Source of the DNA: Nitrospirota bacterium
GTDB taxonomy: Bacteria > Nitrospirota > Thermodesulfovibrionia > Thermodesulfovibrionales > Dissulfurispiraceae
Assembly (NCBI GenBank): GCA_963710375.1
Contig: CAVPZX010000007.1
Location: 26,986-90,985, forward strand
DNA: 64,000 nt
Direction of reading: 5' to 3'
Part shown: positions 1 through 64,000 of the stretch, one piece after another
Layout: the number at the start of each line of letters is the position of its first letter
Position numbering within the stretch: the first letter of the stretch is position 1
The notes under the pieces: generated by a model
What the model saw: only the letters and a program-made list of their open reading frames with translations
The model's database searches: none
What the model was told of the DNA's origin: nothing
Program-made: the position numbers and the translations under genes

Positions 1-335
1 CGGCGAATTCTACTCTCTGTCACATCTCTGTAGGCAAATGGATGAAGGCGGAAGGGATTGCGGAAGGCAAAGGTCCCGAGGGCGTTGGGTTCCTGAGCCA
101 TCAGCAGATAGACAGGTGCGCCAGGATGGCGGCAAATATGTCCATGAAAACACTCGAATTCCTGAATCAATGGAAGGACGGCAAATTCGAGGCTAAGAAT
201 GAGGCCCCGTCTGTCGCCAACCATATACCGTCTCAGAACAACTGTACCGATTGCCATCATGATAATGTCCCAACACCCGGACCATTCGGCACAGGAGTAG
301 GAATACTCAAAGGAAGATATGGTATCGGACTCTGA
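1..335 (+). CDS. Split-Soret cytochrome c / C-GCAxxG-C-C family protein, 3' part (5' end outside window)
   Basis: Frame is open from base 3: ANSTLCHISVGKWMK...DRCARMAA...NNCTDCH. The LCHxSVGKW and RCAR segments plus a C-terminal CxxCH resemble split-Soret cytochrome c. Confidence 0.75.
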   Translation, partial: ANSTLCHISVGKWMKAEGIAEGKGPEGVGFLSHQQIDRCARMAANMSMKTLEFLNQWKDGKFEAKNEAPSVANHIPSQNNCTDCHHDNVPTPGPFGTGVGILKGRYGIGL

Positions 336-478
336 AATAATAAGTGACAACAAATTATGGCGCTCTCTTAGTACATGAAAAAAGGGGAACTAGCTTAAGA
401 AGAACTAAGGTGCAAGATACATATTAAAATGTTGTAACTTTTTATAAGGATTTTAGGCTGAAAGGAGGTGAAAAAAGG

Positions 479-733
479 ATGAAGAAATTGCTCGCAATAG
501 TTGTAGCTATAATTTTTATTCTGGGTCTTGCCTCTTTCGGTTTCGCAGGAACCGAGAAATGCGACAAGTGCCATAAGGGTGAAAAAGCGGTAGAGAAAAT
601 GATAGCGAAAAAGAAAATTACTACCGCTGCCGATCTTACAAAGGCTTTGAGAGAAGGGCCTAAAGCCGGCATGCACAAGAAATTAACCGATGGCGAAATT
701 AAATCAGCTGCGGAAGCACTTAAGTTGAAATAG
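479..733 (+). CDS. Small secreted monoheme c-type cytochrome
   Basis: Strong SD (AAGGAGGT), Sec signal peptide, CDKCH heme motif, distal M/H (GMH), Lys-rich. Confidence 0.85.
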   Translation: MKKLLAIVVAIIFILGLASFGFAGTEKCDKCHKGEKAVEKMIAKKKITTAADLTKALREGPKAGMHKKLTDGEIKSAAEALKLK

Positions 734-751
734 CACTATTAATAATCGAGT

Positions 752-806
752 AGGCTGAGGGGTCACCCCCTCAAGCCTCTCACATCGCGCGGATGTGAGA
801 GCTTTT
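752..806 (+). terminator. Tandem hairpins, putative intrinsic terminator or attenuator
   Basis: AGGCT-GAGGGG-tcac-CCCCTC-a-AGCCT, then CTCTCACATC-gcgcg-GATGTGAGAG followed by CTTTT, just after the cytochrome stop. Confidence 0.55.
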
Positions 807-825
807 AACGAAAAAGGGGGCTGAC

Positions 826-1182
826 ATGGCGAAATTTCTTTTTGTTTTGAGTCGGGGAATGGACGATCCAGTTCGGGCTACCAGATGCATCCACCTGGCA
901 AAAGTTGCCAAAGAGGAGGGGCATGAAGTAAATGTATTCCTTATCGATGATGGCGTAACGATTGCCAAAATAGGTATGGCTGACAACATGAAATCCCCAA
1001 CCGGCGACGAACTCAAACCCCTGCTGGATTATCTCGCAAAAGCATCGGTCCCGACCATGGTTTGCACTCCTTGCGCAAATGCACGGCATATGGGGCAAGA
1101 GGATCTGATTCAGTCGGCCCGGTTTGAAACGGCAAAAAAGCTGATTGGTTTAGCTGCAGAATCAAAGGTGTTTACTTTTTAG
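826..1182 (+). CDS. DsrE/DsrF-like family protein
   Basis: GHEVNVFLIDDGV and VCTPCANAR motifs, 118 aa, typical of the DsrE family. Confidence 0.85.
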   Translation: MAKFLFVLSRGMDDPVRATRCIHLAKVAKEEGHEVNVFLIDDGVTIAKIGMADNMKSPTGDELKPLLDYLAKASVPTMVCTPCANARHMGQEDLIQSARFETAKKLIGLAAESKVFTF

Positions 1183-1183
1183 T

Positions 1184-1403
1184 ATGGACTATGATTCATT
1201 GAGCCGGGCCGAGCTCGAATCGGTGATGGATCACCTGCAGAGAAACCTCGAAGACATTGAGGAAATGATAGAGTTTGATTACAATTTTACGTCAGCGCAT
1301 ATCAGCGGACATCGGGTAAAGAAAGATGAAGAAAGAATCGCAGAGGCTGAAGGACAATATCTCACAGGTTCAGCGTATCTTATATGCCAAGTATGTACAG
1401 TAA
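1184..1403 (+). CDS. Small helical hypothetical protein, probably frameshifted near 1344
   Basis: The amphipathic N-part (MDYDSLSRAEL...DEERIA) continues naturally in the +1 frame as RLKDNISQVQRILYAKYVQ*, stopping at 1401-1403. The track ORF tail to 1444 looks non-coding. Confidence 0.45.
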
Positions 1404-1446
1404 GTTTTTTTGTTAATCGGATGGTAAAAACAACTTTCCCATAACA

Positions 1447-1713
1447 TTAACTTTCAATAGCTATTCCCACATTCGCAAAAAAGAAACGCTCTTTCAGCGC
1501 GGCATGCAGCAGCGATGCTTTCATCAGCCCGGTGCAATGTGAGACACCGAAATGTTCGATACGATATTTGTCAATTACCTTTAACGTTCCTTCGAATTGT
1601 TCCTCACTTGAAAAGTTCAAGTGCGTGCCTCCAATGACAGCGTAAATGGTATCTTGTTTGAGCATCCCAACGATGTGATCGAGTATGTTTATTACTCCGG
1701 CATGCGCACAGCC
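1447..1713 (-). pseudogene. 3' remnant of an MBL-fold metallo-hydrolase
   Basis: GCAHAG, IGGTHL and SHCTG motifs of the C-terminal third are present. The HxHxDH-containing N-terminal part is missing, and a different small gene lies upstream. Confidence 0.75.
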
Positions 1714-1735
1714 GGGCGATTTCCGCAATACGCGG

Positions 1736-1891
1736 TTAGTTGTTAATATCCTCCGGTATGGCGTCATTTGCCTTGTTTTCTTTCTTTATTGTGGGACGGG
1801 ATTTCCTATTCCGCCAACAGAGAAAAGCCCCTATGCTGAACAGCACTATGGCCGCCAAATCAAATATGCCATTAAGGTCAGGTGATATCAT
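1736..1891 (-). CDS. 51-aa single-TM small protein (not in ORF track)
   Basis: MISPDLNGIFDLAAIVLFSIGAFLCWRNRKSRPTIKKENKANDAIPEDINN*. AGGAG lies 8 nt upstream, the start overlaps the end of the response regulator, and the TM is followed by a basic patch. Confidence 0.55.
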   Translation of the reverse strand: MISPDLNGIFDLAAIVLFSIGAFLCWRNRKSRPTIKKENKANDAIPEDINN

Positions 1892-2309
1892 GAGACTTGC
1901 TCCTCCTTATAGTCAGGATATTATTGAAAGCTGCCATTAGCCTCTTGCTCAGGAAATCTGCGGCGATCGGCTTCGTTATAAAGTCATTTACACCCATATC
2001 CATCGCTTCCGCGAGAACACTCTCTTCGTTATGAGCCGTCAGCATCAAAAACAGTGTATCCTTTTGCTTATCCTCCTCCTTTATCCAGGCAAGGAGTTCC
2101 GTTCCCTTTGCCCCCGGCAAATTCCAGTCACACAACACGACGTCGTACGGCTTTACCGACAATTTTGCCATTGCCGCGTCCACGCTGCCCGCCTCATCTA
2201 ATTCGACCTTTATTCCGGCTTGTCCGGGGAACGACGATTTGATGCTGGCTTTTATGAAAGCCCTCATGGGAGATTCATCGTCAACTATCAAAACTCTTAT
2301 ATTTTCCAT
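1878..2309 (-). CDS. Single-domain CheY-like response regulator
   Basis: VLIVDD, LCDWNLP, MLTA and FITKP receiver motifs. Likely start is MENIRV at 2309. Confidence 0.9.
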   Translation of the reverse strand: MENIRVLIVDDESPMRAFIKASIKSSFPGQAGIKVELDEAGSVDAAMAKLSVKPYDVVLCDWNLPGAKGTELLAWIKEEDKQKDTLFLMLTAHNEESVLAEAMDMGVNDFITKPIAADFLSKRLMAAFNNILTIRRSKSHDIT

Positions 2310-2584
2310 ATTCCCGGATAATAGCTCGTCAGTTCTCCTCAGGAGCAAGTTGCCATGCAAGAGCCCTGTCTCTGTCTTCGCTATCAGGCATGGGCATAGT
2401 TTACGTAATAACGGCATGGGCAGTCAATAAGGCAACGGGTATTATAGTACTATCGGGTGTGTCCCTGTTCTTGACTCATACGCATTTCTGTTCTATGATT
2501 TTCATGAGAACGGCTGTTGCACAGAACATAATGCGGATGGGTGCAGCAAGCACTCGCCTTACTTCGTCTTGGAAGGAGCCCCGG

Positions 2585-2746
2585 ATGGGGGAAAGGACGT
2601 TTCCATTGTCCCGTGTCTATCAGCTGCTCGAACCCGGTCCTGTTGTGCTGGTCACAACGGCCAGAGCGGGGCGGGCGAACATCATGACTATGTCGTGGCA
2701 TACGATGCTGGATTTCGAGCCGCCAATAGCGGCTTGCGTGAAATGA
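2585..2746 (+). pseudogene. 5' remnant of a flavin reductase family protein
   Basis: AAGGAG SD, then MGERTFPLSRVYQLLEPGPVVLVTT...NIMTMSWHTMLDFEPP. Stops after 53 aa with no recognisable continuation. Confidence 0.75.
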
Positions 2747-2809
2747 CTATCGGGAGTCGGAGTTTAAGACAGACTAATACCGCAGGCAGAAAATATTGGC
2801 AGAGGAGGA

Positions 2810-3187
2810 ATGTTCATGCCGGTCAAGATCAGGATAACAGTTCGGGACATTACGCTGAATGCAGAACTTTTTGATACTCCATGCGCAAAGAAAATTGCAG
2901 GAGCACTGCCTATCGTCGCCAATCCTCAAGAATGGGGTGATGAGTTTTACTTTGAAATCCCGGTAAACATGTCACCTGATGAAACGGCAACGACCGTCGT
3001 CAAGGCCGGCGATATCGGCTATTGGCCTCCGGGAAGAGCACTCGCAATCTTTTTCGGGCCCACGCCAATGAGCAAGTGCAACGACCCTGTTCCTGCAAGC
3101 GCAGTGAACCTTGTGGGAAAGATTAATGGAGATTCAACCGTCCTCAGGCGCGTAAAAGGCGCTGGAGAAATACGTATTGAGCACTAA
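2810..3187 (+). CDS. Cyclophilin-like fold protein (DUF369/TM1367 type)
   Basis: WGDEFYF, GDIGYWPPGRALAIFFGPTP and PASAVNLVG motifs. Confidence 0.85.
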   Translation: MFMPVKIRITVRDITLNAELFDTPCAKKIAGALPIVANPQEWGDEFYFEIPVNMSPDETATTVVKAGDIGYWPPGRALAIFFGPTPMSKCNDPVPASAVNLVGKINGDSTVLRRVKGAGEIRIEH

Positions 3188-3198
3188 GCGGTGAGCAT

Positions 3199-3537
3199 AT
3201 GGATATCGAACACTATTCATTCGGAAAGATTGTCATTAAGGGCAATAGGTATTCCAAAGATGTTATCATCTTCTCCGACAGGGTTCTTTCACCCTGGTGG
3301 AGACAAGAGGGGCATTACCTCAGGATAGAAGACCTCGAGGAGGCACTCAAAGAAGAACCGGAGGTGCTTGTGATTGGGAAGGGATATTTTGGTATGATGG
3401 CAGTACCGGATGAGCTTGTAGCAAAACTCAGCAGTAATGGTATCCAGATAATCGCACAAAAATCTTCAGAGGCAGTAAAGACTTTTAACAATCTGAGCAC
3501 TAAAAAAAAGATTGCGGCCCTCCACCTTACCTGCTGA
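3199..3537 (+). CDS. Mth938-like domain protein (DUF498/DUF598)
   Basis: IEHYSFGKIVI, WWRQEGH, PEVLVIGKG and C-terminal AALHLTC. Confidence 0.85.
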   Translation: MDIEHYSFGKIVIKGNRYSKDVIIFSDRVLSPWWRQEGHYLRIEDLEEALKEEPEVLVIGKGYFGMMAVPDELVAKLSSNGIQIIAQKSSEAVKTFNNLSTKKKIAALHLTC

Positions 3538-3541
3538 AACA

Positions 3542-3569
3542 TACCTATTACCTATCACCAATCACCAAT
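3542..3569. repeat. 7-mer tandem repeat (YACCWAT x4)
   Basis: tacctat-tacctat-caccaat-caccaat between convergent genes; related units occur at 32077-32121. Confidence 0.7.
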
Positions 3570-3574
3570 TCGGC

Positions 3575-4111
3575 TCAGCCTCTTGATAGATAAAGAAGCA
3601 GGGCCCTTGCTATCGAGAAAAGTCGCAAGTAACGGTCATCATAATAGTCCCTGTATGTGTGGGGGAGAGAGACGTAACGCTCTTTGTCTTTGCTGTACGA
3701 CAGTGTTACCTCGGCAAATATCCCGTCTGTAAGATATATCCTGTGCGAGTAGTCCTTTGTCGAAGCGAGCACCAGCTTTGCGAAAGTAAGATAGCCGGGG
3801 TCCAGGTTTATCGTTCTTTTTCCATTAACCGACAATGAATTTTCAATCTCGCAGGTTTTCAACTTGGCTGCAGCAAGGCGGTCTTGTTCTATCAGTTCCT
3901 TGAAAAAAATGAATCTCCGGAAGATTGGCTCCCCCAGTTCCTCTTTATAATGCTCTGAGAAATCCCATTGAATGGCAGGGCTTTCCATAAGCACTTCACC
4001 GAAGCAATCTTCAAGATGATGGAGTGATTTGATATAAATGTCTTCCTTTGAAAACAGCGCTCCGACAAGGAGAAGAGCATTTTCGGGAGGTGTTGGGACT
4101 CGTCGCCTCAT
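3575..4111 (-). CDS. DUF4416 family protein
   Basis: RTINLDPGYL, LVLASTKDYSHRIYL and PHTYRDY motifs. Confidence 0.85.
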   Translation of the reverse strand: MRRRVPTPPENALLLVGALFSKEDIYIKSLHHLEDCFGEVLMESPAIQWDFSEHYKEELGEPIFRRFIFFKELIEQDRLAAAKLKTCEIENSLSVNGKRTINLDPGYLTFAKLVLASTKDYSHRIYLTDGIFAEVTLSYSKDKERYVSLPHTYRDYYDDRYLRLFSIARALLLYLSRG

Positions 4112-4117
4112 TGACGG

Positions 4118-4642
4118 CTATTCGTTTTCGAGGCGTGTCAGTGTGGCCCTTATGTCAGGCGAGTCCCATTGCAGCGGACCTACTACGTGGTGTTTGAGGG
4201 TACCTTTCTTATCTATAATAAAGGTTTCAGGCACGCCGGTAATGCCGTAAAGCTTGGCTGTGTCGCTGGTATCGATGAGTACGGGAAAAGCAAAACCTTT
4301 CGCTTTCAGGTACTCAAGCGCTTTTTCCTGGCCGTCATTGTAAAGCACAGATATAAAAATCAGCTTGCTATTGCCTTTTTCGATGTCGATCAGGCTCTGA
4401 ATAGAGGGAAGTTCTTCCTTGCACGTTTCACACCAGGAGGCCCAAAAATTCAGAAGTACCACTCTTCCCCTGAGATCGGCAAGCCTCCACAGCTTGCCGT
4501 CAGTGTCTTTAAGCTCGAAGGCAGGTGCCTCAAGGCCGACCGCTGCCTTGCTGACAGGATGTTCCCGGTTTTTTAAAGCTAAGATGATTCCGATAACGCC
4601 AAGAACCAGAATAACTGCGAGAATGACCCCTTTCGATTTCAC
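4118..4642 (-). CDS. TlpA/ResA-like thiol-disulfide oxidoreductase
   Basis: N-terminal membrane anchor, LLNFWASWCETC and GVPETFIID. Confidence 0.9.
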   Translation of the reverse strand: MKSKGVILAVILVLGVIGIILALKNREHPVSKAAVGLEAPAFELKDTDGKLWRLADLRGRVVLLNFWASWCETCKEELPSIQSLIDIEKGNSKLIFISVLYNDGQEKALEYLKAKGFAFPVLIDTSDTAKLYGITGVPETFIIDKKGTLKHHVVGPLQWDSPDIRATLTRLENE

Positions 4643-4657
4643 AGACTCAGGGCTCGC

Positions 4658-7109
4658 CTAATTTACCGAAACGAGCATCGAGGTCTCGGCTTCTTTAAAA
4701 ACCAGCTTGTCCTCCTCTAACACGACTGTCACTAAGGAAGTATTCTTGAACTTGTTCTTAATGAGGTCTTCTGAAAGAGGGTCCTCAATTTCACGGTAAA
4801 TCGCCCTGCGCATAGGCCGGGCCCCATATGTAGGCTGATAATATTTGTTGAGCAGCCATTCCTTGACCTCTGGAGACACATCGACCGTCAAAGCGTGTTC
4901 GGCCAGCTTCTTATTGGTTTCAACAAGCAGCAGATCGATAATAGACAGCAGATGTTCCTTCTCCAGTTGGTGGAAGACCACAGTCTCGTCGACACGGTTC
5001 AGGAATTCGGGATTAAAGGTCTTCTTGAGTTCGGACAACACATTTTCTTTGATCTTATCATACGCACTATCGGAAGTTACGTTGTGAAAGCCTAGCGGTG
5101 TTGCCTTTTCGATGATCCGTGCTCCGAGGTTGGAGGTCATAATAATAATAGTGTTTCTGAAATCGATCTTCCTCCCGTAACTATCCGTAAGAACACCCTC
5201 GTCAAGGATCTGCAACAGCGTATTGAACACATCCTGATGCGCCTTCTCGATCTCATCAAAAAGTATTACGGAATAGGGCCGCTTCCTGATTTTCTCGGTC
5301 AGCTGTCCACCTTCCTCATAGCCCACATAGCCCGGAGGCGAGCCTGTCAGTCGCGACACGTTGAAACGCTCCATATATTCCGACATATCGACTTTAACAA
5401 GAGCGCTTTCATCGTTGAACATGAACTCGGCAAGGGCCTTTGCAAGCTCTGTTTTGCCGACGCCGGTGGGTCCCAGGAAGAAGAACGAGCCGATAGGCCT
5501 GTTTTTGCTCTTCAGTCCGGCACGCGATCTGCGGATAGCCCGGGCAACAGCCCTTAACCCTTCATCTTGTCCTATAATACGCTGGTGAAGGACTTCTTCC
5601 ATTTTCAAAAGCTTCTCCGATTCAGTCTCTTCAAGCTTGTGCAAAGGGATGCCGGTCATTTTTGAAACAGTATAGGAGACATCCTCCTCACTCACAGATG
5701 GAATCTCTTTGGACAATGAGTCCTTCCATTTCTTATATTGAAGCTCGTAGGTCTTTTTCAGCTTGTCTTCCTCTGCCCTGACGGTCTGGGCCTTGTCGAT
5801 ATCGTGCAGACGGACATAGAGGCTTTTTTCTTTCGAAAGCTGGATCAGCTCGGTCTCCATGTCTCTCAATTCCTGCGGCATGGTTGCCCTTTTGAGCTTG
5901 ATTCTCGATCCGGTTTCATCTATTACATCGATTGCCTTGTCAGGGAGAAACCTGTCGGTAATATACCTGTCGGATAACTTAACGGCAGCCACTACCGATT
6001 CGTCACTAATCTTGACTTTATGGTGCTCTTCATAACGGGGCCGTAAACCCTTCAGGATATCTATAGTCGTTTCAGCGGCAGGAGGCTGGATGTATATTGA
6101 CTGGAACCTGCGTTCCAGCGCCCCGTCCTTCTCGATATACTTTCTGTACTCGGAGGGCGTTGTCGCTCCGATGCACTGCATCTCACCCCTTGACAGGGCG
6201 GGTTTCAACATATTGGAGGCATCGACCGATCCTTCAGCCGCACCTGCTCCGATAAGCGTGTGGAACTCATCGATAAAGATAATAATATTTTCGGACTGGA
6301 GAATTTCACGCATAACGGCCTTGAGCCTTTCTTCAAACTGTCCCCGATATTTTGTGCCCGCAATAAGGGCGCCGAGATCCAGCGAAATAATTCTCTTGCC
6401 CAATAGGCTGTCAGGCACATCGCCTAAAACGATTTTCTGGGCGAGACCCTCAACAATTGCGGTCTTGCCGACGCCGGGTTCGCCGATGATGGCAGGATTA
6501 TTTTTTATCCTCCTGCCCAAGATTTGCAGCACCCTCTCTATTTCATCCTCACGGCCTATCACAGGATCAAGTTTCCCTTCTATCGCAAGCAAGGTCAAGT
6601 CCCTGCCAAATTCGTCCAGGGCAGGAGTATTGGTTTTCCGCCGCTCTTTCTGGTTTGGCTGCTGGAACTGCGGTTTAATAGCAAGGTTAATAGTGAGCCT
6701 GCCTGGCAGCAAGAAGGTTTGCTCCCAGATTTCTTATTACTTTTCCGGCAACGCCTTCGTCCTCCCTTACTATACCCAGAAGAAGGTGCTCACTGCCGAT
6801 ATAGTTATGGCCCAGAAGCCTGGCTTCTTCAATAGCTAGCTCAAGTACCTTCTTTGCGCGGGGAGTAAAGGGGATGTCGCCGAACGTAAGGAGACTGCCT
6901 CCAATAGGAAGGTTTTTTTCGACTTCGAACTTTATCTCATCAACAGTAAGCCCCATTTTTTTTATGATGGTAATGGGAATACTGTCTTCCTCTCTTAATA
7001 TCGCCAGCAGAAGATGTTCGGTACCCAGGTAGTCGTTATTGCGCCTTTCCGCCTCTTCCTTAGCATATATGATGATTTTCCTGCCTCTTTCTGTAAACTT
7101 TTCAAACAT
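4658..7109 (-). CDS. clpC: ATP-dependent Clp protease ATPase subunit ClpC, split by a +1 frameshift at about 6698
   Basis: Clp N-domain ORF 6687-7109 plus ORF 4658-6712 with two AAA+ modules (GEPGVGKT, GPTGVGKT) and an LGF ClpP-docking loop. Removing one G (CAG G CTC) fuses them as ...AARQLTINL... Confidence 0.92.
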
Positions 7110-7158
7110 TTTTTCTCTCCTTGCAAATCACGCCTGTTAAATATCAACCCTTAAAAAA

Positions 7159-7188
7159 ATTCTACTCTTTGTACAGCGTTAATGTCAA
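7159..7188 (-). promoter_or_regulatory. Sigma70-type promoter of clpC
   Basis: TTGACA-18 nt-TAGAAT on the minus strand, about 50 nt upstream of the ATG. Confidence 0.65.
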
Positions 7189-7209
7189 CTAAACCGCCAA
7201 TTCGCTTAA

Positions 7210-7289
7210 AATTTTGAATGCTGAATGCTAAATTTTGAATTAATGAAAAAGTCCATAATTTATCATTTAAAATTCAACATTCAACATTT
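7210..7289. repeat. Palindromic 7-mer tandem element (AATKYTR family)
   Basis: Left arm aattttg-aatgctg-aatgcta-aattttg; right arm catttaa-aattcaa-cattcaa-cattt in inverted orientation. Confidence 0.75.
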
Positions 7290-7333
7290 CTTTGTTCTTG
7301 TATTCTTCTTTACCTATTATATATCTTTAAAGC

Positions 7334-9304
7334 ATGTATGTAAACGTGGTCTTTCCACTGAAAATACCTCCCCTTACTTATAAGGCCCCTTACGGAGCGC
7401 CTGCTGATCTTAGAGGAAGAATAGTACGGGCTCCGCTGATGGGGAGAAGCATCCGCGGTCTTGTCATGAGCACCAGCGAAAAGCCGGAAATGCTGATAAA
7501 AAAAGATATCAGGGAGATCCAGGAAATTTATCAAAATGTTATGTCAACCAGCGGCATTGCATTTCTGCAATGGCTGGCAGACTACTATCTCACTCCCGTG
7601 GGCACAGCTCTCAGAAGCAGTTTTTTTGAAGAGATTGCATCCATAGTGACGCAAGGGACAGAAGAGCAGGCGGCTGAGGGCGGGCCGGGGGGACATGCTA
7701 TAATTCCGTGCGAATCTGCAGATAATGCCGCGGTATCAGCTATCTGCACAAGCATCAGCAAGCATGGATACCGCTCATTCCTTTACCGCGCAGAGTCCTC
7801 AGGCGAAGAGAGAGCATTATTAATCTCGGCACTGACGCGTTTGAAGGACTCTCTTCGTCATGCGGTCATACTCGCGCCTGAAATTGCGCACCTGGAGTAC
7901 ATCGTATCACCCCTCAAAGACCTTTTCGGTGAGCGTGTTTGTGTGCTACACAGTAAACTTTCGAGAAAAGAGACTGCAGCTGCACTCAAAAGAATCATCA
8001 CAGATGTATCGGACATTGTTGTCGGGACGCGTTCCGCTATCCTTGCGCCTCTCAGGAAGGTTTCATTTATAGCAGTGCTGGCCGAGCACAGCCGTTCATA
8101 TAAGGCGGAAGAGGGGCTCAGATACAGCGGAAGGGACATAGCTGTCATGAGGGGGTTTCACGAAAAGGCATGCGTTCTTCTTTCTTCAATCTGTCCGTCG
8201 GTGGAATCTGTATATAATGTGAGTGTCGGCAAATATGTGATGCTTGAAAATGATAGACATATGTCGAAAGAGGGGCGTGCAGAACGACCTAAAATAAAAA
8301 TTATCGCTATGGGCGGCGCAAGGGGCGACCGTATGATTTTGGCCTCTGAACCCATTAAGGAAGCCAAACGCCTTGCCTCGCTGAATGAGCGGTTCCTTTT
8401 TCTGTCGAGCAGGAAAGGCTATTCGTTGCTGCGCTGTGAGGATTGCGGATTTGTGGAGCGGTGCGGGTTATGTGATGTGCCTCTTGTGTTTCATAAGGGA
8501 GAGGACGTCCTGAAATGCCAGTACTGTGGGTCCGCAGAGAAAAGCTCTGTATCGTGCAGTCAGTGCGGAGGAACCGCGATAGGGGCTTATGGCGCCGGCA
8601 CTGAGAGGGTCAAAGAGCAGGTCGAGAAATTGCTGAAAGCCGAGGCCCTGCTTGTTGAAAAAGGCAGGTCTGTTGGCCGTGTCATCACTGAGGACGGGGA
8701 TGACCTTGCTGCACTCGTGGTCGGCACCTCTTATGCAAAGGGTCTGGCTTACAAAAAAAGTGCCGAGCAAAGGCCATTTGGCGCAGCTGCTTTTCTTAAT
8801 ACGGACGCACTCCTTTTACAGCCGGACTTCCGGCTCTACGAGAGGGCGTTTCAGGAGATAATTACAGTTGCCCAGCTAGTCAAGAGGGACGGCACTGTAT
8901 TTCTTCAGACGAAAATGCCTCAGAACAATGTATTGCGTTTTATCAGGGCCTATGATTTCGACGGCTTTTACCGTTATGAGCTGGAACAGCGGAAAGCTTT
9001 TAATAATCCTCCTTATACGAAGCTCGTACTTTTTACTGTACCTTTCCAGGACGTTCAGAAAGAGCCGGGACGGGTGCTGGACGAAATGCAACGTGCCGCA
9101 GGCGCACTAAGCTCCGGAACTGTGGAAGTCCTTGGTCCTGTGGAACTCCCGTATCATTCAAAGAAATATCACCGCTGCATACAGTTGCTTTTGAAGTCAA
9201 AGGACAGAAATGCGCTGCACGATGCGGCCAGGGCTGTGCTGAAGGGACTTGGGAAGATAAAAGGCGCAAAAATAGTTGTGGAAGTTGACCCTCTGAAAAT
9301 CTAA
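7334..9304 (+). CDS. priA: Primosomal protein N' (PriA) with degenerate helicase motifs
   Basis: 3'-binding N-domain (LTY...G..V..P), VVGTRSA, four CxxC Zn pairs, GAGTERV, PDFR..ERAFQ, PPY and C-terminal VDP. Confidence 0.9.
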   Translation: MYVNVVFPLKIPPLTYKAPYGAPADLRGRIVRAPLMGRSIRGLVMSTSEKPEMLIKKDIREIQEIYQNVMSTSGIAFLQWLADYYLTPVGTALRSSFFEEIASIVTQGTEEQAAEGGPGGHAIIPCESADNAAVSAICTSISKHGYRSFLYRAESSGEERALLISALTRLKDSLRHAVILAPEIAHLEYIVSPLKDLFGERVCVLHSKLSRKETAAALKRIITDVSDIVVGTRSAILAPLRKVSFIAVLAEHSRSYKAEEGLRYSGRDIAVMRGFHEKACVLLSSICPSVESVYNVSVGKYVMLENDRHMSKEGRAERPKIKIIAMGGARGDRMILASEPIKEAKRLASLNERFLFLSSRKGYSLLRCEDCGFVERCGLCDVPLVFHKGEDVLKCQYCGSAEKSSVSCSQCGGTAIGAYGAGTERVKEQVEKLLKAEALLVEKGRSVGRVITEDGDDLAALVVGTSYAKGLAYKKSAEQRPFGAAAFLNTDALLLQPDFRLYERAFQEIITVAQLVKRDGTVFLQTKMPQNNVLRFIRAYDFDGFYRYELEQRKAFNNPPYTKLVLFTVPFQDVQKEPGRVLDEMQRAAGALSSGTVEVLGPVELPYHSKKYHRCIQLLLKSKDRNALHDAARAVLKGLGKIKGAKIVVEVDPLKI

Positions 9305-9321
9305 TTTCCCTCAGCATACAT

Positions 9322-9376
9322 CGCGTCGAAAAATATAAGGAAGGCAGGAGAAGGGTAGCACTTGTTTTTCGACGCG
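9322..9376. terminator. Perfect 12-bp inverted repeat between convergent genes
   Basis: CGCGTCGAAAAA ...31 nt... TTTTTCGACGCG downstream of priA. Confidence 0.45.
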
Positions 9377-9384
9377 CTGAAAGA

Positions 9385-9475
9385 GTGAATAGTGAAAGGT
9401 GAATGGTGAATAGTTAAAAGCTAAAGATTTTTTGTTTTACGTTTTTCCTTGAGCCGTTGACGATTCACTATTCAC
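9385..9475. repeat. Palindromic 7-mer tandem element (GTGAATR family)
   Basis: gtgaata-gtgaaag-gtgaatg-gtgaata ... cgttgac-gattcac-tattcac. Confidence 0.8.
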
Positions 9476-9481
9476 CTCTCT

Positions 9482-10189
9482 TTATTTGTAGAATTTCAGC
9501 AACTTCTCAGCTGGGATGCCCATGGAATATAGTGTTATCAGTGCCCAGTTTCTCAATGTACAGTAAATTACACCTTCTTTTTCCCATCTGCGGGGCGAGG
9601 TCCTAACTTTTTCTGAGATAATATAAATTTTGTCCCCCCTTCTTTTTATCCGCCGCATCAGTTCTACATCTTCCATTAATGGTATCTCCTTAAAATCACC
9701 TATCGAATGAAAATAATCCTTACTTATGAATATTGCCTGGTCGCCGTAAGGTGCGCCTGTAAGGCGGGAACGCAGGGAGGCCGCAATTTCGATTAACCTG
9801 AAAATGGGCCTTTTGGATTTTATGCCTAAATCAAAGGCCCCACCCACGAAGTCTCCTTTCCGCATGACCGAGGAGATTTTATTCAGCGCATTTTTCGGCA
9901 GTTCCGTGTCTGCATGCAAAAAAAGCAATATGTCTCCGCGGGCATTAATCGCACCTTGATTCATCTGATGCGCCCGTCCTTTTTTGCCGAGGATTTTTCG
10001 TACTTCACTCTTCTCGATGGCGCTTAGGGTTTCTCCATCAGGACTGCCATCGACGACTATAACTTCCACCTCTCCATCAAATGGCAGGTCAAAAATGCTG
10101 CCGATGGCCTCATTGATCATCGTTTCCTCATGCAGCACAGGAACAATAATCGAGATTCTATAGTTAGTGTGTGCGCTCTGTGGTTTCAT
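9482..10189 (-). CDS. TIGR04283 family GT2 glycosyltransferase
   Basis: ISIIVPVLHE, VVDG, GRAHQMNQGA, LLFLHADT, YGDQAIF, PLMEDVEL and TSPRRW. Confidence 0.9.
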   Translation of the reverse strand: MKPQSAHTNYRISIIVPVLHEETMINEAIGSIFDLPFDGEVEVIVVDGSPDGETLSAIEKSEVRKILGKKGRAHQMNQGAINARGDILLFLHADTELPKNALNKISSVMRKGDFVGGAFDLGIKSKRPIFRLIEIAASLRSRLTGAPYGDQAIFISKDYFHSIGDFKEIPLMEDVELMRRIKRRGDKIYIISEKVRTSPRRWEKEGVIYCTLRNWALITLYSMGIPAEKLLKFYK

Positions 10190-10805
10190 TTTTTCCCTTG
10201 CTTTTTAATAGCAACAACAGATCATCAAAGGTATCGACATCATTTAATACTCTCAGGACATGAACACTGAGGCCGGATTTCCCCAAAACTTTCATTGTTT
10301 GACGAAACACGGAATCAGTGCTCCATTCAATCCCCTGAAAAATATCAGGCAGAAAGGAGGTCTTGTTAAAGCCTATTAAATAATATCCTCCGTCATGAGC
10401 AGGGCCGATTACCGAGTCGCTGGAATCGAGGGCCTTAAACGCTTCATTAATTAATGAAATTGACAGATCGGGAATATCACTGCCGACGAGCAAAACTTTT
10501 TCAATGCCGTCTGAAAAGGCCTGAACAAAAGCACTCCACATTCTTTCGCCGAGATCTCTCCCTTGTTGAGGAGCATAGTAAAACGAATCCCCCAGCCAGC
10601 TTTTGATAATTTCGCCGGATTCGGGCGGATAAAAGCAAAGCCTGAAAAGATAGTTACCGTCCTTCAGGCCTTCCAAAGTGTTGAATGCGAGGCATTTATA
10701 GACATCAAGCGCCGCATCTTCACCAATTGCCTTTGCCAGGCGGGATTTAACTTTTCCCTTTTCAGGTGATTTTATGAATAGCAGGACTGCTGAACGGTCA
10801 GACAT
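10164..10805 (-). CDS. TIGR04282 family (DUF2064, CofC-like) transferase
   Basis: FIKSPEKGKVKSRL, QQGRDLGERM, GSDIP, GPAHDGGYYLIG and DVDTFDDL. Likely start MSDRS at 10805; the track start lies inside a repeat. Confidence 0.9.
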   Translation of the reverse strand: MSDRSAVLLFIKSPEKGKVKSRLAKAIGEDAALDVYKCLAFNTLEGLKDGNYLFRLCFYPPESGEIIKSWLGDSFYYAPQQGRDLGERMWSAFVQAFSDGIEKVLLVGSDIPDLSISLINEAFKALDSSDSVIGPAHDGGYYLIGFNKTSFLPDIFQGIEWSTDSVFRQTMKVLGKSGLSVHVLRVLNDVDTFDDLLLLLKSKGKNETTERTH

Positions 10806-10820
10806 ATTTTCCAAAAAATA

Positions 10821-10894
10821 AACCACAGAGAACACAGAGCTTCTTGGGTTTTTTTTCTGTATCAATAAAGAATCTCTCTGTGAACTCTGCGGTT
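10821..10894. repeat. Palindromic CACAGAG-family element
   Basis: aaccacagagaacacagag ... ctctgtgaactctgcggtt (inverted arms). Confidence 0.8.
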
Positions 10895-10913
10895 AAGTTA
10901 TTTTGAAGCATTT

Positions 10914-11447
10914 TTATTTCTTAAACAGTTTCAGGTACGTTCCATACCCCTCCTTTTCAAGGGCCTCTTTTGGAATGAAACGAAGTGCTGCCGAGTCCAG
11001 GCAGTAACGCTTATGGGTTGGAGGAGGGCCGTCATCAAAAACATGCCCTAGATGCGAGTCAGCGTAAAAGCTCCTCACCTCTTTCCTTTTTGTAAAGAAA
11101 GTCCAGTCGTCTTTATAAACAATATTTCCAGGTTCCAGAGGTTTTGTGAAGCTCGGCCATCCGGTGCCTGAATCATACTTGTCAGTTGAAATGAATAGTG
11201 GTTCGCCCGAGACAATGTCTACATAGATACCCTCCTTTTTGTTGTCCCAATATTCGTTGTGGAACGCAGGCTCGGTGTCATTTTTTTGCGTAACATTGTA
11301 CTGCATCGGCGTCAATATTTTCTTCAGTTCTTCCTGTGAAGGCTTCACGAAACCCTTGTCATTTCTTTCAGTGTCGGCTGCATGAGCGGACTGCATAAAT
11401 ATCACCCCCAATATAATCATTAGGCACGGTATCATTCTACGGAACAT
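10914..11447 (-). CDS. msrB: Exported peptide-methionine (R)-S-oxide reductase
   Basis: Signal peptide, GTGWPSF, HLGHVF and [11 protein letters not shown]; no Zn-binding CxxC pairs. Confidence 0.92.
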
Positions 11448-11517
11448 AATTGTTCAGCCTCCTTTTTGTGCTTCCTATATATAATGATAGCACGGATCTA
11501 CAACAAACTAAAGGGCT

Positions 11518-11565
11518 GTGAATAGTGGATAAAGACAGTGAAAGGTGAATAGTGAATGGTGAAAA
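11518..11565. repeat. Single arm of the GTGAATR 7-mer family
   Basis: gtgaata-gtggata...gtgaaag-gtgaata-gtgaatg-gtgaaaa, the same units as 9385-9412. Confidence 0.75.
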
Positions 11566-11689
11566 AGGAAACGAGCAAAAAAGCAGTGAACTGATTGATT
11601 TGACAACACCGGCTTAATCTGCTATACATTTGTATAACCAGCGCTGATGAATTAACAGGAAGCAGACAAAATACATGGAGGACATGGGC

Positions 11690-12019
11690 ATGAGTTTTAA
11701 CAAATATACTTATTTATTTTTATTTGCTGTCGTTTTTTTATGCGGAGGCTTTATTTATTCTTCAGTATCAGCAGAAGAGCCTAAAGATAAGTCTACTCTT
11801 GAGAAAAACAAAACAGAGATACTTAACGATATCGAGCTATTTGAGCATAGTGCGCACAGTACCAGGAGTTGTGTATCCGAAGCCAAAACCCCTGAGGAAT
11901 TGAGGCGTTGTCCTACAGAGGAATCAATACAGAAATATCAAAGAATTCAGGATGACCTGTTAGAAATAGGGATGACCCCTGATGAAAGAAGAATGTTCGA
12001 ACTAAGACCACAGAGGTGA
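11690..12019 (+). CDS. Secreted hypothetical protein
   Basis: GGAGG 8 nt before ATG 11690, signal peptide, and two Cys in SCVSEAKTPEELRRC. Confidence 0.65.
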   Translation: MSFNKYTYLFLFAVVFLCGGFIYSSVSAEEPKDKSTLEKNKTEILNDIELFEHSAHSTRSCVSEAKTPEELRRCPTEESIQKYQRIQDDLLEIGMTPDERRMFELRPQR

Positions 12020-12099
12020 ACAAAGCTTTTTTTCACACTCCTCAGGAAATTGCACGGCGTAACCTTTTGATTGTTTATATCGACTATATAATTAAAAAA

Positions 12100-12204
12100 T
12101 AAGGCAAAGGTTAAGGTTAAGGTTAAGAATGTAGGCAAGACTTCTTAATATCTTTTTTGCTTTCAGTCCATCTTTCTCAACCTTAACCTTTGCCTCAACC
12201 TGCT
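12100..12204. repeat. Palindromic 6-mer tandem element (GGTTAA family)
   Basis: aaggcaaaggttaaggttaaggttaag ... tctcaaccttaacctttgcctcaacctgct. The right arm is the reverse complement of 28264-28295 with one mismatch. Confidence 0.85.
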
Positions 12205-12220
12205 GTTATAAGGAGAAGTT

Positions 12221-12691
12221 ATGAAAACAAGAATATATTTCACAATATTAGCCCTGGGACTTTTGATGGTCTGTTTTGCGTCAGCCCAGCGGGTCCAGGC
12301 CGCGCTTGGCGGTTCTGTCAACTCGATCGAATCGGACAGAAAAGCAATGTCTGCAGTAAATAGAGGCGTGACAGCCGGCAATGGTTACACGGTCCAGGAG
12401 ATATACTCGCCATCCAACACAGTGCGGGAATACGTTTCGCCATCAGGTATTGTATTCGGAATTGCCTGGAACGGGCTGGTCTACCCTGATGTCACTCAGC
12501 TTTTGGGCTCCTATACAGACGAATATCAGAAAGCCCTGCAGCAGACCCCGCGTCAAAAAGGCAGCAGGCACCTGCGGGTGAAGTCGGCCGGTGCTGTTGT
12601 CGAGCAGTGGGGACATATGAGGGACCTGAGGGGCAGGGCCTATGCCCCGGCCTTGATCCCGCCTGGCGTGAGCATTGATGAAATCAAGTAG
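12221..12691 (+). CDS. DUF2844 family secreted protein
   Basis: Signal peptide, AALGG, VREYVSPSGIVFGIAWNG, LLGSY, GHMR and GRAYAPALIPPGV; adjacent to DUF3443. Confidence 0.88.
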   Translation: MKTRIYFTILALGLLMVCFASAQRVQAALGGSVNSIESDRKAMSAVNRGVTAGNGYTVQEIYSPSNTVREYVSPSGIVFGIAWNGLVYPDVTQLLGSYTDEYQKALQQTPRQKGSRHLRVKSAGAVVEQWGHMRDLRGRAYAPALIPPGVSIDEIK

Positions 12692-13898
12692 CATAATGTT
12701 TGTCCTTTTTGTTTTTTTTCTTTTGCCTGGTTGCGGAGGGGGAGGCAGCAGTAGCAGCACCAGCAGTCAAACAGCTAACGTACTTGCTCTCACTGTCAAC
12801 GGATCGACATGCGACTCGTCCATCGGCCCTTATATGAACGAACCATGCGTAAGTGTTACGGTTTGCACCCCCAACACCTCAACCTGTGTGACAATCAATG
12901 GCATTTTACTGGATACGGGAAGCTACGGACTCAGAATTTTTAAACAGGCACTGGGCAGCGTTTCTCTTACGCAATTGGCATCAGGTTCAGGTTCTCTTGC
13001 AGAGTGCGTTCAATACGCAGACGGCACGGCTGACTGGGGACCTGTTCAGACTGCGAGTGTCGTTCTGGGGAACGAGTCCGCTGTGCAGGTTCCAATCCAG
13101 GTAATAGACTACAAGTTTCCTACTGTCGCAGTTGCTGACAGTGTATGCCCGGGTTCAGACCAAACTCCGTCTGACACCGGATTCAACGGAATCCTCGGGG
13201 TTGGCCCCTTTGACCAGGACTGTGGTTCGACATGTGTAAATTCCAGTGTTGGGCAGTATTACACATGCAGCGGGTCCCAGTGCAGCGGAACTACGGTACT
13301 TCTCAGCAATCAGGTTTCGAACCCGGTGGCTGCTCTTCCCACTGACAACAATGGGTTGATAGTGGAACTCCCCACTGTTGCTGCCGGCGGTGCTGCTTCG
13401 GTGACCGGCTCTCTTGTGCTCGGGATTGGCACAGAATCTAATAATTCGTCTGCCGGGGTTACTGTGTATACAGTCGATCAGAATGATGAATTTGCCACAA
13501 CCTTTAGCGGGGTCACTTATGCCGATGTGCCTCCCAACTATAGCGGCAGTTTTATCGACACCGGTTCGAACGGGCTTTATTTCCCTTCTCCTACCTCAGG
13601 CACTTACAATGGCGAGCTGCCGGACTGTGGCGGCGTTAATTCCGGCTTTTTCTGCCCCTCGTCAACAACGAACTTTTCCGCCACTATTACTGGAGCCTCC
13701 GGCTCTCCGACTGGTACTGTCCCGTTCTCGATAGGCAACTTTAACACCCTCGCAAAGTCGGGCAATAACGTGTTCAGCGATATCGGCGCCAATAGTCCCG
13801 GTTTCGACTGGGGGCTTCCGTTCTACTTTGGACGAAACGTGTTTATCGGGTTTGAGAACCCGTCCAACCCTGGCACAGGTCAATATTTCGCGTATTAA
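12678..13898 (+). CDS. DUF3443 family lipoprotein, pepsin-like aspartic protease motifs
   Basis: Lipobox LPGC, Gly/Ser linker, ILLDTGSYGLR, NGILGVG, FIDTGSNG and FDWGLPFYFGRNVF. Confidence 0.88.
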   Translation: MKSSSIMFVLFVFFLLPGCGGGGSSSSTSSQTANVLALTVNGSTCDSSIGPYMNEPCVSVTVCTPNTSTCVTINGILLDTGSYGLRIFKQALGSVSLTQLASGSGSLAECVQYADGTADWGPVQTASVVLGNESAVQVPIQVIDYKFPTVAVADSVCPGSDQTPSDTGFNGILGVGPFDQDCGSTCVNSSVGQYYTCSGSQCSGTTVLLSNQVSNPVAALPTDNNGLIVELPTVAAGGAASVTGSLVLGIGTESNNSSAGVTVYTVDQNDEFATTFSGVTYADVPPNYSGSFIDTGSNGLYFPSPTSGTYNGELPDCGGVNSGFFCPSSTTNFSATITGASGSPTGTVPFSIGNFNTLAKSGNNVFSDIGANSPGFDWGLPFYFGRNVFIGFENPSNPGTGQYFAY

Positions 13899-14246
13899 GC
13901 ATCTTGGCAGCGATTATTATCGTCAGGAAATGCGCGGTGCATATGAGAGTCCTCCTATTTCAAATGCATCCCCTGGATTAAGAAGCCCTGCGGTGCCGGG
14001 AAAGAATTACCATGAGCGGAAAAAATATCACTATGCGAACATTTCACCTCGAAAATACAATTGCAAACCGCAAAGTGAAAAGAGAGACTTCCATCAACAA
14101 ATAAAAACCTGATATTCCAGATAGTTATCTGTGCCATGGCTCAAAAACCCTACCTTTGGCTGTGGTTAACTATAGTACTTAATATTTGGTATGTTTTTTG
14201 CTAGATAAATATAAGGTGACAGCAATTAAATGAAAAGGGGTCACAT

Positions 14247-15026
14247 ATGGGATTTAACACGATAATAAGAGACCTTGCGAAATACCTGAATCGGATGGTA
14301 CTCCTGAACATGCTCTTTCTTGGGCTGACCATCTCGGTTGTCTTTATAGCCCTTGGAGCAGAAAAATTATCAGTAGCGCTGATCACTTCATCAGGAGGAT
14401 TTATTATCTGCATTGCCAATTTACTCTTTATAAACCGATATTTTGTGCGTAAAACCGAATCTTCCCTTACAACGTCTTACGACTCGCTCCAGAATGATTA
14501 TCTTTATGATGACCTCACAAAGGCTTATAACCGGCGTGCAGGCCTGGTCCGTCTAAATGAGGAATTCGCGCGCGCAAGGAGAAATTGCTCAACTCTGTCG
14601 GTCGCCATGGTCGATGCCGACCATTTCAAAAACATTAACGATACTTATGGCCATCTGGTAGGCGACAAGGCTTTGATCCACTTAGCATCCATGTTGAGAT
14701 CAGGGCTTCGGGAATGCGACATCCTTGTAAGATATGGGGGAGAAGAGTTCCTGGTCCTTCTTCCTGATACGAGCTGCAGACAGGCTGCCCTGCCTCTTGA
14801 CCGGCTCCGCTACAGGCTTGCCGAACAGAAGTTTTTTAATGACAACGCCGAAATAAGGTTATCCATCAGCATAGGCATTGCCACTTTATCTGCTCTCGAT
14901 AACAATCCGATGGACGTGATTGAGCGCGCAGATAAAGCCCTTTATTCAGCCAAGAGATCGGGTCGCAACAGGGTTGTATACGACTGTCAAATGCCTGGAT
15001 TCAGTCCGGCGTTAAGCAATGCGTAA
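14247..15026 (+). CDS. Membrane-anchored diguanylate cyclase (GGDEF)
   Basis: Two TM helices, DADHFKNINDTYGH, RECD I-site and RYGGEEF. Confidence 0.92.
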   Translation: MGFNTIIRDLAKYLNRMVLLNMLFLGLTISVVFIALGAEKLSVALITSSGGFIICIANLLFINRYFVRKTESSLTTSYDSLQNDYLYDDLTKAYNRRAGLVRLNEEFARARRNCSTLSVAMVDADHFKNINDTYGHLVGDKALIHLASMLRSGLRECDILVRYGGEEFLVLLPDTSCRQAALPLDRLRYRLAEQKFFNDNAEIRLSISIGIATLSALDNNPMDVIERADKALYSAKRSGRNRVVYDCQMPGFSPALSNA

Positions 15027-15120
15027 TTACTCGATAACTCCACATCGCTCCTGACATAGATCATTAATTCTTCTTGTCCCAAACAATACAATCAATCCTG
15101 TACTGTCTGAATTGAAGATG

Positions 15121-15154
15121 AATACTTGACAAAATCAGTAGGCCATTATAGCAT
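15121..15154 (+). promoter_or_regulatory. Sigma70 promoter overlapped by an IscR type-1-like operator
   Basis: ATACTTGACAAAATCAGTAGGCCAT resembles IscR type-1 boxes; TTGACA(15126)-17-TAGCAT(15149). Confidence 0.7.
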
Positions 15155-15160
15155 ATTTAC

Positions 15161-15628
15161 ATGCTGCGATTATCGACAAAAGGACAGTATGGAGTCAGGG
15201 CTATGTATGAAATAGCGCGTGGATACCCTGATAAGCCGGTCACTATAAAAGAGATATCCGATGAACAGGCTGTCTCTGTCCCCTATCTTGAGCAGATATT
15301 GAACAAGCTCAGGAAAGCAGGATTGATCAGGAGCGTAAAAGGGCCGGGCGGAGGTTATCTTTTAAACAAAGGGCCGGAAGAAATAAGCATTGCATCTATC
15401 GTGAGCGAGCTTGAAGGACCTGTTGCGATTACATCTTGTCTTAATCCTGAAGAAGGGTGCATAAGGGTTGACAACTGTGTTACTCACCTGCTGTGGAAGG
15501 CGCTTGGTGAACAAATAGAAGCTTTTCTGGAAACAATAACATTACAAAACCTGATGTCAGGTGATGTTTATACTATCAAAAAGAAAATTCGGGTTAATGC
15601 AGGCAAGATGCCCAGGGCGACGATATGA
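15161..15628 (+). CDS. iscR: Rrf2 family Fe-S cluster regulator IscR
   Basis: LSTKGQYGVRAM, YLEQIL, GPGGGY and the three-Cys plus His ligand set C-x6-C-x5-C-xx-H-xx-W. Confidence 0.85.
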   Translation: MLRLSTKGQYGVRAMYEIARGYPDKPVTIKEISDEQAVSVPYLEQILNKLRKAGLIRSVKGPGGGYLLNKGPEEISIASIVSELEGPVAITSCLNPEEGCIRVDNCVTHLLWKALGEQIEAFLETITLQNLMSGDVYTIKKKIRVNAGKMPRATI

Positions 15629-15915
15629 AGTTTGTTCACGGAGTCAAGGCGGATATTACTGCTGATATCGTATACATGATGTGCCCGATGCATCTCCTTA
15701 AACTCGAAGAGATGATCAGAGGGCTTGACGAGGGCCAGGTGCTTGAGATACTTACCGACTATGATGGCGCGCTGGAGGATATCCCTCAATGGTGCGATCG
15801 TACAGGAAACGAATTTATCGGACTGGATGAGGATGAGGACTATTACAGATTTTATATAAAGAAAAAAAGCAAGGACGCAGGTGATGGGAAAGAAAAAAAG
15901 GAGAACATATCATGA
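15625..15915 (+). CDS. TusA family sulfurtransferase
   Basis: MMCPMH, GQVLEILTD and DIPQWC; ATGA-coupled to both iscR and iscS. Confidence 0.85.
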   Translation: MKFVHGVKADITADIVYMMCPMHLLKLEEMIRGLDEGQVLEILTDYDGALEDIPQWCDRTGNEFIGLDEDEDYYRFYIKKKSKDAGDGKEKKENIS

Positions 15916-17111
15916 GAAGGTGTTATTTTGATCATGTTGCCACAAATCCGTTGCATCCGGAAGTGCTTGATGCAATGATGCCTTATTTCAAAGACGATTT
16001 TGGAAACCCTTTGAGTGTTTATGACCTTGGTATGTCTGCTCGGGACGCCATAGAAAAGGCCCGGCAACAGGTGGCGGGCCTGATAAATGCAAAACCTCCC
16101 ACAGTGGTCTTTACCTCAAGCGGCGCAGAAGCCAATAATTTTGCACTCAGGGGAATTGCCTTTGCCAGCCAGAACAAGGGCAAACATGTAATAGTTTCAA
16201 AGGTCGAGCACCACTCAATTCTTAATGCGGCGCGCTTTCTCGAAAAAAACGGTTTTGTCGTTACTTATTTGCCGGTCGATAAACATGGCATTGTCGATCC
16301 CGAAACGGTAAAAAAATCACTTAGCAAGGAGACTGTTCTTATTTCAGTGACTCACGCGAGCAGCGAGATCGGCAGCATAGAGCCCATTCGTGAGATAGCA
16401 AAGGTTGCGAAAGAGAGGGGCATAGTCATGCATGCTGACGGCGTTGCAACGTCCGGAAATATTCCTGTTGACGTTAAGGAGCTTGGCGTGGATCTTCTCA
16501 GCATGGCTGCGCACCAGTTCTACGGTCCTAAAGGCGCCGGTGCTCTTTATGTAAGGGAGGGTTTGCGAATTGCGCCGCTGATTTACGGCGGAATTCAGGA
16601 AGGCGGCAGAAGGGCGGGCACCGAGAATGTGCCTGCGATAGTGGGTATGGGTAAGGCTGCCGAGATGGCGGTGCAGGAAATGCCTGGCAGAATGGAGCAC
16701 TGCAGGCAACTGAGGGATGCTTTGATCGGGGGTGTGCTGAAGTTGCCGAACGTGTATCTTACAGGGCATAACGAAGTCAGGCTTCCGCACCATGCTAGCT
16801 TTGTTGTTGAATTTATTGAGGGTGAATCCATGATCCTGATGCTGTCGATGAAGGGAATATTGTCTGCAAGCGGCTCTGCATGCTCTTCCAGGGCGTTGAA
16901 GTCCTCGCCTGTTTTGCTCTCGCTTGGCATCCCATCAGCGCTTGCACAAGGGTCTATCGTCTTCAGCCTCGGCATGGACAACTCTATGGAGGATATAAAT
17001 TACTTCCTTGAGGAATTTCCTCAGGTGGTCAAAAAATTGCGTGACATGTCTCCTTTCTCAAAAGGATGGGGCTCAGATAGCCAGGGAGAGGCGTGTTACA
17101 CAGGAGGTTAG
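15912..17111 (+). CDS. iscS: Cysteine desulfurase
   Basis: YFDHVAT, FGNP, EHHS, HQFYGPKG, RAGTEN and SGSACSS. The usual PLP lysine of HKFYGPKG reads Q here (CAG). Confidence 0.88.
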   Translation: MRRCYFDHVATNPLHPEVLDAMMPYFKDDFGNPLSVYDLGMSARDAIEKARQQVAGLINAKPPTVVFTSSGAEANNFALRGIAFASQNKGKHVIVSKVEHHSILNAARFLEKNGFVVTYLPVDKHGIVDPETVKKSLSKETVLISVTHASSEIGSIEPIREIAKVAKERGIVMHADGVATSGNIPVDVKELGVDLLSMAAHQFYGPKGAGALYVREGLRIAPLIYGGIQEGGRRAGTENVPAIVGMGKAAEMAVQEMPGRMEHCRQLRDALIGGVLKLPNVYLTGHNEVRLPHHASFVVEFIEGESMILMLSMKGILSASGSACSSRALKSSPVLLSLGIPSALAQGSIVFSLGMDNSMEDINYFLEEFPQVVKKLRDMSPFSKGWGSDSQGEACYTGG

Positions 17112-17114
17112 ACT

Positions 17115-17486
17115 ATGTATTCTCAAAAAGTGATGGACCATTTTATGAATCCGAGGAACGTGGGTGAGATTCCGAATGCTGACGGTGTTGGCATGGAGGG
17201 GAACCCTGTATGCGGGGACTCCATGCAGATTTTCATAAAAGTCGAAAATGACCGCATTATTGATGCTAAATTCAGGACATTCGGGTGTGGTTCGGCCATA
17301 GCCGTCAGCAGTATGATTACGGAGCTGGTGAAGGGGAAGACACTTGACGAGGCGCTGAGCATCTCAAAAGAGACCGTTGCCGAGGAACTGGGAGGACTGC
17401 CGCCGCAAAAGATGCATTGCTCAAATCTCGGTGCAGATGCCTTGAAAAAGGCGATAGAGGACTACAGGAGCAAGAAAAAATCTTGA
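17115..17486 (+). CDS. iscU: Fe-S cluster scaffold protein IscU/NifU-N
   Basis: DHFMNPRNVG, GNPVCGD, FGCGSAIA and LPPQKMHCS. Confidence 0.93.
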   Translation: MYSQKVMDHFMNPRNVGEIPNADGVGMEGNPVCGDSMQIFIKVENDRIIDAKFRTFGCGSAIAVSSMITELVKGKTLDEALSISKETVAEELGGLPPQKMHCSNLGADALKKAIEDYRSKKKS

Positions 17487-17511
17487 CAAAATTACTGTTT
17501 ACTTCTAAAAT
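17483..17511 (+). promoter_or_regulatory. Sigma70 promoter of the romR-like gene
   Basis: TTGACA-17 nt-TAAAAT, overlapping the iscU stop codon. Confidence 0.7.
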
Positions 17512-17574
17512 CTGTGGACTGTTGCTGCAAGGGTATTACAGTTGGGTTGACTGCGTTTCTGGAGGAAACAGATC

Positions 17575-18507
17575 ATGATACCATCTAAGCTGCTTTTGGC
17601 TGATGACAGCCTTACCATTCAGAAGGTTGTTGAGTTGGTACTTGCTGATGAGCATTTTGAAATAAAGACGTGCAACGATGGAGAACAGGCCCTTGCCGCG
17701 ATTGAATCATTCGGCCCCAATATAGTGCTTGCGGACATTGAAATGCCCAAATTGAACGGCTATCAACTCTGTGAAAAAATCAAGAAGAATTCTGCGACTG
17801 CTCATCTGCCGGTCATCCTTCTTGCAGGCGCGTTTGAACCCTTTGATGAAAATTATGCAAAATCGGTCGGAGCAGACGATTACATTATAAAACCTTTTGA
17901 ATCCCAGGAATTAATCAGCAAGGTCAAATCTCTTCTTATCAACGCCGGACCGGCACTTGCCGGGGCGCCTGAAGCCTTTGCTGTTCAGCAGGAAGTAGCA
18001 CAACCTTCTTTCGTTGAAGAGCCCACATGGGACGAGGCGATGCCGGTTGTGGGAGAGGAAAAAAGCGAAGATAAAGAGATAGCTGATATTGGATATGAGG
18101 CAAAGGAGACCTTTGCATCAACGGGTAAGGGTTTTGAAGAGGAGATGGCGGAGGCATTAAAAGAGGAGACGCCTCAGGCGTCCGGTATCAGCGGGAATAT
18201 CGATGCACTTGCCTTACCTTCTAAAGAAGAAATCCTCGAGATCGTGAGTCGGTCTGTTGAGAAGAGGATCTCGGATATCATTGACAGTGACAGTATCTCG
18301 GCGCTTTCTGCTGCAATGAAAGAGGTGGTTTCCGCGACTTTGGCGCAAGATGCGCCAAAGATCATCGAGGATGTGACAAAAGAACTTGTAATGGAAATGA
18401 TGCAATCTCTGCGCGGTGAAATTATGGCGGTGATCGAAAGGGTTGTTCCTGAAGTGGCGGAGACGGTCATAAAAAGAGAGATTGAAAAAATTACTGCAGA
18501 GCACTGA
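17575..18507 (+). CDS. romR: RomR-like polarity response regulator
   Basis: Receiver domain (LLADDSLTIQKVV), acidic Pro/Glu linker, C-terminal helix IERVVPEVAETVIKREIEKI, and position directly upstream of valS. Confidence 0.7.
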   Translation: MIPSKLLLADDSLTIQKVVELVLADEHFEIKTCNDGEQALAAIESFGPNIVLADIEMPKLNGYQLCEKIKKNSATAHLPVILLAGAFEPFDENYAKSVGADDYIIKPFESQELISKVKSLLINAGPALAGAPEAFAVQQEVAQPSFVEEPTWDEAMPVVGEEKSEDKEIADIGYEAKETFASTGKGFEEEMAEALKEETPQASGISGNIDALALPSKEEILEIVSRSVEKRISDIIDSDSISALSAAMKEVVSATLAQDAPKIIEDVTKELVMEMMQSLRGEIMAVIERVVPEVAETVIKREIEKITAEH

Positions 18508-18574
18508 AAAATTGTTTTGTAAAATTCCCTGCGCCCTTAGCTTGTAGTCAAATAGTATCTATTAACGTGTAACA

Positions 18575-21388
18575 ATGCTTGAGATAAAACAGAACTATAA
18601 CCCTGACGATATTGAGGACAAATGGTACACTCTCTGGGAGTCCAGCGGATATTTCAAACCGGACCCCGGCGTTGACAAACCCCCATTCTGTATAGTTATA
18701 CCTCCGCCTAATGTTACCGGTTCCCTTCACATGGGTCATGCGCTCAACGCTACGCTGCAGGACATACTTGCCAGGTGGAAAAGGATGTCCGGATATAATG
18801 TGCTTTGGGTCCCGGGCACTGACCACGCAGGTATAGCAACTCAGAATGTGGTGGAAAGAGAGCTTGCGAGAGAGGGGCTGAACAGATATGAGCTTGGCAG
18901 AGACGCCTTTATCGAAAGGATATGGCAATGGAAAGCCGAATACGGAGGAAAAATAATTCACCAGCTTAAGAAGCTGGGCGCTTCGTGTGATTGGTCGAGA
19001 GAACGCTTCACCCTTGATGAGGGTCTGTCCAGGGCGGTACGAGAGGTGTTTGTAAGGCTTTTTGAAGAGGGACTGGTATACCGTGACAACCGGTTAATCA
19101 ACTGGTGCCCGCGCTGCCATACCGCATTATCTGATCTTGAAGTGGAATATGAAGAAATTGACGGGGCCCTCTATTATATAAAGTACCCGCTGACCGATGC
19201 CGCAGGGTATATAACTGTTGCCACTACAAGACCAGAGACAATGCTCGGCGATACGGCGGTAGCAGTGAATCCAGAAGATGAACGATACCTGAGGCTGATA
19301 GGCAAGGCTATAGAGCTTCCGTTTACTGGAAGGACCATACCCATAATAGCCGATCAATTGGTTGAATCCTCATTCGGGACCGGGGCTGTCAAGGTGACGC
19401 CGGCCCATGACTTTAATGATGAGGCAATGGGAAAACGCCATGGCCTCCCTTCCATAAGCGTTATTACCGAAGACGGTCATATGAGCGCAGAAGCAGGAGA
19501 AGCGTGCAGGGGCCTCGACCGGTACGAATGCAGAAAGAAACTGCTTGGCAGCCTGAAAGACATGGGATTGCTTGCAGGAGAAAAAAAGCACCGGCATGCG
19601 GTCGGCCACTGCTACCGCTGCAAAACAGTCATCGAGCCGCTCCTGACTATCCAGTGGTATGTCAAAATAGAATCGCTTGCGTCCAGGGCGGTGAAAGCGG
19701 TCGGGGACGGAGAGACAAAACTAATTCCATCTTCATGGGACAATAATTACTTTGCATGGATGCGGGACATTAAAGACTGGTGTATTTCGCGGCAGATATG
19801 GTGGGGCCACCGTATACCGGTCTGGTACTGTCCTGGTTGCAGCACTAAAGATGGGCGCACACAGGGTGCGATGATCGAGCATATTTTTTTCAGGACTGTG
19901 ATACTCTCCGGCAAAACAGTTGCAGGAGGCACTTACGCTGATTTGCGGTCACAAGGCATGAGCCATGACGAGATTCTCAGGAACTCTAAAATAATACGTG
20001 TAACGAAAGAGGTAATTCCCCATTGCGGGAGAGAAGACATAAAGGAATGCCCTTTATGCGGGAGCGGCCATGTTATTCGTGACCCAGACGTTCTCGATAC
20101 ATGGTTTTCATCGGCGCTTTGGCCGTTTTCCACTCTGGGTTGGCCTGACGCGACCGCTGATTTGAAAACATTTTATCCCACCAGTGTTCTTGTCACCGGT
20201 TTCGATATTCTCTTTTTCTGGGTGGCGCGCATGCTCATGATGGGGTTGAAATGCATGGGTGAGGTACCGTTCACAGATGTTTACATTCACGCCCTCGTGC
20301 GCGATGCCAAGGGGCAGAAAATGAGCAAATCAAAGGGTAATGTAGTTGATCCGCTGGTTATGACAGGAAAATACGGCGCCGACGCCTTCAGATTTTCTCT
20401 TGCCGCTTTTGCGGCCCAGGGGAGGGATGTAAGATTTTCGGAAGAGCGGCTGGAGGGCTACAGGCATTTTATAAATAAGCTCTGGAATGCCGCCAAATTT
20501 ATTGTCAAAAACGAACAGGTATGGGACAGAAAGGAACCATATGCTTATGGTGCAACCCTGGATGTTGCGAGCAGATGGATACTAAGCAGGCTGGCATTTA
20601 CCGTTAGTGAGGTCAACAGGAATCTAGGGAATTACCGTTTCAATGACGCTGCCGGCAGCGTCTATCATTTTATATGGCATGAATTCTGCGACTGGTACCT
20701 CGAAATAACAAAGCCCACACTTTATCAGGAGGACAGCGAGGAGAAGACTGCGATTGTTTCGTGCCTGTTTTTTGTACTTGAGCAGAGCCTTAAATTATTG
20801 CATCCATTTATCCCTTTTGTCACCGAGGAGTTATGGCGCAATTTATTTGACCGCGAATCGTCATTGATGCGCGTGAGCTATCCCGCGGAGCTGCCGCGAT
20901 TTCCTGACGCGGAGCGGCAGATGGAGATATTGCTCAATGCCGTAACAGGAATACGAAGCGTAAGGGGGGAGTTGAACATAGCCCCTTCTGTGGAGATCAG
21001 GGCGGATATCAAGACACTTTCAAAAGAGGTTGAAGATGTTCTGGAAAACAATCTGGTGTCAATAAAAAAATTGACGAGATGCGGGGAGCTTAACACCGGA
21101 CCGGGCATTCAGAGGGTCGAGGGTTCCGCAGTCGCTGTTCATGAAGGGATGGAAGTGTATATCCCTCTGAGTGGATTGCTCGATGTCGGTTCTGAGGTCA
21201 AAAGGCTCCAGAAGGAAATGGACAAAATCGACGAGGCGTTGCGGTTTTTGAATAAAAAGCTGCTTAATGAGGATTTCTTAAATAACGCCCCTAAGAATGT
21301 CCTCGAAAAAGATAAGACGAAGCATGACGAGCTTTTGACCAGGAGAGCTAAGCTCGATGAGAACATGAATCTCCTGAAAACTATTTAG
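18575..21388 (+). CDS. valS: Valine--tRNA ligase
   Basis: PPPNVTGSLHMGH, DWCISRQIWWGHRIP, KMSKS and a C-terminal coiled coil. Confidence 0.97.
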   Translation: MLEIKQNYNPDDIEDKWYTLWESSGYFKPDPGVDKPPFCIVIPPPNVTGSLHMGHALNATLQDILARWKRMSGYNVLWVPGTDHAGIATQNVVERELAREGLNRYELGRDAFIERIWQWKAEYGGKIIHQLKKLGASCDWSRERFTLDEGLSRAVREVFVRLFEEGLVYRDNRLINWCPRCHTALSDLEVEYEEIDGALYYIKYPLTDAAGYITVATTRPETMLGDTAVAVNPEDERYLRLIGKAIELPFTGRTIPIIADQLVESSFGTGAVKVTPAHDFNDEAMGKRHGLPSISVITEDGHMSAEAGEACRGLDRYECRKKLLGSLKDMGLLAGEKKHRHAVGHCYRCKTVIEPLLTIQWYVKIESLASRAVKAVGDGETKLIPSSWDNNYFAWMRDIKDWCISRQIWWGHRIPVWYCPGCSTKDGRTQGAMIEHIFFRTVILSGKTVAGGTYADLRSQGMSHDEILRNSKIIRVTKEVIPHCGREDIKECPLCGSGHVIRDPDVLDTWFSSALWPFSTLGWPDATADLKTFYPTSVLVTGFDILFFWVARMLMMGLKCMGEVPFTDVYIHALVRDAKGQKMSKSKGNVVDPLVMTGKYGADAFRFSLAAFAAQGRDVRFSEERLEGYRHFINKLWNAAKFIVKNEQVWDRKEPYAYGATLDVASRWILSRLAFTVSEVNRNLGNYRFNDAAGSVYHFIWHEFCDWYLEITKPTLYQEDSEEKTAIVSCLFFVLEQSLKLLHPFIPFVTEELWRNLFDRESSLMRVSYPAELPRFPDAERQMEILLNAVTGIRSVRGELNIAPSVEIRADIKTLSKEVEDVLENNLVSIKKLTRCGELNTGPGIQRVEGSAVAVHEGMEVYIPLSGLLDVGSEVKRLQKEMDKIDEALRFLNKKLLNEDFLNNAPKNVLEKDKTKHDELLTRRAKLDENMNLLKTI

Positions 21389-21401
21389 AAAAACAAAGCG
21401 A

Positions 21402-21528
21402 ACCACAGAGACACAGAGACACGGAGAAAATAATTTATTATTCAAAAAGAAAAATTAAAAATTAATGAAGACCTCATTTTTTCACTTTATTAACTGTGAT
21501 TTTCTCTGTGTCTCTGTGTCTCTGTGGT
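21402..21528. repeat. Palindromic CACAGAGA 8-mer element
   Basis: 30-bp arms accacagagacacagagacacggagaaaat / attttctctgtgtctctgtgtctctgtggt (one mismatch) around an AT-rich spacer. Confidence 0.9.
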
Positions 21529-21553
21529 AAAATTTAAGGGGGAGGGGGCTGCG

Positions 21554-22036
21554 ATGGAAAAAGAGATGATGGATATAGAAAGCAAAAGCCTGGACCTTGT
21601 TGAGGCCGAATTTATCACTATTAAACAAAGTACAGTCAGGGCCGTAGACGGAGGTAACATTGAGTTGCAGCAGGTAGGTGCGCTGAGCATTGACGGCGAG
21701 CGTGTTGAGGTGACCCAGGGGGCCGCATTACTCATGAAGGGGGAAACACTTACCCTGAACCAGAGCATCGGGGTATTGGCCGCAGGCGGCACGACAAACC
21801 TTAACTTCTCATTTACGCCGGTCGCTGTGGCTTCCGGAGAAATTAATGCGAATAAGAGCGCTGTTGGGATTCTGGCCGGCAATCAGGTCAACGCCAATAA
21901 CAGCACCGCCATTCTCATGATCGGCAAAGATATAGACGGTACGGTGACCACGCTTCTGGATTGGCGCAGCGCGCTTGCCATCGGAGCTGTCGCAGGCGGC
22001 ATCTTCGGACTTTTTTCTCTATTCAGAGGGCGCTGA
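21554..22036 (+). CDS. Hypothetical protein with beta-solenoid-like repeats and a C-terminal membrane anchor
   Basis: GGAGG SD, roughly 15-aa periodic small/hydrophobic pattern, and C-terminal ALAIGAVAGGIFGLFSLFRGR. Confidence 0.7.
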   Translation: MEKEMMDIESKSLDLVEAEFITIKQSTVRAVDGGNIELQQVGALSIDGERVEVTQGAALLMKGETLTLNQSIGVLAAGGTTNLNFSFTPVAVASGEINANKSAVGILAGNQVNANNSTAILMIGKDIDGTVTTLLDWRSALAIGAVAGGIFGLFSLFRGR

Positions 22037-22041
22037 AAACA

Positions 22042-22869
22042 ATGGTTTCCGGTTTGGCAAGGGATACGATACGTCTTGCCCTTCTCGAAGATCTCGGACA
22101 TGGCGATATAACCTCATTGCTGATCGTGGCGGAAGGCAAGGTTGCGAAAGCAACCATACGCGCTAAAGAAGACCTCGTCGTGGCCGGAATGCCTTTTGTC
22201 AAAGAGGTTTTTTCGGTAGTTGATCCCTGCATAGAAATAAAATCTTTTTTTAATGAGGGTGACGAGATAGTAAAGGGAGCGGTAATAGCAGAGGTGACGG
22301 GAAATGCGCGGGCACTGCTCGCAGGAGAGCGGACTGCGCTTAACTTACTTCAGCGTGTATCCGGCATCGCAACGCTGACGCATTCGTACAAGAAGCTTGT
22401 TTCAGACCTGAGAGTCAAAATTGTTGACACGCGGAAGACCTCGCCCGGAATGCGTTTTTTTGAAAAGTATGGGGTCCGCACCGGCGGCGGTGATAATCAT
22501 CGTTACGGGCTTTATGACGGAGTGCTCATAAAAGACAACCACATCAGAATTGCCGGAGGGATCAAGGAAGCTGTGAGGCTGGCAAAAAAAACTCACCACT
22601 TGTTGAAGATAGAAGTGGAAGTCGGAAATTTTGATGAACTCCGGGAAGCTCTGGACGCAGGGGCGGATGTAATTATGCTCGATAACATGTCCTCAAGTGA
22701 TATGACGCAGGCTGTAAAGATTACAAACGGCAGGGCACTTCTTGAGGCATCAGGCAATATAAATATTGATAATATCAGAACAATTGCAGAAACCGGAGTT
22801 GACCTGATATCCATCGGTGCCCTGACTCATTCAGCAAGGGCTGTGGATATAAGCATGAAAATAGTCTGA
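22042..22869 (+). CDS. nadC: Nicotinate-nucleotide diphosphorylase (carboxylating)
   Basis: EDLGHGDIT, DTRKT, NHRYGL, LIKDNH, IMLDN, EASG and SIGALTHS. Confidence 0.96.
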   Translation: MVSGLARDTIRLALLEDLGHGDITSLLIVAEGKVAKATIRAKEDLVVAGMPFVKEVFSVVDPCIEIKSFFNEGDEIVKGAVIAEVTGNARALLAGERTALNLLQRVSGIATLTHSYKKLVSDLRVKIVDTRKTSPGMRFFEKYGVRTGGGDNHRYGLYDGVLIKDNHIRIAGGIKEAVRLAKKTHHLLKIEVEVGNFDELREALDAGADVIMLDNMSSSDMTQAVKITNGRALLEASGNINIDNIRTIAETGVDLISIGALTHSARAVDISMKIV

Positions 22870-22872
22870 ATT

Positions 22873-23904
22873 ATGGAAGAAATTACATATAAGAAAGCAG
22901 GTGTTGATATTGACGAGGGGGACCGCTTTGTCCGCCTTATTTCACCTGTTGTAAGAAAAACGTTCAGGCCTGAAGTCCTCACTGACATCGGTTCCTTCGG
23001 CGCCTTATTTAAGCTTGACACCGTACGTTATAAAGATCCGGTGCTGGTGAGCGGGACCGACGGCGTAGGGACGAAACTCAAAATAGCATTCATGGCGGAC
23101 AAGCATGATACAGTGGGCATTGACCTTGTGGCAATGTGTGTTAATGATATTATCACCCTTGGTGCAGAACCGCTTTTTTTTCTCGATTATTTTGCCACTG
23201 GTAAGCTCGATGCAGATAAGGCCAAGGATGTGGTCAAGGGCATTGCCGACGGATGCAGCGAGGCGGGGTGTTCTCTGATCGGAGGAGAGACCGCTGAAAT
23301 GCCCGGTTTTTACCAGGACAAGGAATATGATCTTGCAGGTTTTGCTGTAGGAGTCGTCGAAAAAAGCGGTATTGTGAGCGGCGAAAGGATCGAAGCCGGC
23401 GATGCGATTATAGGGATAGCATCGAGCGGTCTTCACAGCAATGGATATTCCCTGGCCAGGAAGATTTTTTTTGAAGTCGCGCATTTTGAGGTTGATAAAT
23501 ACATGCCTGAGCTGAACGCTTCACTCGGGGAGATACTGCTTGCCCCGACAAGAATATATGTCAATGCCGTTAATGCGCTTAAAGAACACGCCGACATAAA
23601 AGGAATGGCGCATATCACCGGAGGCGGTATTACCGGCAATGTGCCCAGGATTTTAAGGGACGGACTTACCGCTGTGATAAAGGAGAACTCGTGGCCTGTC
23701 CCGCCGGTTTTTAATGTCCTGAAGGCTCTGGGCAATGTTCCGGACAGCGATATGAAAAAAACATTTAATTTGGGTATCGGTTATGTTATAGTAGTTCCTG
23801 AAGAAGTTTCTGACCTGTCCATTTCAAATTTAAAACATTATGGATTTGATGCATATCATATTGGTTTTGTTGAAAAGGGAGGGGGAAAAATTCGGTATGC
23901 ATAA
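22873..23904 (+). CDS. purM: Phosphoribosylformylglycinamidine cyclo-ligase
   Basis: YKKAGVDI, GTDGVGTK, GGETAEMPG, SSGLHSNGYS and HITGGG. Confidence 0.97.
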   Translation: MEEITYKKAGVDIDEGDRFVRLISPVVRKTFRPEVLTDIGSFGALFKLDTVRYKDPVLVSGTDGVGTKLKIAFMADKHDTVGIDLVAMCVNDIITLGAEPLFFLDYFATGKLDADKAKDVVKGIADGCSEAGCSLIGGETAEMPGFYQDKEYDLAGFAVGVVEKSGIVSGERIEAGDAIIGIASSGLHSNGYSLARKIFFEVAHFEVDKYMPELNASLGEILLAPTRIYVNAVNALKEHADIKGMAHITGGGITGNVPRILRDGLTAVIKENSWPVPPVFNVLKALGNVPDSDMKKTFNLGIGYVIVVPEEVSDLSISNLKHYGFDAYHIGFVEKGGGKIRYA

Positions 23905-24763
23905 AGCAAAAATTCTTCTAAGAAGGCTTTTCACTCCCGTTTCCATAATGCTCATCCCCCATGACAGCAAGCGCACCATAAATTTTAAATTGCCGTCGAT
24001 CGGCATTGTTGCTTCGGTAATTCTATGGATTGTGGGCTCAGTCTACGTTATTTCTATTGCTGTCAGCACTGTCGAATACTACCAAATGAAGAACAAACTG
24101 AGTTTTTATACCGCCCAGTTTACTCAACTGCAGTCCACCATAACTTCTCTGAAAAAAGCCGAGTTGGAATTTGAAAGGCTGTTGTCATTCGGGACCAAAA
24201 ATAAAATACTCGAAAATGTCGACACTAAGATGACCGCTCATGATACCGGTTCAATCGATATGGACTTGTTGCAGGAGCAGATAAGAAAAACGGTTGAAAG
24301 CGTCGGGGCAATAAAAGACTTCTTGAAAGGCCAGAAAGATATTTATGTTGCGACACCGAGAGGGTGGCCCATTGACGGCAGGGTCACATCTGAATTCGGA
24401 CCCAGAGAAAATCCGAGGGACGGCAGTCCGGAATTCCATTCAGGCATCGACATATCAGCTCGGGATGGTACCCCGGTACGGGCGACCGCCGATGGCATTG
24501 TCAGTTTCGCCGGTTGGAGCAAGGGCAGCGGGAATCTTGTAGTTCTCGAACACGGGTTCAGTTATTCCACATGTTATGCGCATAATAGTTCAATTATAGT
24601 GAGTGTGGGGAAGAAGGTGCGTAGAGGTGATATTATCTCGTACTCCGGCTCCACTGGCGATTCTACCGGACCTCACCTTCACTATGAGGTACGGCATGAT
24701 GGCAAAGCGATTAATCCACGCGAATTTATTATGGAGGCAAGGAATGTTCACAAGGAAAAATAA
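23897..24763 (+). CDS. M23 family metallopeptidase
   Basis: N-terminal TM, coiled coil, HSGID, YAH and STGPHLHYE. Confidence 0.92.
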   Translation: MHKAKILLRRLFTPVSIMLIPHDSKRTINFKLPSIGIVASVILWIVGSVYVISIAVSTVEYYQMKNKLSFYTAQFTQLQSTITSLKKAELEFERLLSFGTKNKILENVDTKMTAHDTGSIDMDLLQEQIRKTVESVGAIKDFLKGQKDIYVATPRGWPIDGRVTSEFGPRENPRDGSPEFHSGIDISARDGTPVRATADGIVSFAGWSKGSGNLVVLEHGFSYSTCYAHNSSIIVSVGKKVRRGDIISYSGSTGDSTGPHLHYEVRHDGKAINPREFIMEARNVHKEK

Positions 24764-25124
24764 TAAACTGGAAGCCCTGATAGGTCCGAATTCGGAATTC
24801 AGGGGAGATATTACGACGCAGGGCACATTTCGAATTGACGGCGTCTTTTCCGGCAATATCATTGCTGACTGGGTCATTCTCGGCGAAAGCGGCTCTATTA
24901 ATGGTGATATAACGGCCCGTTCTGTCATCATCGGCGGCAAAGTGGACGGCAATGTGAGGGCCGAGGAACTTGTGGAGATCAAACATACTGGTCAGCTCAC
25001 GGGAGACATCAATACAAGAAAGTTGTCTGTTGCCGAAGGCGGGGTCTTTGAAGGACGTTCCCTGGTACAGAAGGATGAGTCCAAGATAGTCGATTTCCCC
25101 GGCAAAGAAGCGCTTACCAAATAA
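24744..25124 (+). CDS. Bactofilin (polymer-forming cytoskeletal protein)
   Basis: IGPNSEFRGDI, IDGVFSGNI, GKVDGNV and GGVFEG; classic M23-bactofilin synteny. Confidence 0.9.
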   Translation: MFTRKNNKLEALIGPNSEFRGDITTQGTFRIDGVFSGNIIADWVILGESGSINGDITARSVIIGGKVDGNVRAEELVEIKHTGQLTGDINTRKLSVAEGGVFEGRSLVQKDESKIVDFPGKEALTK

Positions 25125-25143
25125 AGCGCTAACCTCTTTTTAG

Positions 25144-27072
25144 ATGAAACAGGTTTTTCTTGAAACCGCATCGCTTGAAAAAGCCCTTGAGCTTCTCTTC
25201 AGGCGCCTTGACGAGCTTGGATTGAAGGCCCTTCCTGCCGAGATTGTCCGTGTTATCGATACTCTAGGGAGGGTTGCTGCAGAGCCGGTTTTTGCAAAGT
25301 ATTCGTCTCCTTTTTATCATTCCGCTGCGATGGACGGCTATGCAGTCAGGTGTGCGGATACGTTTACAGCTGCTGAAACAGCTCCACTTTTGTTGAAGAC
25401 CGGCAGTCAAGCAATCTATGTTGATACCGGCGATCCAATGCCGGAAGGATTCAATGCAGTCATCATGATAGAAGATGTGAATCTGTCTGGTGGTCATATC
25501 GAGATTTACCAACCAGTGACTCCTTACCAGAATGTGCGGACAATCGGTGAAGATATTGTAGCTACGGAGTTGATAATTCCTGAAAATCATATTATAAGAC
25601 CGATTGACATAGGAGCGATGCTTGCCAGCGGGCATCTCGAAATAAAGGTCAGGAGAAAGCCCATACTGGCCATTATCCCTACAGGTACCGAAATCATTGA
25701 GCCTGAAAAGGTGAAAGAGCGCCCGCCGGTTCCACCGGAAATTATCGAATATAATTCTGCAATGCTTCAGGGACTTGCTCTGGACCTCAATACAGAACCC
25801 ATACGGTTCACTATTGTTAAAGATGATCTTGAAGCCATTAGAAAGGCTCTCTACGATGCATCCCTGTTGTCAGATATTGTTGTTATTAATGCGGGTGCTG
25901 GAAGAGGTTCAGAAGATTACACTCTTGAGGCGATACGATCTCTTGGAGAGGTGCTCGTCAACGGTGTATCTATTAAGCCCGGGAAGCCTGTTATCATCGG
26001 CATTATTAACAACAAACCGGTATTCGGCATCCCCGGGTATCCTGTATCAGCCTACATCACTTTCCAACTTTTTGTCAGGCCTGTAGTAGCAAGGTTGTCA
26101 GCTGTACCAGCATTAGTCGGTGAGGAGATACAAGCGGTAATTTCGAGGCAAATAGCATCATCGCTTGGCATCGATGAATTCATCCGGGTGAAAGTGGGAG
26201 TTGTCGGCGATAAGCAGATCGCAACCCCGGTTGGCAGGGGAGCTGGATTGCTTATGTCACTGGTGAGGGCTGATGGAATAATTAAAATACCAGCAGATTC
26301 AGAGGGATTGAGTGCAGGACATAAAGTAACAGTTGAGCTGCTGAGGAATAAGGACGAGATAAAAAACACTATTGTCTGCATTGGAAGCCATGATAATACA
26401 CTCGATTTATTGGCCAATAGTATAAAAAAGAATTATCCTGACTACTCATTGTCCTCTGCCCATGTAGGGTCTATGGGAGGATTGATGGCTCTCAAACGGG
26501 GAGAGGCGCATTGTGCCGGAACACATCTGCTCGATGAAAGCTCCGGAGAATATAATGTACCCTTCATGAAACAGTTTTTTCCGGATCGGAAAATGGTTCT
26601 CGTAAATCTTGTATACCGGCAGCAGGGACTTCTTATAAAGAAAGATAATCCTAAAAATATAAACGGATTTGAAGACCTCCTGAGGGATGATGTGCTATTT
26701 ATAAACAGGCAGCCGGGTTCAGGCACGCGATTGCTGCTCGATAAATATCTTAAAGAAAAGGGCATCAGTCCGTCTATGATCAAAGGGTATGAAAAGGACG
26801 AATACACGCATATGGCTGTTGCATCGGCTGTGCTAACAGGACTTGCCGATACAGGGCTTGCCATTTACTCATCCGCAAAGGCACTCGATCTTAATTTTAT
26901 CCCTGTTGCCAACGAACGCTATGATATTGCAATCCCGTATGAGTTCATGGAGACAGAGATGCTTCATATTATGCTTCGGGTAATACGGGAGGATGAAGAA
27001 TTCAGGAGTACAGTGCGGTCCCTGGGCGGGTATGATACCAGGGACATGGGGAAGGTGCTTTTTGAGGGTTAG
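25144..27072 (+). CDS. moeA: Molybdopterin molybdotransferase MoeA fused to a periplasmic-binding-protein-like domain
   Basis: AAMDGYAV, TGDPMP, IKPGKP and PGYPVS, then GSHD, VGSMGGL and NRQPGSGTR. Confidence 0.92.
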   Translation: MKQVFLETASLEKALELLFRRLDELGLKALPAEIVRVIDTLGRVAAEPVFAKYSSPFYHSAAMDGYAVRCADTFTAAETAPLLLKTGSQAIYVDTGDPMPEGFNAVIMIEDVNLSGGHIEIYQPVTPYQNVRTIGEDIVATELIIPENHIIRPIDIGAMLASGHLEIKVRRKPILAIIPTGTEIIEPEKVKERPPVPPEIIEYNSAMLQGLALDLNTEPIRFTIVKDDLEAIRKALYDASLLSDIVVINAGAGRGSEDYTLEAIRSLGEVLVNGVSIKPGKPVIIGIINNKPVFGIPGYPVSAYITFQLFVRPVVARLSAVPALVGEEIQAVISRQIASSLGIDEFIRVKVGVVGDKQIATPVGRGAGLLMSLVRADGIIKIPADSEGLSAGHKVTVELLRNKDEIKNTIVCIGSHDNTLDLLANSIKKNYPDYSLSSAHVGSMGGLMALKRGEAHCAGTHLLDESSGEYNVPFMKQFFPDRKMVLVNLVYRQQGLLIKKDNPKNINGFEDLLRDDVLFINRQPGSGTRLLLDKYLKEKGISPSMIKGYEKDEYTHMAVASAVLTGLADTGLAIYSSAKALDLNFIPVANERYDIAIPYEFMETEMLHIMLRVIREDEEFRSTVRSLGGYDTRDMGKVLFEG

Positions 27073-27083
27073 TGCGCGAGCCC

Positions 27084-28244
27084 TCAGTCTGTTTTTATCG
27101 GTAACTCGCTGAAACTTATATCTGGGTCGTTATCCGGGATAATGCGTTTGGCCCCGATAAAATGCCTGAAATAGTAAGGGGTTTCGAGACTGTCGATCGT
27201 TATCTTTTTGGAAAGCGAAGATGCATGAATAAAAAGATTATTCCCCAGGTATATCCCTACATGCGAGGGAAACGATGCATATGTTCTGAAAAAGACGAGA
27301 TCTCCTGTTGCAAGGTCATCTTTGTCAACAGATTCACCGATGTTAAACTGCTCACGGGCACTGCGCGGAATATTCTGTCCGATAAAGCTATACACTTTTT
27401 GTACATACGCAGAGCAATCCAGTCCGAAAGACCCGTTTCCGCCGAAACGGTAGGGGAGGTGAAGCATTTTTTTGGCAAAAAGAACCAGGCGTTCTTGTAT
27501 GCTTAGATCTGCAAGAACATCTTCTGAAGTAGACAGTTCTTTGACTTCTTCCAGACGGGCTGAAGTAACGGCTGGTGTGGCTTTTTCAGCAGGAATGCCG
27601 TAAGCTTTAGTCGTCTCTTCCTTCACCTCGGTGTTTATTTTTGCAAGGTAAATTTTTTGACCTGCTTTTAGGGCATTGCCTTTCAACCCGTTTATTTCTT
27701 TCAGATCATCTCCGCTAAGCCTGAACCGCTTTGCAACTTTGCGGACAGTATCTCCTTTTCTGGCAACATATGTATTGGGCGTATGACTTCTGCGTTTGAT
27801 TGAAATGTGCTGACCGACCTTTAATCTGCCTTTCTTAAGGTTATTGGCATTTCGTAATTCATTTACTGTGATCCCGTACTTTTTTGCAACCGATATTAAC
27901 GTGTCTCCTTTTTTTACTATATGAACTGTCTCCTTGATTTCAGTTGATGGTTTATTAGAGACCAAATGTTTTGCCGGATATTTTTTGGAACTATGAGCGG
28001 CCTCTTTATTCCTGTGTTTTTTTTCAGAATTCGGAAGGGACAGCTTTGTCCCTATACTTAATTTGGAAGACTTCAGCCCGTTGGATTCTTTAATTTCGGA
28101 AACGCTGATGCTGTACTTTTTTGAAATCCTCTGTAATGTATCGCCCTTCCTTACCGAGTAAGAGATATGTGCTGATGATGTTGAAGCGAAAGAAACAAGA
28201 ATGATAAAGGATAGTATTGCATATAAACCTTTCAGCTGTTTCAT
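27084..28244 (-). CDS. LysM x3 plus NlpC/P60 peptidoglycan endopeptidase
   Basis: Signal peptide, three KGDT LysM repeats, PYRFGG, DCSAYV, HVGIY and FIHAS. Confidence 0.92.
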   Translation of the reverse strand: MKQLKGLYAILSFIILVSFASTSSAHISYSVRKGDTLQRISKKYSISVSEIKESNGLKSSKLSIGTKLSLPNSEKKHRNKEAAHSSKKYPAKHLVSNKPSTEIKETVHIVKKGDTLISVAKKYGITVNELRNANNLKKGRLKVGQHISIKRRSHTPNTYVARKGDTVRKVAKRFRLSGDDLKEINGLKGNALKAGQKIYLAKINTEVKEETTKAYGIPAEKATPAVTSARLEEVKELSTSEDVLADLSIQERLVLFAKKMLHLPYRFGGNGSFGLDCSAYVQKVYSFIGQNIPRSAREQFNIGESVDKDDLATGDLVFFRTYASFPSHVGIYLGNNLFIHASSLSKKITIDSLETPYYFRHFIGAKRIIPDNDPDISFSELPIKTD

Positions 28245-28263
28245 GCTGCATCCTCCCGTTTAA

Positions 28264-28306
28264 AGCAGGTTAAGGCAAAGGTTAAGGTTGAGAAAAACCC
28301 TTGACC
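28264..28306. repeat. GGTTAA-family element arm
   Basis: agcaggttaaggcaaaggttaaggttgagaaa is 31/32 identical to the reverse complement of 12173-12204. Confidence 0.85.
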
Positions 28307-28312
28307 TTTTTT

Positions 28313-28843
28313 TCATGCTGCATCTTCCTTTAAAAAATCACTGATAGGCGGCAATTCGCTTAAACTTTTGAGACCAAAATATTGCAAGAACTCCTTTGTC
28401 GTACCATAAAGAAAAGGCCTGCCCGGCGTCTCCTTTTTGCCGACAATTTTAATAAAATGCTTATCCAGCACGCTCTTGATTGGACCATCAGAATTAACAC
28501 CCCGCAGCTGGTCTACCTCGAGTTTTGTTACAGGCTGCTTGTATGCAATAATAGCGAGTGTTTCAAGGGCAGGCTGCGAGAGTTTGTTTGACTGGCTGAC
28601 GTGTTTAAAACGCTTAATCCAGAGGGCATGATCCTGATCGGTGACCATCTGGTATCCCTCAGCAATACCAATGACAAGGATACCGGAATTCCTAGACTTA
28701 TAGTTGGATGCCAATTCATCCAGCAGTTTCTTGATTTCCTGTTCAGGGAGATCCGTAGCCTTTGAAAGGCTGCTGATGGTTACGGGTTCTCCGGCAACAA
28801 ATAGCAGCGCCTCAAGAACCGCTTTTTTAAGGGAATCCTCCAT
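28313..28843 (-). CDS. scpB: SMC-Scp complex subunit ScpB
   Basis: LEALLFV, LSQPALETLAIIAYKQP, RGVNS and GRPFLYGTTKEFL. Confidence 0.95.
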   Translation of the reverse strand: MEDSLKKAVLEALLFVAGEPVTISSLSKATDLPEQEIKKLLDELASNYKSRNSGILVIGIAEGYQMVTDQDHALWIKRFKHVSQSNKLSQPALETLAIIAYKQPVTKLEVDQLRGVNSDGPIKSVLDKHFIKIVGKKETPGRPFLYGTTKEFLQYFGLKSLSELPPISDFLKEDAA

Positions 28844-28851
28844 TGCTGAAC

Positions 28852-28880
28852 ATTATAACAAAGCGTTACTTGAAATTCAA
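28852..28880 (-). promoter_or_regulatory. Sigma70 extended -10 promoter of scpB
   Basis: TTGAAT-17 nt-TATAAT with a TGn extension; the -10 ends 8 nt before the ATG. Confidence 0.7.
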
Positions 28881-28939
28881 ACAAATAATTGGTTAAAGTA
28901 AACGAGTAGTGGGTCAAAGCAGCGCCGGAGAGAGCGTTT

Positions 28940-28996
28940 ACCACAGAGCCACTGAAACACAGAGGATAAAATGCCTGTATCTGTGCCACTGTGGCT
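28940..28996. repeat. Degenerate CACAGAG-family palindromic element
   Basis: accacagagccactgaaacacagag ... tctgtgccactgtggct. Confidence 0.6.
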
Positions 28997-29034
28997 GATT
29001 TTAACAATACAAATTACTTTGCGAGGGGACATAA

Positions 29035-29820
29035 ATGATGATTAGATTTGCCGCAGTGCTTGCCGCAGTGATTTTATTTTTTAATGCAGTTCCAGGTCAC
29101 ACTTTCAGTGAGAGCGGATGTGACGGTGATTGCAAAAAATGTCATTCACTCACCAATGAGGAAGCTATGGGCATGCTCAAAAAAATGAACTCTGCTGCAA
29201 AAGTTGTCGGTATCCAAATGAGTCCTGTTAAGGGACTATGGGAAGTCACCATTGACAATATGGGCAGGAAAGGCATTTTCTATACGGATTTTTCAAAGAA
29301 ATTTATGATAGCCGGACCTATCGTAGAGCTTGATAATGGATCCAACAGGACGCGGGAAAGCGTTGAAAGATTACAGAACAACAGGAAAGTAGATGTATCG
29401 AAGATTCCCCTCGGCAATGCCCTGGTATTAGGCAGTCGCAGCGCTCATAAAAAAGTGATTGTTTTTACCGATCCGGATTGCCCGTTCTGTGCAAGACTCG
29501 ACAAGGAGATGAGAAAGGTGGTGGAGGAAAGGAAGGATATCGCTTTTTATATAAAATTGTTCCCTCTGCCTGCGCATAAAGATGCATATTGGAAGGCCAC
29601 GGCTATAGAATGCAAGAGGTCATTGAAAATGATGGAGGACAATTTTGAAGGCAGACCTATCAGTAGGGACAACTGTGGCACAAAGGAAATTGACGACAAT
29701 ATAAAACTTGCCCAATCCCTCGGCTTTTTTGGTACTCCAACACTGGTGCTCCCTGGTGGGACTGTGCACGAAGGAACGCTGCCGGCAGATAAGCTTATAG
29801 AGCTTATCAATGTTAAATAA
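29035..29820 (+). CDS. dsbC: DsbC family disulfide isomerase with an N-terminal CxxCH
   Basis: Signal peptide, GCDGDCKKCH, SPVKGLWEV dimerisation region, FTDPDCPFC and GTPT. Confidence 0.88.
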   Translation: MMIRFAAVLAAVILFFNAVPGHTFSESGCDGDCKKCHSLTNEEAMGMLKKMNSAAKVVGIQMSPVKGLWEVTIDNMGRKGIFYTDFSKKFMIAGPIVELDNGSNRTRESVERLQNNRKVDVSKIPLGNALVLGSRSAHKKVIVFTDPDCPFCARLDKEMRKVVEERKDIAFYIKLFPLPAHKDAYWKATAIECKRSLKMMEDNFEGRPISRDNCGTKEIDDNIKLAQSLGFFGTPTLVLPGGTVHEGTLPADKLIELINVK

Positions 29821-29847
29821 GCTTATACAACTTATCAGTGGTAGAAA

Positions 29848-30696
29848 ATGAGAGCTTACCACGAGACGCTGATTGTTTTATTGGCGGCCTCGCTTATTTT
29901 AGTCGTACTTTTTTTTCTCGCCGTTTATTTGCCCCGCCTTTTCAAGAAAAAGACACAGGAACCAGAACCTATTGAAATTAATACTCTTATGGGTGCTTTC
30001 AGTGCGCTTGGCGGTGAAATCAACTCCCTTAAAGAACAGCTCATATTGAAGGAAAGGCTTGCCGCGCTAGGAGAGGTGGCAGCAGGCATTGCTCACGAGT
30101 TCAGGAACCCCATGGGCGTTATTGCCGGGTATGCTAAGCTGCTCCTTAAAGGGCTGGAGGGTTCTGACGACAAAAAGGAAATTGTCCAGGCAATCCTGAA
30201 TGAAATTGAAGAGATGAACCGGGTCATGGAAGAACTGCTGAAGTTTTCAAAATCCGAACCAATAAACAGGATAGACATAGACCTGGTAAGTTTTATTACG
30301 GATACTGTAAAGAGCATGGGGCAGACGGCATCCGAAATCAAATTCTCACCTTGTGGTCCTGTTTCAATCAAGGGAGATAAGACCCTTCTCAGACAGGCCC
30401 TTAAAAATCTTCTTCAGAACGCTGTCCATGCAGGCGATAAGATAAGGATAGATGTCGAACACACTGACCTGTCCGGCAGGCACGGGGTATATATTGCCAT
30501 TAAGGATAACGGTAAAGGCATACCGGAGAGTGATTTTAATAAGATATTCATGCCATTTTATACTACAAAGAGCAGGGGCGCAGGAATCGGGCTGGCTCTT
30601 GTGCAGAAGATTGCATTAGCTCATGGGGGCAGCGTGAGTGTGAACAGTAAAGAAGGGAAGGGCAGCACGTTCCGGCTGTTTTTGCCGGTGAATTAA
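29848..30696 (+). CDS. Sensor histidine kinase with a single TM and no sensor domain
   Basis: AGIAHEFRNP, NLLQNA, DNGKGI, FYTTK and GAGIGL. Confidence 0.92.
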   Translation: MRAYHETLIVLLAASLILVVLFFLAVYLPRLFKKKTQEPEPIEINTLMGAFSALGGEINSLKEQLILKERLAALGEVAAGIAHEFRNPMGVIAGYAKLLLKGLEGSDDKKEIVQAILNEIEEMNRVMEELLKFSKSEPINRIDIDLVSFITDTVKSMGQTASEIKFSPCGPVSIKGDKTLLRQALKNLLQNAVHAGDKIRIDVEHTDLSGRHGVYIAIKDNGKGIPESDFNKIFMPFYTTKSRGAGIGLALVQKIALAHGGSVSVNSKEGKGSTFRLFLPVN

Positions 30697-30712
30697 TGGA
30701 CAAACATTAATT

Positions 30713-32065
30713 ATGCAAACTATTCTTATTGTTGAAGATCAGCAGAGCATGGCGGACATGCTCGCCAAGACGCTTGAGTCTGAAGGTTACACTGTTCGCT
30801 TAGCCATGACGTTAAGGGACGGGCTTGACGCGCTTTCCTCCGAGGACATCAGAGCGGTGATTACCGACCTGAGACTGCCTGACGGGGACGGAATGGAAAT
30901 GGTGAAGGCAGCAAGGGAAGGGTCCCCTTTTATCCCGACAATAGTTATGACCGGGTTTGGCAGTATTGAAATTGCGGTCAATGCAATCAAAAAAGGGGCT
31001 TACGACTTTATCACTAAGCCGTTTGACCCCGACCATCTTATTTTGCTCCTTAGACGAGCCCTGGAAGAGCAGACTCTGCAGAAGGAGAATCTTGTCCTTA
31101 AGCACGAATTCTCAAAATTTCTTAAAATGCCTGAAATTATAGGGCTGAGCAGCCAATGGACTAATATAATGGAAAAAATCAAAAAAGTGGCGCCGCTCAA
31201 AACTACGGTACTTGTTCTTGGTGAAAGCGGAACTGGAAAGGAACTCGTTGCCAGGGCCATCCATTATCTAAGCCAGAGGGCCAAATATTCTTTTATTGCA
31301 GTTAATTGCGCTGCAATACCTAAAGATTTAATTGAAAATGAAATATTCGGACACGAAAAGGGAGCTTTTAGCGGGGCTGCTGAGATCAAGCCAGGCAGGT
31401 TTGAACTTGCCGACAGGGGCACTATATTCCTTGATGAGATCGGTGATATGGAACTCTCATTGCAGTCAAAACTGTTGCGTGTGCTCCAGGAAAATGAGTT
31501 TGAACGCGTGGGCGGAACAAAAACCGTACGTGTCGATTTGCGCGTTATCGCGGCAAGCAACAAGAATCTCGAAAAAGAGGTTTCAGGAGGACACTTCAGG
31601 GAGGACCTGTTTTACCGGTTGAATGTTTTCCCTATAATTATTCCACCCCTGCGGGAACGGAGGGAAGATATTATTCCGCTCGCAAGGCATTTTATCGGTA
31701 TGTTTTCATCCGAAATGAACAAAAAGGCTCCGCTGCTTTCTCCTGAATCCGAAAGGATGCTGCTGGAGAATGAATGGAGGGGAAACGCAAGAGAACTGAA
31801 AAACATTATAGAACGGGCGGTTATCCTATGCGACGGTCAGGTTCTCCAGCCGGAGTATTTCAATTTTGTCAAATGCGTACCAGAAGAACAGATAGGTGCT
31901 GAAGCCCCTTTATCTGAAATTGCCCAATTTGCAGTTAAAACCGCTGAAAAATCCCGGATAGAAACCGTTCTTACTCAAACAGGCGGCAATAAGAGCAGGG
32001 CAGCCGAAATACTTAAAGTAAGTTATAAAACATTGCTTACTAAGATCAAGGATTACAGGATATAA
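30713..32065 (+). CDS. Sigma54-dependent response regulator (NtrC/PilR-like)
   Basis: Receiver, GESGTGKE, GAFSGA, FLDEIG, FREDLFYRL, WRGNAREL and a Fis-type HTH. Confidence 0.93.
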   Translation: MQTILIVEDQQSMADMLAKTLESEGYTVRLAMTLRDGLDALSSEDIRAVITDLRLPDGDGMEMVKAAREGSPFIPTIVMTGFGSIEIAVNAIKKGAYDFITKPFDPDHLILLLRRALEEQTLQKENLVLKHEFSKFLKMPEIIGLSSQWTNIMEKIKKVAPLKTTVLVLGESGTGKELVARAIHYLSQRAKYSFIAVNCAAIPKDLIENEIFGHEKGAFSGAAEIKPGRFELADRGTIFLDEIGDMELSLQSKLLRVLQENEFERVGGTKTVRVDLRVIAASNKNLEKEVSGGHFREDLFYRLNVFPIIIPPLRERREDIIPLARHFIGMFSSEMNKKAPLLSPESERMLLENEWRGNARELKNIIERAVILCDGQVLQPEYFNFVKCVPEEQIGAEAPLSEIAQFAVKTAEKSRIETVLTQTGGNKSRAAEILKVSYKTLLTKIKDYRI

Positions 32066-32076
32066 TTAAAACATCT

Positions 32077-32121
32077 AATAGGTTATAGGTTTTTCCAATT
32101 ACTCATCACCTGTGACCTATT
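32077..32121. repeat. Degenerate 7-mer palindromic element (ATAGGT/ACCTAT)
   Basis: aataggttataggtt ... ccaattactcatcacctgtgacctatt; related to 3542-3569. Confidence 0.55.
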
Positions 32122-32136
32122 TATATGAATTGTCTT

Positions 32137-32238
32137 ACATAATTATGTGTAACTAGTTGTATACTGCTATATTTCCAATCCGTAATTCCCTGATTTTAAC
32201 AGCAAAAACATTTTCCGCTAACCGGCATTGAAATTGCT
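32137..32238 (+). promoter_or_regulatory. Sigma54 promoter of pilY1 with candidate IHF site and enhancer
   Basis: -24/-12 element cGGCATTGAAATTGCt (GG-N10-GC) at 32223-32238; IHF-like AATCAG-N4-TTA on the minus strand at 32183-32195; palindrome ACATAATTATGT at 32137-32148. Confidence 0.7.
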
Positions 32239-32255
32239 CTATAAACTATGAAATC

Positions 32256-35200
32256 ATGAAAAAACGCTATCAAATTCCGGCAATTATTTCGTTGTCTATT
32301 GTTGTCGTGCTGTCATTGGGTTTCCTGTCTGATTCTATGTCGAGTTCATCTATGAATACATATTGTTACACTCCTCCCTTTGTCACCACAGCTGTGCCGC
32401 CGCTGGTAATGCTTGTCATGTCAAAGGACCACAAGCTCTTTTTTAAGGCTTATGACGATGTTGTCGATCTTGACGGAGACGGGATCCCCGATGTCACTTA
32501 TAAAGACACAATTACCTATTTCGGATATTTCGATTCCGGCAAGTGCTACTCCTACATTTCTGCCAACAACCGCTTTGAGCCTCAGGTATTGGCTTCGGGC
32601 ACTAACAATCATTATTGTTCAGGTATGTGGAGCGGCAACTTTCTTAATTGGGCCACGATGGCAAGGATCGATATCCTGCGTGCGGTGCTGTATGGAGGCA
32701 AGCGCGATATAGATCAGAGTGGCGGAATAACTGTTTTAAGCAGAACGACACTCACTCAGGACGCGCACTCCTGGGCCAAGGTGTACATCGGCGCCGACAT
32801 TGCGCAACTTACCCCCGCCGGCGGCGCGAGCAATCAAACCGCTATAACGATATGTAATACAAATACAAGCAACTCAGGAAATCAGGCCAACTGGTCTCTT
32901 ATGAACTTCTATTGGGGAAACGCTGCAAATGGACCTGCTTCGCCTATAAATACTGGTGGTCAATACTATCCTTACGCTGCTGCCCTGGATGGCGGCGTGC
33001 AGTGTACAAAGAAATACAACACGGGACCTAATGCAGGTCCCGCCCTGCCAACAATCCCGTCACCCGGATCAGCGGCCAACAGCAATGGTGGTTCTTATTA
33101 TGTCAATGTCTTAGTGTGCAATCCAACGGTTGGGCTGGAATCAAACTGTCTCCAGTACGGCTCGTCCACGCTATCATATAAGCCTGCCGGGGTCATGCAG
33201 ACATTGGGACTGAATCCCATAACCAATGCGCCGCGAATGTATTTTGCTCTCATCACCGGAAGCTATAATAATAATCAGAGCGGAGGAGTGTTAAGAAGTA
33301 ATTTTACCGATACGACCCAGGAGATCAATACCAGCGACGGCACAATCAATACAAGTACCTCAAAGATTATAAAGACCATTGATTTGCTTCAATTGATCTA
33401 TTATGATTTCACGAATCATACATGGGCCAGTTCACCCGGCAACTGTGGCTTGAGCGCGACCTTTACCCAACCGAACTGCCCGGACTGGGGTAACCCCATG
33501 AGTGAGATGTACTATGAAGCGCTCAGGTATTTTGCCGGAAAAAGCGGTCCCACATCACAGTTTTCAGCTTCACCTCCGGACCCAACGTCAGTGTTTAATA
33601 CAGATCTATATGCCACAGGTGTAACTTCACTTCCGGTTGCCTCCTCGTGGGCCAATCCTTTCAGTTCATCAGGAGGCAACTATCCTTCCTGTTCCAAGCC
33701 TTTTATTCTTATGCTAAGCGATGTCTACTCCTCGTGGGACTCCGACCAACTACCAGGAGTTTATTCCTCCTGGCAAGCCACGATAACCCCCAATAACGAT
33801 ATCGGCGCCCCCGGCGTTTCTACCATGTTCAGCAATAGCTATTCCAATATGAATTCTCTTGAAGGAATATCCAGCGCCTTCGTGGGACAATTCGGGGCCA
33901 CAAATACCGGCAATTGCTCCCAAGAGCCTTCTTCTGGGACCGGGTTTGATTTCGGCCAGGCACGCGGACTCTGCTCTGAAGAGCCTACGAAACAGGGCTC
34001 ATACTATATGGCCGGGCTGGCCTGGTGGGCGCATACGACAGGCGTTACTAATCCTTCTGTCAGCAATAACCTGCAGGTTAATACCTATGCAGTGGTCACT
34101 CCTTCCGACGTACCTAATCTCAGTTTCGCAGTCGGTTCCAATACTGTTTTTCTCCAGCCTGACTTTAACGTTATCTCCTATACGGGTCTTACCGGCTCCA
34201 AAGGACAGTTTGTCGACTTTAAAATATTGGCGACGCCTAATATCAGTTGTCCATCGCTTGACACGGAATGTACCACTGAAACCACTACTAACGGCTATCA
34301 GTATGGATACGAAGTTGCCTATGATGATTCCGGACAGGGGAATGACTACGACCTTGATGTGCGCTGGAGATTGTTTGTCAAGACAAACCCGACGGCAAAT
34401 ACAATAACAATCAAAACCAAGGGCGAGTATTATGCGGCAGGCGCTAACGATGGGTCCGGGTATTTGATAACCGGTGTTAACAACGGGGGGGGATATATTG
34501 AACTCCAGGGAGCAGGAGACGGCGTGAGTTTTACGGGATATTGCAACGGAGCGGCATGCCCTTCAACTTGCAATGGAGGCGGAGAATGCTCACATGGCAG
34601 TTCATCCTCAACACCCGGTGTTGTATATGTTGAAAGGACTTTTAGTGTTACCGGGTCGTCGGCAAGCTTTACGCATGACCCCTTCTGGTACGCTGCCAAA
34701 TACGGAGGGTTTAACAACAATAATCCACTTGCACCATACCCTGCCCTGACGAGCCAATGGGACACTACCGGAGACGGTATGCCTGATAATTATTTTTATG
34801 CCTCCAATCCGCTCCAGTTGCAGCAGCAGCTCGTTAATGCATTCAGCGCAATCCTCAACCAGGCCTCATCAGGCACCACTGTTGTGAGCCTGCCCCCATC
34901 TCAGACTATATCATCCAATATCGTGGCCCAGGCCTATTTCTTTCCCGAGCAGCAGGATAACGCTGTAAGGCTTACATGGCTCGGATATCTGAGAACGTTA
35001 TGGGCCGACGCTGTGTCAAATATCAGGGAGAACACTGCCGGCACGGATATCCTGGATATCATACAAGACAAAATAGTGGCGTTTCTTTATAACTCGGCGC
35101 AGCAGCAGTTTGTGGCAACTGTTTATACTGATACGAACAGCAGTTCCGGCCTGAACAGCTGCACATCTACTACAAAGGATATTTCTGCCGTGGCGCCGAT

Positions 35201-37430
35201 TTGGGAAGCAGGCTCGATACTTCAAAACACTGACCCAGCCAACAGAACCATTTATACTTGGATTGACAGCCAGACGTCAGGCGCAACAGGTGTGGTTGAC
35301 TCCGGAGAATTTGTACAGTTTAGTTTAAGCGGTACAGGCGGTTTAAGTTCCTCGCAGCTCACGGCACTGAGCGGTTACTGGACGTATAGCGACATAGGAG
35401 CCTGCAACAGCGCTTGTGCGAATTCGGTTGTTCAATATGTAAGGGGGTATGACCTGCCCAGTCCTTCCGGTTCCCTGTTCAGATTAAGGCAATCGGATTC
35501 CACAGGCAGTAATGTTATCACATCATGGAAACTGGGCGATATCATTTTTTCAACTCCGCAAATTGACCCCAATGGTAAGGTCAACGGATATGATACGCGA
35601 TATGGCGACACAACTTATGGGGCATTTATTAACAGTACTATCAAGAATAATCCGCCTGTTGTATTTGTCGGCGCCAATGACGGGATGGTGCATGCATTCA
35701 TCCTGGGGACGCTTTCCGGCATCAGCCCACCGGTAGGAAACGGCACTTCGTCGTTAGAGGTAGCCCAGTTGTCACCTTCACCAGGAAAGACGCTAGGAAG
35801 TGAGGCATGGGCATATATTCCATGGAATGTAATACCGTATCTCAGGTGGTATTGCCAGAACAATTATTGTCATATCCCTATGGCTGATGCCACATTTACG
35901 ATTGTTGACGCCTCTACAGGCACCCCAACAAGTCCGGCCAGTGCTGCAGCTGTGAAGCCCTCTGATGGTTCTACCTGGCGGCGCTTGCTTATAGGCTCCA
36001 TGGGGTTCGGCGGTACACCGATCACTGTAGGAAGTCCAAGCGTGACCTTCAGCTCTTCTATTTTTGTTATGGACATTACCAACCCTCTCTCTCCGGTCCT
36101 TTGGTGGGAGAAGCAGATGCCTGACAATACACTGACTGAAGGGATTCCGGGTATCGTAAGACTCGGGGCAGGCAATGCTAACGGCAGCTGGTATCTGGTT
36201 ATGGGAAGCGGAGCGACGACAATAACCACTGCAAGTCTCACTTATCCTGCAAATCCAAAAATTTATGTCTTTAATCTCCTTGATGGCAGTCAGGCAGCGT
36301 TTGACGCGAACAATGTACCTGGTTTGCCCATTACAAATGCCGAGGGCGCTACTAATAATACGGCGGCCAATGTAGCTGTCGGAGATTTAGAGTCTGCTGA
36401 TCTTGATTATCCGGCTGGCGATTACCAGACTGATGTTGTCTATTTCGGCACCTATAGTGAAACAGCGGGAGGACTTTACAGGTTAAGGATACGGAACGGA
36501 TCGACAGGAAACACCCCCAATTACATTGCCGGCCCGTCAAACTGGCTGATATCAGCAGTTGTCAACCCCGGACACCCTGTCTTTGCCGCTCCTTCATTAG
36601 CCATAGACGCTGCCCAAAACCAATGGCTTTATTTCGGGACCGGCCTTTATGTTACTTCAAGCGATACAAGTGTCACTAACGAGCTGTTGTATGGTGTGAA
36701 AGAGTCCACTACTTGCTGGCAGAGCGGTGGTTCAGGCTGCAATTATACAAATTTTATAAACATGACCAATGCTGCTTACACCGGTGCCAGGGCACTGACA
36801 TACTCCTGTGAATGTACGGGCGGCGCAACCGTCCTTACAGGAAAGTGCGACGGCCTTGGCAACTGTCCCAATGCCACCAATCCTGGCTGTCCTTCCAATG
36901 AAGGCTCCCTGGTGGTAACGTCAGTTGCAGGCGCGACATTGAGCGGCTCAGGCGCTAGCTGCAATGGCGCAAGCTGCGATGGCTTAAAAGATACGGCAGC
37001 AGCCAACTGTCTTGTATGTGCACTGAACAGCTATGCCGGGTGGACGCAGACTATTACAGGCGCTAAGATTTATGCTTCACCTCTTGCCTACGGCGGCATT
37101 GTAAGTGCCACTGAATTTGCTCCTAGCGGGAACATCTGCCAGGCTGGAGGGACTTCCAGTCTTATATCACTCCAATTTAATACCGGGGCCCCTTATAACC
37201 AGCCCACTATTTTGTCAGTAGCAGGGACCAGCGGTTCCACCACTAACCTTAGCGTTAATAAGACGGTCCAAATTTCTCCAGGCGCTTCGCCCTTCAAACA
37301 GAGCCTTGTTCCGGTCCAGACCGGCAACACCTTCAAAGTGTTTACCCAGTCAGCAGGAGGCATTGCCTCAGTCTCTGTAAATCCTAGTATTTCGATGAGC
37401 AATCAATATATATTATGGATGACAAAATAA
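32256..37430 (+). CDS. pilY1: Type IV pilus tip adhesin PilY1/PilC
   Basis: 1724 aa, signal peptide, WSGNFLNW, WKLGDIIFSTP, VFVGANDGMVHAF, EAWAYIP, YFGTG; Cys-rich with DxDGDG Ca-binding-like loops. Confidence 0.9.
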   Translation: MKKRYQIPAIISLSIVVVLSLGFLSDSMSSSSMNTYCYTPPFVTTAVPPLVMLVMSKDHKLFFKAYDDVVDLDGDGIPDVTYKDTITYFGYFDSGKCYSYISANNRFEPQVLASGTNNHYCSGMWSGNFLNWATMARIDILRAVLYGGKRDIDQSGGITVLSRTTLTQDAHSWAKVYIGADIAQLTPAGGASNQTAITICNTNTSNSGNQANWSLMNFYWGNAANGPASPINTGGQYYPYAAALDGGVQCTKKYNTGPNAGPALPTIPSPGSAANSNGGSYYVNVLVCNPTVGLESNCLQYGSSTLSYKPAGVMQTLGLNPITNAPRMYFALITGSYNNNQSGGVLRSNFTDTTQEINTSDGTINTSTSKIIKTIDLLQLIYYDFTNHTWASSPGNCGLSATFTQPNCPDWGNPMSEMYYEALRYFAGKSGPTSQFSASPPDPTSVFNTDLYATGVTSLPVASSWANPFSSSGGNYPSCSKPFILMLSDVYSSWDSDQLPGVYSSWQATITPNNDIGAPGVSTMFSNSYSNMNSLEGISSAFVGQFGATNTGNCSQEPSSGTGFDFGQARGLCSEEPTKQGSYYMAGLAWWAHTTGVTNPSVSNNLQVNTYAVVTPSDVPNLSFAVGSNTVFLQPDFNVISYTGLTGSKGQFVDFKILATPNISCPSLDTECTTETTTNGYQYGYEVAYDDSGQGNDYDLDVRWRLFVKTNPTANTITIKTKGEYYAAGANDGSGYLITGVNNGGGYIELQGAGDGVSFTGYCNGAACPSTCNGGGECSHGSSSSTPGVVYVERTFSVTGSSASFTHDPFWYAAKYGGFNNNNPLAPYPALTSQWDTTGDGMPDNYFYASNPLQLQQQLVNAFSAILNQASSGTTVVSLPPSQTISSNIVAQAYFFPEQQDNAVRLTWLGYLRTLWADAVSNIRENTAGTDILDIIQDKIVAFLYNSAQQQFVATVYTDTNSSSGLNSCTSTTKDISAVAPIWEAGSILQNTDPANRTIYTWIDSQTSGATGVVDSGEFVQFSLSGTGGLSSSQLTALSGYWTYSDIGACNSACANSVVQYVRGYDLPSPSGSLFRLRQSDSTGSNVITSWKLGDIIFSTPQIDPNGKVNGYDTRYGDTTYGAFINSTIKNNPPVVFVGANDGMVHAFILGTLSGISPPVGNGTSSLEVAQLSPSPGKTLGSEAWAYIPWNVIPYLRWYCQNNYCHIPMADATFTIVDASTGTPTSPASAAAVKPSDGSTWRRLLIGSMGFGGTPITVGSPSVTFSSSIFVMDITNPLSPVLWWEKQMPDNTLTEGIPGIVRLGAGNANGSWYLVMGSGATTITTASLTYPANPKIYVFNLLDGSQAAFDANNVPGLPITNAEGATNNTAANVAVGDLESADLDYPAGDYQTDVVYFGTYSETAGGLYRLRIRNGSTGNTPNYIAGPSNWLISAVVNPGHPVFAAPSLAIDAAQNQWLYFGTGLYVTSSDTSVTNELLYGVKESTTCWQSGGSGCNYTNFINMTNAAYTGARALTYSCECTGGATVLTGKCDGLGNCPNATNPGCPSNEGSLVVTSVAGATLSGSGASCNGASCDGLKDTAAANCLVCALNSYAGWTQTITGAKIYASPLAYGGIVSATEFAPSGNICQAGGTSSLISLQFNTGAPYNQPTILSVAGTSGSTTNLSVNKTVQISPGASPFKQSLVPVQTGNTFKVFTQSAGGIASVSVNPSISMSNQYILWMTK

Positions 37431-38023
37431 AAGGGTTTAGTGTTCTTGAACTCGTTATGGTTCTTGCCATTGCGGCCACACTAATTACAATCGCGGGCAT
37501 GTGGGCTGTTTCGTTTATAGCAGACGCCACACTGTCCCAGATGCGTGATCAATTATTGCAGAATATAGAAGAGGCAAGGTCGCAGTCCATTTCTTCGGTG
37601 CCCTACGGGATAGAATTCAATAGCGCAACCGCAGCTACTAATTATGCGCTCATCCGGTTCCCGGGCGGGACATGCAGTTCTACAGGAACTCCGTGTGCAA
37701 CAACTTTGAATAGTCTGGGCGACGGTTGCAATGCGGCGGCAAACGAATACTGTGTATTCTCTCAGAGCGGGAGCTTTATGGTTACTGGCGGTATAACGCC
37801 GACCACAATGAAGACAGTAGCCTTTACTTCGGGCTATATTGCTACTCTTTCATTTACAGGTTCCCCCACCGGCAATTATATCTGGTTTGACCGCAAAGGC
37901 ATGCCGCATGATAACAGTTGGAACACGCCCACAGGGGAGACAACTATAACAGTTTCAAAAGGCGGCGCTGCAAACAAGTCAATAACTATCGATACGGCAG
38001 GCAAAGTCACGTATGAGAGATAA
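37415..38023 (+). CDS. FimU/FimT-like minor pilin
   Basis: Prepilin KG|FSVLELVMV, EARSQSI, IWFDRKG and ITIDTAGKV. Confidence 0.85.
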   Translation: MDDKIKGFSVLELVMVLAIAATLITIAGMWAVSFIADATLSQMRDQLLQNIEEARSQSISSVPYGIEFNSATAATNYALIRFPGGTCSSTGTPCATTLNSLGDGCNAAANEYCVFSQSGSFMVTGGITPTTMKTVAFTSGYIATLSFTGSPTGNYIWFDRKGMPHDNSWNTPTGETTITVSKGGAANKSITIDTAGKVTYER

Positions 38024-38786
38024 GGGCTCGGGAATAAACAGCTTGTGCATTGGTGCCTCCCAGAGAGGTTTTACACTTATAGAAATACTTATTTCTACCG
38101 GCATTTTGCTCATTGCAGTTGCCGGGTTTCTTGCGTGGGCAGCCAATGTTGTAAATCAGCGCGCAGGACTCTCAAAGCGCAATTTCGCATACAATATTGC
38201 CGTTGACGTAAGCGACCGTCTTGCGAAGCTCAGCGGGACCAATGTTTTTTTATTGCCTAACAGCAGCGGAACCATTAAGTATTTAGGACTGGACAGCAAC
38301 GGCAATCTGCTGACGTGTTTAGCAGGAGTTCTTACGTCCAATGGTTTGACCTTCGATGCAACAGGCATGACTCAATATACCAATCCATGGAACGGGACCA
38401 TGAATAATCTGTTCCTTTATCACGACAGCCTGGGGACATTCAGTGCGAGCGCACCATTGACAACAACTGCCAATGCGTTTATAGATCATCCCAATTCGAG
38501 TGATGTCGCGAATTTGGGCTTACCTGACGACATCAACAGCTTAATCAATCCGATACGGCGTTCTGCAAACGGGGTGACCTACTATGTAGCATGGAGTGTG
38601 GCCTATATGCCATGCGCAACAGCGCCTACGAATTTGGTGAAGATTTTCATAACGGTTTACTGGATAGATCCCGAGCCCTCTTTTTCATCAACTATCACTC
38701 AGGTCAACAACTACATCCAGTCACACCCACTTAGTGTTAAAAATGTTTCTATTACACTTGACAAGTCGTTGACGGCCACGCAATGA
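38013..38786 (+). CDS. PilV-like minor pilin
   Basis: Prepilin RG|FTLIEILI, YYVAWSV and KIFITVYW. Confidence 0.8.
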   Translation: MRDKGSGINSLCIGASQRGFTLIEILISTGILLIAVAGFLAWAANVVNQRAGLSKRNFAYNIAVDVSDRLAKLSGTNVFLLPNSSGTIKYLGLDSNGNLLTCLAGVLTSNGLTFDATGMTQYTNPWNGTMNNLFLYHDSLGTFSASAPLTTTANAFIDHPNSSDVANLGLPDDINSLINPIRRSANGVTYYVAWSVAYMPCATAPTNLVKIFITVYWIDPEPSFSSTITQVNNYIQSHPLSVKNVSITLDKSLTATQ

Positions 38787-39814
38787 AAGGAATTAAAAAT
38801 AAGAGAGGCACAAGCCTTGTTGAATTGATGATAGCGATGGCAATATTCGCTCTTATACTCGGCGTAATGTTTTCTCTTTATGCAACCATGATCAAAACAT
38901 CCGCATCTACCAGGAAGATCGTAAAAGTGGAGGGAGAGATTACCAATACAGTATGGCCACTTTTCAAAGAGATAGAATCTGCAGGTTTTGGAGTGCCGGC
39001 TAATAGCTTCGGTGGCAGCTGCACTCCTGAAATCAATTACACAGGCGGTGCAGCTAATGGAGTTCTTACTATTTACAGCACTACTACGGCTACCCAGACG
39101 TCTCCAATCCAGACGGCTGCAGGTTCATGGAGTTTTATTCTTGGGTCGTCATGTACGGTATGCATGGCGGGGACTGGATGTCCGGGAGGCGGGTTTAATC
39201 CCGGAGGCGGGTTTAATAATGGAGATATTGTATCAATAATAAGTCCTTCCGACAAAAGCAGTTTAATAACCACCGGTCCGTTCACAACAACAGTGGCAGT
39301 CGGCGGCACGCTCACAGGGTGCGTGTCAACCACCTGGCCGGGCAATATCGCTTACTTTATTAGCCCTGGAGGCGGTCCGACAGGCAGTTGTTACAGCACC
39401 ATATACACTCTCTCTGCAACACCTACAAAGACCTGCGCTTCCGGAACTCAGCAATTGACGAGAAGCAGCGTTGCAGTAGGAAGCGCTGCAAATCCCCAAC
39501 CAATGCTCGACTGTGTGCTTGCTTTTTCCAGTATCTTCGGCTGTATAGATACGAGCGGCAACGTTACCTGGCAGACAGGGAACACATGCACTTTTTTGAA
39601 CTCTAACGGAAATTTTAATCCGAGATTTATAAGGATCGGACTCGTGGTGCAGGACAGTAACCAAAACGAGTATGCCGGGCCGCCGCAAACCAGTATAACA
39701 CTTTTCGGCGACACTCCACCATCAACACAATATACAGTCTCATTAAATACTACACAGGGGACATACAGATGGAGAACAATCGAACGTACTATATCTTTAA
39801 GGAATCTGGAGTAG
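38783..39814 (+). CDS. PilW-like minor pilin
   Basis: Prepilin RG|TSLVELMIAM, EIESAGFG, IRIGLVVQ and YRWRTIERTISLRN. Confidence 0.85.
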   Translation: MKGIKNKRGTSLVELMIAMAIFALILGVMFSLYATMIKTSASTRKIVKVEGEITNTVWPLFKEIESAGFGVPANSFGGSCTPEINYTGGAANGVLTIYSTTTATQTSPIQTAAGSWSFILGSSCTVCMAGTGCPGGGFNPGGGFNNGDIVSIISPSDKSSLITTGPFTTTVAVGGTLTGCVSTTWPGNIAYFISPGGGPTGSCYSTIYTLSATPTKTCASGTQQLTRSSVAVGSAANPQPMLDCVLAFSSIFGCIDTSGNVTWQTGNTCTFLNSNGNFNPRFIRIGLVVQDSNQNEYAGPPQTSITLFGDTPPSTQYTVSLNTTQGTYRWRTIERTISLRNLE

Positions 39815-40344
39815 CGCTTGTAAATACGCTTATTATAGTGGCAGCGAGCCTGCTGCTCATCGGGGGCATCTATTACCTGACCGGCGGCGGCTTTAAGGTA
39901 GCGCTAATAAATAAAAAATTCTCTTCCACCCAGGAGGCTGCGGCAGGCGGGGTTCAGGAAGCAACAGAGGCCTTAAGGCAGCTCATCAATGATTACAACA
40001 ACGGCGCCGGCGGCTTTACGCTAAGTAATAACATGGGGTTTCAAACCAATTATGCAGGCGCAGCGAACGTAATATTTTATTGCCAGAATACTCCACCTAC
40101 GGCAGCACTTCGCGCAAAAACCGCTGATGGCAGGTACCAGATAGATATGACGATCGCATGCCTGGGCCAAAAACCGGTTCCCGGCTCCGGAGGTGCCATG
40201 ATCTTCCCTCCGCCCCCTTCAGCCAGCGGCGGAGGTGGAACAGCGTTTTACTTTTATTCCATAACAGCCCAGGCGCAAGATATACTTGAAACAAAAAACC
40301 CCAGTATAGGCCAGGTACAAGCTGTTTACCGGCTGACGAGATAA
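39769..40344 (+). CDS. PilX-like minor pilin
   Basis: SG|VALVNTL lacking Glu+5 (a PilX hallmark), AAAGGV and FYSITAQA. Confidence 0.8.
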   Translation: MENNRTYYIFKESGVALVNTLIIVAASLLLIGGIYYLTGGGFKVALINKKFSSTQEAAAGGVQEATEALRQLINDYNNGAGGFTLSNNMGFQTNYAGAANVIFYCQNTPPTAALRAKTADGRYQIDMTIACLGQKPVPGSGGAMIFPPPPSASGGGGTAFYFYSITAQAQDILETKNPSIGQVQAVYRLTR

Positions 40345-40351
40345 AAAGATC

Positions 40352-40497
40352 GAAGGTGTGAAGATGAGAAGGTGCGAAGTTGAGAAGAGGCAAATCACAA
40401 ACGCGAAGACTTCTGTCGCAACTTCACAACTTCGCACCTTCTCATCTTCATCCTTTGACGTTGGCTCACCTTCACACCTTCACAACTTCGCACCTTC
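40352..40497. repeat. GAAGNTGN 8-mer palindromic element inside a lipoprotein 5' end
   Basis: Four forward units at 40352-40383; inverted blocks of four units at 40418-40449 and 40466-40497. Confidence 0.9.
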
Positions 40498-41245
40498 GTC
40501 CTTTAGGCGCCGCCTGCGGTTAATTGCCTCACTTGGGTTAGTGGTAATCCTTGCAGTACCGGGGTGTAAAGGGAAGGGCGGTCCTCCTGTGCAATCAACT
40601 TCTCCGAATGTTTCTGAACAGGCCACAGGAACATCCGGTGTTGACGCAAAGGGCGAGACCGGAACAATACAAAAAATTATAGTCTCGGGCGCGCCTGCTG
40701 CGAATAACACTGCTCTAATCTCTCACATAGAGATTACCCCGAAAGCCCCCAAGATCGGAGATACGATTACGATAAACCTTATTCCCCAGGCAGGGGTGTT
40801 GCTTTCATCAGTTCCAGTTGCCTTTGAATGGAGGAAAAACGGAGAAGGTCTGTCAGAGACATCAAACTCGCTCGCGGTAGACAGCAGGTTTAAAAGGGGT
40901 GACAAGGTCGAGGCGACCGTAACTGTCGACAGCGGAAAAGGCCCCAAGCAGTCTTGGCTCGCCTCGGTAGTAATAGCCAATTCTCCACCCGTGATTACTC
41001 CGGCAACTGAATTGGTGAAAGTAAACGGCAGCACATTCTCTTTCAAGGTGAATGCCAGTGATGCGGATGGAGACCCGTTAACATATACTCTAAAATCAGG
41101 TCCGCCTGGTACTACTGTTGACCCTGCAACAGGCAAAGTGACTTTTACAGTACCGGCTGACAATAAAACAAGCTCGCAGATAGCGGTGCTGGTTTCGGAT
41201 GGCCATGGCGGTGAGGCTATCTTCAATTTTGAGATGGGGAAATAA
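40358..41245 (+). CDS. Lipoprotein with Ig/cadherin-like domains
   Basis: h-region and lipobox LAVPGC, FEWRKNG, NSPPVI, ASDADGDPLTY and VSDGHGG. The exact start is uncertain (GTG 40358 or ATG 40364, both inside the repeat). Confidence 0.8.
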   Translation: MKMRRCEVEKRQITNAKTSVATSQLRTFSSSSFDVGSPSHLHNFAPSSFRRRLRLIASLGLVVILAVPGCKGKGGPPVQSTSPNVSEQATGTSGVDAKGETGTIQKIIVSGAPAANNTALISHIEITPKAPKIGDTITINLIPQAGVLLSSVPVAFEWRKNGEGLSETSNSLAVDSRFKRGDKVEATVTVDSGKGPKQSWLASVVIANSPPVITPATELVKVNGSTFSFKVNASDADGDPLTYTLKSGPPGTTVDPATGKVTFTVPADNKTSSQIAVLVSDGHGGEAIFNFEMGK

Positions 41246-41285
41246 AAATTACAAACAGGTTTATCTATCCATAAGTTTATAACGG

Positions 41286-41294
41286 TGATATAAT
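41286..41294 (+). promoter_or_regulatory. Extended -10 promoter
   Basis: TGATATAAT 17 nt upstream of ATG 41312. Confidence 0.55.
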
Positions 41295-41311
41295 TTCAAA
41301 CAAGAGGGACC

Positions 41312-42592
41312 ATGAACACTACACTAGAAAAAATGCCTGAATCGGTCGAAGCAGTCTATTTTTTTAGTGACATTGTCGGAAGAGAAGTCTTTAATAATAA
41401 CGAAAAGATCGGAAATCTCCATGATGTCACCATTCGCGACCACGAGAAGCTTCCGATAGTGACCCACTTTATAATCAACAGGCCGTTAGGCCAGAAGCCG
41501 CTCCTCGTCCCCTGGGCAAAGGTGGTCAGGATCGATCCAAAGGTTATCACACTCAATCTCGAATCAGCAGCGCAGTACGAAGGAGAGCCCGAAGAATCCC
41601 AGGTGCTTTTGAACAACGACATTCTTGACAAAAAAGTGATCGATATGGATGATAACGAGATTGACGTAGTCCATGACATCAGGCTGGTTTTGAACAGGGG
41701 AACCCTTTATGTTACAGATGTGGATTTCGGCAGGTACGGGCTAATGAAAAGACTCCATCTCAAACCGCTCATCAAGCTTCTGTTCGGCGATTCATCCAAG
41801 TTCCTGAAGAAGGATACACTATCCTGGTCATACGTACAGCCGTTGCAGGAAAATATTGGCAGATTCAAGGGCCGTGTCAAGCTGAATGTGCTGAAGGAAA
41901 AGCTGCTCGAAATACATCCGGTAGATATGGCCGATATCCTGGAGGAGCTGAATAAAGAGCAGCGGCTTGCCCTCTTCAATGAGCTAGAAACCGGCCACGC
42001 ATCGGATACCCTCGAAGAGATCGAGCCGAGAGTGCAGAAGGAATTAATTTTTTCTCTAAAGAAGGAAAAAGCGGCAGAGCTTATTAATGATATGACGCCT
42101 GGCCAGGCTGCCGATATCCTTGCCATTTTACCTGCGCCGGAAGCCGATGAGATTATGAAGCTGATCGATAAGGAAAGCGTTCGCAAGATACAATACATGC
42201 TAGACAAGCAGGAGGAGAAGCTTGTCAACCTTTCGACATCTCATTTCATCAAACTTTCGCCCAATACTCATGTCAGCCAGGTCCTTCTCCATTTTCGCGA
42301 GATGGCGAAAGACAAGGATGAGATCATGTACATCTATATTGTCGGAGAAAAGGATGCCTTATTGGGTGTTGTAGACCTTAAAGAAATACTACAGGCAAAA
42401 GAAGAGGACAAACTTGAGGATATTATGACAACGAGTGTTATCAGCCTGAAGCCCGAAGACACGCTCCTCGAGGCCGCTGAAATTTTTTCGAGATATGATT
42501 TCAGGGCGATCCCGGTTACCGATGATCACGATGTGATTCTAGGGGTCGTCCGTTACCGCGACATCGTGAAGCTCAAACATAAGTTCGTCTGA
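41312..42592 (+). CDS. Soluble PRC-barrel plus MgtE N-domain plus CBS-pair protein
   Basis: LLVPW, ILDKKVID, IHPVDMADILEEL, YIYIV...LLGVV and RYDFRAIPV; no TM segments. Confidence 0.85.
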   Translation: MNTTLEKMPESVEAVYFFSDIVGREVFNNNEKIGNLHDVTIRDHEKLPIVTHFIINRPLGQKPLLVPWAKVVRIDPKVITLNLESAAQYEGEPEESQVLLNNDILDKKVIDMDDNEIDVVHDIRLVLNRGTLYVTDVDFGRYGLMKRLHLKPLIKLLFGDSSKFLKKDTLSWSYVQPLQENIGRFKGRVKLNVLKEKLLEIHPVDMADILEELNKEQRLALFNELETGHASDTLEEIEPRVQKELIFSLKKEKAAELINDMTPGQAADILAILPAPEADEIMKLIDKESVRKIQYMLDKQEEKLVNLSTSHFIKLSPNTHVSQVLLHFREMAKDKDEIMYIYIVGEKDALLGVVDLKEILQAKEEDKLEDIMTTSVISLKPEDTLLEAAEIFSRYDFRAIPVTDDHDVILGVVRYRDIVKLKHKFV

Positions 42593-42705
42593 TCGTTTTG
42601 TAACATTATTGTAATGTTTTTTTGTTACGATAATCATCGGACTGCACACTGAGAACTATCCGATAGTCGTTTCCGCAGATTTGAATAGAAAAGGAGATTT
42701 CGGTA

Positions 42706-43851
42706 ATGGAGAATAATAGAGTTTTCCTCTGCCTCATCGCAGCAGGCGCGCTTTTACTGCTCACGTGTTCGGGATTCGGTTGCCGGCGCGGTGCAGCAGA
42801 TGGCGATACACACAATGTAATCGTGAAATCTCCCGATCCCGGTGTGCTCCAAATGGAACACCCGGAGCAGTTCCCCCTGGTAGAGGCTGAAGCCAGGAAA
42901 GTTGCTGATGAAACCCCTGTCAACGGGGTAGTCGCTCCGGATGTGAACCGCTCCGTAGCCGTATTGTCGCTGAGCGGCGGCCGTGTAGTGGACATTAAAG
43001 CCAGACTTGGAGACGACGTAAAAAAAGGCCAGATCCTGTTAAGGATACATAGCCCCGACCTCGCCGCTGCATTCTCTGATTTCGAAAAGGCACAGGCCGA
43101 TGAGATGCTGTCCCGTAAGCAATTAGAGCGTGCCAAGGGCCTCTTTGCAAATGGGGCCAACGCTGCAAAGGACCTGGAGGCCGCCCAGAATGCTGAGGAC
43201 AAGGCCAAGGTTGATCTGAAGATCGCGGCTGACCATGTCCGTGTGCTAGGCGGCGACCCTGATCATTTCTCTCCTGTTCTCGATGTTAGGGCGCCCATTT
43301 CCGGTACAATCGTCGAGCAGAATGTTACGGGCGGCACAGGGGTCCGTTCCCTGGATGCTACCCCAAACCTTTTCACCATCGCTGACCTGTCGCGCGTGTG
43401 GGTCTTGTGTGACGTTTACGAAGATGACATCTCACGGGTGCATTTAGGGGATACAGCCGAGGTCCGTCTTAATGCATTTCAAGACAGATTGTTCCGCGGC
43501 ATAGTAAGTAACATCAGCCGGGTAATGGACCCAAACATACGGTCGGCAAAGGTCCGCATCGAACTGGACAACCCGGGTCTGGTTATGCGTTCGGGTATGT
43601 TTGTAACAGCGGTGATTCGTTCTCCAAAAAGTATCGAACGGCCTGTTCTGCCCGCTTCCGCTATCGTGCGCCTTCATGACAAGTACTGGGTCTTCCAGCC
43701 TTTAGGCGGCAATCGATTCCGGAGAACAGAGGTACAGACCGGGCCTGAGGTGAACGACACACTCCAGCAAATTCTCTCGGGCTTAAAAGTTCATGACAAG
43801 GTGGTAGTCAACGCTCTGCAGTTTTCGAGTGCCTCAGAGGCAGCAAAATAA
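42706..43851 (+). CDS. RND efflux membrane fusion protein
   Basis: GRVVDI..RLGDDVKKGQ, RAPISGTI, LFTIADLSRVWV and MRSGMFV. Confidence 0.93.
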   Translation: MENNRVFLCLIAAGALLLLTCSGFGCRRGAADGDTHNVIVKSPDPGVLQMEHPEQFPLVEAEARKVADETPVNGVVAPDVNRSVAVLSLSGGRVVDIKARLGDDVKKGQILLRIHSPDLAAAFSDFEKAQADEMLSRKQLERAKGLFANGANAAKDLEAAQNAEDKAKVDLKIAADHVRVLGGDPDHFSPVLDVRAPISGTIVEQNVTGGTGVRSLDATPNLFTIADLSRVWVLCDVYEDDISRVHLGDTAEVRLNAFQDRLFRGIVSNISRVMDPNIRSAKVRIELDNPGLVMRSGMFVTAVIRSPKSIERPVLPASAIVRLHDKYWVFQPLGGNRFRRTEVQTGPEVNDTLQQILSGLKVHDKVVVNALQFSSASEAAK

Positions 43852-46800
43852 ATGATCGAACGGCTCCTCGATTTTGCTCTCCGAAACAAGATCCTGGTCC
43901 TGAGTATAGGCCTTCTGCTTCTTATCTGGGGCATAATTGCATTCCATCGTTTGCCTATAGAAGCTTACCCGGACGTGGCAGACAAATATGCCCAAGTGAT
44001 CACTCAGTGGCCCGGCCGGGCAGCAGAGGAGGTCGAACAGCAGGTCACGATTCCAATAGAGACACAAATGAACGGAATGGGACATCTCGTACACCTTCGT
44101 TCCCTTTCACTCGCCGGTTTGTCTGTCATAACCGTGATTTTCGATGACGACTCCGACAACCTCCAAAACCGCCAGCAGGTGCTCGAAAAGCTTACACTCG
44201 TAAATCTGCCCGCCGGCCTGAGCCCCCAGATAGGCGCTGATTTCAGCCCTGTAGGACAGGTATACTGGTATACCCTGGAGGGCAGGAATCCACAGTACGA
44301 TATCATGGAGCTGAAGCGGCTGCAAGACTGGACAGTATTCAAATATCTTATGTCGGTCCCGAATATTGCGTCTGTATCCGGCTTCGGCGGCCAGACCCGT
44401 GAATACCAGGTCCAGGTCGATCCCAACAAACTGGTTTCGTATGGATTGTCCATAGCTCAGGTGGAGCAGGCCCTCGCCGCGAACAATATCAATGCCGGCG
44501 GAAGCTTTATCGAAAGGGGTCAACAGGCCTACAACGTCAGGGTCGTTGGTTTGATGCGCGATACTGATGACATCGGCGCTACTATCCTGAAGACGCAGAA
44601 TGGGACGCCGGTCAGGATCAGGGATATAGCAATCGTAAGACAGGGACCCAAGATACGCCTGGGCCGCATAGGCAAGGCGATCCGGCACGAAGACGGACGT
44701 GTTATAGACGATGATGATGTTGTCGAGGGCATTGTCCAGATGCGGAAAGGAGCTGAAACAGAGTCAACAATGGCTGCCTTGCACGCCAAAGTCGCATATC
44801 TGAATAAACATATCCTGCCGCCCGGAGTTAAAATTATTTCCTACCTCGACCGCGACGATCTAGTCCACTATACGACGCATACAGTCCTCCGCAACCTTAC
44901 TGAGGGAATAATTCTGGTCGTAATAGTCCTCTTTATTTTCCTTGGGAATGTACGCTCTGCGATTATCGTGGCTCTCACAATCCCGTTTGCTTTGTTCTTC
45001 GCTTCCATCCTTCTCGACCTTCGTCACATCCCGGCCAATTTATTGTCTCTGGGCGCTCTTGATTTCGGAATGATCGTTGATGGTTCAGTCGTTATGGTGG
45101 AAAATATTTTGCGCAGGCTTGAGGAATCCGAAAAAAAGATGGGGAGCTTCAGCCAGACCATTCATCTGGCGGCACATGAAGTGCAGCGCCCCGTTTTTTT
45201 CTCGCGTGCGATCATCATTACTACCTTCCTGCCGATCTTTACTTTGCAGCGCGTCGAAGGCAGATTGTTTCATCCTATGGCGTGGACCGTGTGTTTCGCC
45301 TTGCTGGGAGCTCTGCTCTTTTCGATCCTGCTCGCTCCGGTGCTCGCGAGCTTCCTTTTCCGCAGGCGGGAGCAGAAATGGAAGAATCCTGTGCTGGTGT
45401 GGCTTCTGGACAATTACCCGAAGGCTCTGGACTGGTCGTTCCGTCACCGCATGCTCGTAATAGGATTAGGCGCAGCCTCACTCTGCCTGACTGTCTACCT
45501 AGCTACCAGCAAAGTGATCGGTTCCGAATTTTTGCCGCACCTCGACGAAGGCGCTATTTGGGCCAGGGGCACGCTCGATTCGAGCGTCGGGCCTTCAGAA
45601 GGCACACGTATCATGAATCAGGCACGGCTTGCATTTGCGGCTTTCCCTGAAGTGACTCAGGTTGTTTGCCAAATAGGCAGAACTGACGACGGTACAGATC
45701 CTACCGGCTTCTTCAACACCGAGTATTTCATCGACCTCAAGCCGCGGGACAAATGGCGAAAACAGTTTCATAAGAAAAAAGACGAGTTGATCGAAGCCCT
45801 GAACAAAGAAGTCGAAAAGATACCGGGCGTTGACTGGGGATTTTCGCAGCCCATCGAAGACAACATGGAGGAGGCCCTGAGTGGGGTAAAAGGCGAGTCT
45901 GCTGCCAAGCTTTTCGGCGGCGATCTGAAGGACCTTGAGCAGAAGGCAGGAGAAATAGCAGATGTTATGCGAACGGTCCCCGGAATCGAAGACCTTGGAG
46001 TTTTCAGAGTGCTTGGGCAGCCTAACCTGAACCTTATTGTCAATCGCGCAAAGGCAGACCGCTTCGGAATTAATGTGGTGGACATCCAGGACGCTATTCA
46101 AACGGCTGTGGGAGGCAATCCTGTGACAGAGGTGTTGAAAGGGGAAGAGCGCTTCGACCTGGTAGTGAGATACCAGGAACATTTCCGCAGGACCATCGAG
46201 GACATAGCGAACATACGGATTCTGGCGCCGTCCGGCGAAAGGGTCTCGCTCGGACAGCTATGTGATATTAAGGTTGAAGATGGAGCTTCGATGATCTACA
46301 GGGAGGCAAACTCGCGGTATATCGCCATAAAATACAGCGTACGCGGCAGGGACCTCGGAAGCACAGTTGAAGAAGCCATGAAGAGGGTCAATGACAAGGT
46401 GAAGCTGCCGCAAGGCTATCATCTTGACTGGGCCGGAGAGTATGAAAGCCAGAAGCGCGCAAATGCGCGACTTTCAATCATTATCCCTGTCGCGCTTCTC
46501 ATGATACTGCTTCTTCTCTACATGATGTTCAAATCGTTCAAGTGGGCCATCCTTGTCCTCGGCAACGTGGCCGCGGCCAGCATAGGAGGCTTTCTGTCTC
46601 TCCTTGCCACCGGGACTAATTTCAGCGTTTCATCTGGCATCGGGTTGCTTGCTCTGACAGGAGTGGCTGTGGAGATCGGCGTTATTATGGTGCAATATAT
46701 AAATCAGCTCCGTTCCAGAGGCTTGCATATCGAAAGTGCGGCAATCGGAGGCGCTACCCGCCGGCTGCGCCCTATCATTATGACGATGCTTGTCGCCACG

Positions 46801-46989
46801 CTGGGCTTATTGCCCGCGGCTTTGTCTCACGATATCGGGTCCGATTCCCAGCGTCCCTTTGCGATCGTAATTGTGGGCGGACTGATCACCAACCTGTTGA
46901 TAAGCGTCTTTCTATTGCCTACACTATACGTATGGATTGCAAGAGAGGACGATATACTTCCGAAGCCGGAGGAGAACAGTGAACAATAA
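43852..46989 (+). CDS. CusA/CzcA family RND transporter
   Basis: LPIEAYPD, ANLLSLGALDFGMIVDGSVVMVEN, RLRPIIMT and QRPFAIVIVGG. Confidence 0.95.
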   Translation: MIERLLDFALRNKILVLSIGLLLLIWGIIAFHRLPIEAYPDVADKYAQVITQWPGRAAEEVEQQVTIPIETQMNGMGHLVHLRSLSLAGLSVITVIFDDDSDNLQNRQQVLEKLTLVNLPAGLSPQIGADFSPVGQVYWYTLEGRNPQYDIMELKRLQDWTVFKYLMSVPNIASVSGFGGQTREYQVQVDPNKLVSYGLSIAQVEQALAANNINAGGSFIERGQQAYNVRVVGLMRDTDDIGATILKTQNGTPVRIRDIAIVRQGPKIRLGRIGKAIRHEDGRVIDDDDVVEGIVQMRKGAETESTMAALHAKVAYLNKHILPPGVKIISYLDRDDLVHYTTHTVLRNLTEGIILVVIVLFIFLGNVRSAIIVALTIPFALFFASILLDLRHIPANLLSLGALDFGMIVDGSVVMVENILRRLEESEKKMGSFSQTIHLAAHEVQRPVFFSRAIIITTFLPIFTLQRVEGRLFHPMAWTVCFALLGALLFSILLAPVLASFLFRRREQKWKNPVLVWLLDNYPKALDWSFRHRMLVIGLGAASLCLTVYLATSKVIGSEFLPHLDEGAIWARGTLDSSVGPSEGTRIMNQARLAFAAFPEVTQVVCQIGRTDDGTDPTGFFNTEYFIDLKPRDKWRKQFHKKKDELIEALNKEVEKIPGVDWGFSQPIEDNMEEALSGVKGESAAKLFGGDLKDLEQKAGEIADVMRTVPGIEDLGVFRVLGQPNLNLIVNRAKADRFGINVVDIQDAIQTAVGGNPVTEVLKGEERFDLVVRYQEHFRRTIEDIANIRILAPSGERVSLGQLCDIKVEDGASMIYREANSRYIAIKYSVRGRDLGSTVEEAMKRVNDKVKLPQGYHLDWAGEYESQKRANARLSIIIPVALLMILLLLYMMFKSFKWAILVLGNVAAASIGGFLSLLATGTNFSVSSGIGLLALTGVAVEIGVIMVQYINQLRSRGLHIESAAIGGATRRLRPIIMTMLVATLGLLPAALSHDIGSDSQRPFAIVIVGGLITNLLISVFLLPTLYVWIAREDDILPKPEENSEQ

Positions 46990-48517
46990 AAACACAGAAG
47001 TTGAGAAGTTGGGAAGTTGGGAAGTTGGGATTTTGGGATTTTGCTCAGCTTCACATCTTCACATCTTCGCAACTTCAATTCTGTCCCTTGTGCTAATGAC
47101 CGGATGCGCGGTTGGGCCAGATTTTCAGCGCCCGTCCGCGCCTGCTGTCTCCGACTACGCACTGCAGCCCCTTCCCGCGCAAACAGCTTCGGTTGATGTG
47201 AAGGGCGGCGAGGCGCAGCGTTTTGTGCGTGACATGGACATACCGGGCCAATGGTGGACACTTTTTCATTCCAAACCGCTCAATGACCTGATTGAACAAT
47301 CGCTCAAGGCCAACCCCGATCTTGAAGCCGCCAAGGCAACGCTCCGCGTCGCAAGAGAAAACGTCTATGCGCAGCAAGGCGCGTTCTTTCCAAGTGTGGA
47401 AGCCAGTTTCATTCCATCGCGACAAAAGTCTGCGGGAGTGTTGGCCCCTCCGTTAGCCAATAACAATGATCTCTACAGCCTTTACACTGCGCAGGTTGCT
47501 GTTGCATATGCTCCTGATGTGTTCGGAGGCAACCGTAGACAGGTGGAATCGCTCAAGGCACAGGCCGAATCGGAGCGCTTCCAGCTCGAAGCTGCTTGCC
47601 TGACACTGACATCGAACGTGGTAGCTGCTGCGGTACAGGAGGCTTCTTTGCGCGGACAAATTGCAGCCACTAAGCGGATTATCGATATCCAGAGTGATAC
47701 TCTCAAACTGCTGAAACGTCAATACGAGCTGGGCCAGGTTGCCGGTTTGGATGTGGCGGCACAGGAAGCAGCGCTCGCACAGGCAGAGGCTGCGCTGCCG
47801 CCGCTCGAAAAGCAGTTGGCGCAACAGCGCGACCTCCTGGCACGGCTTGCAGGTTCCTTCCCGAGCGAGAAACTTGCTCAGGAGTTTGAACTCTCTTCGC
47901 TGCAACTGCCCCAGGAACTTCCTGTGAGCCTTCCATCCAAATTAGTGGAGCAACGGCCTGACGTGAGGTCTGCCGAAGAGCAGCTGCATTCTGCCGGCGC
48001 AGAGATCGGCGTCGCAATAGCCAACCGGCTGCCGAATATTACGCTTAGCGCCAATTTGGGCAGCAGCGCTACTGCGATCAACAATTTGTTCAGCCCGGGA
48101 ACTGGATTTTGGGCACTTGCCGGTAATATCACACAGCCGGTCTTCCAGGGCGGCACATTGCTGCACAGGCAGCGTGCTGCTGAGGCAGCCTATGATCAGG
48201 CTGCTGCACAGTATCGCAGCACAGTGCTGACCGCATTCCAGAATGTGGCCGATAGTCTCCACGCAATACAATCCGATGCCGATGAACTGAAAGCTGCTGC
48301 CGCTGCAGAGCATGCCGCAGCCAAGAGCCTCTCCATTGCACAACATCAACTCGAATTGGGCGACATCAGTTATTTGGGACTTCTCAATGCCGAACAGACT
48401 TATCAGCAGGCGGTGATCAATATGGTGCAGGCCCTTGCAAACCGGTATTCTGATACCGCAGCGCTGTTCCAGGCCCTGGGCGGCGGCTGGTGGAACCGCT
48501 CTGACGTTAAAGAATAA
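46979..48517 (+). CDS. NodT family efflux outer membrane lipoprotein
   Basis: GTG start with GGAGG SD, lipobox LMTGC-AVGPDF, WWTLF, RPDVRSAE and ALGGGW. Confidence 0.93.
   Translation: MNNKNTEVEKLGSWEVGILGFCSASHLHIFATSILSLVLMTGCAVGPDFQRPSAPAVSDYALQPLPAQTASVDVKGGEAQRFVRDMDIPGQWWTLFHSKPLNDLIEQSLKANPDLEAAKATLRVARENVYAQQGAFFPSVEASFIPSRQKSAGVLAPPLANNNDLYSLYTAQVAVAYAPDVFGGNRRQVESLKAQAESERFQLEAACLTLTSNVVAAAVQEASLRGQIAATKRIIDIQSDTLKLLKRQYELGQVAGLDVAAQEAALAQAEAALPPLEKQLAQQRDLLARLAGSFPSEKLAQEFELSSLQLPQELPVSLPSKLVEQRPDVRSAEEQLHSAGAEIGVAIANRLPNITLSANLGSSATAINNLFSPGTGFWALAGNITQPVFQGGTLLHRQRAAEAAYDQAAAQYRSTVLTAFQNVADSLHAIQSDADELKAAAAAEHAAAKSLSIAQHQLELGDISYLGLLNAEQTYQQAVINMVQALANRYSDTAALFQALGGGWWNRSDVKE
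46997..47076. repeat. GAAGNTGN 8-mer palindromic element inside an OMF signal peptide
   Basis: gaagttga-(gaagttgg)x3-gattttgg ... tcagcttc-acatcttc-acatcttc-gcaacttc. Confidence 0.9.
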
Positions 48518-48611
48518 CCATAGCAACCGGTACCGAAAAAGGGACAAGGAAGAAATATATAAGCTCGTTGCACTGAGATTTAAAAAGTTCCCTACGTCTG
48601 AAGGAGATTAC

Positions 48612-49112
48612 ATGAAAAAAACCATAAAGGAAAGCTCAGTAGTGATGGCTCAAGTTATGCTGCCTCAGGATGCAAATCCGGCCGGTAATGTGCATGGTGG
48701 TGTGATAATGAAGCTGATTGATACAGCAGCGGGTGTGGTATCTAGTCGTCATGCTCGATCAAACACGGTCACCGCTTCTATAGATATGATGGCCTTCCAT
48801 AATCCTGTATTCGTCGGTGATCTGCTTTGGCTTAAGGCATGCATTAATATGGTTGGCAAGACCTCGATGGAGATTGGTGTCAGGGTAGAGGCTGAAAACT
48901 CCATTACGGGCGAGATCAGGCATACATCGTCGGCATATCTAACATTTGTTGCTCTTGGTCCTGATGGAAAACCTACGCAAGTGCCCGAGCTGATACTGGA
49001 TACAGATGACGATAGACGGAGGAATCAAGAGGCGATCATGCGGAGGAAGGCAAGGCTTGAGCTTCGGAGGAAAGAAGAACAATGTAAACAGGATGGTATT
49101 TGCCCGATCTAG
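48612..49112 (+). CDS. Acyl-CoA thioesterase (hotdog fold, YciA-like)
   Basis: AAGGAG SD, PQDANPAGNVHGG, VTASID, GKTSMEIGV and YLTFVA. Confidence 0.93.
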   Translation: MKKTIKESSVVMAQVMLPQDANPAGNVHGGVIMKLIDTAAGVVSSRHARSNTVTASIDMMAFHNPVFVGDLLWLKACINMVGKTSMEIGVRVEAENSITGEIRHTSSAYLTFVALGPDGKPTQVPELILDTDDDRRRNQEAIMRRKARLELRRKEEQCKQDGICPI

Positions 49113-49207
49113 GTCTTATAGTGCCTGAAGGACATCCTGGGTTGTTACACATTGGTCTGTTTTGGTGCAATTAATAAGCGTGGTGCGCCATTAAGTAAGG
49201 CAATTTC

Positions 49208-50752
49208 TCATGACTTGTTCCACCAACCCCCGCCTAGCGCCATAAATAATGCCGCGGTGTCGGCAAAGCGGTTGGCCTTTGCCTGCACGAGATTGATCAC
49301 TGCCTGCTGATAAGCCTGTTCGGCGGAGAGCAACGATAAGTAATTAACGTAGCCGAGTTCGAACTGCCGGCGTGCAAGGTCGAGGCTCCGTTTGGAGGCC
49401 TGCTCGAAGGCCGCTGCTGCTTTCAGGGTATCGGCATCGGATTGGAGCGCATGCAGAGTGTCCGCCACATTTTGGAAAGCTGCGATTACCGTGCTGCGAT
49501 ACTGCGCCTCAGCCTGATCAAGGCCAGCTTCAGCAGCGCGTTTCCTGTGCAGTAAAGTGCCCCCCTGGAAAATCGGCTGCGTAAGATCACCGGCCAGGGA
49601 CCAGAAGCCGGTGCCGGGGGTGAATAACTTGCTGATCCCTATAGCAGTGGAGCCCAAATCGGCACTGATTGTAATGTTCGGCAGCAAGGCGGCTACCGCT
49701 ACACCCACCTGGGCGTTGGCAGCATGCAGCTGCTCCTCGGCGGCACGCACGTCCGGGCGCTGCTCTACAAGTTTGGAGGGGAGGCTTACCGGCAGATCCT
49801 GCGGAAGACTGAGCGCCGCAAAATCGAATTTCTCCTCCAGTTCCTCGTTCGGGAAGCGTCCCGCAAGGGCAGTAAGCAGATCGCGAGTTTGTGCCAGCTG
49901 GTTCTGGAGTGGGGGCAAGGTTTGCTGCACCTGGGCAAGGGCCGCTTCCTGTGCCGCTACATCCAGCCCGGCAACATAACCGAGCTCGAACTGTCTGCGC
50001 AGCAGGGCGAGCATCTCGGTCTCGATCTTGACAATGCTGAGTGTTGCGGAAATCTGAGAGCGCAATGAAGCCTCCTGAATGGCTGCGGCCACCACGTTTG
50101 ACGTCAGCGCGAGATAAGTCGCCTCAAGCTGGAAACGTTGAAAATCGGCCTGGGCTGTCAGGGATTCCACCAGTCGCCGGTTGCTGCCGAAAACGTCAGG
50201 CGCATAGCCCACACTTACCTGAGCGGTGTGGAGATTATAGGGTTCTTCCTCGGAACTCAGCACCGGCGAAATGGTGCCTGAGTCCTTTGCGCGGCCGGCT
50301 GAATAACCGGCCTGGACAGTGGGATAGTAATAGCCGGCCTGGGCAGAGACGTTCTCCCGGGCCTGGCGCAAGGCTGCCTTAGCTGCGTCGATAGAGGGGT
50401 TAGTCTTAAGCGATTTTTCGATCAGCGCATTTAGCGTAGGCGACTTGAACAACGTCCACCACTGCTGCGGAATATCCATGCCCATGACAAACCGTTGCTC
50501 CTCGCCGCCTGCCACGTTTGCGGCAGATGATATTGAAGTCAGCGGCTGAACGGTATAGCCGCCATTGGCTGGTGCTGTGGGGCGATGGAAGTCAGGACCC
50601 ACTGTGCAACCGGCCATTAGCACAAGGGCCAGGAGAGAAGTTGCGGAGGTGAGAAGTTGAGAAGTTGGGATTTTGCTCATCTTCACATCTTCACATCTTC
50701 GCAACTTCGGTTTTTTCTCATCTTCCCAACTTCTCAACTTCTCAACTTCCAT
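49208..50752 (-). CDS. NodT family efflux outer membrane lipoprotein (paralogue)
   Basis: ATG 50752 with GAGG SD, lipobox LMAGC-TVGPDF, RPDVRAAE and ALGGGWW. Confidence 0.92.
   Translation of the reverse strand: MEVEKLRSWEDEKKPKLRRCEDVKMSKIPTSQLLTSATSLLALVLMAGCTVGPDFHRPTAPANGGYTVQPLTSISSAANVAGGEEQRFVMGMDIPQQWWTLFKSPTLNALIEKSLKTNPSIDAAKAALRQARENVSAQAGYYYPTVQAGYSAGRAKDSGTISPVLSSEEEPYNLHTAQVSVGYAPDVFGSNRRLVESLTAQADFQRFQLEATYLALTSNVVAAAIQEASLRSQISATLSIVKIETEMLALLRRQFELGYVAGLDVAAQEAALAQVQQTLPPLQNQLAQTRDLLTALAGRFPNEELEEKFDFAALSLPQDLPVSLPSKLVEQRPDVRAAEEQLHAANAQVGVAVAALLPNITISADLGSTAIGISKLFTPGTGFWSLAGDLTQPIFQGGTLLHRKRAAEAGLDQAEAQYRSTVIAAFQNVADTLHALQSDADTLKAAAAFEQASKRSLDLARRQFELGYVNYLSLLSAEQAYQQAVINLVQAKANRFADTAALFMALGGGWWNKS
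50637..50749. repeat. GAAGNTGN 8-mer palindromic element inside an OMF signal peptide
   Basis: Four forward units at 50637-50668; inverted blocks at 50677-50708 and 50718-50749. The core matches 47021-47076. Confidence 0.9.
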
Positions 50753-53700
50753 TGTGTGCCTCACTCTTTTCACTTTTTATCTGTTTTTCACGCAGGAACA
50801 GCATACTGAGCGCCGGCACGACTACAAGCAGCATGAATGGGCCGATGAACATGCCGCCAACGATCACGGTAGCAAGCGGGCGCTGCACCTGGCTTCCGAT
50901 GCCGGTCGAAATCGCTGCAGGGAGAAGACCGATACAGGCGGAGAGACTTGTCATAAGCAATGGACGCATGCGGGTTGATGCGGCGTGGAACATCGCGTCC
51001 ACGGGCGCGCTTCCGCGGAGCCTTGCCTGGTTGTAATAGGTAATCATCAGTATGCCGTTCATGACGGATACGCCAAATAGCGAGACAAAGCCGACAGCGG
51101 CAGAGATGCTGAAATTGAGACCGGAGATATAGAGGGCCAACACGCCGCCGGCAACTGCGAAGGGTATTCCGACAAGCGCCAGCAGGCTGTCACGCAGCGA
51201 ATTGAACGTGGTATAGAGCAGCCCCAGGATAAGCACGAGGCTGATCGGCACTATGATTTCGAGGCGCTTTTTGGCTTTCTGCAGGTCGCCAAATTCGCCG
51301 GCCCAGATGAGCCGGTACCCGGGCGGCAGCTTCACGTTTTTCGCGATCTGATTCTGGGCTTCGGCAACAGTGCCACCGAGGTCGCGTTCGCGCACGCTGA
51401 ACTTGACCGGGATGAAGCGTTGCACACTCTCGTGATAGATCCAGGACGCCCCGGTGTCCAGGGTGATCGTCGCCACTTCGCTCAAGGGGATATAAGCGTT
51501 GGCGCCGCTGCTCGTTTGATAAGCCACCTTGACGTCGCGGATTTTTTCGATGCTGTCGCGGTATTTTGGCGGGAAACGGACAACCAGATCGAACTGGCGA
51601 TCGCCCTCTAAAACAGATGTTGCCGTTGTTCCGCCAAGCGCTGCCTGAATAACAGTGTTGACATCGCCGGTATTGAGACCATACCGCGCGGCATTGGCCC
51701 TATCCACCTTGATATTCAGGTTCGGCTGTCCCAGGACCGGAAAGATTCCGAGGTCGGCGACGCCGCGGACCTTACTCATTTGGTCCCGGATTTGCGTGGC
51801 CAGCTTTGTCAAGGTTTCGAGATTTGGTCCGACGATCTTGACCGAGTTGACGGCTTTGACGCCGGAAATGGCCTCTTCGATGTTGTCCTGGATATATTGA
51901 GAGAAGTTGAAGATGACCCCGGGCAACTCGCGCTCAAGTCCGGCGTTGACCTGCTCGGTCAGTTTCTCCTTGGTCATACCCCTTGGCCATTGGTCGAGAG
52001 GCTTGAGCACAGCGAACAGTTCGACATTCGAAAATGGCGACGCATCGCTGCCGTCATCGGGCCTGCCATGCTGGGAGGTTACGGTAATGACCTCAGGAAA
52101 TTTCAGGAGAATCAGGCGCATCTTTCTCGTAGCCGCCTCACCGTCTTCCAACGAAAGCGTTGTGGGCATGGAAGCGCGGATCCAAAAATTGCCTTCTTCA
52201 AGTTGCGGTAGGAATTCGCTTCCGAGCCACTGGACCAGCAATCCGGCCAAGGCTATAAAAATAATTCCGATAACCACTATGATCCTGCGGCGGTCGAGGG
52301 CGAAACGAAGCACCGGATCGTAAAGGCGGTGCAGTAAGCGGACTACTATTGTCTCGGTTTCCTTCAGATGATCGGGGAGCAGAAAGGACGCAAGCACAGG
52401 GGTGACTGTGAAAGTTGCTATCAAGGCGCCGGCCAGCGCGTAACCGTATGTGCGGGCCATTGGGCCGAATATTGCTCCCTCGACTCCTTGCATTGTGAAG
52501 AGCGGCACGAAAGCGGCCACGGTGATCAAGGCTGAGAAAAAAACTGCCTTGTCCACTTGCAGCGCGCTTATCAGAATCAGCCGCAGTCGGTCCGTCCATT
52601 TGTGGCTTTGGCCCAGTGCAGCATGCGTCGATATTCTCGTCGGATCAGCCCCCCAGTGGCCCTCGGCAAGATTTTGGAACAGACCATGTCTTTCTTCCTG
52701 GCTTCCCTGGAAGTTTCGGAAGATGTTCTCGACAAGGATCACAGCCGAATCCACTATGATGCCGAAATCAACTGCGCCGACCGAGAGCAGGTTCGCGCTT
52801 TCGCCCTGGATCACCAGGAGGATGATCGCGAAGAACAGCGCAAACGGAATATTGAATCCGACGATGATGGCGCTGCGGAGATTACCGAGGAAAATCCATT
52901 GAACCAGGAAGACCAGAAGGCATCCAAAGATCAGGTTGTGCAAAACGGTTTGGGTAGTGACCGAGATCAATGATCCGCGATCATAAAAGGGAACCAGCTT
53001 GACACCTGGCGGCAAGCTCCCATCGTGATTCATCTTCTCAATTTCGGCTTTGACCTTTGGCAGCATGTCGTGAGCATGCTCTGTACGGCTCATCACCACA
53101 ATCGATGCCACGGCGTCGTCCTCCATGTCGTGACCCCAAATCCCTAGTCTTGGCCTATAGCCCACTAAGACCTTCGCAACATCCTTTACCAGAACGGGGA
53201 CGCCGTTTGCTTGGGTGAGGACAACGTTCTCGATGTCATCAACCTTGTAGCCCTGGGTCAAATCATCACTACCGCCATCGTCAATCAGCCCGACTCCGCG
53301 GATGTTGATGGATTGCTGGCCGATGCGGATTTCACGTCCTCCCACGTTGATATTGGCGTTACCCAGAGCTGTCAGGATTTGGGGCACCGTGACATTGTAG
53401 GCTTCCAATTTGTGCGGATCGGCTTCGACCTCGAATTCCTTTGTTGGGCCGCCCCAACTGTTGATGGCAATTATGCCGGGAATGGTCAACAAACGGCGCG
53501 CTACGATCCAATCCTGGACCGTTCTGAGATTGGTTATTCCGAAATGCTTCGGACCGATCACCTGGTAACGGAATATTTCCCCGGTACCGCTGTTTTGTTG
53601 AATCGTGGGCACCAGATTGCCCGGAAGACTGACATTTTGTTGCAATGAGATGGCAGCCTGGCTGTAGGCAAAATGATAGTCCACCCCATACTTGAAAACG

Positions 53701-53984
53701 ACCCGGACGAATGACAGGCCATAAAACGAGGTTGACCGGATGACATCGATGCCTGGAGTTGTGTAGAGCCCGATTTCGATTGGGCGAGTATAGTAACGCT
53801 CCATCTCCTCGGCCGAGAGGCCCGGCGACTGCGCGGTAATCTCAAGGATGACCGGAGCTGGATTTGGATAGGCATCGATGTTGAGCTTTTGAAAAGAGAG
53901 GAACGCGCCACCCGCAAACAGCAGCAACCCTACAACAACAATTGCCCGGTGGGTCAGACAAAATGATATGAGCGACTTGAACAT
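50742..53984 (-). CDS. CusA/CzcA family RND transporter (paralogue)
   Basis: LNIDAYP, ANLLSVGAVDFGIIVDSAVILVEN, RMRPLLMT and QRPLATVIVGG. Confidence 0.95.
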   Translation of the reverse strand: MFKSLISFCLTHRAIVVVGLLLFAGGAFLSFQKLNIDAYPNPAPVILEITAQSPGLSAEEMERYYTRPIEIGLYTTPGIDVIRSTSFYGLSFVRVVFKYGVDYHFAYSQAAISLQQNVSLPGNLVPTIQQNSGTGEIFRYQVIGPKHFGITNLRTVQDWIVARRLLTIPGIIAINSWGGPTKEFEVEADPHKLEAYNVTVPQILTALGNANINVGGREIRIGQQSINIRGVGLIDDGGSDDLTQGYKVDDIENVVLTQANGVPVLVKDVAKVLVGYRPRLGIWGHDMEDDAVASIVVMSRTEHAHDMLPKVKAEIEKMNHDGSLPPGVKLVPFYDRGSLISVTTQTVLHNLIFGCLLVFLVQWIFLGNLRSAIIVGFNIPFALFFAIILLVIQGESANLLSVGAVDFGIIVDSAVILVENIFRNFQGSQEERHGLFQNLAEGHWGADPTRISTHAALGQSHKWTDRLRLILISALQVDKAVFFSALITVAAFVPLFTMQGVEGAIFGPMARTYGYALAGALIATFTVTPVLASFLLPDHLKETETIVVRLLHRLYDPVLRFALDRRRIIVVIGIIFIALAGLLVQWLGSEFLPQLEEGNFWIRASMPTTLSLEDGEAATRKMRLILLKFPEVITVTSQHGRPDDGSDASPFSNVELFAVLKPLDQWPRGMTKEKLTEQVNAGLERELPGVIFNFSQYIQDNIEEAISGVKAVNSVKIVGPNLETLTKLATQIRDQMSKVRGVADLGIFPVLGQPNLNIKVDRANAARYGLNTGDVNTVIQAALGGTTATSVLEGDRQFDLVVRFPPKYRDSIEKIRDVKVAYQTSSGANAYIPLSEVATITLDTGASWIYHESVQRFIPVKFSVRERDLGGTVAEAQNQIAKNVKLPPGYRLIWAGEFGDLQKAKKRLEIIVPISLVLILGLLYTTFNSLRDSLLALVGIPFAVAGGVLALYISGLNFSISAAVGFVSLFGVSVMNGILMITYYNQARLRGSAPVDAMFHAASTRMRPLLMTSLSACIGLLPAAISTGIGSQVQRPLATVIVGGMFIGPFMLLVVVPALSMLFLREKQIKSEKSEAHNGS

Positions 53985-53986
53985 GG

Positions 53987-55180
53987 CTAATCGGTTGGCG
54001 GCGCGTCCAGCATGCTGCTCAGGAATACGCCGCCATCGGTAACTACCAGTTCGCCCGGTTGGAGACCTTCGACAATCTGATCCCAGCCGTCCTTTTGCAG
54101 GCCAAGCTTGACCGGCCTTTGCGCGAAGCTATGGCGGTCCGTGGTGATCCAAACAGTAATCGTGCCGTCGCCTTCGTGGACCACGCTCGTAGACGGGACC
54201 GCAATAGAGCGGACCGGGTCACCCATACGAATGGTAAAGGCGGCGAGCATTCCCGGCCGCAGTTCGTGCTTAGGATCATGAATTTCCGAGCGGACCATGA
54301 GCCGATGAGTATTCGGGTCGACGGCTGCGCCGAGGGTCGAAATTTTTCCCTCGAACAGCCGGCCCGGAAATGCCATGAGCTTGACCTTGACCTCCTGTCC
54401 AACATGGAAAAGCGGGCTATCGCTTTCGGTAACATACGCCAGCATCCAAATGGTCGATATGTCGGCAACCGAGTAAGGGGCGGGCGGGGCGCCGGGTTGC
54501 ACCAGGAGTCCTGGCGCAGCATTTCGGGCTGTGACGCGTCCTGTTAACGGGCTGGGCACGACCATCACTGGGTCGATCCGCCGCCTGGCCACGATTTGAT
54601 CGATCTCGGCTTCAGTTTTGCCGAAGATGCGAACAGCAGGGCGGGCCGCCTTGAGCGCACCCTCAGCAGTCTGCTGGTCGGAGATTGCCTGTTGCAGATC
54701 CTTCTGGGAGATTCCCTGTGTCTCATAGAGCTTCCTGGCCCGTTCCAGCGCCTGGGTGGTAAGGTCCAGGACACCCGCAGTCGAGATCAAAGTCGATTCT
54801 GCCTGTATAAGGTCTGGACTCTCAATTGTGTATAGCGTTTTCCCTTTGGCCACCTCATCGCCTAGGTTGGCGAACAGCCCGATGATTTTCCCCTGGTTCG
54901 GCGGGAAGACCTGAACCGACCTGTCCTGGTTGAAGTCGAGACTGCCTACCGCCTCTCGCTCGATCTCGAAAAGATGCTCTCCTACAGGCTCGACCTTGAT
55001 CGATTTAAGCTGAGCATCTTCCAGTGTCACGGTTTTTGTTACGAGAGGGTCGGTTGATTTGATCATATCCTTGCGTGAACCGCCCGGCGTTTCGGAACCT
55101 GCAGAATTGCAGCCGGCTCCCGAAGCGACAAACAGGAAAAGCCAGCACAGATAAAATATTTGCTTAATGTGCCGTCGCAC
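53987..55180 (-). CDS. RND efflux membrane fusion lipoprotein
   Basis: GTG start (AAGGTGG SD), GAGC lipobox, SPLTGRV, ADISTIWM and LRPGM. Confidence 0.9.
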   Translation of the reverse strand: MRRHIKQIFYLCWLFLFVASGAGCNSAGSETPGGSRKDMIKSTDPLVTKTVTLEDAQLKSIKVEPVGEHLFEIEREAVGSLDFNQDRSVQVFPPNQGKIIGLFANLGDEVAKGKTLYTIESPDLIQAESTLISTAGVLDLTTQALERARKLYETQGISQKDLQQAISDQQTAEGALKAARPAVRIFGKTEAEIDQIVARRRIDPVMVVPSPLTGRVTARNAAPGLLVQPGAPPAPYSVADISTIWMLAYVTESDSPLFHVGQEVKVKLMAFPGRLFEGKISTLGAAVDPNTHRLMVRSEIHDPKHELRPGMLAAFTIRMGDPVRSIAVPSTSVVHEGDGTITVWITTDRHSFAQRPVKLGLQKDGWDQIVEGLQPGELVVTDGGVFLSSMLDAPPTD

Positions 55181-55247
55181 AGTGTACCACCTTTCTTTCC
55201 GCTCAAATGAAGTATATGCTTTAAACATGGTGCTATAATAAAAAATA

Positions 55248-55266
55248 AAACTTACACCAAACTTAC
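55248..55266. promoter_or_regulatory. 11-bp-period direct repeat, candidate OmpR-family operator
   Basis: AAACTTAC-acc-AAACTTAC in the divergent intergenic region, next to TGCTATAAT (+, 55231) and TATACT (-, 55211-55216). Confidence 0.55.
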
Positions 55267-55279
55267 GGGTAGATAGCGA

Positions 55280-55951
55280 ATGAAAATTCTTGTTGTCGAA
55301 GATGATAAAGTACTTGCCGATGGGCTGATGACATCGATGATGCAGGCTGGACACGCCGCTGACTGGACTGATAACGGCGAGGAAGCCGATATTATTCTTT
55401 CATCACAGGTTTATGATCTTGTAATTCTCGATCTGGGTTTGCCGCATATGGATGGGCTGCAAGTTCTGGAGAGAATGCGCAAACGAGGGATCAAGACACC
55501 GGTCCTGATCCTGACTGCAAGGGATGCCGTGGAAGAAAGGATCAGCGGGTTGGACGCAGGCGCGGACGACTACATTACGAAGCCTTTCAACCTGGGAGAA
55601 CTTGAAGCCCGCGTCAGGGTCCTGTTAAGGCGAGGCCAGTGCGGCGGCACTAATGAGATATGTCTGGGATCGCTGGCAGTTGATACGGTTGGGAAAAAGG
55701 TGACTGTCGGAGGGCGTGCACTCGATCTTTCAGCGCGTGAACTGTGCATTCTTGAGGTGCTCTTGCGCAACATTGGGCATGTGGTGAGCAAGAGTCAAAT
55801 ATTGGAAAAAATGTACGGTTGGGATGAGGATGTAAGTGAAAACGCAATTGAAGTATTCATTCACAGGCTCAGAAAAAAAATGGACGGCGCAGACGTTTCT
55901 ATCCGCAATGTACGAGGTCTTGGATATTCAATAATCGAATCAAATGAATAA
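55280..55951 (+). CDS. OmpR family response regulator (TctD/QseB-like)
   Basis: LDLGLPHMDG, LTARD, GADDYITKPF, EVFIHRLRKK and RGLGY. Confidence 0.95.
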   Translation: MKILVVEDDKVLADGLMTSMMQAGHAADWTDNGEEADIILSSQVYDLVILDLGLPHMDGLQVLERMRKRGIKTPVLILTARDAVEERISGLDAGADDYITKPFNLGELEARVRVLLRRGQCGGTNEICLGSLAVDTVGKKVTVGGRALDLSARELCILEVLLRNIGHVVSKSQILEKMYGWDEDVSENAIEVFIHRLRKKMDGADVSIRNVRGLGYSIIESNE

Positions 55952-57329
55952 GAACATTTCCCTTCGCAGAAAGCTTATCGTCCGGCTGCTCCTGCCGATG
56001 CTGTTCATTTGGTGTATCGGATCAATAGGCTCATATTACTTCGCTTACAAATTCGCCAATATAGCATATGACCGCTCCCTGGCTGATTCTGCCAGGGACC
56101 TTGCACGACAGGTAACTATTGTCAACGGCCGTGAAACATTGGACCTGCCTCCGGCAGCGGAAAAAATGTTTCTGACGGATGAATTTGACAAAATATTCTT
56201 GAAGGTAACCAATTCAGAAGGAGATCTGCTGGCAGGCGAACACAATCTGCCGTCTCCCGCAGTAACTAGCGATAGTGACGCACTCATTATGCATGACGGC
56301 ATAGTGCAAGGCCGGAAAGTGCGAATAGCCTCGCGCTACTATCTGCCTTCGAAAAGTCAGTCGAAACGTCCTGTTTTGGTCCAGGCTGCTGAAACCTTAA
56401 ATAAGCGCAAGATACTTGCAAACGAAATCCTTACTGCCCTCGTGCTCCCACAACTCTTGCTCATATTATCTGCATCGTTGGTAGTATGGCTTGGAATAAG
56501 CAGAGGTCTCCAGCCCCTGGAGCATTTGCGCAGCGAAATTACGGCCCGCTCCCATCGCGACCTGAGTCCTGTTGAGGAGGGCCATGCACCAATGGAAGTT
56601 CTCCCGCTCATAGACTCTATTAACGGACTTATGGCCCGTCTCGACAATGCGATGTCTGCTCAGCAGCGTTTTGTATCCAATGCCGCTCATCAGCTCCGCA
56701 CCCCGGTAGCGGGTTTAATAACCCAGATAGATTTGGCTTTAAGACAGAGCGACAGTGAGAGTTTGTTCCGCTCGCTTCAGCAACTGCGGATTAGCTCCGA
56801 AAGGATCGCCCGTCTTGTCAGTCAGATGCTGGATCTCGCCAAGGTCGGACCTGATGCCGATAAGATGCCTGAACTGAAACCCTTGGACCTGACCGAAACA
56901 GTTCAGGAAACGACTAAGACATGGTTCTCCCATGCTTTAGGAAAAAAAATTGATATAGGTTATGAAGGACCCAATGAAGAAATAATTATCAATGGGGACA
57001 AATTCCTTATGAAAATCCTGCTCGATAACCTTTTGGACAACGCACTGCGCTATTGTCCTCCTGGAAGCAGTGTCACGACAAAATTGGAAAAGAATGGCAA
57101 CATTATTTTATCAGTAGAAGACAACGGCCCCGGCATACCGGTGGAAGAAAGAGATTCGGTTTTCCAGAGGTTCTACCGCATCCTGGGCAATAATGCGGAA
57201 GGAAGCGGACTTGGGCTGTCCATAGTAAAAGAAATAGCAAATTTACACGAAGCAAATGTAGCTATTGATGATCCGGCTGATCATCAGGGCACAGTGGTAA
57301 AACTTATTTTTCACCCACACTCCACTTAA
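55944..57329 (+). CDS. Sensor histidine kinase (2CSK_N, TctE/QseC-like)
   Basis: Two TM helices, AYDRSL, AAHQLRTP, NLLDNA, DNGPGI and GSGLGL. Confidence 0.93.
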   Translation: MNKNISLRRKLIVRLLLPMLFIWCIGSIGSYYFAYKFANIAYDRSLADSARDLARQVTIVNGRETLDLPPAAEKMFLTDEFDKIFLKVTNSEGDLLAGEHNLPSPAVTSDSDALIMHDGIVQGRKVRIASRYYLPSKSQSKRPVLVQAAETLNKRKILANEILTALVLPQLLLILSASLVVWLGISRGLQPLEHLRSEITARSHRDLSPVEEGHAPMEVLPLIDSINGLMARLDNAMSAQQRFVSNAAHQLRTPVAGLITQIDLALRQSDSESLFRSLQQLRISSERIARLVSQMLDLAKVGPDADKMPELKPLDLTETVQETTKTWFSHALGKKIDIGYEGPNEEIIINGDKFLMKILLDNLLDNALRYCPPGSSVTTKLEKNGNIILSVEDNGPGIPVEERDSVFQRFYRILGNNAEGSGLGLSIVKEIANLHEANVAIDDPADHQGTVVKLIFHPHST

Positions 57330-58567
57330 ATCTTTCCCTGTCCCTTTAAAATGCTTATAAGCAGCTTGACCATCTCTGCGTCAAAATCCCCCTTTTCCCT
57401 TGTCTCTTTCGTTATTAAATCCAGGACAGCATAAGCGGTCATTGCCGGCTTGAACACTTTAGGAGTGACCAAGGCATCGTAACAGTCCACTATCGACATT
57501 ATCCTGCCAAACGTTGAGACAGCTATGCCTTTGAGCCCGTAAGGATAGCCGTTTCCTGACAGCCTCTCATGGTGCTGCCGCACGGCATTTAACGTGTCGC
57601 CCGACAACCCCTTGCTCTGCAGCATCTGACTTCCATCTATGACGTGGCGCTTCCATAAGGAAAACTCTTGATCTGTCAGTCGGTCCTTCTTGTTCAGTAT
57701 TTCCGGGGGGAGGACCGTCTTGCCGATGTCATGCACCATGGCTGCCATAGCGAGCCTGTCCACATTCTCCAACCTCATGGCTACGGCCATGGCGGTCGCA
57801 AGCACAGCGACGTTGTTGGAGTGGTTATAAATGTGCCAGTCCCCTTTTGCACGCATAAGCAGGTCGCTTAGCGCAACTTCTTTCCGTTTCAGTACGCCGA
57901 TGATCTGATTAGCCGAGTTGACCACTCCATCAGTTTTCTGCTGGCTGCCGGGGTCGGTCAGAAAGTCACGTACGCTCATTTTTACGCTTTCTTTGACTGT
58001 TGCTGCTTTGAGTTGGGGAGTTGCTGCTTTAGACGGCGCGGCAAGGAACGCGCGGTACAGCGGCATATCAGACACCTTTATGTAAATATCCCCGGGCGCC
58101 TTTTTTACTGATTCCGTAATAGTGGCGTCTTTGCCATCCACGATTGAGACGATGGGGATGAACCGCATATTGTCAACGGTGAATATGCTGAATCCGACCT
58201 TGGAGCCCGCGGGAAAAAGTATACGGCTGACGTGGTGGTAAAGGGATTTGTCGTTGGAATAAGCAAAACTCCCGCCGTCTGCTTTGGCTGGAACCGCCGC
58301 CGGCTTTTCCTTATCGAGATACTGCTTGACCTTAGCAGCGTCCCCCTCTATGTACAGGAACACAGTGCCCTGTTTTTTAAAGTTATCCTTGGTCGTCTGA
58401 TCGAACTTTGACCATTTTCGCAGCACACATGTGTAGCTTCCTGTCGGACTCTTGGTATAGACATCAAAGGGAACCATCAGGTCCAGGGGGAAACTGTCGA
58501 TGCCCACAGGGACTTTCACTTTCTGCGCGGATGCTGCACCCGAAACAGGTCCGTTTTCTACTGCCAT
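57326..58567 (-). CDS. HD-GYP domain phosphodiesterase
   Basis: HSNNV, HDIGK, HHERLSGNGYP and IVDCYDAL. Confidence 0.92.
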   Translation of the reverse strand: MAVENGPVSGAASAQKVKVPVGIDSFPLDLMVPFDVYTKSPTGSYTCVLRKWSKFDQTTKDNFKKQGTVFLYIEGDAAKVKQYLDKEKPAAVPAKADGGSFAYSNDKSLYHHVSRILFPAGSKVGFSIFTVDNMRFIPIVSIVDGKDATITESVKKAPGDIYIKVSDMPLYRAFLAAPSKAATPQLKAATVKESVKMSVRDFLTDPGSQQKTDGVVNSANQIIGVLKRKEVALSDLLMRAKGDWHIYNHSNNVAVLATAMAVAMRLENVDRLAMAAMVHDIGKTVLPPEILNKKDRLTDQEFSLWKRHVIDGSQMLQSKGLSGDTLNAVRQHHERLSGNGYPYGLKGIAVSTFGRIMSIVDCYDALVTPKVFKPAMTAYAVLDLITKETREKGDFDAEMVKLLISILKGQGKI

Positions 58568-58971
58568 TAATTCTCCATGTCCTTTTTGCTTTTGCTAATG
58601 TGCCACAATTTCATGGCGTTACTATAGCACAATTCGGAGGCTTTGAAAATTACAAAGCGAAACATCCTGGCAGAACATAAAAAGGCTTATGTCCTAAGAT
58701 TTGACGTAAAAAGTGCCGGATTCCCTAATTATCACGGGCAATATAGACTGGGGCAGGTCCGACAAGAGCTTGGCAAATAGGCTGCTTGTATTGATATGTT
58801 CTCTTTTTTCCTGCTATTATAATTGATACTGAAAAACCAATTTCAAATCAGCATATCAGTATTAGTCATTAATTGGTCATAAAGAATAAGAAGGTGTTCT
58901 AACCTTGAATATCTGGAGAAACCGGTCTGTTCGAATCAATTGCGGCCCTATACATTGAAAGGGCATGATTT

Positions 58972-61900
58972 ATGATTTCAATCCCATCTTTCCACAATAT
59001 CGAAAATATCTACTCAGGCGCCCATACCTCCATCTACCGCGCGGTGCGTGAAGCGGACAAGCTGCCTGTTATCATCAAGCTTCTGGACAAGGAGCATCCC
59101 ACATCTGAGGAGCGTTCCCGGTTTCGGCGTGAGTATGAGATGACGGTGAAGATGAACGGGGAGGGGGTAATCCAACTTTATGATTTACAAAAATACAAAA
59201 ACAGTCTGCTGATGGTGGAGGAGGACTTTGGCGGCGAATCCCTGGCCAAGTTAGTTCCTGCAGTCACTTCTGATATCTCGGGACGCTTGACCCTGGCCGT
59301 CAAGATCACAGAATGCCTCGGCAGCATACATAAACAGCGTATCATCCACAAGAACCTCAATCCTGCCAATATTATCTGGAACCCTCAGTCCGGCCTGGTG
59401 AAGATCATTGATTTCGGCATCGCCACGGAATTTAGCAGCGTGACTACTGCTGTCCTGAATCCCAGCGCCATGGAGGGGACGTTGGAGTACATCTCTCCTG
59501 AGCAGACAGGGAGGATGAACCGTGACCTGGATTACCGGACGGATATGTATTCCCTAGGTGCGACCCTCTACGAGATCTTCACCGGGGAAGCGCCGTTCAA
59601 AAGCAGGGACCCTCTGGAACTGGTGCACTGTCATATCGCCATGAGTCCCGCCGTACCTCACGAGTTGAACCCGCAGATTCCTCCTTTCCTTTCCGGCATC
59701 ATCATGAAGCTGATGGCGAAAATGGCTGAGGAGCGCTACCAGAGCATATACGGTCTGAGAGCCGATCTTGAAAGATGCTGGGAATACATTAAGGCAGGAG
59801 GAGGAGTTGCAGAGGGATTTCATCTTGGCCGGGAGGATTTTTCCGCGGCATTCCATATACCGCAGAAGTTGTATGGCCGGGATATGGAGGTCGCGGGCTT
59901 GCTTGAGGCCTTTGAGAGGGCATCGTCAGGCAGGGCAGAGTCTCTTGCTGGTGACTGGATACGCGGGAATTGGCAAGACAGCGGTCGTCCATGAAATTCA
60001 GCGGACTATTGTGGAGAAGCAGGGTTATTTTATCGAAGGCAAGTTGGATCAGTTGAACCTCAATATCCCCTATGCCTCCCTGACAGAGGCATTTCGGAAG
60101 CTGATCCATCAGCTTCTGTCAGAGGGGGATGTCTCTTTGGCTCAATGGAAGGAAAATATCCTGATGGCATTAGGGCCGAATGGGAAAGTGGTGACAGATG
60201 TCATCCCCGAGGTGGAACTTATTACCGGCGACCAGGCGGACATTCCTGTCCTCCCCGCGGCAGAGACTCAGAACCGGTTTCGTTTTGTCTTTCAGAATTT
60301 TGTCAGGGCATTTGCAACTCCGTCCCATCCCCTGGTCCTCTTTCTTGATGACCTGCAGTGGGCTGATCAGGCGTCGCTGCAACTGATCGAATTCATCATG
60401 AACGATCCTTCGGCCGGTTTCCTTCTGCTTATCGGCGCCTACCGTGACAACGAGGTGGAAGAGGGGCATCCGCTCATGATTACGCTCGAAAGTATGCGGA
60501 AGACCGGGACCCTGGTTAACAGGATAATTCTGTCTCCTCTTTCCATCAATCAGATGAATCAGCTCATAACCGAGTCGCTGCACTGTACAGATGATGACGC
60601 CATGGAACTGACCGAACTATGTTATCAGAAGACCCGTGGCAACCCGTTCTTCCTGAAACAGTTCTTGCAAACCCTGTATAGAGAGGGCCTGATCGAATTC
60701 GACGTAGAACACAGGCGCTGGAGCTGGGAAATGGGGAAGCTTCGGGAACGGGAGTTAACCGAAAATGTCGTCGAATTCATGGTCGGAAAGATACGGAAGC
60801 TACCTCTTGTAACGCAACATATCATGGAATACGCATCCTGTATCGGCAATCAATTTGATTTGCGCACGTTATCGATTATCTCCGGGGAACCTTATCCGGA
60901 AACAGCTGACAAATTATGGCCCGCCTTTGAAGAGGGACTCGTGGTCCCTGCTGACGAGGCTTACAAACCTATACAGGCCGGAGGACCCGGTAATGGAGCT
61001 GCAGACGTTGAGACCACCGCCCCCGAGTACAGGTTTCTACATGATCGTGTTCAACAGGCAACTTATTCCCTGATCGATGATTCGCGGAAGGAGGTTCTTC
61101 ACCTCAAGGCGGGCAGATCCATGCTGGCCCACACGCCTCAGGAAGCACTTGAAGGTCGTATCTTTGAGATCGTGCATCATTTCAATCTGAGCCGGGGAAT
61201 AATCAAAGATTCTGGAGAACGGCAGCGGATTGCTGAGATGAACCTCATGGCCGGAAGAAAGGCGAAGACTTCCGCGGCATATGAGCCGGCCTATCGTTAT
61301 CTCAGCACAGGGATCTCCTGCCTGGAGAAAGACAGCTGGGAGACCCAGTATTCACTGGCATTGGCGCTTTTTTGCGAGGCTGTCGAGGCGGCATATCTGA
61401 GGACTGATTTTACGGAGATGGAACGTCTGGCAGAGGTCGTTGTTGCACATGCCCGGACAGTTCTCGATAACGTAAGCGTCTACGAATCTCAGATGCGTGC
61501 GGCTATGGCACAGCACCGCCCCCTGCAGGCCATTAAGACCGGCCTGCACATACTTGGCCTCCTGGGAGTTAAATTCCCTGCCAGACCAGGCAAGCTGCAT
61601 ATTGTCCTCGAAATCCTGCATACAAAATATATTCTGGCCGGAAAGAGGATCGAGGACCTTCTAACTCTTCCCGAGATGACAGATCCGAGATGCCTCGCCA
61701 TATCAAGGATAATGACCTTCATGAGGACCAGCGCCTACTGGGCCATGCCCACCCTGACCCCGCTGCTGATACTAAAAAGTCTCCAGTTGTCTGTCCGTCA
61801 CGGCAACACCTCCCTGTCCTCATCTATTTACGCCGGTTACGGGCTCATCCTCTGCGGAGTTACGGATGATATCGAAAACGGCTACCGCTTCGGCCAGCTG

Positions 61901-64000
61901 GGACTAAACCTCATGGAAAAGCCGAACGCAAGAGAGTGCAAGGCCCGCACGATGTTTATTTTCAATGGCTTCATCGGGCACTGGAAGAATCACGTACGGA
62001 CAACCCTGGCCCCCCTCCTGGAGGCCTATCAAGTCGGGCTGGGAACCGGAGACCTGGAATATGCCGGTTTTTCTGCGATGACTTATTGCTATCACTCATT
62101 TTATGCCGGGGTACCACTGGTAAAGATCGAGGCTAAATTGGCGAAATTCGGCGAGGCTGTCGCTTACCTGAAACAGCTCTCACCGTTGAGCGTAATCCGC
62201 GTATTCCAGCAAATGACGAGGAATCTCATGGAGCACCAGGAATATCCGGCACGGCTGGCAGGCGAATATTATAACGAGGACGAGATGCTCCCTCTCCACA
62301 TAGAGGCCGGGGACAGGTCCTCCATCATTGCTGTATTTTTCGGCAACGCCATTCTGGGATTCCTGTTCGGGGAATATGCCAGGGCATCCGAGAATCTCCG
62401 GAAGTCCAGGGGTTATCTGGACGGCGCCAGGGCATCATACCCGAATACAGTCTTTTTCTTTTACGACTCCCTCATCAGACTGGCAATGATTCCAACGCTC
62501 ACAAAGAAAGAGAGGAAGCCGTCATTGAAGGAGGTGGCTAAAAACCGGAAAAAGCTGAAAAAGTGGGCGCAGCATGCTCCGATGAACAACCGTCACAAGT
62601 GGTTGCTGGTCGAGGCGGAGCTGGCAAGGGTTGAAGGACGCGATCTCGACGCCATGAAATTTTTCAAGGAGGCGATCCACTTAGCCGGAAAGAATGAATT
62701 CCTCCAGGAAGAGGCCTTGGCCAACGAGTTGGCCGCCCGGTTCTGGATGGGGCGGGGCGATGATGAGATTGCCGGGCTCTACATGAGGGAGGCACATTAC
62801 TGCTATGTCAACTGGGGAGCCAAAGCCAAGGTAAGGCATCTGGAGCGGACTTATCCCCAGTTTCTGGCCGAAGCCGCAAAAAAAGCTCGGGGAGAAAAGC
62901 GGGAAAAACAGACGGCGGGCGTCTCTTTGCCCTTGTCGGACGAATGGGGTGGCGGCGCTCTGGATTTGGGCAGTGTGATCAAGACCTCCCAGGCCATCTC
63001 GGGCGAGGTCGATCTGGAGGCGCTCCTGAAAAAGGTTATGCACATCCTGATAGAGAGCGCCGGCGCCCAGGAAGGATGCCTGATCATGGAAAAGGACGGC
63101 AACCTCATGGTCAGGGTGCATATAACGGCAGGAATGGACAGCGCAACCCTGCTCGAAGATCTCCCAGTTGACGGCTGCGATTTGTTATCCCATGCCATTG
63201 TCCGTTACGTAGTGAGAACCCAGAAAGCAGTTGTCTTGAGCAATGCCGCAGTTGAGGGCATATTTAGCCGTGACCCATATATCGTCAGGAAGAAGCCTCT
63301 GTCGATCCTATGCATACCTGTCATGCAGCGCGGTGTCATCGCCGGCGTTCTTTATATGGAAAATAACCAGGTCACTGACGCATTCACCCAGGACCGCATA
63401 GAAGTGCTCGGGATGCTCTCTTCGCAAGCAGCCATCTCCATCCAGAATGCTTTGCTTTATGCCGAGCGTAAACAGGCCGAGGAAGAATTGAGGCAGGCGG
63501 AGGAGAAATATCGGAGTATCTTTGACAACTCTGCGGAGGGTATCTTCCAATCAACTGGGAACGGCCGCGTACTGATGGTCAATCCGGCTGGTGCGAGGAT
63601 ATTGGGATACGATTCGCCTGAAGACCTTATAGTAAGCATTAAAAACCTTGCCACAGACTTCTACGTCGATTCCGCGCGGAGAGACGAGTTTCGGGCATAC
63701 ATGCAAGCGCAGGGCTATGTGAAGGATTTTGAATTCAGGGCATACAGGAAGGATAGGAGTATCATCGATGTCTCCATTAATAGCCATGTCGTCAGGGACA
63801 ATAGCGGTAATATCCTTTATTTTGAGGGGGCTTTGGAAGACATTACAGAAAAAAAGCGAATAGAGGAATTCAAGATAGCCAAAGAAGCAGCCGAAGCTGC
63901 GACAAAATCAAAGAGTGATTTTCTTGCTAACATGAGCCATGAAATCCGCACCCCAATGAACGGCATCGTTGGGATGACCGGCTTGCTTCTAGACACAGAG
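58972..64000 (+). CDS. Hybrid Ser/Thr kinase-AAA-GAF-PAS-histidine kinase, frameshifted at about 59941 and truncated by the window edge
   Basis: Kinase ORF 58972-59994 ([14 protein letters not shown]). The +1 frame from 59942 gives [36 protein letters not shown], a GAF domain (LYMENN), PAS, and [15 protein letters not shown] at the end. Confidence 0.9.

Follow-up and report, generated by a model that had tools for sequence, protein, structure and literature searches.

Hairpins of short tandem words and their matching small proteins: a likely, barely described mobile system in a Nitrospirota bacterium

Introduction

Several groups of dispersed bacterial repeats offer points of comparison for arrays of short tandem words. 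REP sequences and REPINs are numerous non-autonomous intergenic palindromes, which nest and cluster, and their cognate RAYT gene is rare and flanked by the same repeat. MITEs are small and non-coding, have inverted ends and multiply in bursts of copy number. As described in the relevant passages of Warrier et al. 2016 (PMC4990558), Coxiella's intervening sequence (IVS) is a stem-loop with an S23p (PF05635) ORF in its loop and with heptamers repeated in tandem ahead of the start codon. The same passages place IVS in helices 9, 25 and 45 of 23S rRNA, leave their origin unclear and consider S23p as probably not expressed. Heptamer repeats were described in Xanthomonas and Nostoc, with 83% of sites conserved between two species according to the passage concerned (Rehm et al. 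2015, PMC4692102), and as TAACTGA repeats, for which the corresponding passage reports no evident transmission mechanism (MacGregor 2015, PMC4679880). In these passages of PMC4692102 and PMC4679880 no cognate gene is given for the repeats.

Results

Elements of the window

The window, i.e., the whole 64,000-nucleotide stretch of DNA analysed, belongs to the source genome (G000); G001 to G008 and further genomes are relatives compared at orthologous gaps. The original prediction had counted 13 copies in the window, and every one was recovered with its units: ten stretches of several families and three GAAGNTGN loci. The architecture that it described (tandem units, AT-rich spacer, inverted units) is borne out by 11 of the 13 copies, which are hairpins, and by 177 inward-facing pairs genome-wide. 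It had also seen no transposase, and a Pfam scan of 66 different window ORFs (nearly all the gene-like ones, of 192 mechanical ORFs) found no transposase family.

Each copy was compared with 200 dinucleotide shuffles. Long hairpins are formed by ten copies; their z lies between −4.4 and −10.5, except for 28938-28998 (z −2.6). The hairpin at 28262-28310 is truncated and weaker (z −2.0; 8 of the 200 shuffles are equally good), and the lone arms 3542-3569 (z −0.55) and 11518-11565 (z −1.34) have no fold. No strand is assigned to any of the features below.

The lone right arm (3542..3570, ATWGGTR/AATAGG family, no hairpin) lies in the convergent gap DUF498 / DUF4416, and its left flank has no synteny in the relatives fetched. 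A gene-less AATKYTR hairpin (7210..7289, z −4.4) occupies the divergent gap clpB-N / priA; it is present in G003 and absent from G002, G007, G008 and G009, while G005 has an IS-like insert. Copies that are 90-95% identical to it, spacer included, lie at the unrelated sites C3:179346 and C8:194877, i.e., whole gene-less copies are dispersed. The gene-less GTGAAYR hairpin of the convergent gap priA / glycosyltransferase (9385..9475, z −5.3) belongs to a dispersed spacer subfamily; the cognate gene is at C8:73121 of G000. Its site is empty in G008, and in G003 it forms a nest with another family. A gene-less CACAGAG hairpin that follows the msrB stop (10821..10894, z −5.1) corresponds to the same family in G002, to GGTCATA in G003, to GAAG nested in GGTCATA in G001 and to an empty site in G005 and G008. 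Lone left arm(s) of the GTGAAYR family (11518..11565) stand in a divergent gap where G003 has a complete element. The gene-less GGTTAA hairpin at 12100..12204 (z −5.7), with its cognate gene at C5:318234 of G000, is matched by the same family in G003, by nothing in G002 and G008 and by another palindrome in G005.

A gene-less hairpin of the CACAGAGA family (21402..21528, z −10.5) is located 13 nt past the stop of valS, immediately ahead of the ribosome-binding site that comes next. Its site holds CACAGAG in G001, GTGTCAAA in G003, AATKYTR in G002 and another word in G007, and is empty (19-29 bp) in G004, G005, G006 and G008. The truncated GGTTAA hairpin of the scpB / LysM-NlpC gap (28264..28306, z −2.0) is represented by a lone arm in G003 and by the AATTACG family in G001, and nothing is present in G005, G006, G007 and G008. 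At the short CACAGAG hairpin of a divergent gap (28940..28996, z −2.6), other families are found in G003 and G005 and none in G007 and G008. A short AATAGGT hairpin (32077..32121, z −4.35) lies 11 nt past the stop of a sigma-54 regulator; G008 has a longer AATAGGC element there, G003 an IS-like insert and G007 none, and a related cognate gene is at C5:373453 of G000.

The GAAGNTGN family comprises (i) a hairpin with an extra right arm (40352..40497, z −8.3; cognate gene at C5:208077 of G000), present in G003 and replaced by an empty site (19 bp) in G008; (ii) a hairpin at an acrB-like / outer-membrane-factor junction (46997..47076, z −4.7; each period contains a mismatch), for which no orthologous site was found among the relatives fetched; (iii) a hairpin with an extra arm (50635..50749, z −5.6) at the same junction of a paralogous efflux operon. 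The elements at 46997 and 50635 have a spacer word in common and were likely duplicated together with the efflux operon.

Genome-wide architecture

Arms are built of 6-8-base words, which fall into about a dozen word families. Arrays of period 7 number 461 in the genome vs. 62 in an order-5 Markov copy, and those of period 8 number 82 vs. 11. The purine-rich arm comes first in 177 pairs and the opposite arrangement was found 0 times. The spacer has a median length of 43 nt, its first half being A-rich and its second half T-rich. No arm-to-arm covariation was detected for GGTTAA, GAAG and AATAGGC, and a slight one for GTGAA. Likewise, complementarity between opposed words does not exceed that between arms taken from different copies, GTGAA being the exception (25% vs. 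18%), and the variable positions of opposed words are mostly mismatched. Arms combined into chimeras have folds of about the same quality as real ones; thus what is conserved is not perfect pairing.

The elements lie at a median of 7 nt past the upstream stop and 31 of 121 copies have T-rich tails, as would be expected if they were static intrinsic terminators or REP-like stabilisers; slippage, moreover, is able to generate arrays of period 6-8 that might pair by chance. This set of explanations is very improbable, and a static or slippage origin is already largely refuted. The 177 vs. 0 polarity and the shared spacers exclude chance pairing of arms. As for terminators, convergent gaps are not enriched (18/164 vs. 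176/1502, p = 0.90), 78 of the 121 copies are in tight operon junctions and one family occurs within 23S rRNA. The median loop is 43 nt where 3-8 nt are expected, the antisense side has more T-tracts (54 vs. 31), and none of the 7 elements in 3001-23000 was called terminator-like. Finally, elements turn over between relatives (see below). That elements lie just past stops and within pre-existing hairpin loops may be due to targeting, or to the survival of harmless insertions.

The flanking direct repeats of 177 elements (very recent insertions not among them) are no longer than in shuffled pairing and never reach 8 nt, i.e., no target-site duplication was detected. Gene-less hairpins have no strand bias in folding (60/121 on the sense strand). 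Orientation shows no pattern with respect to host gene or GC skew (27 copies), and copies of a subfamily occur in both orientations.

Inverted ends, small size and dispersal would also suit MITEs or REPINs mobilised by a conventional transposase whose gene lies elsewhere, and one Y1/RAYT-like gene (PF01797) exists in G000. Copies enclosing a RAYT gene, which the original prediction had considered among others, were not found: this sole Y1/RAYT-like gene is flanked by an unrelated inverted repeat. The target duplication not above shuffled pairing, the complementarity of opposed words (no higher than between different copies, except GTGAA) and the many word families per genome that follow a non-transposase gene all argue against such an origin, which has very little probability. 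A scan for genes enclosed by arms in G000 gave no transposase and no other gene, but it recovered only 2 of 6 known cassettes and is thus insensitive. The candidates rplF, holA, rplA and a regulator were rejected, each being merely between two separate elements.

Gene-bearing cassettes and gene-less copies

The ORF-containing copies that had been anticipated do exist. All the G000 genes over the cut-off for the four-helix-bundle protein (23S-IVP/Avd fold; TIGR02436), i.e., 6/6, are placed between arms, with six different words. In a homologue set from one phylum, arrays are present on both sides of 94 of 125 full-length genes vs. 8 of 300 control ORFs. The left arm provides the start region of the cassette gene, and upstream neighbours are co-directional in 62 cases vs. 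3. In 62/93 cassettes, the arms have their better pairing on the sense strand (p = 8e-5).

The original prediction regarded the window copies as empty derivatives, and deletion of the gene with retention of arms is indeed observed at two orthologous sites: (i) the empty element C5:326743-326848 of G000 retains an arm and the first codons of a gene that is intact there in G002 and G007; (ii) of the C5:373453 cassette, G007 retains the two arms together with the first 95 nt or so of the gene. Remnants of more four-helix-bundle genes were not found in G000 beyond the six and one weak match in a kinase region.

A TIGR04256 search found no GxxExxY gene in G000. In relatives, a TIGR04256 gene is located between ACCACAGAG-type arms, clearly at L156 and L157 and more weakly at L158, L162 and the fragment L163; loci L159, L160 and L161 carry other words. 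The CACAGAG cognate is thus seen only in relatives, since G000 has no GxxExxY gene.

Coupling of word and protein

Across 112 proteins, the word tracks the protein clade and not the site. Protein identity and word similarity are correlated (Pearson 0.31); the maximum among 2000 permutations is 0.07, and 0 of them reach the observed value. The word is common to 85% of 34 pairs at 70-90% identity, to 57% of 56 pairs at 60-70% and to 1-3% of pairs below 50%. Among close pairs at non-homologous sites 53/84 share the word (31/84 do not, by the measure used), vs. 0/61 distant pairs with a homologous flank. The cassette protein is under purifying selection: the median dN/dS is 0.096 (computable for 35 of 50 pairs), and words persist at dS of about 1-2.

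The same coupling appears in the counts of 41 genomes. The 4 genomes that have the clade contain 37-73 GAAG matches each, as against 0-3 in the remaining 37. For GGTTAA, at least 6 matches are present in 6/6 clade genomes and at least 5 in 4/35 others. For GTGAA, 5/5 genomes that have a gene with GTGAA arms reach at least 38 matches, and 1/36 others reaches at least 30; the arms served to define this group, and other words are found at three related EGAAR proteins.

A cognate small protein for each repeat family had been predicted. This holds statistically, and it fails for some families of G000: arrays without a cognate gene there are CACAGAG, AATKYTR, AATTACG, AAGCAGT and TCGGAGA, and CACAGAG pairs are dispersed with similar spacers all the same. 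In addition, the cognate gene was not found in G003 (40 GGTTAA matches) and in G024 (37 GTGAA matches). Of 125 AATKYTG loci across GTDB, 14 have a partner arm at most 160 nt downstream, thus not all AATKYTG arrays follow the paired design, and one has a four-helix-bundle gene within 600 bp, the only candidate cognate for the AATKYTR family. AATKYTG is found in numerous Nostocales records as well, where a partner arm downstream is mostly missing. Cyanobacterial STRR repeats are tandem heptamers of intergenic Nostocales DNA, and a relation to them is no more than possible.

The solved structures closest to the four-helix-bundle protein are Xcc0516, BT_0352 and Avd. Pentamer structures have been solved for homologues, and the fold is not known to have any catalytic activity. 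Q30, R33, S37, N41, E44 and E67 form a conserved cluster in the protein. The alignment column after NIAEG scores highest for association with the word; this is a lead, confounded with overall identity (0.55 vs. 0.49).

Turnover between relatives

Orthologous gaps were compared between genomes whose genes are about 88% identical, with a false-positive rate of 0.5%. Among 423 comparisons, 344 have no element, 34 an element in the relative only, 25 in G000 only, 11 different families and 9 the same family. In other words, only 9 of the 79 comparisons that have an element show the same family. One site holds four families in four genomes, and elements also nest. Sites are reused in G003 (8/13 vs. 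22/152, p = 3e-4) and not significantly in G005 (2/12 vs. 8/138) and G008 (1/11 vs. 4/88), p-values in general exaggerating the significance since kin are not independent. Spacers fall into cross-site clusters in 32 of 130 cases, with 28 edges vs. 1 in shuffles. Whole cassettes of G001 (L051) and G003 (L159) are missing at the G000 site.

The presence/absence polymorphism proposed as a check is thus extensive, and it is very probable that the elements are mobile. Insertion would be a replacement-type event, without duplication and often with a few tens of host bases swapped, stop or start codons included.

In both 23S copies of G000, a gene-less hairpin insert of 138 nt is found, in a 153-nt stem-loop (MFE −83.5), at model positions of about 282-288, presumably helix 15. 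G001 has a 21-nt stem-loop at this site, and the family of the insert is swapped between relatives. An extended stem-loop in place of a small 23S loop concerns only the two rRNA copies, the window copies being outside rRNA.

Discussion

The hairpins and the matching proteins likely form a barely described mobile system. In the cassette, a purine-rich word array would be followed by the gene, of the four-helix-bundle or GxxExxY type, and then by an inverted array, and the gene-less hairpins would be derivatives that lost the gene. The protein of each cassette may recognise its own word family, acting in trans with host recombination enzymes, and the hairpin may be copied into new sites as DNA. 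This model as a whole, i.e., small cassettes giving gene-less hairpins of rapid turnover with the cognate protein in trans, host enzymes and DNA copying, is judged somewhat better than evenly supported. Its parts differ in strength: the cognate protein is probably needed for spread, and the DNA-level route is only slightly favoured.

The need for the protein is where a different reading departs: the cassette would be a founder only, hairpins would spread by protein-independent host recombination or template switching at palindromes, and the protein would be kept as an array-binding regulator of its own or host mRNAs. Families whose own genome contains no cognate gene are in line with it, and the left arm acting as gene start region, with its co-directional neighbours (62 vs. 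3), fits translational control. But family turnover at 88% gene identity is ill-suited to a conserved regulon, the host genes are unrelated (valS, efflux, pilus, rRNA), and close relatives without the gene are also without the family, e.g., G005 with 0 GAAG matches. This reading is rather doubtful, and mobility dependent on the cognate protein is preferred.

The same cognate system could also operate via RNA, an Avd-like pentamer binding the excised hairpin RNA and recruiting a host reverse transcriptase (RT). The hairpin would be excised in the manner of rRNA intervening sequences, which RNase III removes with no religation of the rRNA. The fold matches Avd (TM 0.85) and weak Avd profile matches exist; elements occur as 23S rRNA inserts, and the Coxiella IVS with its heptamers is RNase III-cut, as stated in the passages on it (PMC4990558). 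The better sense-strand pairing of cassette arms points to a role of RNA, and RT is present in 7/9 same-genus genomes. However, a profile search found no RVT_1 in G000 or G007, and it is in G000 that two of the three word patterns searched reach their highest counts; G008 has 9 RT matches, yet only 0-4 matches to these patterns (GAAG, GGTTAA, GTGAA). The sole Avd-like gene adjoining an RT (L089) has no paired arrays, and neither target duplication nor orientation bias of copies is seen. Since RVT_1 is missing from G000 and G007 and gene-less copies have no orientation or sense bias, DNA is slightly favoured over RNA, and the RNA route is unlikely.

More broadly, with about equal chances for and against, these elements may represent a widespread, transposase-free mobile class. 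In such a class, an Avd-fold pentamer (about 120 aa) or a small PD-(D/E)XK nuclease would read a 6-11-nt word, programmed by few residues, and hairpins would reach stop-adjacent sites and RNA loops; it would be the common source of heptamer repeats and rRNA intervening sequences, and the family from which DGR Avd was recruited. If true, this would join the excess of 7-base repeats in bacteria, the origin of 23S IVS and the function of the PF05635 and GxxExxY families. The six protein/word pairs side by side in G000 are a ready matrix for binding and mobility work, and a natural code from a tiny protein scaffold to many short words would also have practical use as a tool. At the scale of a genus, the elements alter the sequence around stops and starts of housekeeping genes, and so shape operon evolution. 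No published link between these genes and dispersed word arrays was found among the main texts searched, and a prior description is possible; the passages available from bioRxiv 10.64898/2026.10.21.760802, PMC10392669 and PMC5524665 hold nothing relevant to such arrays.

Comparison with known systems

The elements resemble MITEs in being small and non-coding, with inverted ends and bursts of copy number, but they have no target-site duplication, fixed terminal repeat or parent IS. With REP/REPIN they share the non-autonomous intergenic palindrome tied to a rare repeat-flanked gene, as well as nesting and clustering. The gene is here a four-helix bundle of about 120 aa or a PD-(D/E)XK protein and not a Y1 transposase, and the arms are degenerate tandem words whereas REP/REPIN have a conserved 20-40-nt palindrome.

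The protein has the fold of DGR Avd (PDB 4DWL, 8UB7; TM 0.83-0.85, 12-13% identity; PMC10053308, in the part that concerns Avd). However, it scores 32.7 bits against an Avd cut-off of 80, and no RT, template repeat or variable repeat was found beside the armed genes of G000.

Like the heptamer repeats in the passages of Rehm et al. and MacGregor, the elements are intergenic 7-mer arrays, often convergent pairs, of patchy distribution. They differ in that only 9/79 comparisons share the family here, vs. the 83% of conserved sites in the passage of Rehm et al.

The differences from 23S IVS are the following: (i) nearly all copies are in mRNA intergenic gaps and belong to about a dozen word families; (ii) the 13 window copies and the two rRNA copies are gene-less, unlike ORF-bearing IVS; (iii) the rRNA site is not among the helices 9, 25 and 45 named in the passages of PMC4990558. 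On the other hand, the protein family (PF05635 / TIGR02436) is the same, the ORF is enclosed in six G000 cassettes, and gene-less versions replace a small rRNA loop in both 23S copies of G000.

Word elements in the window and in the genome

The window lies on contig C7 of the genome under study (G000). The copies listed in the original prediction, i.e., ten stretches and the three GAAG loci (40352-40497, 46997-47076, 50635-50749), are all found as described; 11 of these 13 fold as hairpins, but the palindromic architecture does not extend to the other two, which are lone arms. Genome-wide, arrays of period 7 (461 vs. 62 in a Markov control) and of period 8 (82 vs. 11) are both in about sevenfold excess. 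Family patterns hand-written from the observed words retrieve 177 paired elements in G000, all with the purine-rich arm first and none in the reverse arrangement. Arms contain 2-6 words and the spacer (median 43 nt) is A-rich, then T-rich. The pairing rule leaves 79 additional arrays unpaired, many with a visibly degenerate partner.

According to a simple purpose-made gene caller, 121 elements lie in co-directional, 25 in divergent and 18 in convergent gaps (available gaps of at least 60 nt: 998, 328 and 176, respectively), and 12 share bases with a called gene. The median distance from the stop codon to the start of the element is 7 nt in co-directional gaps; among elements with at least 60 nt of slack, 21 of 37 start within 20 nt of the stop vs. 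6.2 expected. As terminators, the elements fail the tests applied to them.

Other loci of the window can be mentioned here. An inverted pair of paralogous RND efflux operons (HlyD, AcrB, OEP; 42706-55354) stands face to face, and in both operons a GAAG hairpin lies between AcrB and OEP. Positions 32256-41245, a 1724-aa ORF whose sole match is a weak PilY1 one, followed by N-methyl pilin-like genes, appear to be a type IV pilus adhesin locus. A large gene of the Ser/Thr kinase-ATPase-GAF-PAS-histidine kinase type (58969-64000, plus strand; post-kinase domains by inspection) is split by a frameshift into two overlapping frames, one at 58969-59994 and one from 59759 up to the end of the window, and is either a pseudogene or an assembly error.

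Gene-bearing cassettes

Copies enclosing an ORF do exist: G000 has six TIGR02436 (four-helix bundle) genes above cut-off, each flanked by arrays (AATAGGC, GTGAATA, GGTTAA, GGACTGA, GAAGTTGA and GGGCAAA). Their products belong to PF05635 and resemble Avd profiles weakly; the structure of a homologue as modelled by AlphaFold (pLDDT 98) matches Xcc0516 (TM 0.96), BT_0352 and Avd. Homologues come from 41 related genomes plus a sample of 151 genomes from the phylum; some of the matches listed there were retrieved, with preference for strong ones. Of these, 13 of 138 domains had less than 85% coverage, and 125 were kept. Arrays occur on both sides of 94 of these 125 vs. 8 of 300 control ORFs, and on either side of 119 vs. 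74. Cassette neighbours mostly have the same direction (62 vs. 3 upstream, 56 vs. 5 downstream; remainder ambiguous).

GxxExxY genes between arms, also anticipated, are found in relatives but not in G000 (TIGR04256 profile search). They occur in 6 of 41 genomes; loci L156 and L157 have ACCACAGAG arms, resembling the CACAGAG family of the window, and further GxxExxY loci have different words.

Five of the six G000 cassettes and the peak element density lie on contig C5, at about 120-460 kb, where several cassettes or elements adjoin sugar-nucleotide or polysaccharide-type genes (by inspection). Among armed four-helix-bundle genes of relatives, L029, L062, L064 (G016) and L022 (G008) contain in-frame stops and are decaying cassettes; L009 (G016) is intact.

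Coupling of word and protein

Each repeat family was proposed to have a cognate protein, and among 112 non-redundant proteins the identity of the protein does predict the word. Close proteins at non-homologous sites have a common word in 53 of 84 pairs, and distant proteins at a shared site in 0 of 61. Purifying selection acts on the cassette genes (dN/dS 0.096), and although their synonymous sites are almost saturated, the words are retained; the word is thus under constraint rather than merely hitch-hiking.

Family size points the same way, although these tests overstate the effect since the genomes are incomplete and related to each other. GAAG matches number 56, 73, 37 and 47 in G000, G001, G002 and G003, which are the only ones of the 41 genomes to carry the GAAG clade, and 0-3 in the rest (0 in the close relative G005). 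GGTTAA and GTGAA likewise track gene presence, with exceptions: no cognate gene was found for the GGTTAA arrays of G001, G003, G006 and G025, nor for the GTGAA arrays of G024. The AATKYTR word has a cognate gene at only 1 of 125 GTDB loci, most of which (many cyanobacterial) have no downstream partner arm.

Empty derivatives and turnover

That gene-less hairpins are emptied cassettes holds at two orthologous sites, where the gene is lost and arms are kept. At C5:326743-326848, G000 has a GGTTAA-type hairpin with the first codons still readable; G002 and G007 have the whole gene. In G007 the C5:373453 cassette is reduced to its two arms and the first 95 nt or so of the gene; in G002 only a remnant is left. 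Cassettes L051 (G001) and L159 (G003) are completely missing at the corresponding G000 site, and two further cassette sites hold an empty element of a different family. The same tRNA-like gene directly precedes a full cassette in G006 (L012) and a gene-less GGTTAA element in G000 (C5:372738).

The expected presence/absence polymorphism is observed: in relatives, window sites hold the same family, a different family, a nested pair or nothing. The site after valS has four words across five genomes and is empty in four; C3:283831 has four families in four genomes. In G003, G005 and G008 (gene identity 88%), examined over 460 kb per genome, only 9 of 79 comparisons containing an element show the same family. 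Site re-use by other families exceeds expectation in G003 and is not significant in G005 or G008. Gene-less copies themselves disperse: those of the 7210 element, 90-95% identical with sharp ends, lie at unrelated sites, and cross-site clusters take in 32 of the 130 spacers. Inspection of filled/empty pairs shows an exchange of host bases in several, at times with the stop or start codon among them.

At several sites element arms supply stop or start codons. GGGCAAA arrays at C5:194815 and C5:195231 (G000) immediately precede N-terminal motifs like those of pilins and may be translated as in-frame parts of leader peptides. The gaps used by word elements also receive non-word, REP-like palindromic inserts of 100-250 nt (window 9320-9384; orthologous gaps of G001, G002, G003 and G005), which sometimes lie in a word element's loop, and IS-like elements (at site 7210 in G005, bounded by a long direct repeat; at site 32077 in G003).

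Insertions in 23S rRNA

Both 23S genes of G000 carry a 138-nt GGTTAA element in a stem-loop. The same loop holds GGTTAA in G005 and G007, GAAG in G002 and one G003 copy, an AGTAAGT/GTGAAT-type word in another G003 copy, a degenerate insert in G006 and no insert in G001; one locus had no match to the anchors. In Coxiella, as PMC4990558 describes, tandem heptamers precede the S23p ORF of the intervening sequence (IVS), which RNase III cuts out; the gene-less IVS here is thus one of the places where this element class has inserted. G003 (L180, L186, L190) has 23S copies that differ in inserts and flanks as well as a third, divergent one (72-83% identity); listed contamination of G003 is 6%.

Possible mode of spread

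Most opposed words do not complement each other perfectly, and pairing is as good with arms taken from other copies. This suggests that a degenerate word is recognised on a stem with periodic mismatches, and that perfect hairpins are not what selection maintains. We lean towards a cognate protein acting in trans, together with which host recombination would move elements at the DNA level. Spread through an RNA/reverse transcriptase route would fit the Avd fold of cassette proteins and the better pairing of cassette arms on the sense strand; it is quite unlikely, however, as G000 has no reverse transcriptase and the reverse transcriptase content of genomes does not follow array counts. It is also rather unlikely that spread is independent of the protein, the latter being regulatory. 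Conventional MITEs or REPINs failed the tests: no target duplication is seen at element flanks, and the single Y1 transposase of G000 is unrelated to the elements.

Comparison with known systems

Parts of this picture are in print: IVS with S23p (PMC4990558), heptamer pairs (PMC4692102), TAACTGA repeats, for which no mechanism is reported to be evident (PMC4679880), and PF05635-Avd homology (PMC10053308). The literature search found no paper joining the four. Tested here are the coupling of clade to word, gene-dependent family size, deletions caught at orthologous sites, site turnover and family swapping in 23S rRNA.

Follow-up and report, generated by a model that had tools for sequence, protein, structure and literature searches.

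The closest described systems each share part of their organization with the repeats analyzed here. The STRR of cyanobacteria are heptamer repeats. In the P6b stem-loop of the Nostoc trnL intron, two 7-nt repeat classes occupy one RNA site and, as in our elements, the stem consists of paired short degenerate tandem repeats; on repeated, independent occasions one class has taken the place of the other at this fixed site (PMC4476775). The 23S rRNA intervening sequences (IVS) of Coxiella and Leptospira carry an S23p/PF05635 ORF, whose product is a toroidal homopentamer (PMC4990558). As here, a four-helix-bundle ORF lies between inverted arms and a hairpin is inserted in the 23S rRNA; in the Coxiella IVS, tandem heptamers also immediately precede the ORF, a likeness to the present arms (PMC4990558). 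Rickettsia palindromic elements (RPE) and in-frame MITEs resemble our repeats in being palindromes of ~100-150 nt, fused in frame to host ORFs, for which relatives show empty alleles (PMC10969869). REP/REPIN elements are likewise non-autonomous inverted doublets that insert into or beside existing copies, each family having a single-copy partner gene (PMC3116915). Finally, the TAACTGA heptamers of Beggiatoaceae are similar in being short tandem repeats close to start and stop codons, of which only the strand without stops is found within ORFs, for the most part at the ends of proteins (PMC4679880). Unlike the present palindromes they are mostly direct repeats, and the searched text of that study contains neither "signal peptide" nor "four helix bundle" (PMC4679880).

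The window, a stretch of 64,000 nucleotides from a Nitrospirota genome (hereafter G000), contains three palindromes of the GAAGNTGN family, in which units of 8 bases are arranged as mirror-image repeats. The arrays and the lipoprotein genes that carry them are the following:

40364..41245, + strand: Ig-domain (Big_9, PF17963) lipoprotein gene, lipobox Cys at 40565; the stop of the upstream ORF is at 40342-40344
40352..40497, + strand: GAAGNTGN palindrome with an additional pyrimidine arm, in the leader of the Ig-domain lipoprotein gene
46979..48517, + strand: NodT-type OMF lipoprotein 1 (OMF1), GTG start with a strong SD, Cys at 47105
46997..47076, + strand: GAAGNTGN palindrome, in frame, 6 codons past the OMF1 start
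49208..50752, - strand: NodT-type OMF lipoprotein 2 (OMF2), ATG at 50752, Cys at 50608
50637..50749, - strand: GAAGNTGN palindrome whose purine arm is doubled, in the OMF2 leader

The preliminary description reported these palindromes as free of in-frame stops, and the arrays are indeed real: the reading frames are open across all three as far as the lipobox Cys (40565, 47105 and 50608). In array-bearing leaders this Cys is predicted to follow a hydrophobic stretch, the lipoprotein signal peptides being called by regular expression and hydropathy alone. The placement of the arrays between start and h-region stands for OMF1 and for OMF2 (ATG 50752), but not for the Ig gene, whose only starts, GTG 40358 and ATG 40364, both lie within the repeat. 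Similarly, no usable start follows the Ig repeat, as had been stated, but OMF2 has an in-frame ATG (50680) in the repeat loop. The repeats had also been thought to add residues to the leaders; in OMF1 the repeat takes the place of the central part of the leader and does not merely lengthen it (the leader has 42 aa, those of five syntenic orthologues 23-41 aa). The 40352-40497 palindrome (z -8.6) provides the Ig leader with its n-region, both candidate starts and an SD-like AGGTG that pairs with the anti-SD at -8.0 kcal/mol. OMF1 and OMF2 match TIGR01845 with scores above the cut-off, and both adjoin RND genes: the OMF1 GTG overlaps the 3' end of one (stop 46987-46989), and the stop codon of the other, upstream of OMF2 (50742-50744), falls in the first unit of the array. 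No Rfam family was found in window positions 40000-51500. The seven other arrays checked in the window were intergenic, as described, or touched only a first possible start; elsewhere in the genome this does not apply, and other families occur inside the signal peptides of SBP_bac_5 and FlgH lipoproteins, FliP, TolB, a carbonic anhydrase and an AhpC/TSA protein.

A three-unit pattern for the GAAGNTGN family has 57 matches in G000 and none in the reversed control, hence the arrays are not due to chance. The genome has 24 arrays of this family, the majority at junctions right after a stop codon, with 6 in lipoprotein leaders, 4 gene-internal and 1 forming the N-terminus of a sensor kinase; 11 of the 24 thus fall in open frames, with predicted translation. 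The family is one among many palindrome families with units of 6-8 bases, amounting to about 130 copies; its unit is an octamer, while most sister families are heptamers. Array starts lie between -30 and +40 nt of a same-sense stop in 93/130 cases over all families and in 17/24 for the GAAGNTGN family. The usual layout is a purine arm, a loop of variable length (4-82 nt) and a pyrimidine arm, in which the purine arm leads in 112 of 114 palindromes (2 in the mirror control) and four units per arm in 54/68 elements on each side. The arms are degenerate tandem arrays. We rejected exact mirror copies: arms aligned from their outer ends match no better than shuffles, and in the best register at least 20 nt are common to 2/73 pairs (2.1 in shuffles). 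The claim of a multicopy, non-autonomous-looking element is borne out by near-identical copies at unrelated loci and by an empty allele in the congener G008. Extra arms and changes in unit number are seen among copies. In slipped-strand phase variation of the opa type, unit-number variants of leaders shift the frame within a population; the prevalence of four degenerate units per arm argues against such a process. The purine arm of the GAAGNTGN family has a single stop position, which reads TGA if A is the last base, and this is probably why the family enters coding DNA more often than most. This TGA is avoided in the copies predicted to be translated (0/31 in frame vs 56/87 out of frame, a partly circular comparison since copies were selected for open frames). 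A strict 4+3-unit pattern found no phage copies in viral_contigs.

Repeat hairpins have probably dispersed along with small four-helix-bundle genes (TIGR02436/PF05635, S23p). Among the copies of these genes listed, 6 from the source genome and 16 from congeners, most have a purine arm of the matching family upstream and a pyrimidine arm downstream, and the cassettes sit in mRNA operons, not in rRNA. The partner of the GAAGNTGN family is the four-helix-bundle gene at C5:208077 of G000. It is present in G000-G003 (34-75 pattern matches) and was not found in G004-G009 (0-1 matches), so that the presence or absence of family and partner agrees in 10/10 congeners. G000-G003 are not one clade, as the distribution takes 3 changes on the ValRS tree, 2 of them forced by starred branches. 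All four partner genes are at one locus, and therefore the co-occurrence may track an operon. Three further genomes (G011, G019 and G036) have 1-3 pattern matches and no partner was found in them, which weighs against the explanation preferred below. GxxExxY genes were considered as partner and discarded, with 0 in the genome.

For 5 of the 6 array-bearing lipoprotein leaders of G000, the corresponding site in relatives is occupied by another family. For example, the OMF1 site of G008 has a different family, and the OMF2 site of G007 has a 7-mer family whose purine-arm remnant survives just upstream in the window. The MFP leader has 4 families across 6 genomes, the RlpA site four or more, and the LptE-like leader has an 8-mer in some genomes and 7-mers in others. 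Families are also swapped between relatives in prepilin leaders, at ordinary gene junctions (HolA, DedA, RmuC/TrpD) and at a 23S rRNA hairpin. The LptE-like and prepilin labels are presumed from gene position and motifs, with no Pfam or NCBIfam match, and the labels Tgt, RfbG/H, HolA, DedA, RmuC, TrpD, RecJ, ComF and TPR-membrane-protein are likewise putative, assigned from sequence. Aligning orthologues, as had been proposed, revealed empty alleles: the Ig leader has one copy in the G003 orthologue and is empty, at 20 aa, in G008. About 20/53 mapped sites have empty alleles, as judged by eye. Arrays also occur in convergent gaps and protein interiors, and gene-less copies lie in the 23S rRNA hairpin at RF02541 positions 276-295, which would place them outside helix 9, 25 or 45.

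Each known system also differs from these elements in some respect. With MITEs they share near-identical dispersed copies, empty alleles and terminal inverted repeats round a non-coding core, though the arms are degenerate tandem arrays. Flanking direct repeats of 80 elements show no target-site duplication (3.9 nt vs 4.0 nt in shuffles), no transposase was found adjoining the arrays, the one Y1 transposase of the genome is far from every array, and no reverse transcriptase was found in the genome. That no mobility enzyme emerged from these searches counts against our preferred explanation. In-frame placement within ORFs (11/24 arrays) recalls RPE, but the conserved ~150-bp sequence encoding a conserved peptide is absent. 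Unlike RPE, the elements have tandem-unit arms and variable loops, are mostly intergenic and swap families in place (PMC10969869). The analogy with RPE, drawn in the preliminary description, and with MITEs is therefore loose, holding for in-frame, dispersed copies and not for target-site duplication, an adjacent transposase or the swapping of families at one site. The repeat does not flank a RAYT gene: the gene between its arms is TIGR02436/PF05635, and the Y1 gene is elsewhere. The partner is thus a four-helix-bundle protein without known catalytic activity rather than the Y1 transposase of REP/REPIN, and the arms, unlike theirs, are tandem arrays (PMC3116915). As in 23S IVS, a PF05635 ORF lies between inverted arms, but it does so in mRNA operons, with gene-less copies dispersed (PMC4990558), and the 23S copy is not in helix 9, 25 or 45. 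Paired degenerate arms with class replacement at a fixed site are shared with STRR/P6b, but the GAAGNTGN family lacks the heptamer unit. Unlike Nostoc P6b, there are about 130 sites, units of 6-8 nt, many families, leader-borne copies in open frames (predicted translation) and a four-helix-bundle link (PMC4476775). A literature search, mostly of freely accessible journals, turned up no report of palindromic repeats that form signal peptides, nor of four-helix-bundle gene arms in dispersed form.

Arm architecture, open frames, an association with four-helix-bundle genes and same-site family replacement in close relatives are demonstrated. On this basis, we favor, with a probability of about 60%, the reading that the window repeats are gene-less copies of a short-unit palindrome family, which likely land in hairpin-tolerant sites, leaders being tolerated and not targeted. 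The three repeats would belong to families (6-8-nt units) whose arms also bracket TIGR02436/S23p genes, and the elements would insert in or overwrite such sites, mainly right after stop codons. Their retention in lipoprotein leaders probably stems from loose constraint and from cleavage of the leaders, not from targeting. Before an exported, translationally coupled gene, the frame would continue through the hairpin: the purine arm would read as a charged n-region and could provide an SD and an ATG, while the pyrimidine arm, lacking stop codons, would read as a Ser/Leu/Phe-rich segment adjoining the h-region and, in sister 7-mer families, would itself make the h-region. Hydropathy by arm agrees with this assignment of purine to n-region and pyrimidine to the h-region side. 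More weakly, the four-helix-bundle protein may bind tandem units and help spread or maintain them, and the hairpin of the Ig gene might conceal its own start, making translation depend on an upstream ribosome.

With these repeats, two long-standing questions become open to testing, the role of the widespread S23p four-helix-bundle proteins and the origin of bacterial 7-8-base repeats, as one genus provides repeat families matched to their partner genes as well as orthologous slots with differing families. They also suggest that, between close relatives, conserved lipoproteins can have their export signals rebuilt out of repeat DNA, which would explain unusual N-termini and wrongly called starts in genomes of this kind. 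A bolder version, possible though doubtful, has four-helix-bundle (S23p/Avd-like) pentamers acting in trans in a system that needs neither transposase nor RT and writes four-unit arms, specific to each family, into existing hairpin slots over those of the previous family. If true, whole signal peptides and prepilin leaders, as well as a helix of the 23S rRNA, would be rewritten from one sister species to the next, and loss of a partner gene would entail the disappearance of its family from the genome.

An alternative that we consider unlikely is that the arrays are maintained cis-regulatory sites, where a four-helix-bundle pentamer would bind the four tandem units on the RNA and tune translational coupling, with slots kept by selection through exchanges of family. 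The prevalence of four-unit arms (54/68), the homopentameric toroid of S23p (PMC4990558) and slots that outlast family changes are in line with it, as are arms that are not mutual copies, which binding sites would predict rather than a selected perfect stem. At shared sites, fixed unit positions are 91% identical, beyond variable positions (47-58%) and four-fold sites (56-65%), values ascertained on the motif that favor both this alternative and our preferred explanation. On the other hand, empty alleles are common, including that of the G008 Ig leader, and 23S rRNA, convergent gaps and protein interiors are occupied without evident regulatory logic.

It is highly unlikely that the repeats serve as spacers that escape translation, or that the genes are decaying, with true starts within or past the repeat. 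Starting at ATG 50680 would give OMF2 a leader of normal length (24 aa), albeit with a weaker SD (-5.1 vs -8.1 for ATG 50752), the n-region of the OMF1 leader has a net charge of -1 (Ig +7, OMF2 +2), and the Ig hairpin would bury its own start. Against this, the OMF1 start and SD, upstream of the repeat, are conserved in position in syntenic orthologues, the Ig gene has no usable start past the repeat, and in-frame TGA is seen in 0/8 cases in the six G000 leaders vs 33-48% in untranslated arms. The three lipoprotein genes of the window are intact and under purifying selection: their domains are complete and dN/dS is 0.09-0.24 (0.24 for the Ig gene, against G003 and G008), on which grounds we reject pseudogenes, one of the refutations that had been envisaged.

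The idea that the element prefers to insert in cleavable signal peptides as a safe harbour, put forward in the preliminary description, is by now very improbable, being largely refuted. The genome-wide enrichment it called for is found for the family in G000, where 6/24 arrays lie in lipoprotein leaders (binomial p 2e-5 to 3e-4, which weighs against our explanation) and one in the sensor-kinase N-terminus; without the window genes, 3 of about 12 junction copies remain (p 0.003-0.011). Four congener arrays are in prepilin leaders, and both G011 arrays lie in leaders. However, just 2/84 arrays of the family in three congeners are in lipoprotein leaders, both common to G000, as are 0/21 copies from other metagenomes, and about 20 congener copies are inside mature proteins. 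Over all families, operon-internal lipoprotein junctions are occupied in 7/42 cases vs 156/1599 for other junctions (p=0.18, or p=0.79 minus the three window genes); without the operon filter the figures are 12/70 vs 202/2589 (p=0.011), which also weighs against our explanation. The narrower claim, that signal peptides are a safe harbour at which the elements aim, thus fails. Repeat hairpins are likely tolerated in signal peptides, not aimed there, and the tolerance is apparent at occupied lipoprotein junctions, where the arm is absorbed into the leader in 9/12 cases (all families).

Local growth by slippage without dispersal, from a seed such as ATG-AAG, fits the GAAG at the start codon of the empty Ig allele and of prepilin starts and the changes in arm and unit number, but is improbable in the extreme: slippage does not produce a mirror arm, arm length is mostly constant at four units, and a ~105-nt copy, loop included, is near-identical at 8 loci with differing neighbours across four genomes.

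The three palindromes of the GAAGNTGN family in the window are found where the preliminary description had placed them, and the repeat feature is genuine. In each, GAAGNTGN units make up a purine arm, and a mirrored pyrimidine arm lies beyond the loop; the hairpins have folding z-scores of -8.6, -2.5, and -3.75, respectively. As previously described, no stop interrupts the repeats, and the open frames reach the lipobox cysteines at 40565, 47105, and 50608.

Repeat features of the window
40352-40497: GAAGNTGN array, Big_9 (Ig-domain) lipoprotein gene
46997-47076: GAAGNTGN array, OMF1, a NodT-type outer-membrane lipoprotein gene
50637-50749: GAAGNTGN array, OMF2, a second NodT-type gene
7215-7288, 9378-9460, 11518-11563, 12107-12190, 21404-21526, 28267-28289: four further families (7-mer, 6-mer, 8-mer), as palindromes or arms between genes

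Both NodT genes are the last of RND efflux operons, and the mature parts of the three genes have dN/dS of 0.09-0.24 against congeners. Among named records, those with close OMF1 homologues are mostly Nitrospirota and deltaproteobacterial MAGs, which suggests a Nitrospirota host. At 42706-55354, a thioesterase gene is flanked by two facing paralogous MFP-RND-OMF operons; both of their OMF leaders carry one and the same variant of the element, but its orientation with respect to the gene is reversed from one to the other.

The three-unit GAAGNTGN pattern has 57 matches in this 3.19-Mb genome (G000) and 0 for the reversed control. The census detected 25 clusters, one of which (two units) was excluded; the 24 arrays were assigned by eye, using our own ORF caller.

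Placement of the 24 arrays in G000
6: lipoprotein leaders (the three window genes, RlpA, an RND adaptor, an LptE-like protein)
1: sensor-kinase N-terminus
4: in frame within genes
13: intergenic or overlapping last codons

Counting all of the many families, the genome holds some 130 palindromes with units of 7-8 nt, besides those of 6-mer families. The purine arm leads in 112 of 114 palindromes, and the array starts between -30 and +40 nt from a stop codon in 93 of 130. It is possible, if doubtful, that the arrays are regulatory binding sites. Purine arms translate as Lys/Arg/Glu-rich stretches; several 7-mer pyrimidine arms are strongly hydrophobic (mean hydropathy about 2), that of the GAAGNTGN family being near neutral, which argues that the GAAGNTGN repeat is mainly an n-region and that sister families make h-regions. 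The other families of the window had been called intergenic there, which broadly holds; elsewhere in the genome, sister families form h-regions of SBP_bac_5, FlgH, FliP, TolB, carbonic anhydrase, and AhpC/TSA leaders. Genes for TPR-type membrane proteins contain as many as three repeat palindromes each, all in frame, and the families involved differ between genomes (loci L080, L098, L110, L123, L127, L135; G000 contig C5:211835-216927).

The OMF1 start is GTG 46979, which has a strong Shine-Dalgarno (SD) sequence (-10.2 kcal/mol) and a position identical to that in the syntenic orthologues compared. Its leader has 42 aa, versus 23-41 aa in five orthologues lacking a recognisable array, which argues that the element took the place of the leader's central part. 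For OMF2, the most likely start is ATG 50752 (SD -8.1); a weaker alternative, ATG 50680 (SD -5.1), is within the repeat loop, and the stop of the upstream RND gene falls within the first repeat unit. The proposed position of the repeat, between start and h-region, suits OMF1 but not the Ig-domain gene, whose only starts are inside the repeat (SD-like AGGTG from unit one, ATG from unit two, -8.0). The leader of this gene is empty in the related genome G008 (20 aa), and G003 has a single copy. Within translated copies, the one position that can become a stop reads TGA in 0 of 31 in-frame instances versus 56 of 87 out-of-frame ones (baseline in untranslated arms, 33-48%), in a test that is partly circular. 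We infer translation and cleavage of the leaders, translational coupling, and any role of the four-helix-bundle protein, whereas the structure and distribution of the repeats, the family swapping, and the gene link are observed; untranslated repeats are improbable.

In G000, the GAAGNTGN family is enriched in lipoprotein leaders (6/24, p 2e-5 to 3e-4, with 68-70 of the 2659 genes predicted by regex to encode lipoproteins), three of the six being the copies that prompted the finding. The enrichment vanishes in independent samples. Among 84 arrays in G001-G003, placed by eye, two are in lipoprotein leaders, both at sites common to G000, four in prepilin leaders, one in what may be a secreted protein, some 20 within proteins, and the remainder intergenic. 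Seven of 28 metagenome copies duplicate G001 sites, and none of the remaining 21 (about four without a callable gene) is in a leader. A noisy all-family detector (548 arm blocks versus 123 in the mirror control) gave occupancies of 12/70 for lipoprotein junctions versus 202/2589 (p=0.011), with no significant excess for operon-internal junctions (7/42 versus 156/1599, p=0.18), nor when window genes were removed (4/39, p=0.79). The arm is within the open frame near the Cys in 9 of the 12 occupied lipoprotein junctions; among non-exported genes in the G000 survey it was absorbed in one likely case, ComF-like. Hence, the idea of signal peptides as a safe harbour survives as retention, but not as targeting, which is very unlikely.

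The replacement of one family by another at a given site, with its tie to four-helix-bundle genes, is the more interesting outcome. Close relatives hold different families at orthologous sites. At the RND-adaptor leader, G000 has the GAAGNTGN family, G003 a different octamer, and G002/G001 and G005/G008 two distinct heptamers, one per pair. The LptE-like leader has an octamer in G000 and G001 and heptamer arms in five other genomes. RlpA, compared across eight genomes, has four or more families, and one of its alleles is empty. Heptamer families occupy the OMF1 site in G008 and the OMF2 site in G007. Prepilin leaders and non-exported junctions (HolA, DedA, RmuC/TrpD) also show swapping, as does a 23S rRNA hairpin (RF02541 positions 276-295), possibly a small IVS, with the GAAGNTGN family in G002 and G003, a 6-mer family in both G000 copies, and 98% identical flanking rRNA.

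Swapped loci
L085:1236-1305 (G003), L095:1218-1299 (G002), L323 (G000 C2): 23S hairpin palindromes
L117, L109, L322 (G000 C5:194800-195300): prepilin-like leader repeats

Repeat arms make up the leaders of two adjacent prepilin-like genes, immediately ahead of what we take to be the G-F cleavage motif; G000 has a purine arm of 7-mers there, and both G001 and G002 have the 8-mer palindrome. The sites of 53 of the 84 congener arrays could be placed in G000: the family was unchanged at 19, a different family or array stood at 10, and 24 were scored empty, several of which, among the sites listed, have by eye other-family arms missed by the detector. Remnant 7-mer arms outside many copies suggest that these inserted into, or overwrote, older hairpins.

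Arms have four units on either side in 54 of 68 simple elements, and an A-rich motif occurs 5-8 nt beyond both ends; we found neither target-site duplication nor covariation of variable positions between arms. At 11 shared sites, identity is 91% at fixed, 47-58% at variable, and 56-65% at four-fold positions, in a comparison whose sites were ascertained by the motif itself and that includes one pair out of register. A variant of about 105 nt recurs, loop included and nearly unchanged, at 8 loci across four genomes, a sign that it was dispersed by copying; local slippage is the least likely origin of the arrays.

G000 has six TIGR02436 four-helix-bundle genes above the cut-off, most bracketed by an upstream purine arm and a downstream pyrimidine arm that belong to a single family; the same holds for the majority of 16 congener copies examined. 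The copy at C5:208077 (PF05635, weak Avd match) has GAAGNTGN-family arms. This gene type is present in G000-G003 and was not found in G004-G009, matching array presence in 10/10 genomes, a co-occurrence that rests on one locus and incomplete genomes; G000-G003 are non-monophyletic, G005 (94% complete) and G008 (74%) falling among them in the ValRS tree. G011, G019, and G036 have 1-3 stray matches and no partner found, and G023 and G025 have distant homologues with other arms. No reverse transcriptase was found, nor any Y1 transposase adjacent to arrays. We favour, with a probability of roughly 0.6, a scenario in which four-helix-bundle cassettes would give rise to gene-less derivatives that settle in hairpin-tolerant slots following stop codons; lipoprotein leaders would be one such slot, where selection would filter copies for open frames. 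In the literature searched, we found no account of repeat palindromes as signal peptides or of a link to dispersed cassettes; PARCELs (PMC2996958) are protein-domain repeats and a different thing.

Several congeners have ValRS genes (orthologues of window 18575-21388; L241-L250) with insertions of 6-18 aa that are in frame and lineage-specific, and some of these hold a CCCCTCC-like palindrome of another kind. At L100 and L130 (G001, G002), GAAGNTGN palindromes are immediately upstream of a gene judged by eye to be tRNA-like, and the G000 site is empty. Finally, in a sugar-nucleotide operon (G000 C5:207919-210357, L006), five arrays surround the partner four-helix-bundle gene, three in frame in enzymes, and a single-arm remnant persists in G009.

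Follow-up and report, generated by a model that had tools for sequence, protein, structure and literature searches.

Two paralogous genes for outer-membrane factors (OMFs) lie on opposite strands of the 64,000-nucleotide stretch of Nitrospirota DNA analysed here (hereafter the window), and each begins with a palindromic repeat that contributes to its predicted signal peptide. The repeat occupies the same junction in both genes, but its core is read from opposite strands. How could one DNA element come to encode two different export signals at the same site? The explanation that we favor, with a probability of about 0.68, is that gene conversion between the paralogues copied a dispersed palindromic 8-mer repeat together with the signal-peptide tail, making the two tracts sister copies, and that the core in paralogue A was later inverted with an in-frame loss of 33 nucleotides. 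The common junction is thus likely a consequence of copying repeat and tail together, while the opposite orientations likely reflect the later inversion.

Two convergent operons with repeats in predicted signal peptides

The two OMF genes belong to convergent operons, and the genes of this region are the following:

43852..46989, + strand: RND permease A (czcA/cusA family), upstream of OMF A
46979 (GTG)-48517, + strand: OMF paralogue A, a NodT-type outer-membrane factor lipoprotein (TIGR01845), 512 amino acids from GTG
48615..49112, + strand: hotdog-fold gene resembling acyl-CoA thioesterases, lying between the operons (match below curated cut-offs)
50752 (ATG)-49208, - strand: OMF paralogue B, a NodT-type OMF lipoprotein (TIGR01845), 514 amino acids from ATG 50752
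50742..53984, - strand: czcA/cusA-family RND permease B, with its last codons and stop in repeats

The proteins encoded by A and B are 64% identical, and their genes do lie on opposite strands, as the initial annotation had it. The GTG start of A overlaps the stop of its permease gene by 11 nucleotides and is preceded, 5 nucleotides upstream, by GGAGGAG; the first in-frame ATG does not occur before 47096. The predicted lipobox cysteine is residue 43 in A (codon 47105-47107) and residue 49 in B (codon 50608-50606), where an alternative ATG within the element at 50680 would give a signal of 25 residues.

The following features make up the two signal-peptide regions:

46997..47076, + strand: octamer-armed palindromic element in A, 80 nucleotides
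47077..47107, + strand: signal-peptide tail of A (end of the h-region and lipobox), the ancestral A-type tail
50606..50636, - strand: signal-peptide tail of B, A-type by sequence
50637-50749, - strand: element in B, full extent, 113 nucleotides
50637..50708, - strand: inner core of the B element, 72 nucleotides (four units, loop, four units), antisense relative to A
50709..50749, - strand: 9-nucleotide linker and outer arm of four purine-rich units in B, containing the stop codon of permease gene B (50744-50742)
50759..50778, - strand: remnant of an older heptamer arm (AAAAGTG type), whose family makes up the signal of several B orthologues

The element in A consists of five purine-rich units (the fifth loop-like), the loop GATTTTGC and four pyrimidine-rich units, while the inner core in B carries a perfect 8-nucleotide terminal inverted repeat. 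Hairpin z-scores of the DNA range from -4.6 to -5.5. The + strand sequence reported to be shared between 47021-47076 and 50661-50708 is present and includes a 28-nucleotide exact match, with one extra loop unit in A. Also as claimed, two distinct peptides are read from the element, each copy is free of stop codons in at least one frame on each strand, and the TGA of the upstream permease gene falls within the element in B. Both copies end in GCAACTTC, exactly 8 nucleotides before a common 14-mer whose only two occurrences in the 3.19-Mb genome are at these sites. Repeat-free homologues encode different peptides, not the same ones that would have counted against the initial annotation. In-frame translation of the repeats into both predicted signals is supported by start-site context and by conservation of frame, because homologous starts and lipoboxes remain in frame although lengths differ by 11 and 8 residues.

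Assembly of the two loci

A repeat shared by two genes raises the concern, voiced in the initial annotation, that the loci were collapsed or mis-joined during assembly. Unitigs from runs X1-X4 indeed break inside the element in B, and one X2 contig links the flank of another locus to the right side of B. The breaks are due to this other locus, whose copy shares 61 nucleotides with B with two differences. Single unitigs nevertheless span A with 0 differences in all four of four runs from two studies (X1 may be the source sample), and one X6 unitig covers 50327-50752, also with 0 differences. Moreover, both genes are intact and homologous signals are present in a close relative. Contigs that cross each element without differences make misassembly unlikely and confirm both loci, so that an artefact is hardly credible and already largely refuted.

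One joint in the distant runs X7, X8 and X11 comes from a relative of B that is 89 nucleotides shorter over this region.

A dispersed family of octamer-armed palindromes

The units of the repeat conform to GAAG(T/A/G)TG(A/T/G/C). We identified 47 arrays of such octamers in 24 clusters, whereas two block-shuffled genomes yielded none, indicating that the family does not arise by chance. A +4/-4 type at gene junctions accounts for most of the 24 loci, and seven were judged by eye to lie in signal-like N-termini. The element common to the two OMF genes stands as described, but the core proves to be a family-wide motif that extends beyond the earlier claim: it occurs at 19 loci in four genomes, where manual reading of flanking open reading frames places it sense to the host gene in 8 cases, antisense in 10 and unclear in one.

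Family matches are present in genomes G000-G003, absent from G004-G008 and G012, and found once in G009. Among 301 genomes of the class, the exact 16-nucleotide core occurs in G000, in G001 and, once and without arms, in G012. Members occupy gene junctions and signal-peptide regions, and undergo fast nesting and replacement between species. The signal site itself is a hotspot, filled in other relatives by repeats of different families: 7-mers, 6-mers or other 8-mers in A orthologues and 7-mers in B orthologues. Octamer units are prone to homoplasy, given that two non-orthologous copies from separate species share an identical stretch of 40 nucleotides; this is a point against the history favored here.

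Arms of the repeats also flank a gene for a four-helix-bundle protein (PF05635), which to our knowledge has not been described as a transposase. In the genome, the only match to a Y1 transposase (C2:220024) adjoins none of the 24 octamer loci, so no RAYT gene, as would accompany REP/BIME repeats, was seen beside them, and there is no match in the genome to the GxxExxY nuclease PF13366. Likewise, Rfam gave no matches over 46500-51200. Target-site duplications, expected for IS-derived miniature elements (MITEs), flank neither A nor B, and none is evident when filled and empty orthologous sites, with flanks only ~70-90% identical, are compared.

Probable sister copies and gene conversion

Several features mark A and B as probable sister copies. 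Over the loop and arm they differ at 1 of 40 nucleotides, and the states of units 2 and 4 that they carry are found in no other of the 19 core copies. Only 3 of the genome's 47 arms have GAAGTTGC as their outermost unit, and each of these belongs to A or B.

The similarity continues beyond the repeat. The tail motif is present in 21 of 112 A-type homologues and in none of 53 B-type homologues, and the tails of A and B are identical at 33 of 39 nucleotides. Among four- and six-fold synonymous tail codons, 6 of 8 are identical, whereas the mature region reaches 35% (p=0.026). Both tails contain a CTA codon, which accounts for 4% of leucine codons in the genome and is used nowhere else in gene A. 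Because 7 of 451 windows in the mature region also reach 33/39 nucleotides, tail identity by itself is modest evidence.

The remainder of each gene groups otherwise. The mature domains of A and B fall in separate clades (100/100) in trees built with FastTree (115 rows) and IQ-TREE (22 chosen rows); the sister of B is P0123 in the former and P0233, once added, in the latter (94/94). Orthologues of B have short or heptamer signals, and the heptamer remnant is still present upstream of B. Thus only a local tract of the gene sides with the other paralogue, which is the pattern by which ectopic gene conversion is recognized, and the A-type tail on B was likely acquired in this way.

Alternatively, two family copies might have reached a signal-peptide hotspot in separate events, each oriented at random, their likeness reflecting the family consensus and convergence. 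The hotspot and its succession of repeat families in orthologues, the seven of 24 loci in signal-like N-termini and the nearly even orientation of the core across its 19 loci are all compatible with such independent arrivals. This reading of site-preferring insertions, one of two offered by the initial annotation, leaves unexplained the A-type tail on B, the gap-free colinearity over 48 residues with the A orthologue of a close relative (see below) and the two private unit states, which together argue for gene conversion between the paralogues, a step absent from the initial annotation. The lack of flanking target-site duplications also counts against it. Independent arrivals are improbable and already strongly disfavoured.

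Probable change of orientation

A close relative was compared through two proteins only, P0231 (A orthologue, 94.5% identical) and P0233 (B orthologue, 92%), assigned to one contig because their contigs are equally long; a search of 68 genomes of the family for one encoding P0231 yielded nothing closer than 82%. The signal of P0231 is 11 residues longer than that of A and matches the signal of B from the studied genome at 35 of 48 residues without gaps. When the element in A is translated, antisense frame 1 matches P0231 at 20 of 26 residues, compared with 11 of 26 for the best sense frame. P0233 has an antisense-type core and an A-type tail. At the protein level, then, an orthologous locus is seen in both orientations between inverted arms, a finding that supports the second reading in the initial annotation, inversion or remodelling within the palindrome. 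We infer from these proteins which way the core was flipped, and the element in A is likely a flipped allele shortened by 33 nucleotides.

The same copying might have run with the other polarity, such that the orientation in A is original, B received one reversed copy and A of the relative was later overwritten by the version in B. In keeping with this, P0231 is closer to the B signal of the studied genome than to that of its own genome (14/54, right-anchored), the doubled loop in A resembles B of the relative (antisense frame 0, 16/26), and the linker in B is the family-typical neighbor at that end of the core. However, the core is read the same way in three of four alleles, P0231 retains an A-type start and an A-type threonine before the lipobox, and the unit count of A (first outer unit plus reversed core, less 33 nucleotides) is that predicted for a single inversion with loss. 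We therefore regard this polarity as unlikely. We had also considered the inner core of B as the flipped one, and dropped this candidate because the linker-plus-arm layout occurs in four other copies and the proteins of the relative point to A.

Opposite orientations between inverted repeats might also suggest a programmed ON/OFF switch, in which flipping of the core creates an in-frame TGA and causes phase variation of each efflux channel. Switches of the fimS/hin type occur in either orientation within a population and have conserved recombination sites and a linked invertase. An exact flip of the element in A or of the inner core in B would indeed place a stop in the register used, and the arms are inverted repeats. 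Contigs of eight runs, which lose rare variants, nevertheless contain no opposite-strand joint at either element, and no tyrosine or serine recombinase match was found on the studied contig or among the window ORFs scanned. In addition, the arms are degenerate, the family is spread over 24 loci, and what is observed is not a reversible flip, since it involves a loss of 33 nucleotides. A switch is accordingly very improbable.

Against the inversion that we favor for A stands a by-eye comparison of ~20 orthologous octamer-element sites in G000-G003, which revealed no clean in-place flip; orientation is kept at the five sites where homology of the loop or outer element can be recognized, and about eight sites differ by nesting.

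Proposed history

In an ancestor of the studied genome and its close relative, the octamer element of A and its h-region tail would have overwritten the heptamer-type signal of B in coding orientation. A copying event across the inverted arms would then have rewritten A to consist of the first outer unit, the reversed core and the tail, as judged from the protein of the orthologue, and in doing so would have dropped three outer units and the linker. This rewriting could have occurred in place by polymerase template switching, or by strand-blind copying from B on the opposite strand. Both routes yield the same product; the doubled loop and the terminal unit are compatible with B having been the donor.

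Survival would have been limited to alleles with an open frame. The purine-rich arm codes for charged residues, and the pyrimidine-rich arm never contains a stop and codes for small or hydrophobic residues, so that a passable n- and h-region could result in either orientation. Since the signal is predicted to be cleaved off, the mature channel should be unaffected.

Relationship to known repeats

Rickettsia palindromic elements (RPEs) are fixed units of 100-150 nucleotides without tandem-unit arms. In contrast, the repeats described here have arms of 8-mer arrays, belong to several families that replace each other at one site, and favor signal peptides. They resemble RPEs and the intragenic repeat family of Geobacter bemidjiensis (PMC2996986) in being palindromic, dispersed, translated in frame and tolerated on either strand.

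An architectural parallel is found in Geobacter metallireducens, where paired tandem octamers were termed class 1 'predicted global regulator binding sites' (Aklujkar et al. 2009, PMC2700814). These comprise four tandem 8-nucleotide units per strand that face each other across a variable spacer, with 24 pairs per genome (Figure S3). Our repeats share this architecture, with about four tandem 7-8-nucleotide units per arm on opposite strands, a variable spacer and multiple copies at junctions. However, the G. metallireducens unit, GTTGCTYN, proposed as a site for IHF/HU, differs from GAAG(T/A/G)TG(A/T/G/C), and the architecture is thus Geobacter-type but the family is different. Signal-peptide translation, paralogue copying and inversion do not appear in the passages concerned, in section 14 or in supplement S7.

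Convergent GGGAATC heptamer arrays in Xanthomonas (Rehm et al. 2015, PMC4692102) are similar in having short tandem units, a preference for four copies, frequent convergent pairing and positions near or over stop codons. Unlike our octamers, their 7-nucleotide units form G-quadruplexes and are mostly intergenic; 'signal peptide' and 'four helix' have no occurrences in that text. The titles and abstract openings surveyed, from literature with few subscription papers, contain no account of such repeats within signal peptides or surrounding genes for four-helix bundles.

A precedent for the rewriting itself is the inversion of inverted-repeat spacers, with homogenisation of the arms, by template switching (Abraham and Hazkani-Covo 2021, PMC8604942). 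There, inversion between imperfect inverted arms in a coding region likewise replaces several adjacent residues at once, but those cases are from yeast and change at most five residues, whereas the change in A involves ~25 residues, a 33-nucleotide loss and possibly a second donor locus. The repeat in A and B is most likely an instance of such known copying accidents, not a genetic switch.

Implications

This locus provides a rare case in which the predicted signal peptide of orthologous proteins is encoded by both strands of one DNA stretch. It shows how loose the constraints on signal peptides are, and that palindromic repeats and gene conversion can replace ~25 residues in a single step. 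Envelope proteins of these bacteria have repeat-derived N-termini, which makes these termini unreliable for start calls, phylogeny and tests of selection.

More tentatively, the 6-, 7- and 8-mer-armed palindromes of this lineage might be gene-less derivatives of an undescribed class of mobile elements that in full form carry a four-helix-bundle gene (23S rRNA IVP-like) in the loop. With a purine-rich arm serving as a charged n-region and a pyrimidine-rich arm as a stop-free h-region on either strand, they would constitute ready-made, orientation-proof signal-peptide cassettes. The link of the family to four-helix-bundle genes is a more interesting question than the flipped pair. We consider this broader reading doubtful, but if it is true, such palindromes would time and again replace, exchange and invert the export signals that envelope proteins carry.

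Palindromic elements in two OMF genes

Two convergent CzcCBA-like RND operons, with a thioesterase-like gene between them, encode the OMF lipoproteins A and B, which are 64% identical. In A and B alike, a palindrome built from 8-nt units supplies most of the coding sequence for the predicted signal peptide.

46979-48517, + strand: OMF gene A
46997-47076: palindromic element of A, 80 nt of 8-nt units
50752-49208, − strand: OMF gene B
50637-50749: palindromic element of B, 113 nt, comprising a four-unit outer arm, a 9-nt linker and a 72-nt core

A loop and a 28-nt exact stretch are common to both elements on the + strand, and thus the core, their shared inner motif, is read sense by A and antisense by B. 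An identical terminal unit closes both elements 8 nt short of a 14-mer that occurs only twice in the genome, in A and in B. These three shared features bear out the initial annotation, which had described one core in opposite orientations at the same junction of two OMF paralogues. It had also correctly assigned the stop codon of the upstream czcA paralogue to the element, where it lies within the outer arm of B. Folding of the elements yields z-scores of −4.6 to −5.5.

The A element is spanned by single unitigs with no differences in four of four sequencing runs, drawn from two studies; one of these runs may derive from the source sample itself. The B element is broken in the same runs because a third copy has 61 nt in common with it, and is spanned by one unitig of run X6, again with no differences. 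There was no sign of an active switch: eight runs yielded no inversion joint in their contigs, from which rare variants are lost, and the contig carrying A and B gave no match to a recombinase. At another core copy (C5:328264-328331) the assembly has four extra bases not present in X3 and X4 contigs, reflecting either a strain difference or an assembly error.

Among the genomes checked, the convergent arrangement occurs only here; loci L315 (G007), L316 (G008) and L355 (G003) each hold a single operon of the two within the 20 kb retrieved. In runs X2-X4 a second contig, probably a paralogue or another strain, covers the 3′ end of the thioesterase-like gene (48987-49147) with 13 differences. 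Elsewhere in the window, a Ser/Thr kinase ORF (58972-59994) stops shortly past its kinase domain, in a tail that looks unrelated, and is possibly a frameshifted larger sensor kinase.

Reading frame

Frame translation indicates that an exact flip of either element would place a stop in the register used, and surviving alleles are therefore likely to be those whose indels preserve the frame. Homologous starts and lipoboxes are in frame despite 11- and 8-residue length changes. All frames of the pyrimidine-strand units are free of stops, and hydropathy climbs toward the lipobox in both proteins. The repeat is predicted to be translated and the product to be cleaved at the lipobox. A possible alternative start of B lies inside its element, at 50680.

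Origin of the shared junction

In trees, the mature domains of A and B types form separate clades. A typical B-type homologue has a signal of ∼21 residues, and 40 of 53 carry Ser two residues ahead of Cys. Three have a heptamer-derived signal, a remnant of which is still found upstream of B. The present tail of B (signal end plus lipobox) is of the A type; among homologues with usable tails, its motif is carried by 21 of 112 of the A type and by none of 53 of the B type (119 and 58 proteins examined).

The last 13 signal codons of A and B are identical at 33 of 39 nt, and both tails contain a rare CTA codon. Four- or six-fold synonymous codons agree in 6 of 8 cases in the tail, compared with 35% of those in the mature part (p=0.026). 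Since 7 of 451 mature-region windows score as high, this identity taken alone is modest evidence. Each core has the other as its nearest copy, and two unit states are common to A and B but present in none of the other copies among 19 core loci. The terminal unit takes the outermost position in 3 of 47 arms, and all three belong to A or B. Together, the A-type tail on B, the mutually nearest cores and the private unit states make it most likely that the junction is shared by descent through gene conversion, wherein repeat and tail would have been copied between the paralogues.

Independent site-preferring insertions, or inversion or remodelling, had been proposed instead. Independence is disfavoured by the A-type tail on B and the private states. 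The junction is nonetheless a hotspot as well: the same site in other OMF orthologues carries 6-mer, 7-mer or other 8-mer families. Inversion is also likely (see below). Further orthologues have short repeat-free signals that differ in sequence, rather than encoding the same peptides.

The signals of A-type OMFs P0005, P0232, P0044, P0020, P0026 and P0032 look derived from at least five repeat families. P0005 joins an A-type mature domain to a heptamer signal as in B-type proteins, which suggests a swap in the opposite direction.

Opposite orientation in a close relative

P0231 shares a 90% cluster with A, and P0233 one with B; both presumably come from one close relative. P0231 is 94.5% identical to A in the mature part and A-like over its entire length. 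It starts like A and then reads the core as in B. Its gap-free alignment to the B signal has 35 of 48 residues matching, and its length exceeds that of A by 11 residues. The translated reverse complement of the A element matches 20 of 26 P0231 residues, versus 11 of 26 for the best sense frame. P0233 (92% identical to B) has an antisense-type core in another frame and an A-type tail.

One core orientation is common to three of these four alleles, and A, judged from one relative known from proteins alone, appears to be the reversed one. A comprises the first outer unit, a reversed core and the tail, and is 33 nt shorter, which is the product expected of a template switch between inverted arms. 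Inversion by such switching is described in PMC8604942. Strand-blind copying from B, located on the opposite strand, would give the same product, and the doubled loop of A, which resembles P0233 (16 of 26 residues), leans toward this route.

A dynamic octamer family

A genome scan identified 47 arrays of this octamer family in 24 clusters, versus none in two shuffled genomes. By eye, most clusters lie at gene junctions, where the repeat often supplies the stop; seven are in signal-like N-termini and four are in frame within genes. Many further 7- and 8-mer families are present. Octamer arrays of this family abound in G001-G003, and a repeat search did not find the family in G004-G008 or G012. 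The core, found at 19 loci of four genomes, is a standard motif of the family, oriented sense to local genes at 8, antisense at 10 and unclear at 1, some loci being orthologous or paralogous to one another.

The family is dynamic at orthologous sites, which may be filled or empty, hold another family, or carry a new copy nested in an old loop. No target-site duplication was evident. By eye, a clean in-place flip was seen at 0 of ∼20 orthologous sites, and orientation is kept at all five whose loop or outer element is homologous. Compared with this genome, L282, L284, L288, L292, L253 and L313, at orthologous gene junctions, show an octamer palindrome in one species and another 6-, 7- or 8-mer palindrome or arm in the other, implying that one family can take the place of another while the site stays fixed.

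A third octamer element of the window (40346-40505) falls within what is predicted to be the signal region of an ORF resembling a lipoprotein gene (40358-41245). In its G003 orthologue the loop and its orientation are unchanged, and the extra arm is missing. Other-family palindromes (7-mer, 6-mer, ACAGAG-type) occupy gene junctions at 9391-9480, 11537-11565, 12092-12215, 21402-21528 and 28253-28295. Octamer arms also occur in frame mid-way in long ORFs (C5:182998, 208589, 208994 and 210276), which we take to be tgt-like and O-antigen sugar-synthesis genes; G001-G003 carry different inserts at the same codons.

Repeat arms around four-helix-bundle genes

In this genome (G000), six PF05635 four-helix-bundle genes score above the cut-off. 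A 7/8-mer array lies no more than 250 nt from five of them, where the background rate is 9.9%; inspection by eye shows 6-mer arms at the sixth.

C8:73142; C5:269654, 373441, 318222, 208065, 281039; loci L356-L377: PF05635 genes with tandem-repeat arms

Most are flanked by a purine arm on one side and a pyrimidine arm on the other. The arm family (6-, 7- or 8-mer) differs from one gene to the next, and one gene is armed by the octamer family; its site corresponds across G000-G003, where that family is plentiful. Of 21 such genes listed from the genus, ∼19 show arrays (by eye; kin are not independent). These arms support the possibility that gene-less palindromes derive from armed PF05635 cassettes.

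Relation to known repeats

In-frame repeats are known from Rickettsia. They are also reported for G. bemidjiensis (PMC2996986). In architecture, the A and B elements match the sites of Geobacter metallireducens in which four octamers face four others (PMC2700814) and the convergent heptamer arrays of Xanthomonas (PMC4692102). Judged by titles and abstract openings, no listed paper treats repeats of this kind in signal peptides or flanking four-helix-bundle genes. The observation is real and is best explained by known mechanisms that act on a repeat family little described so far.
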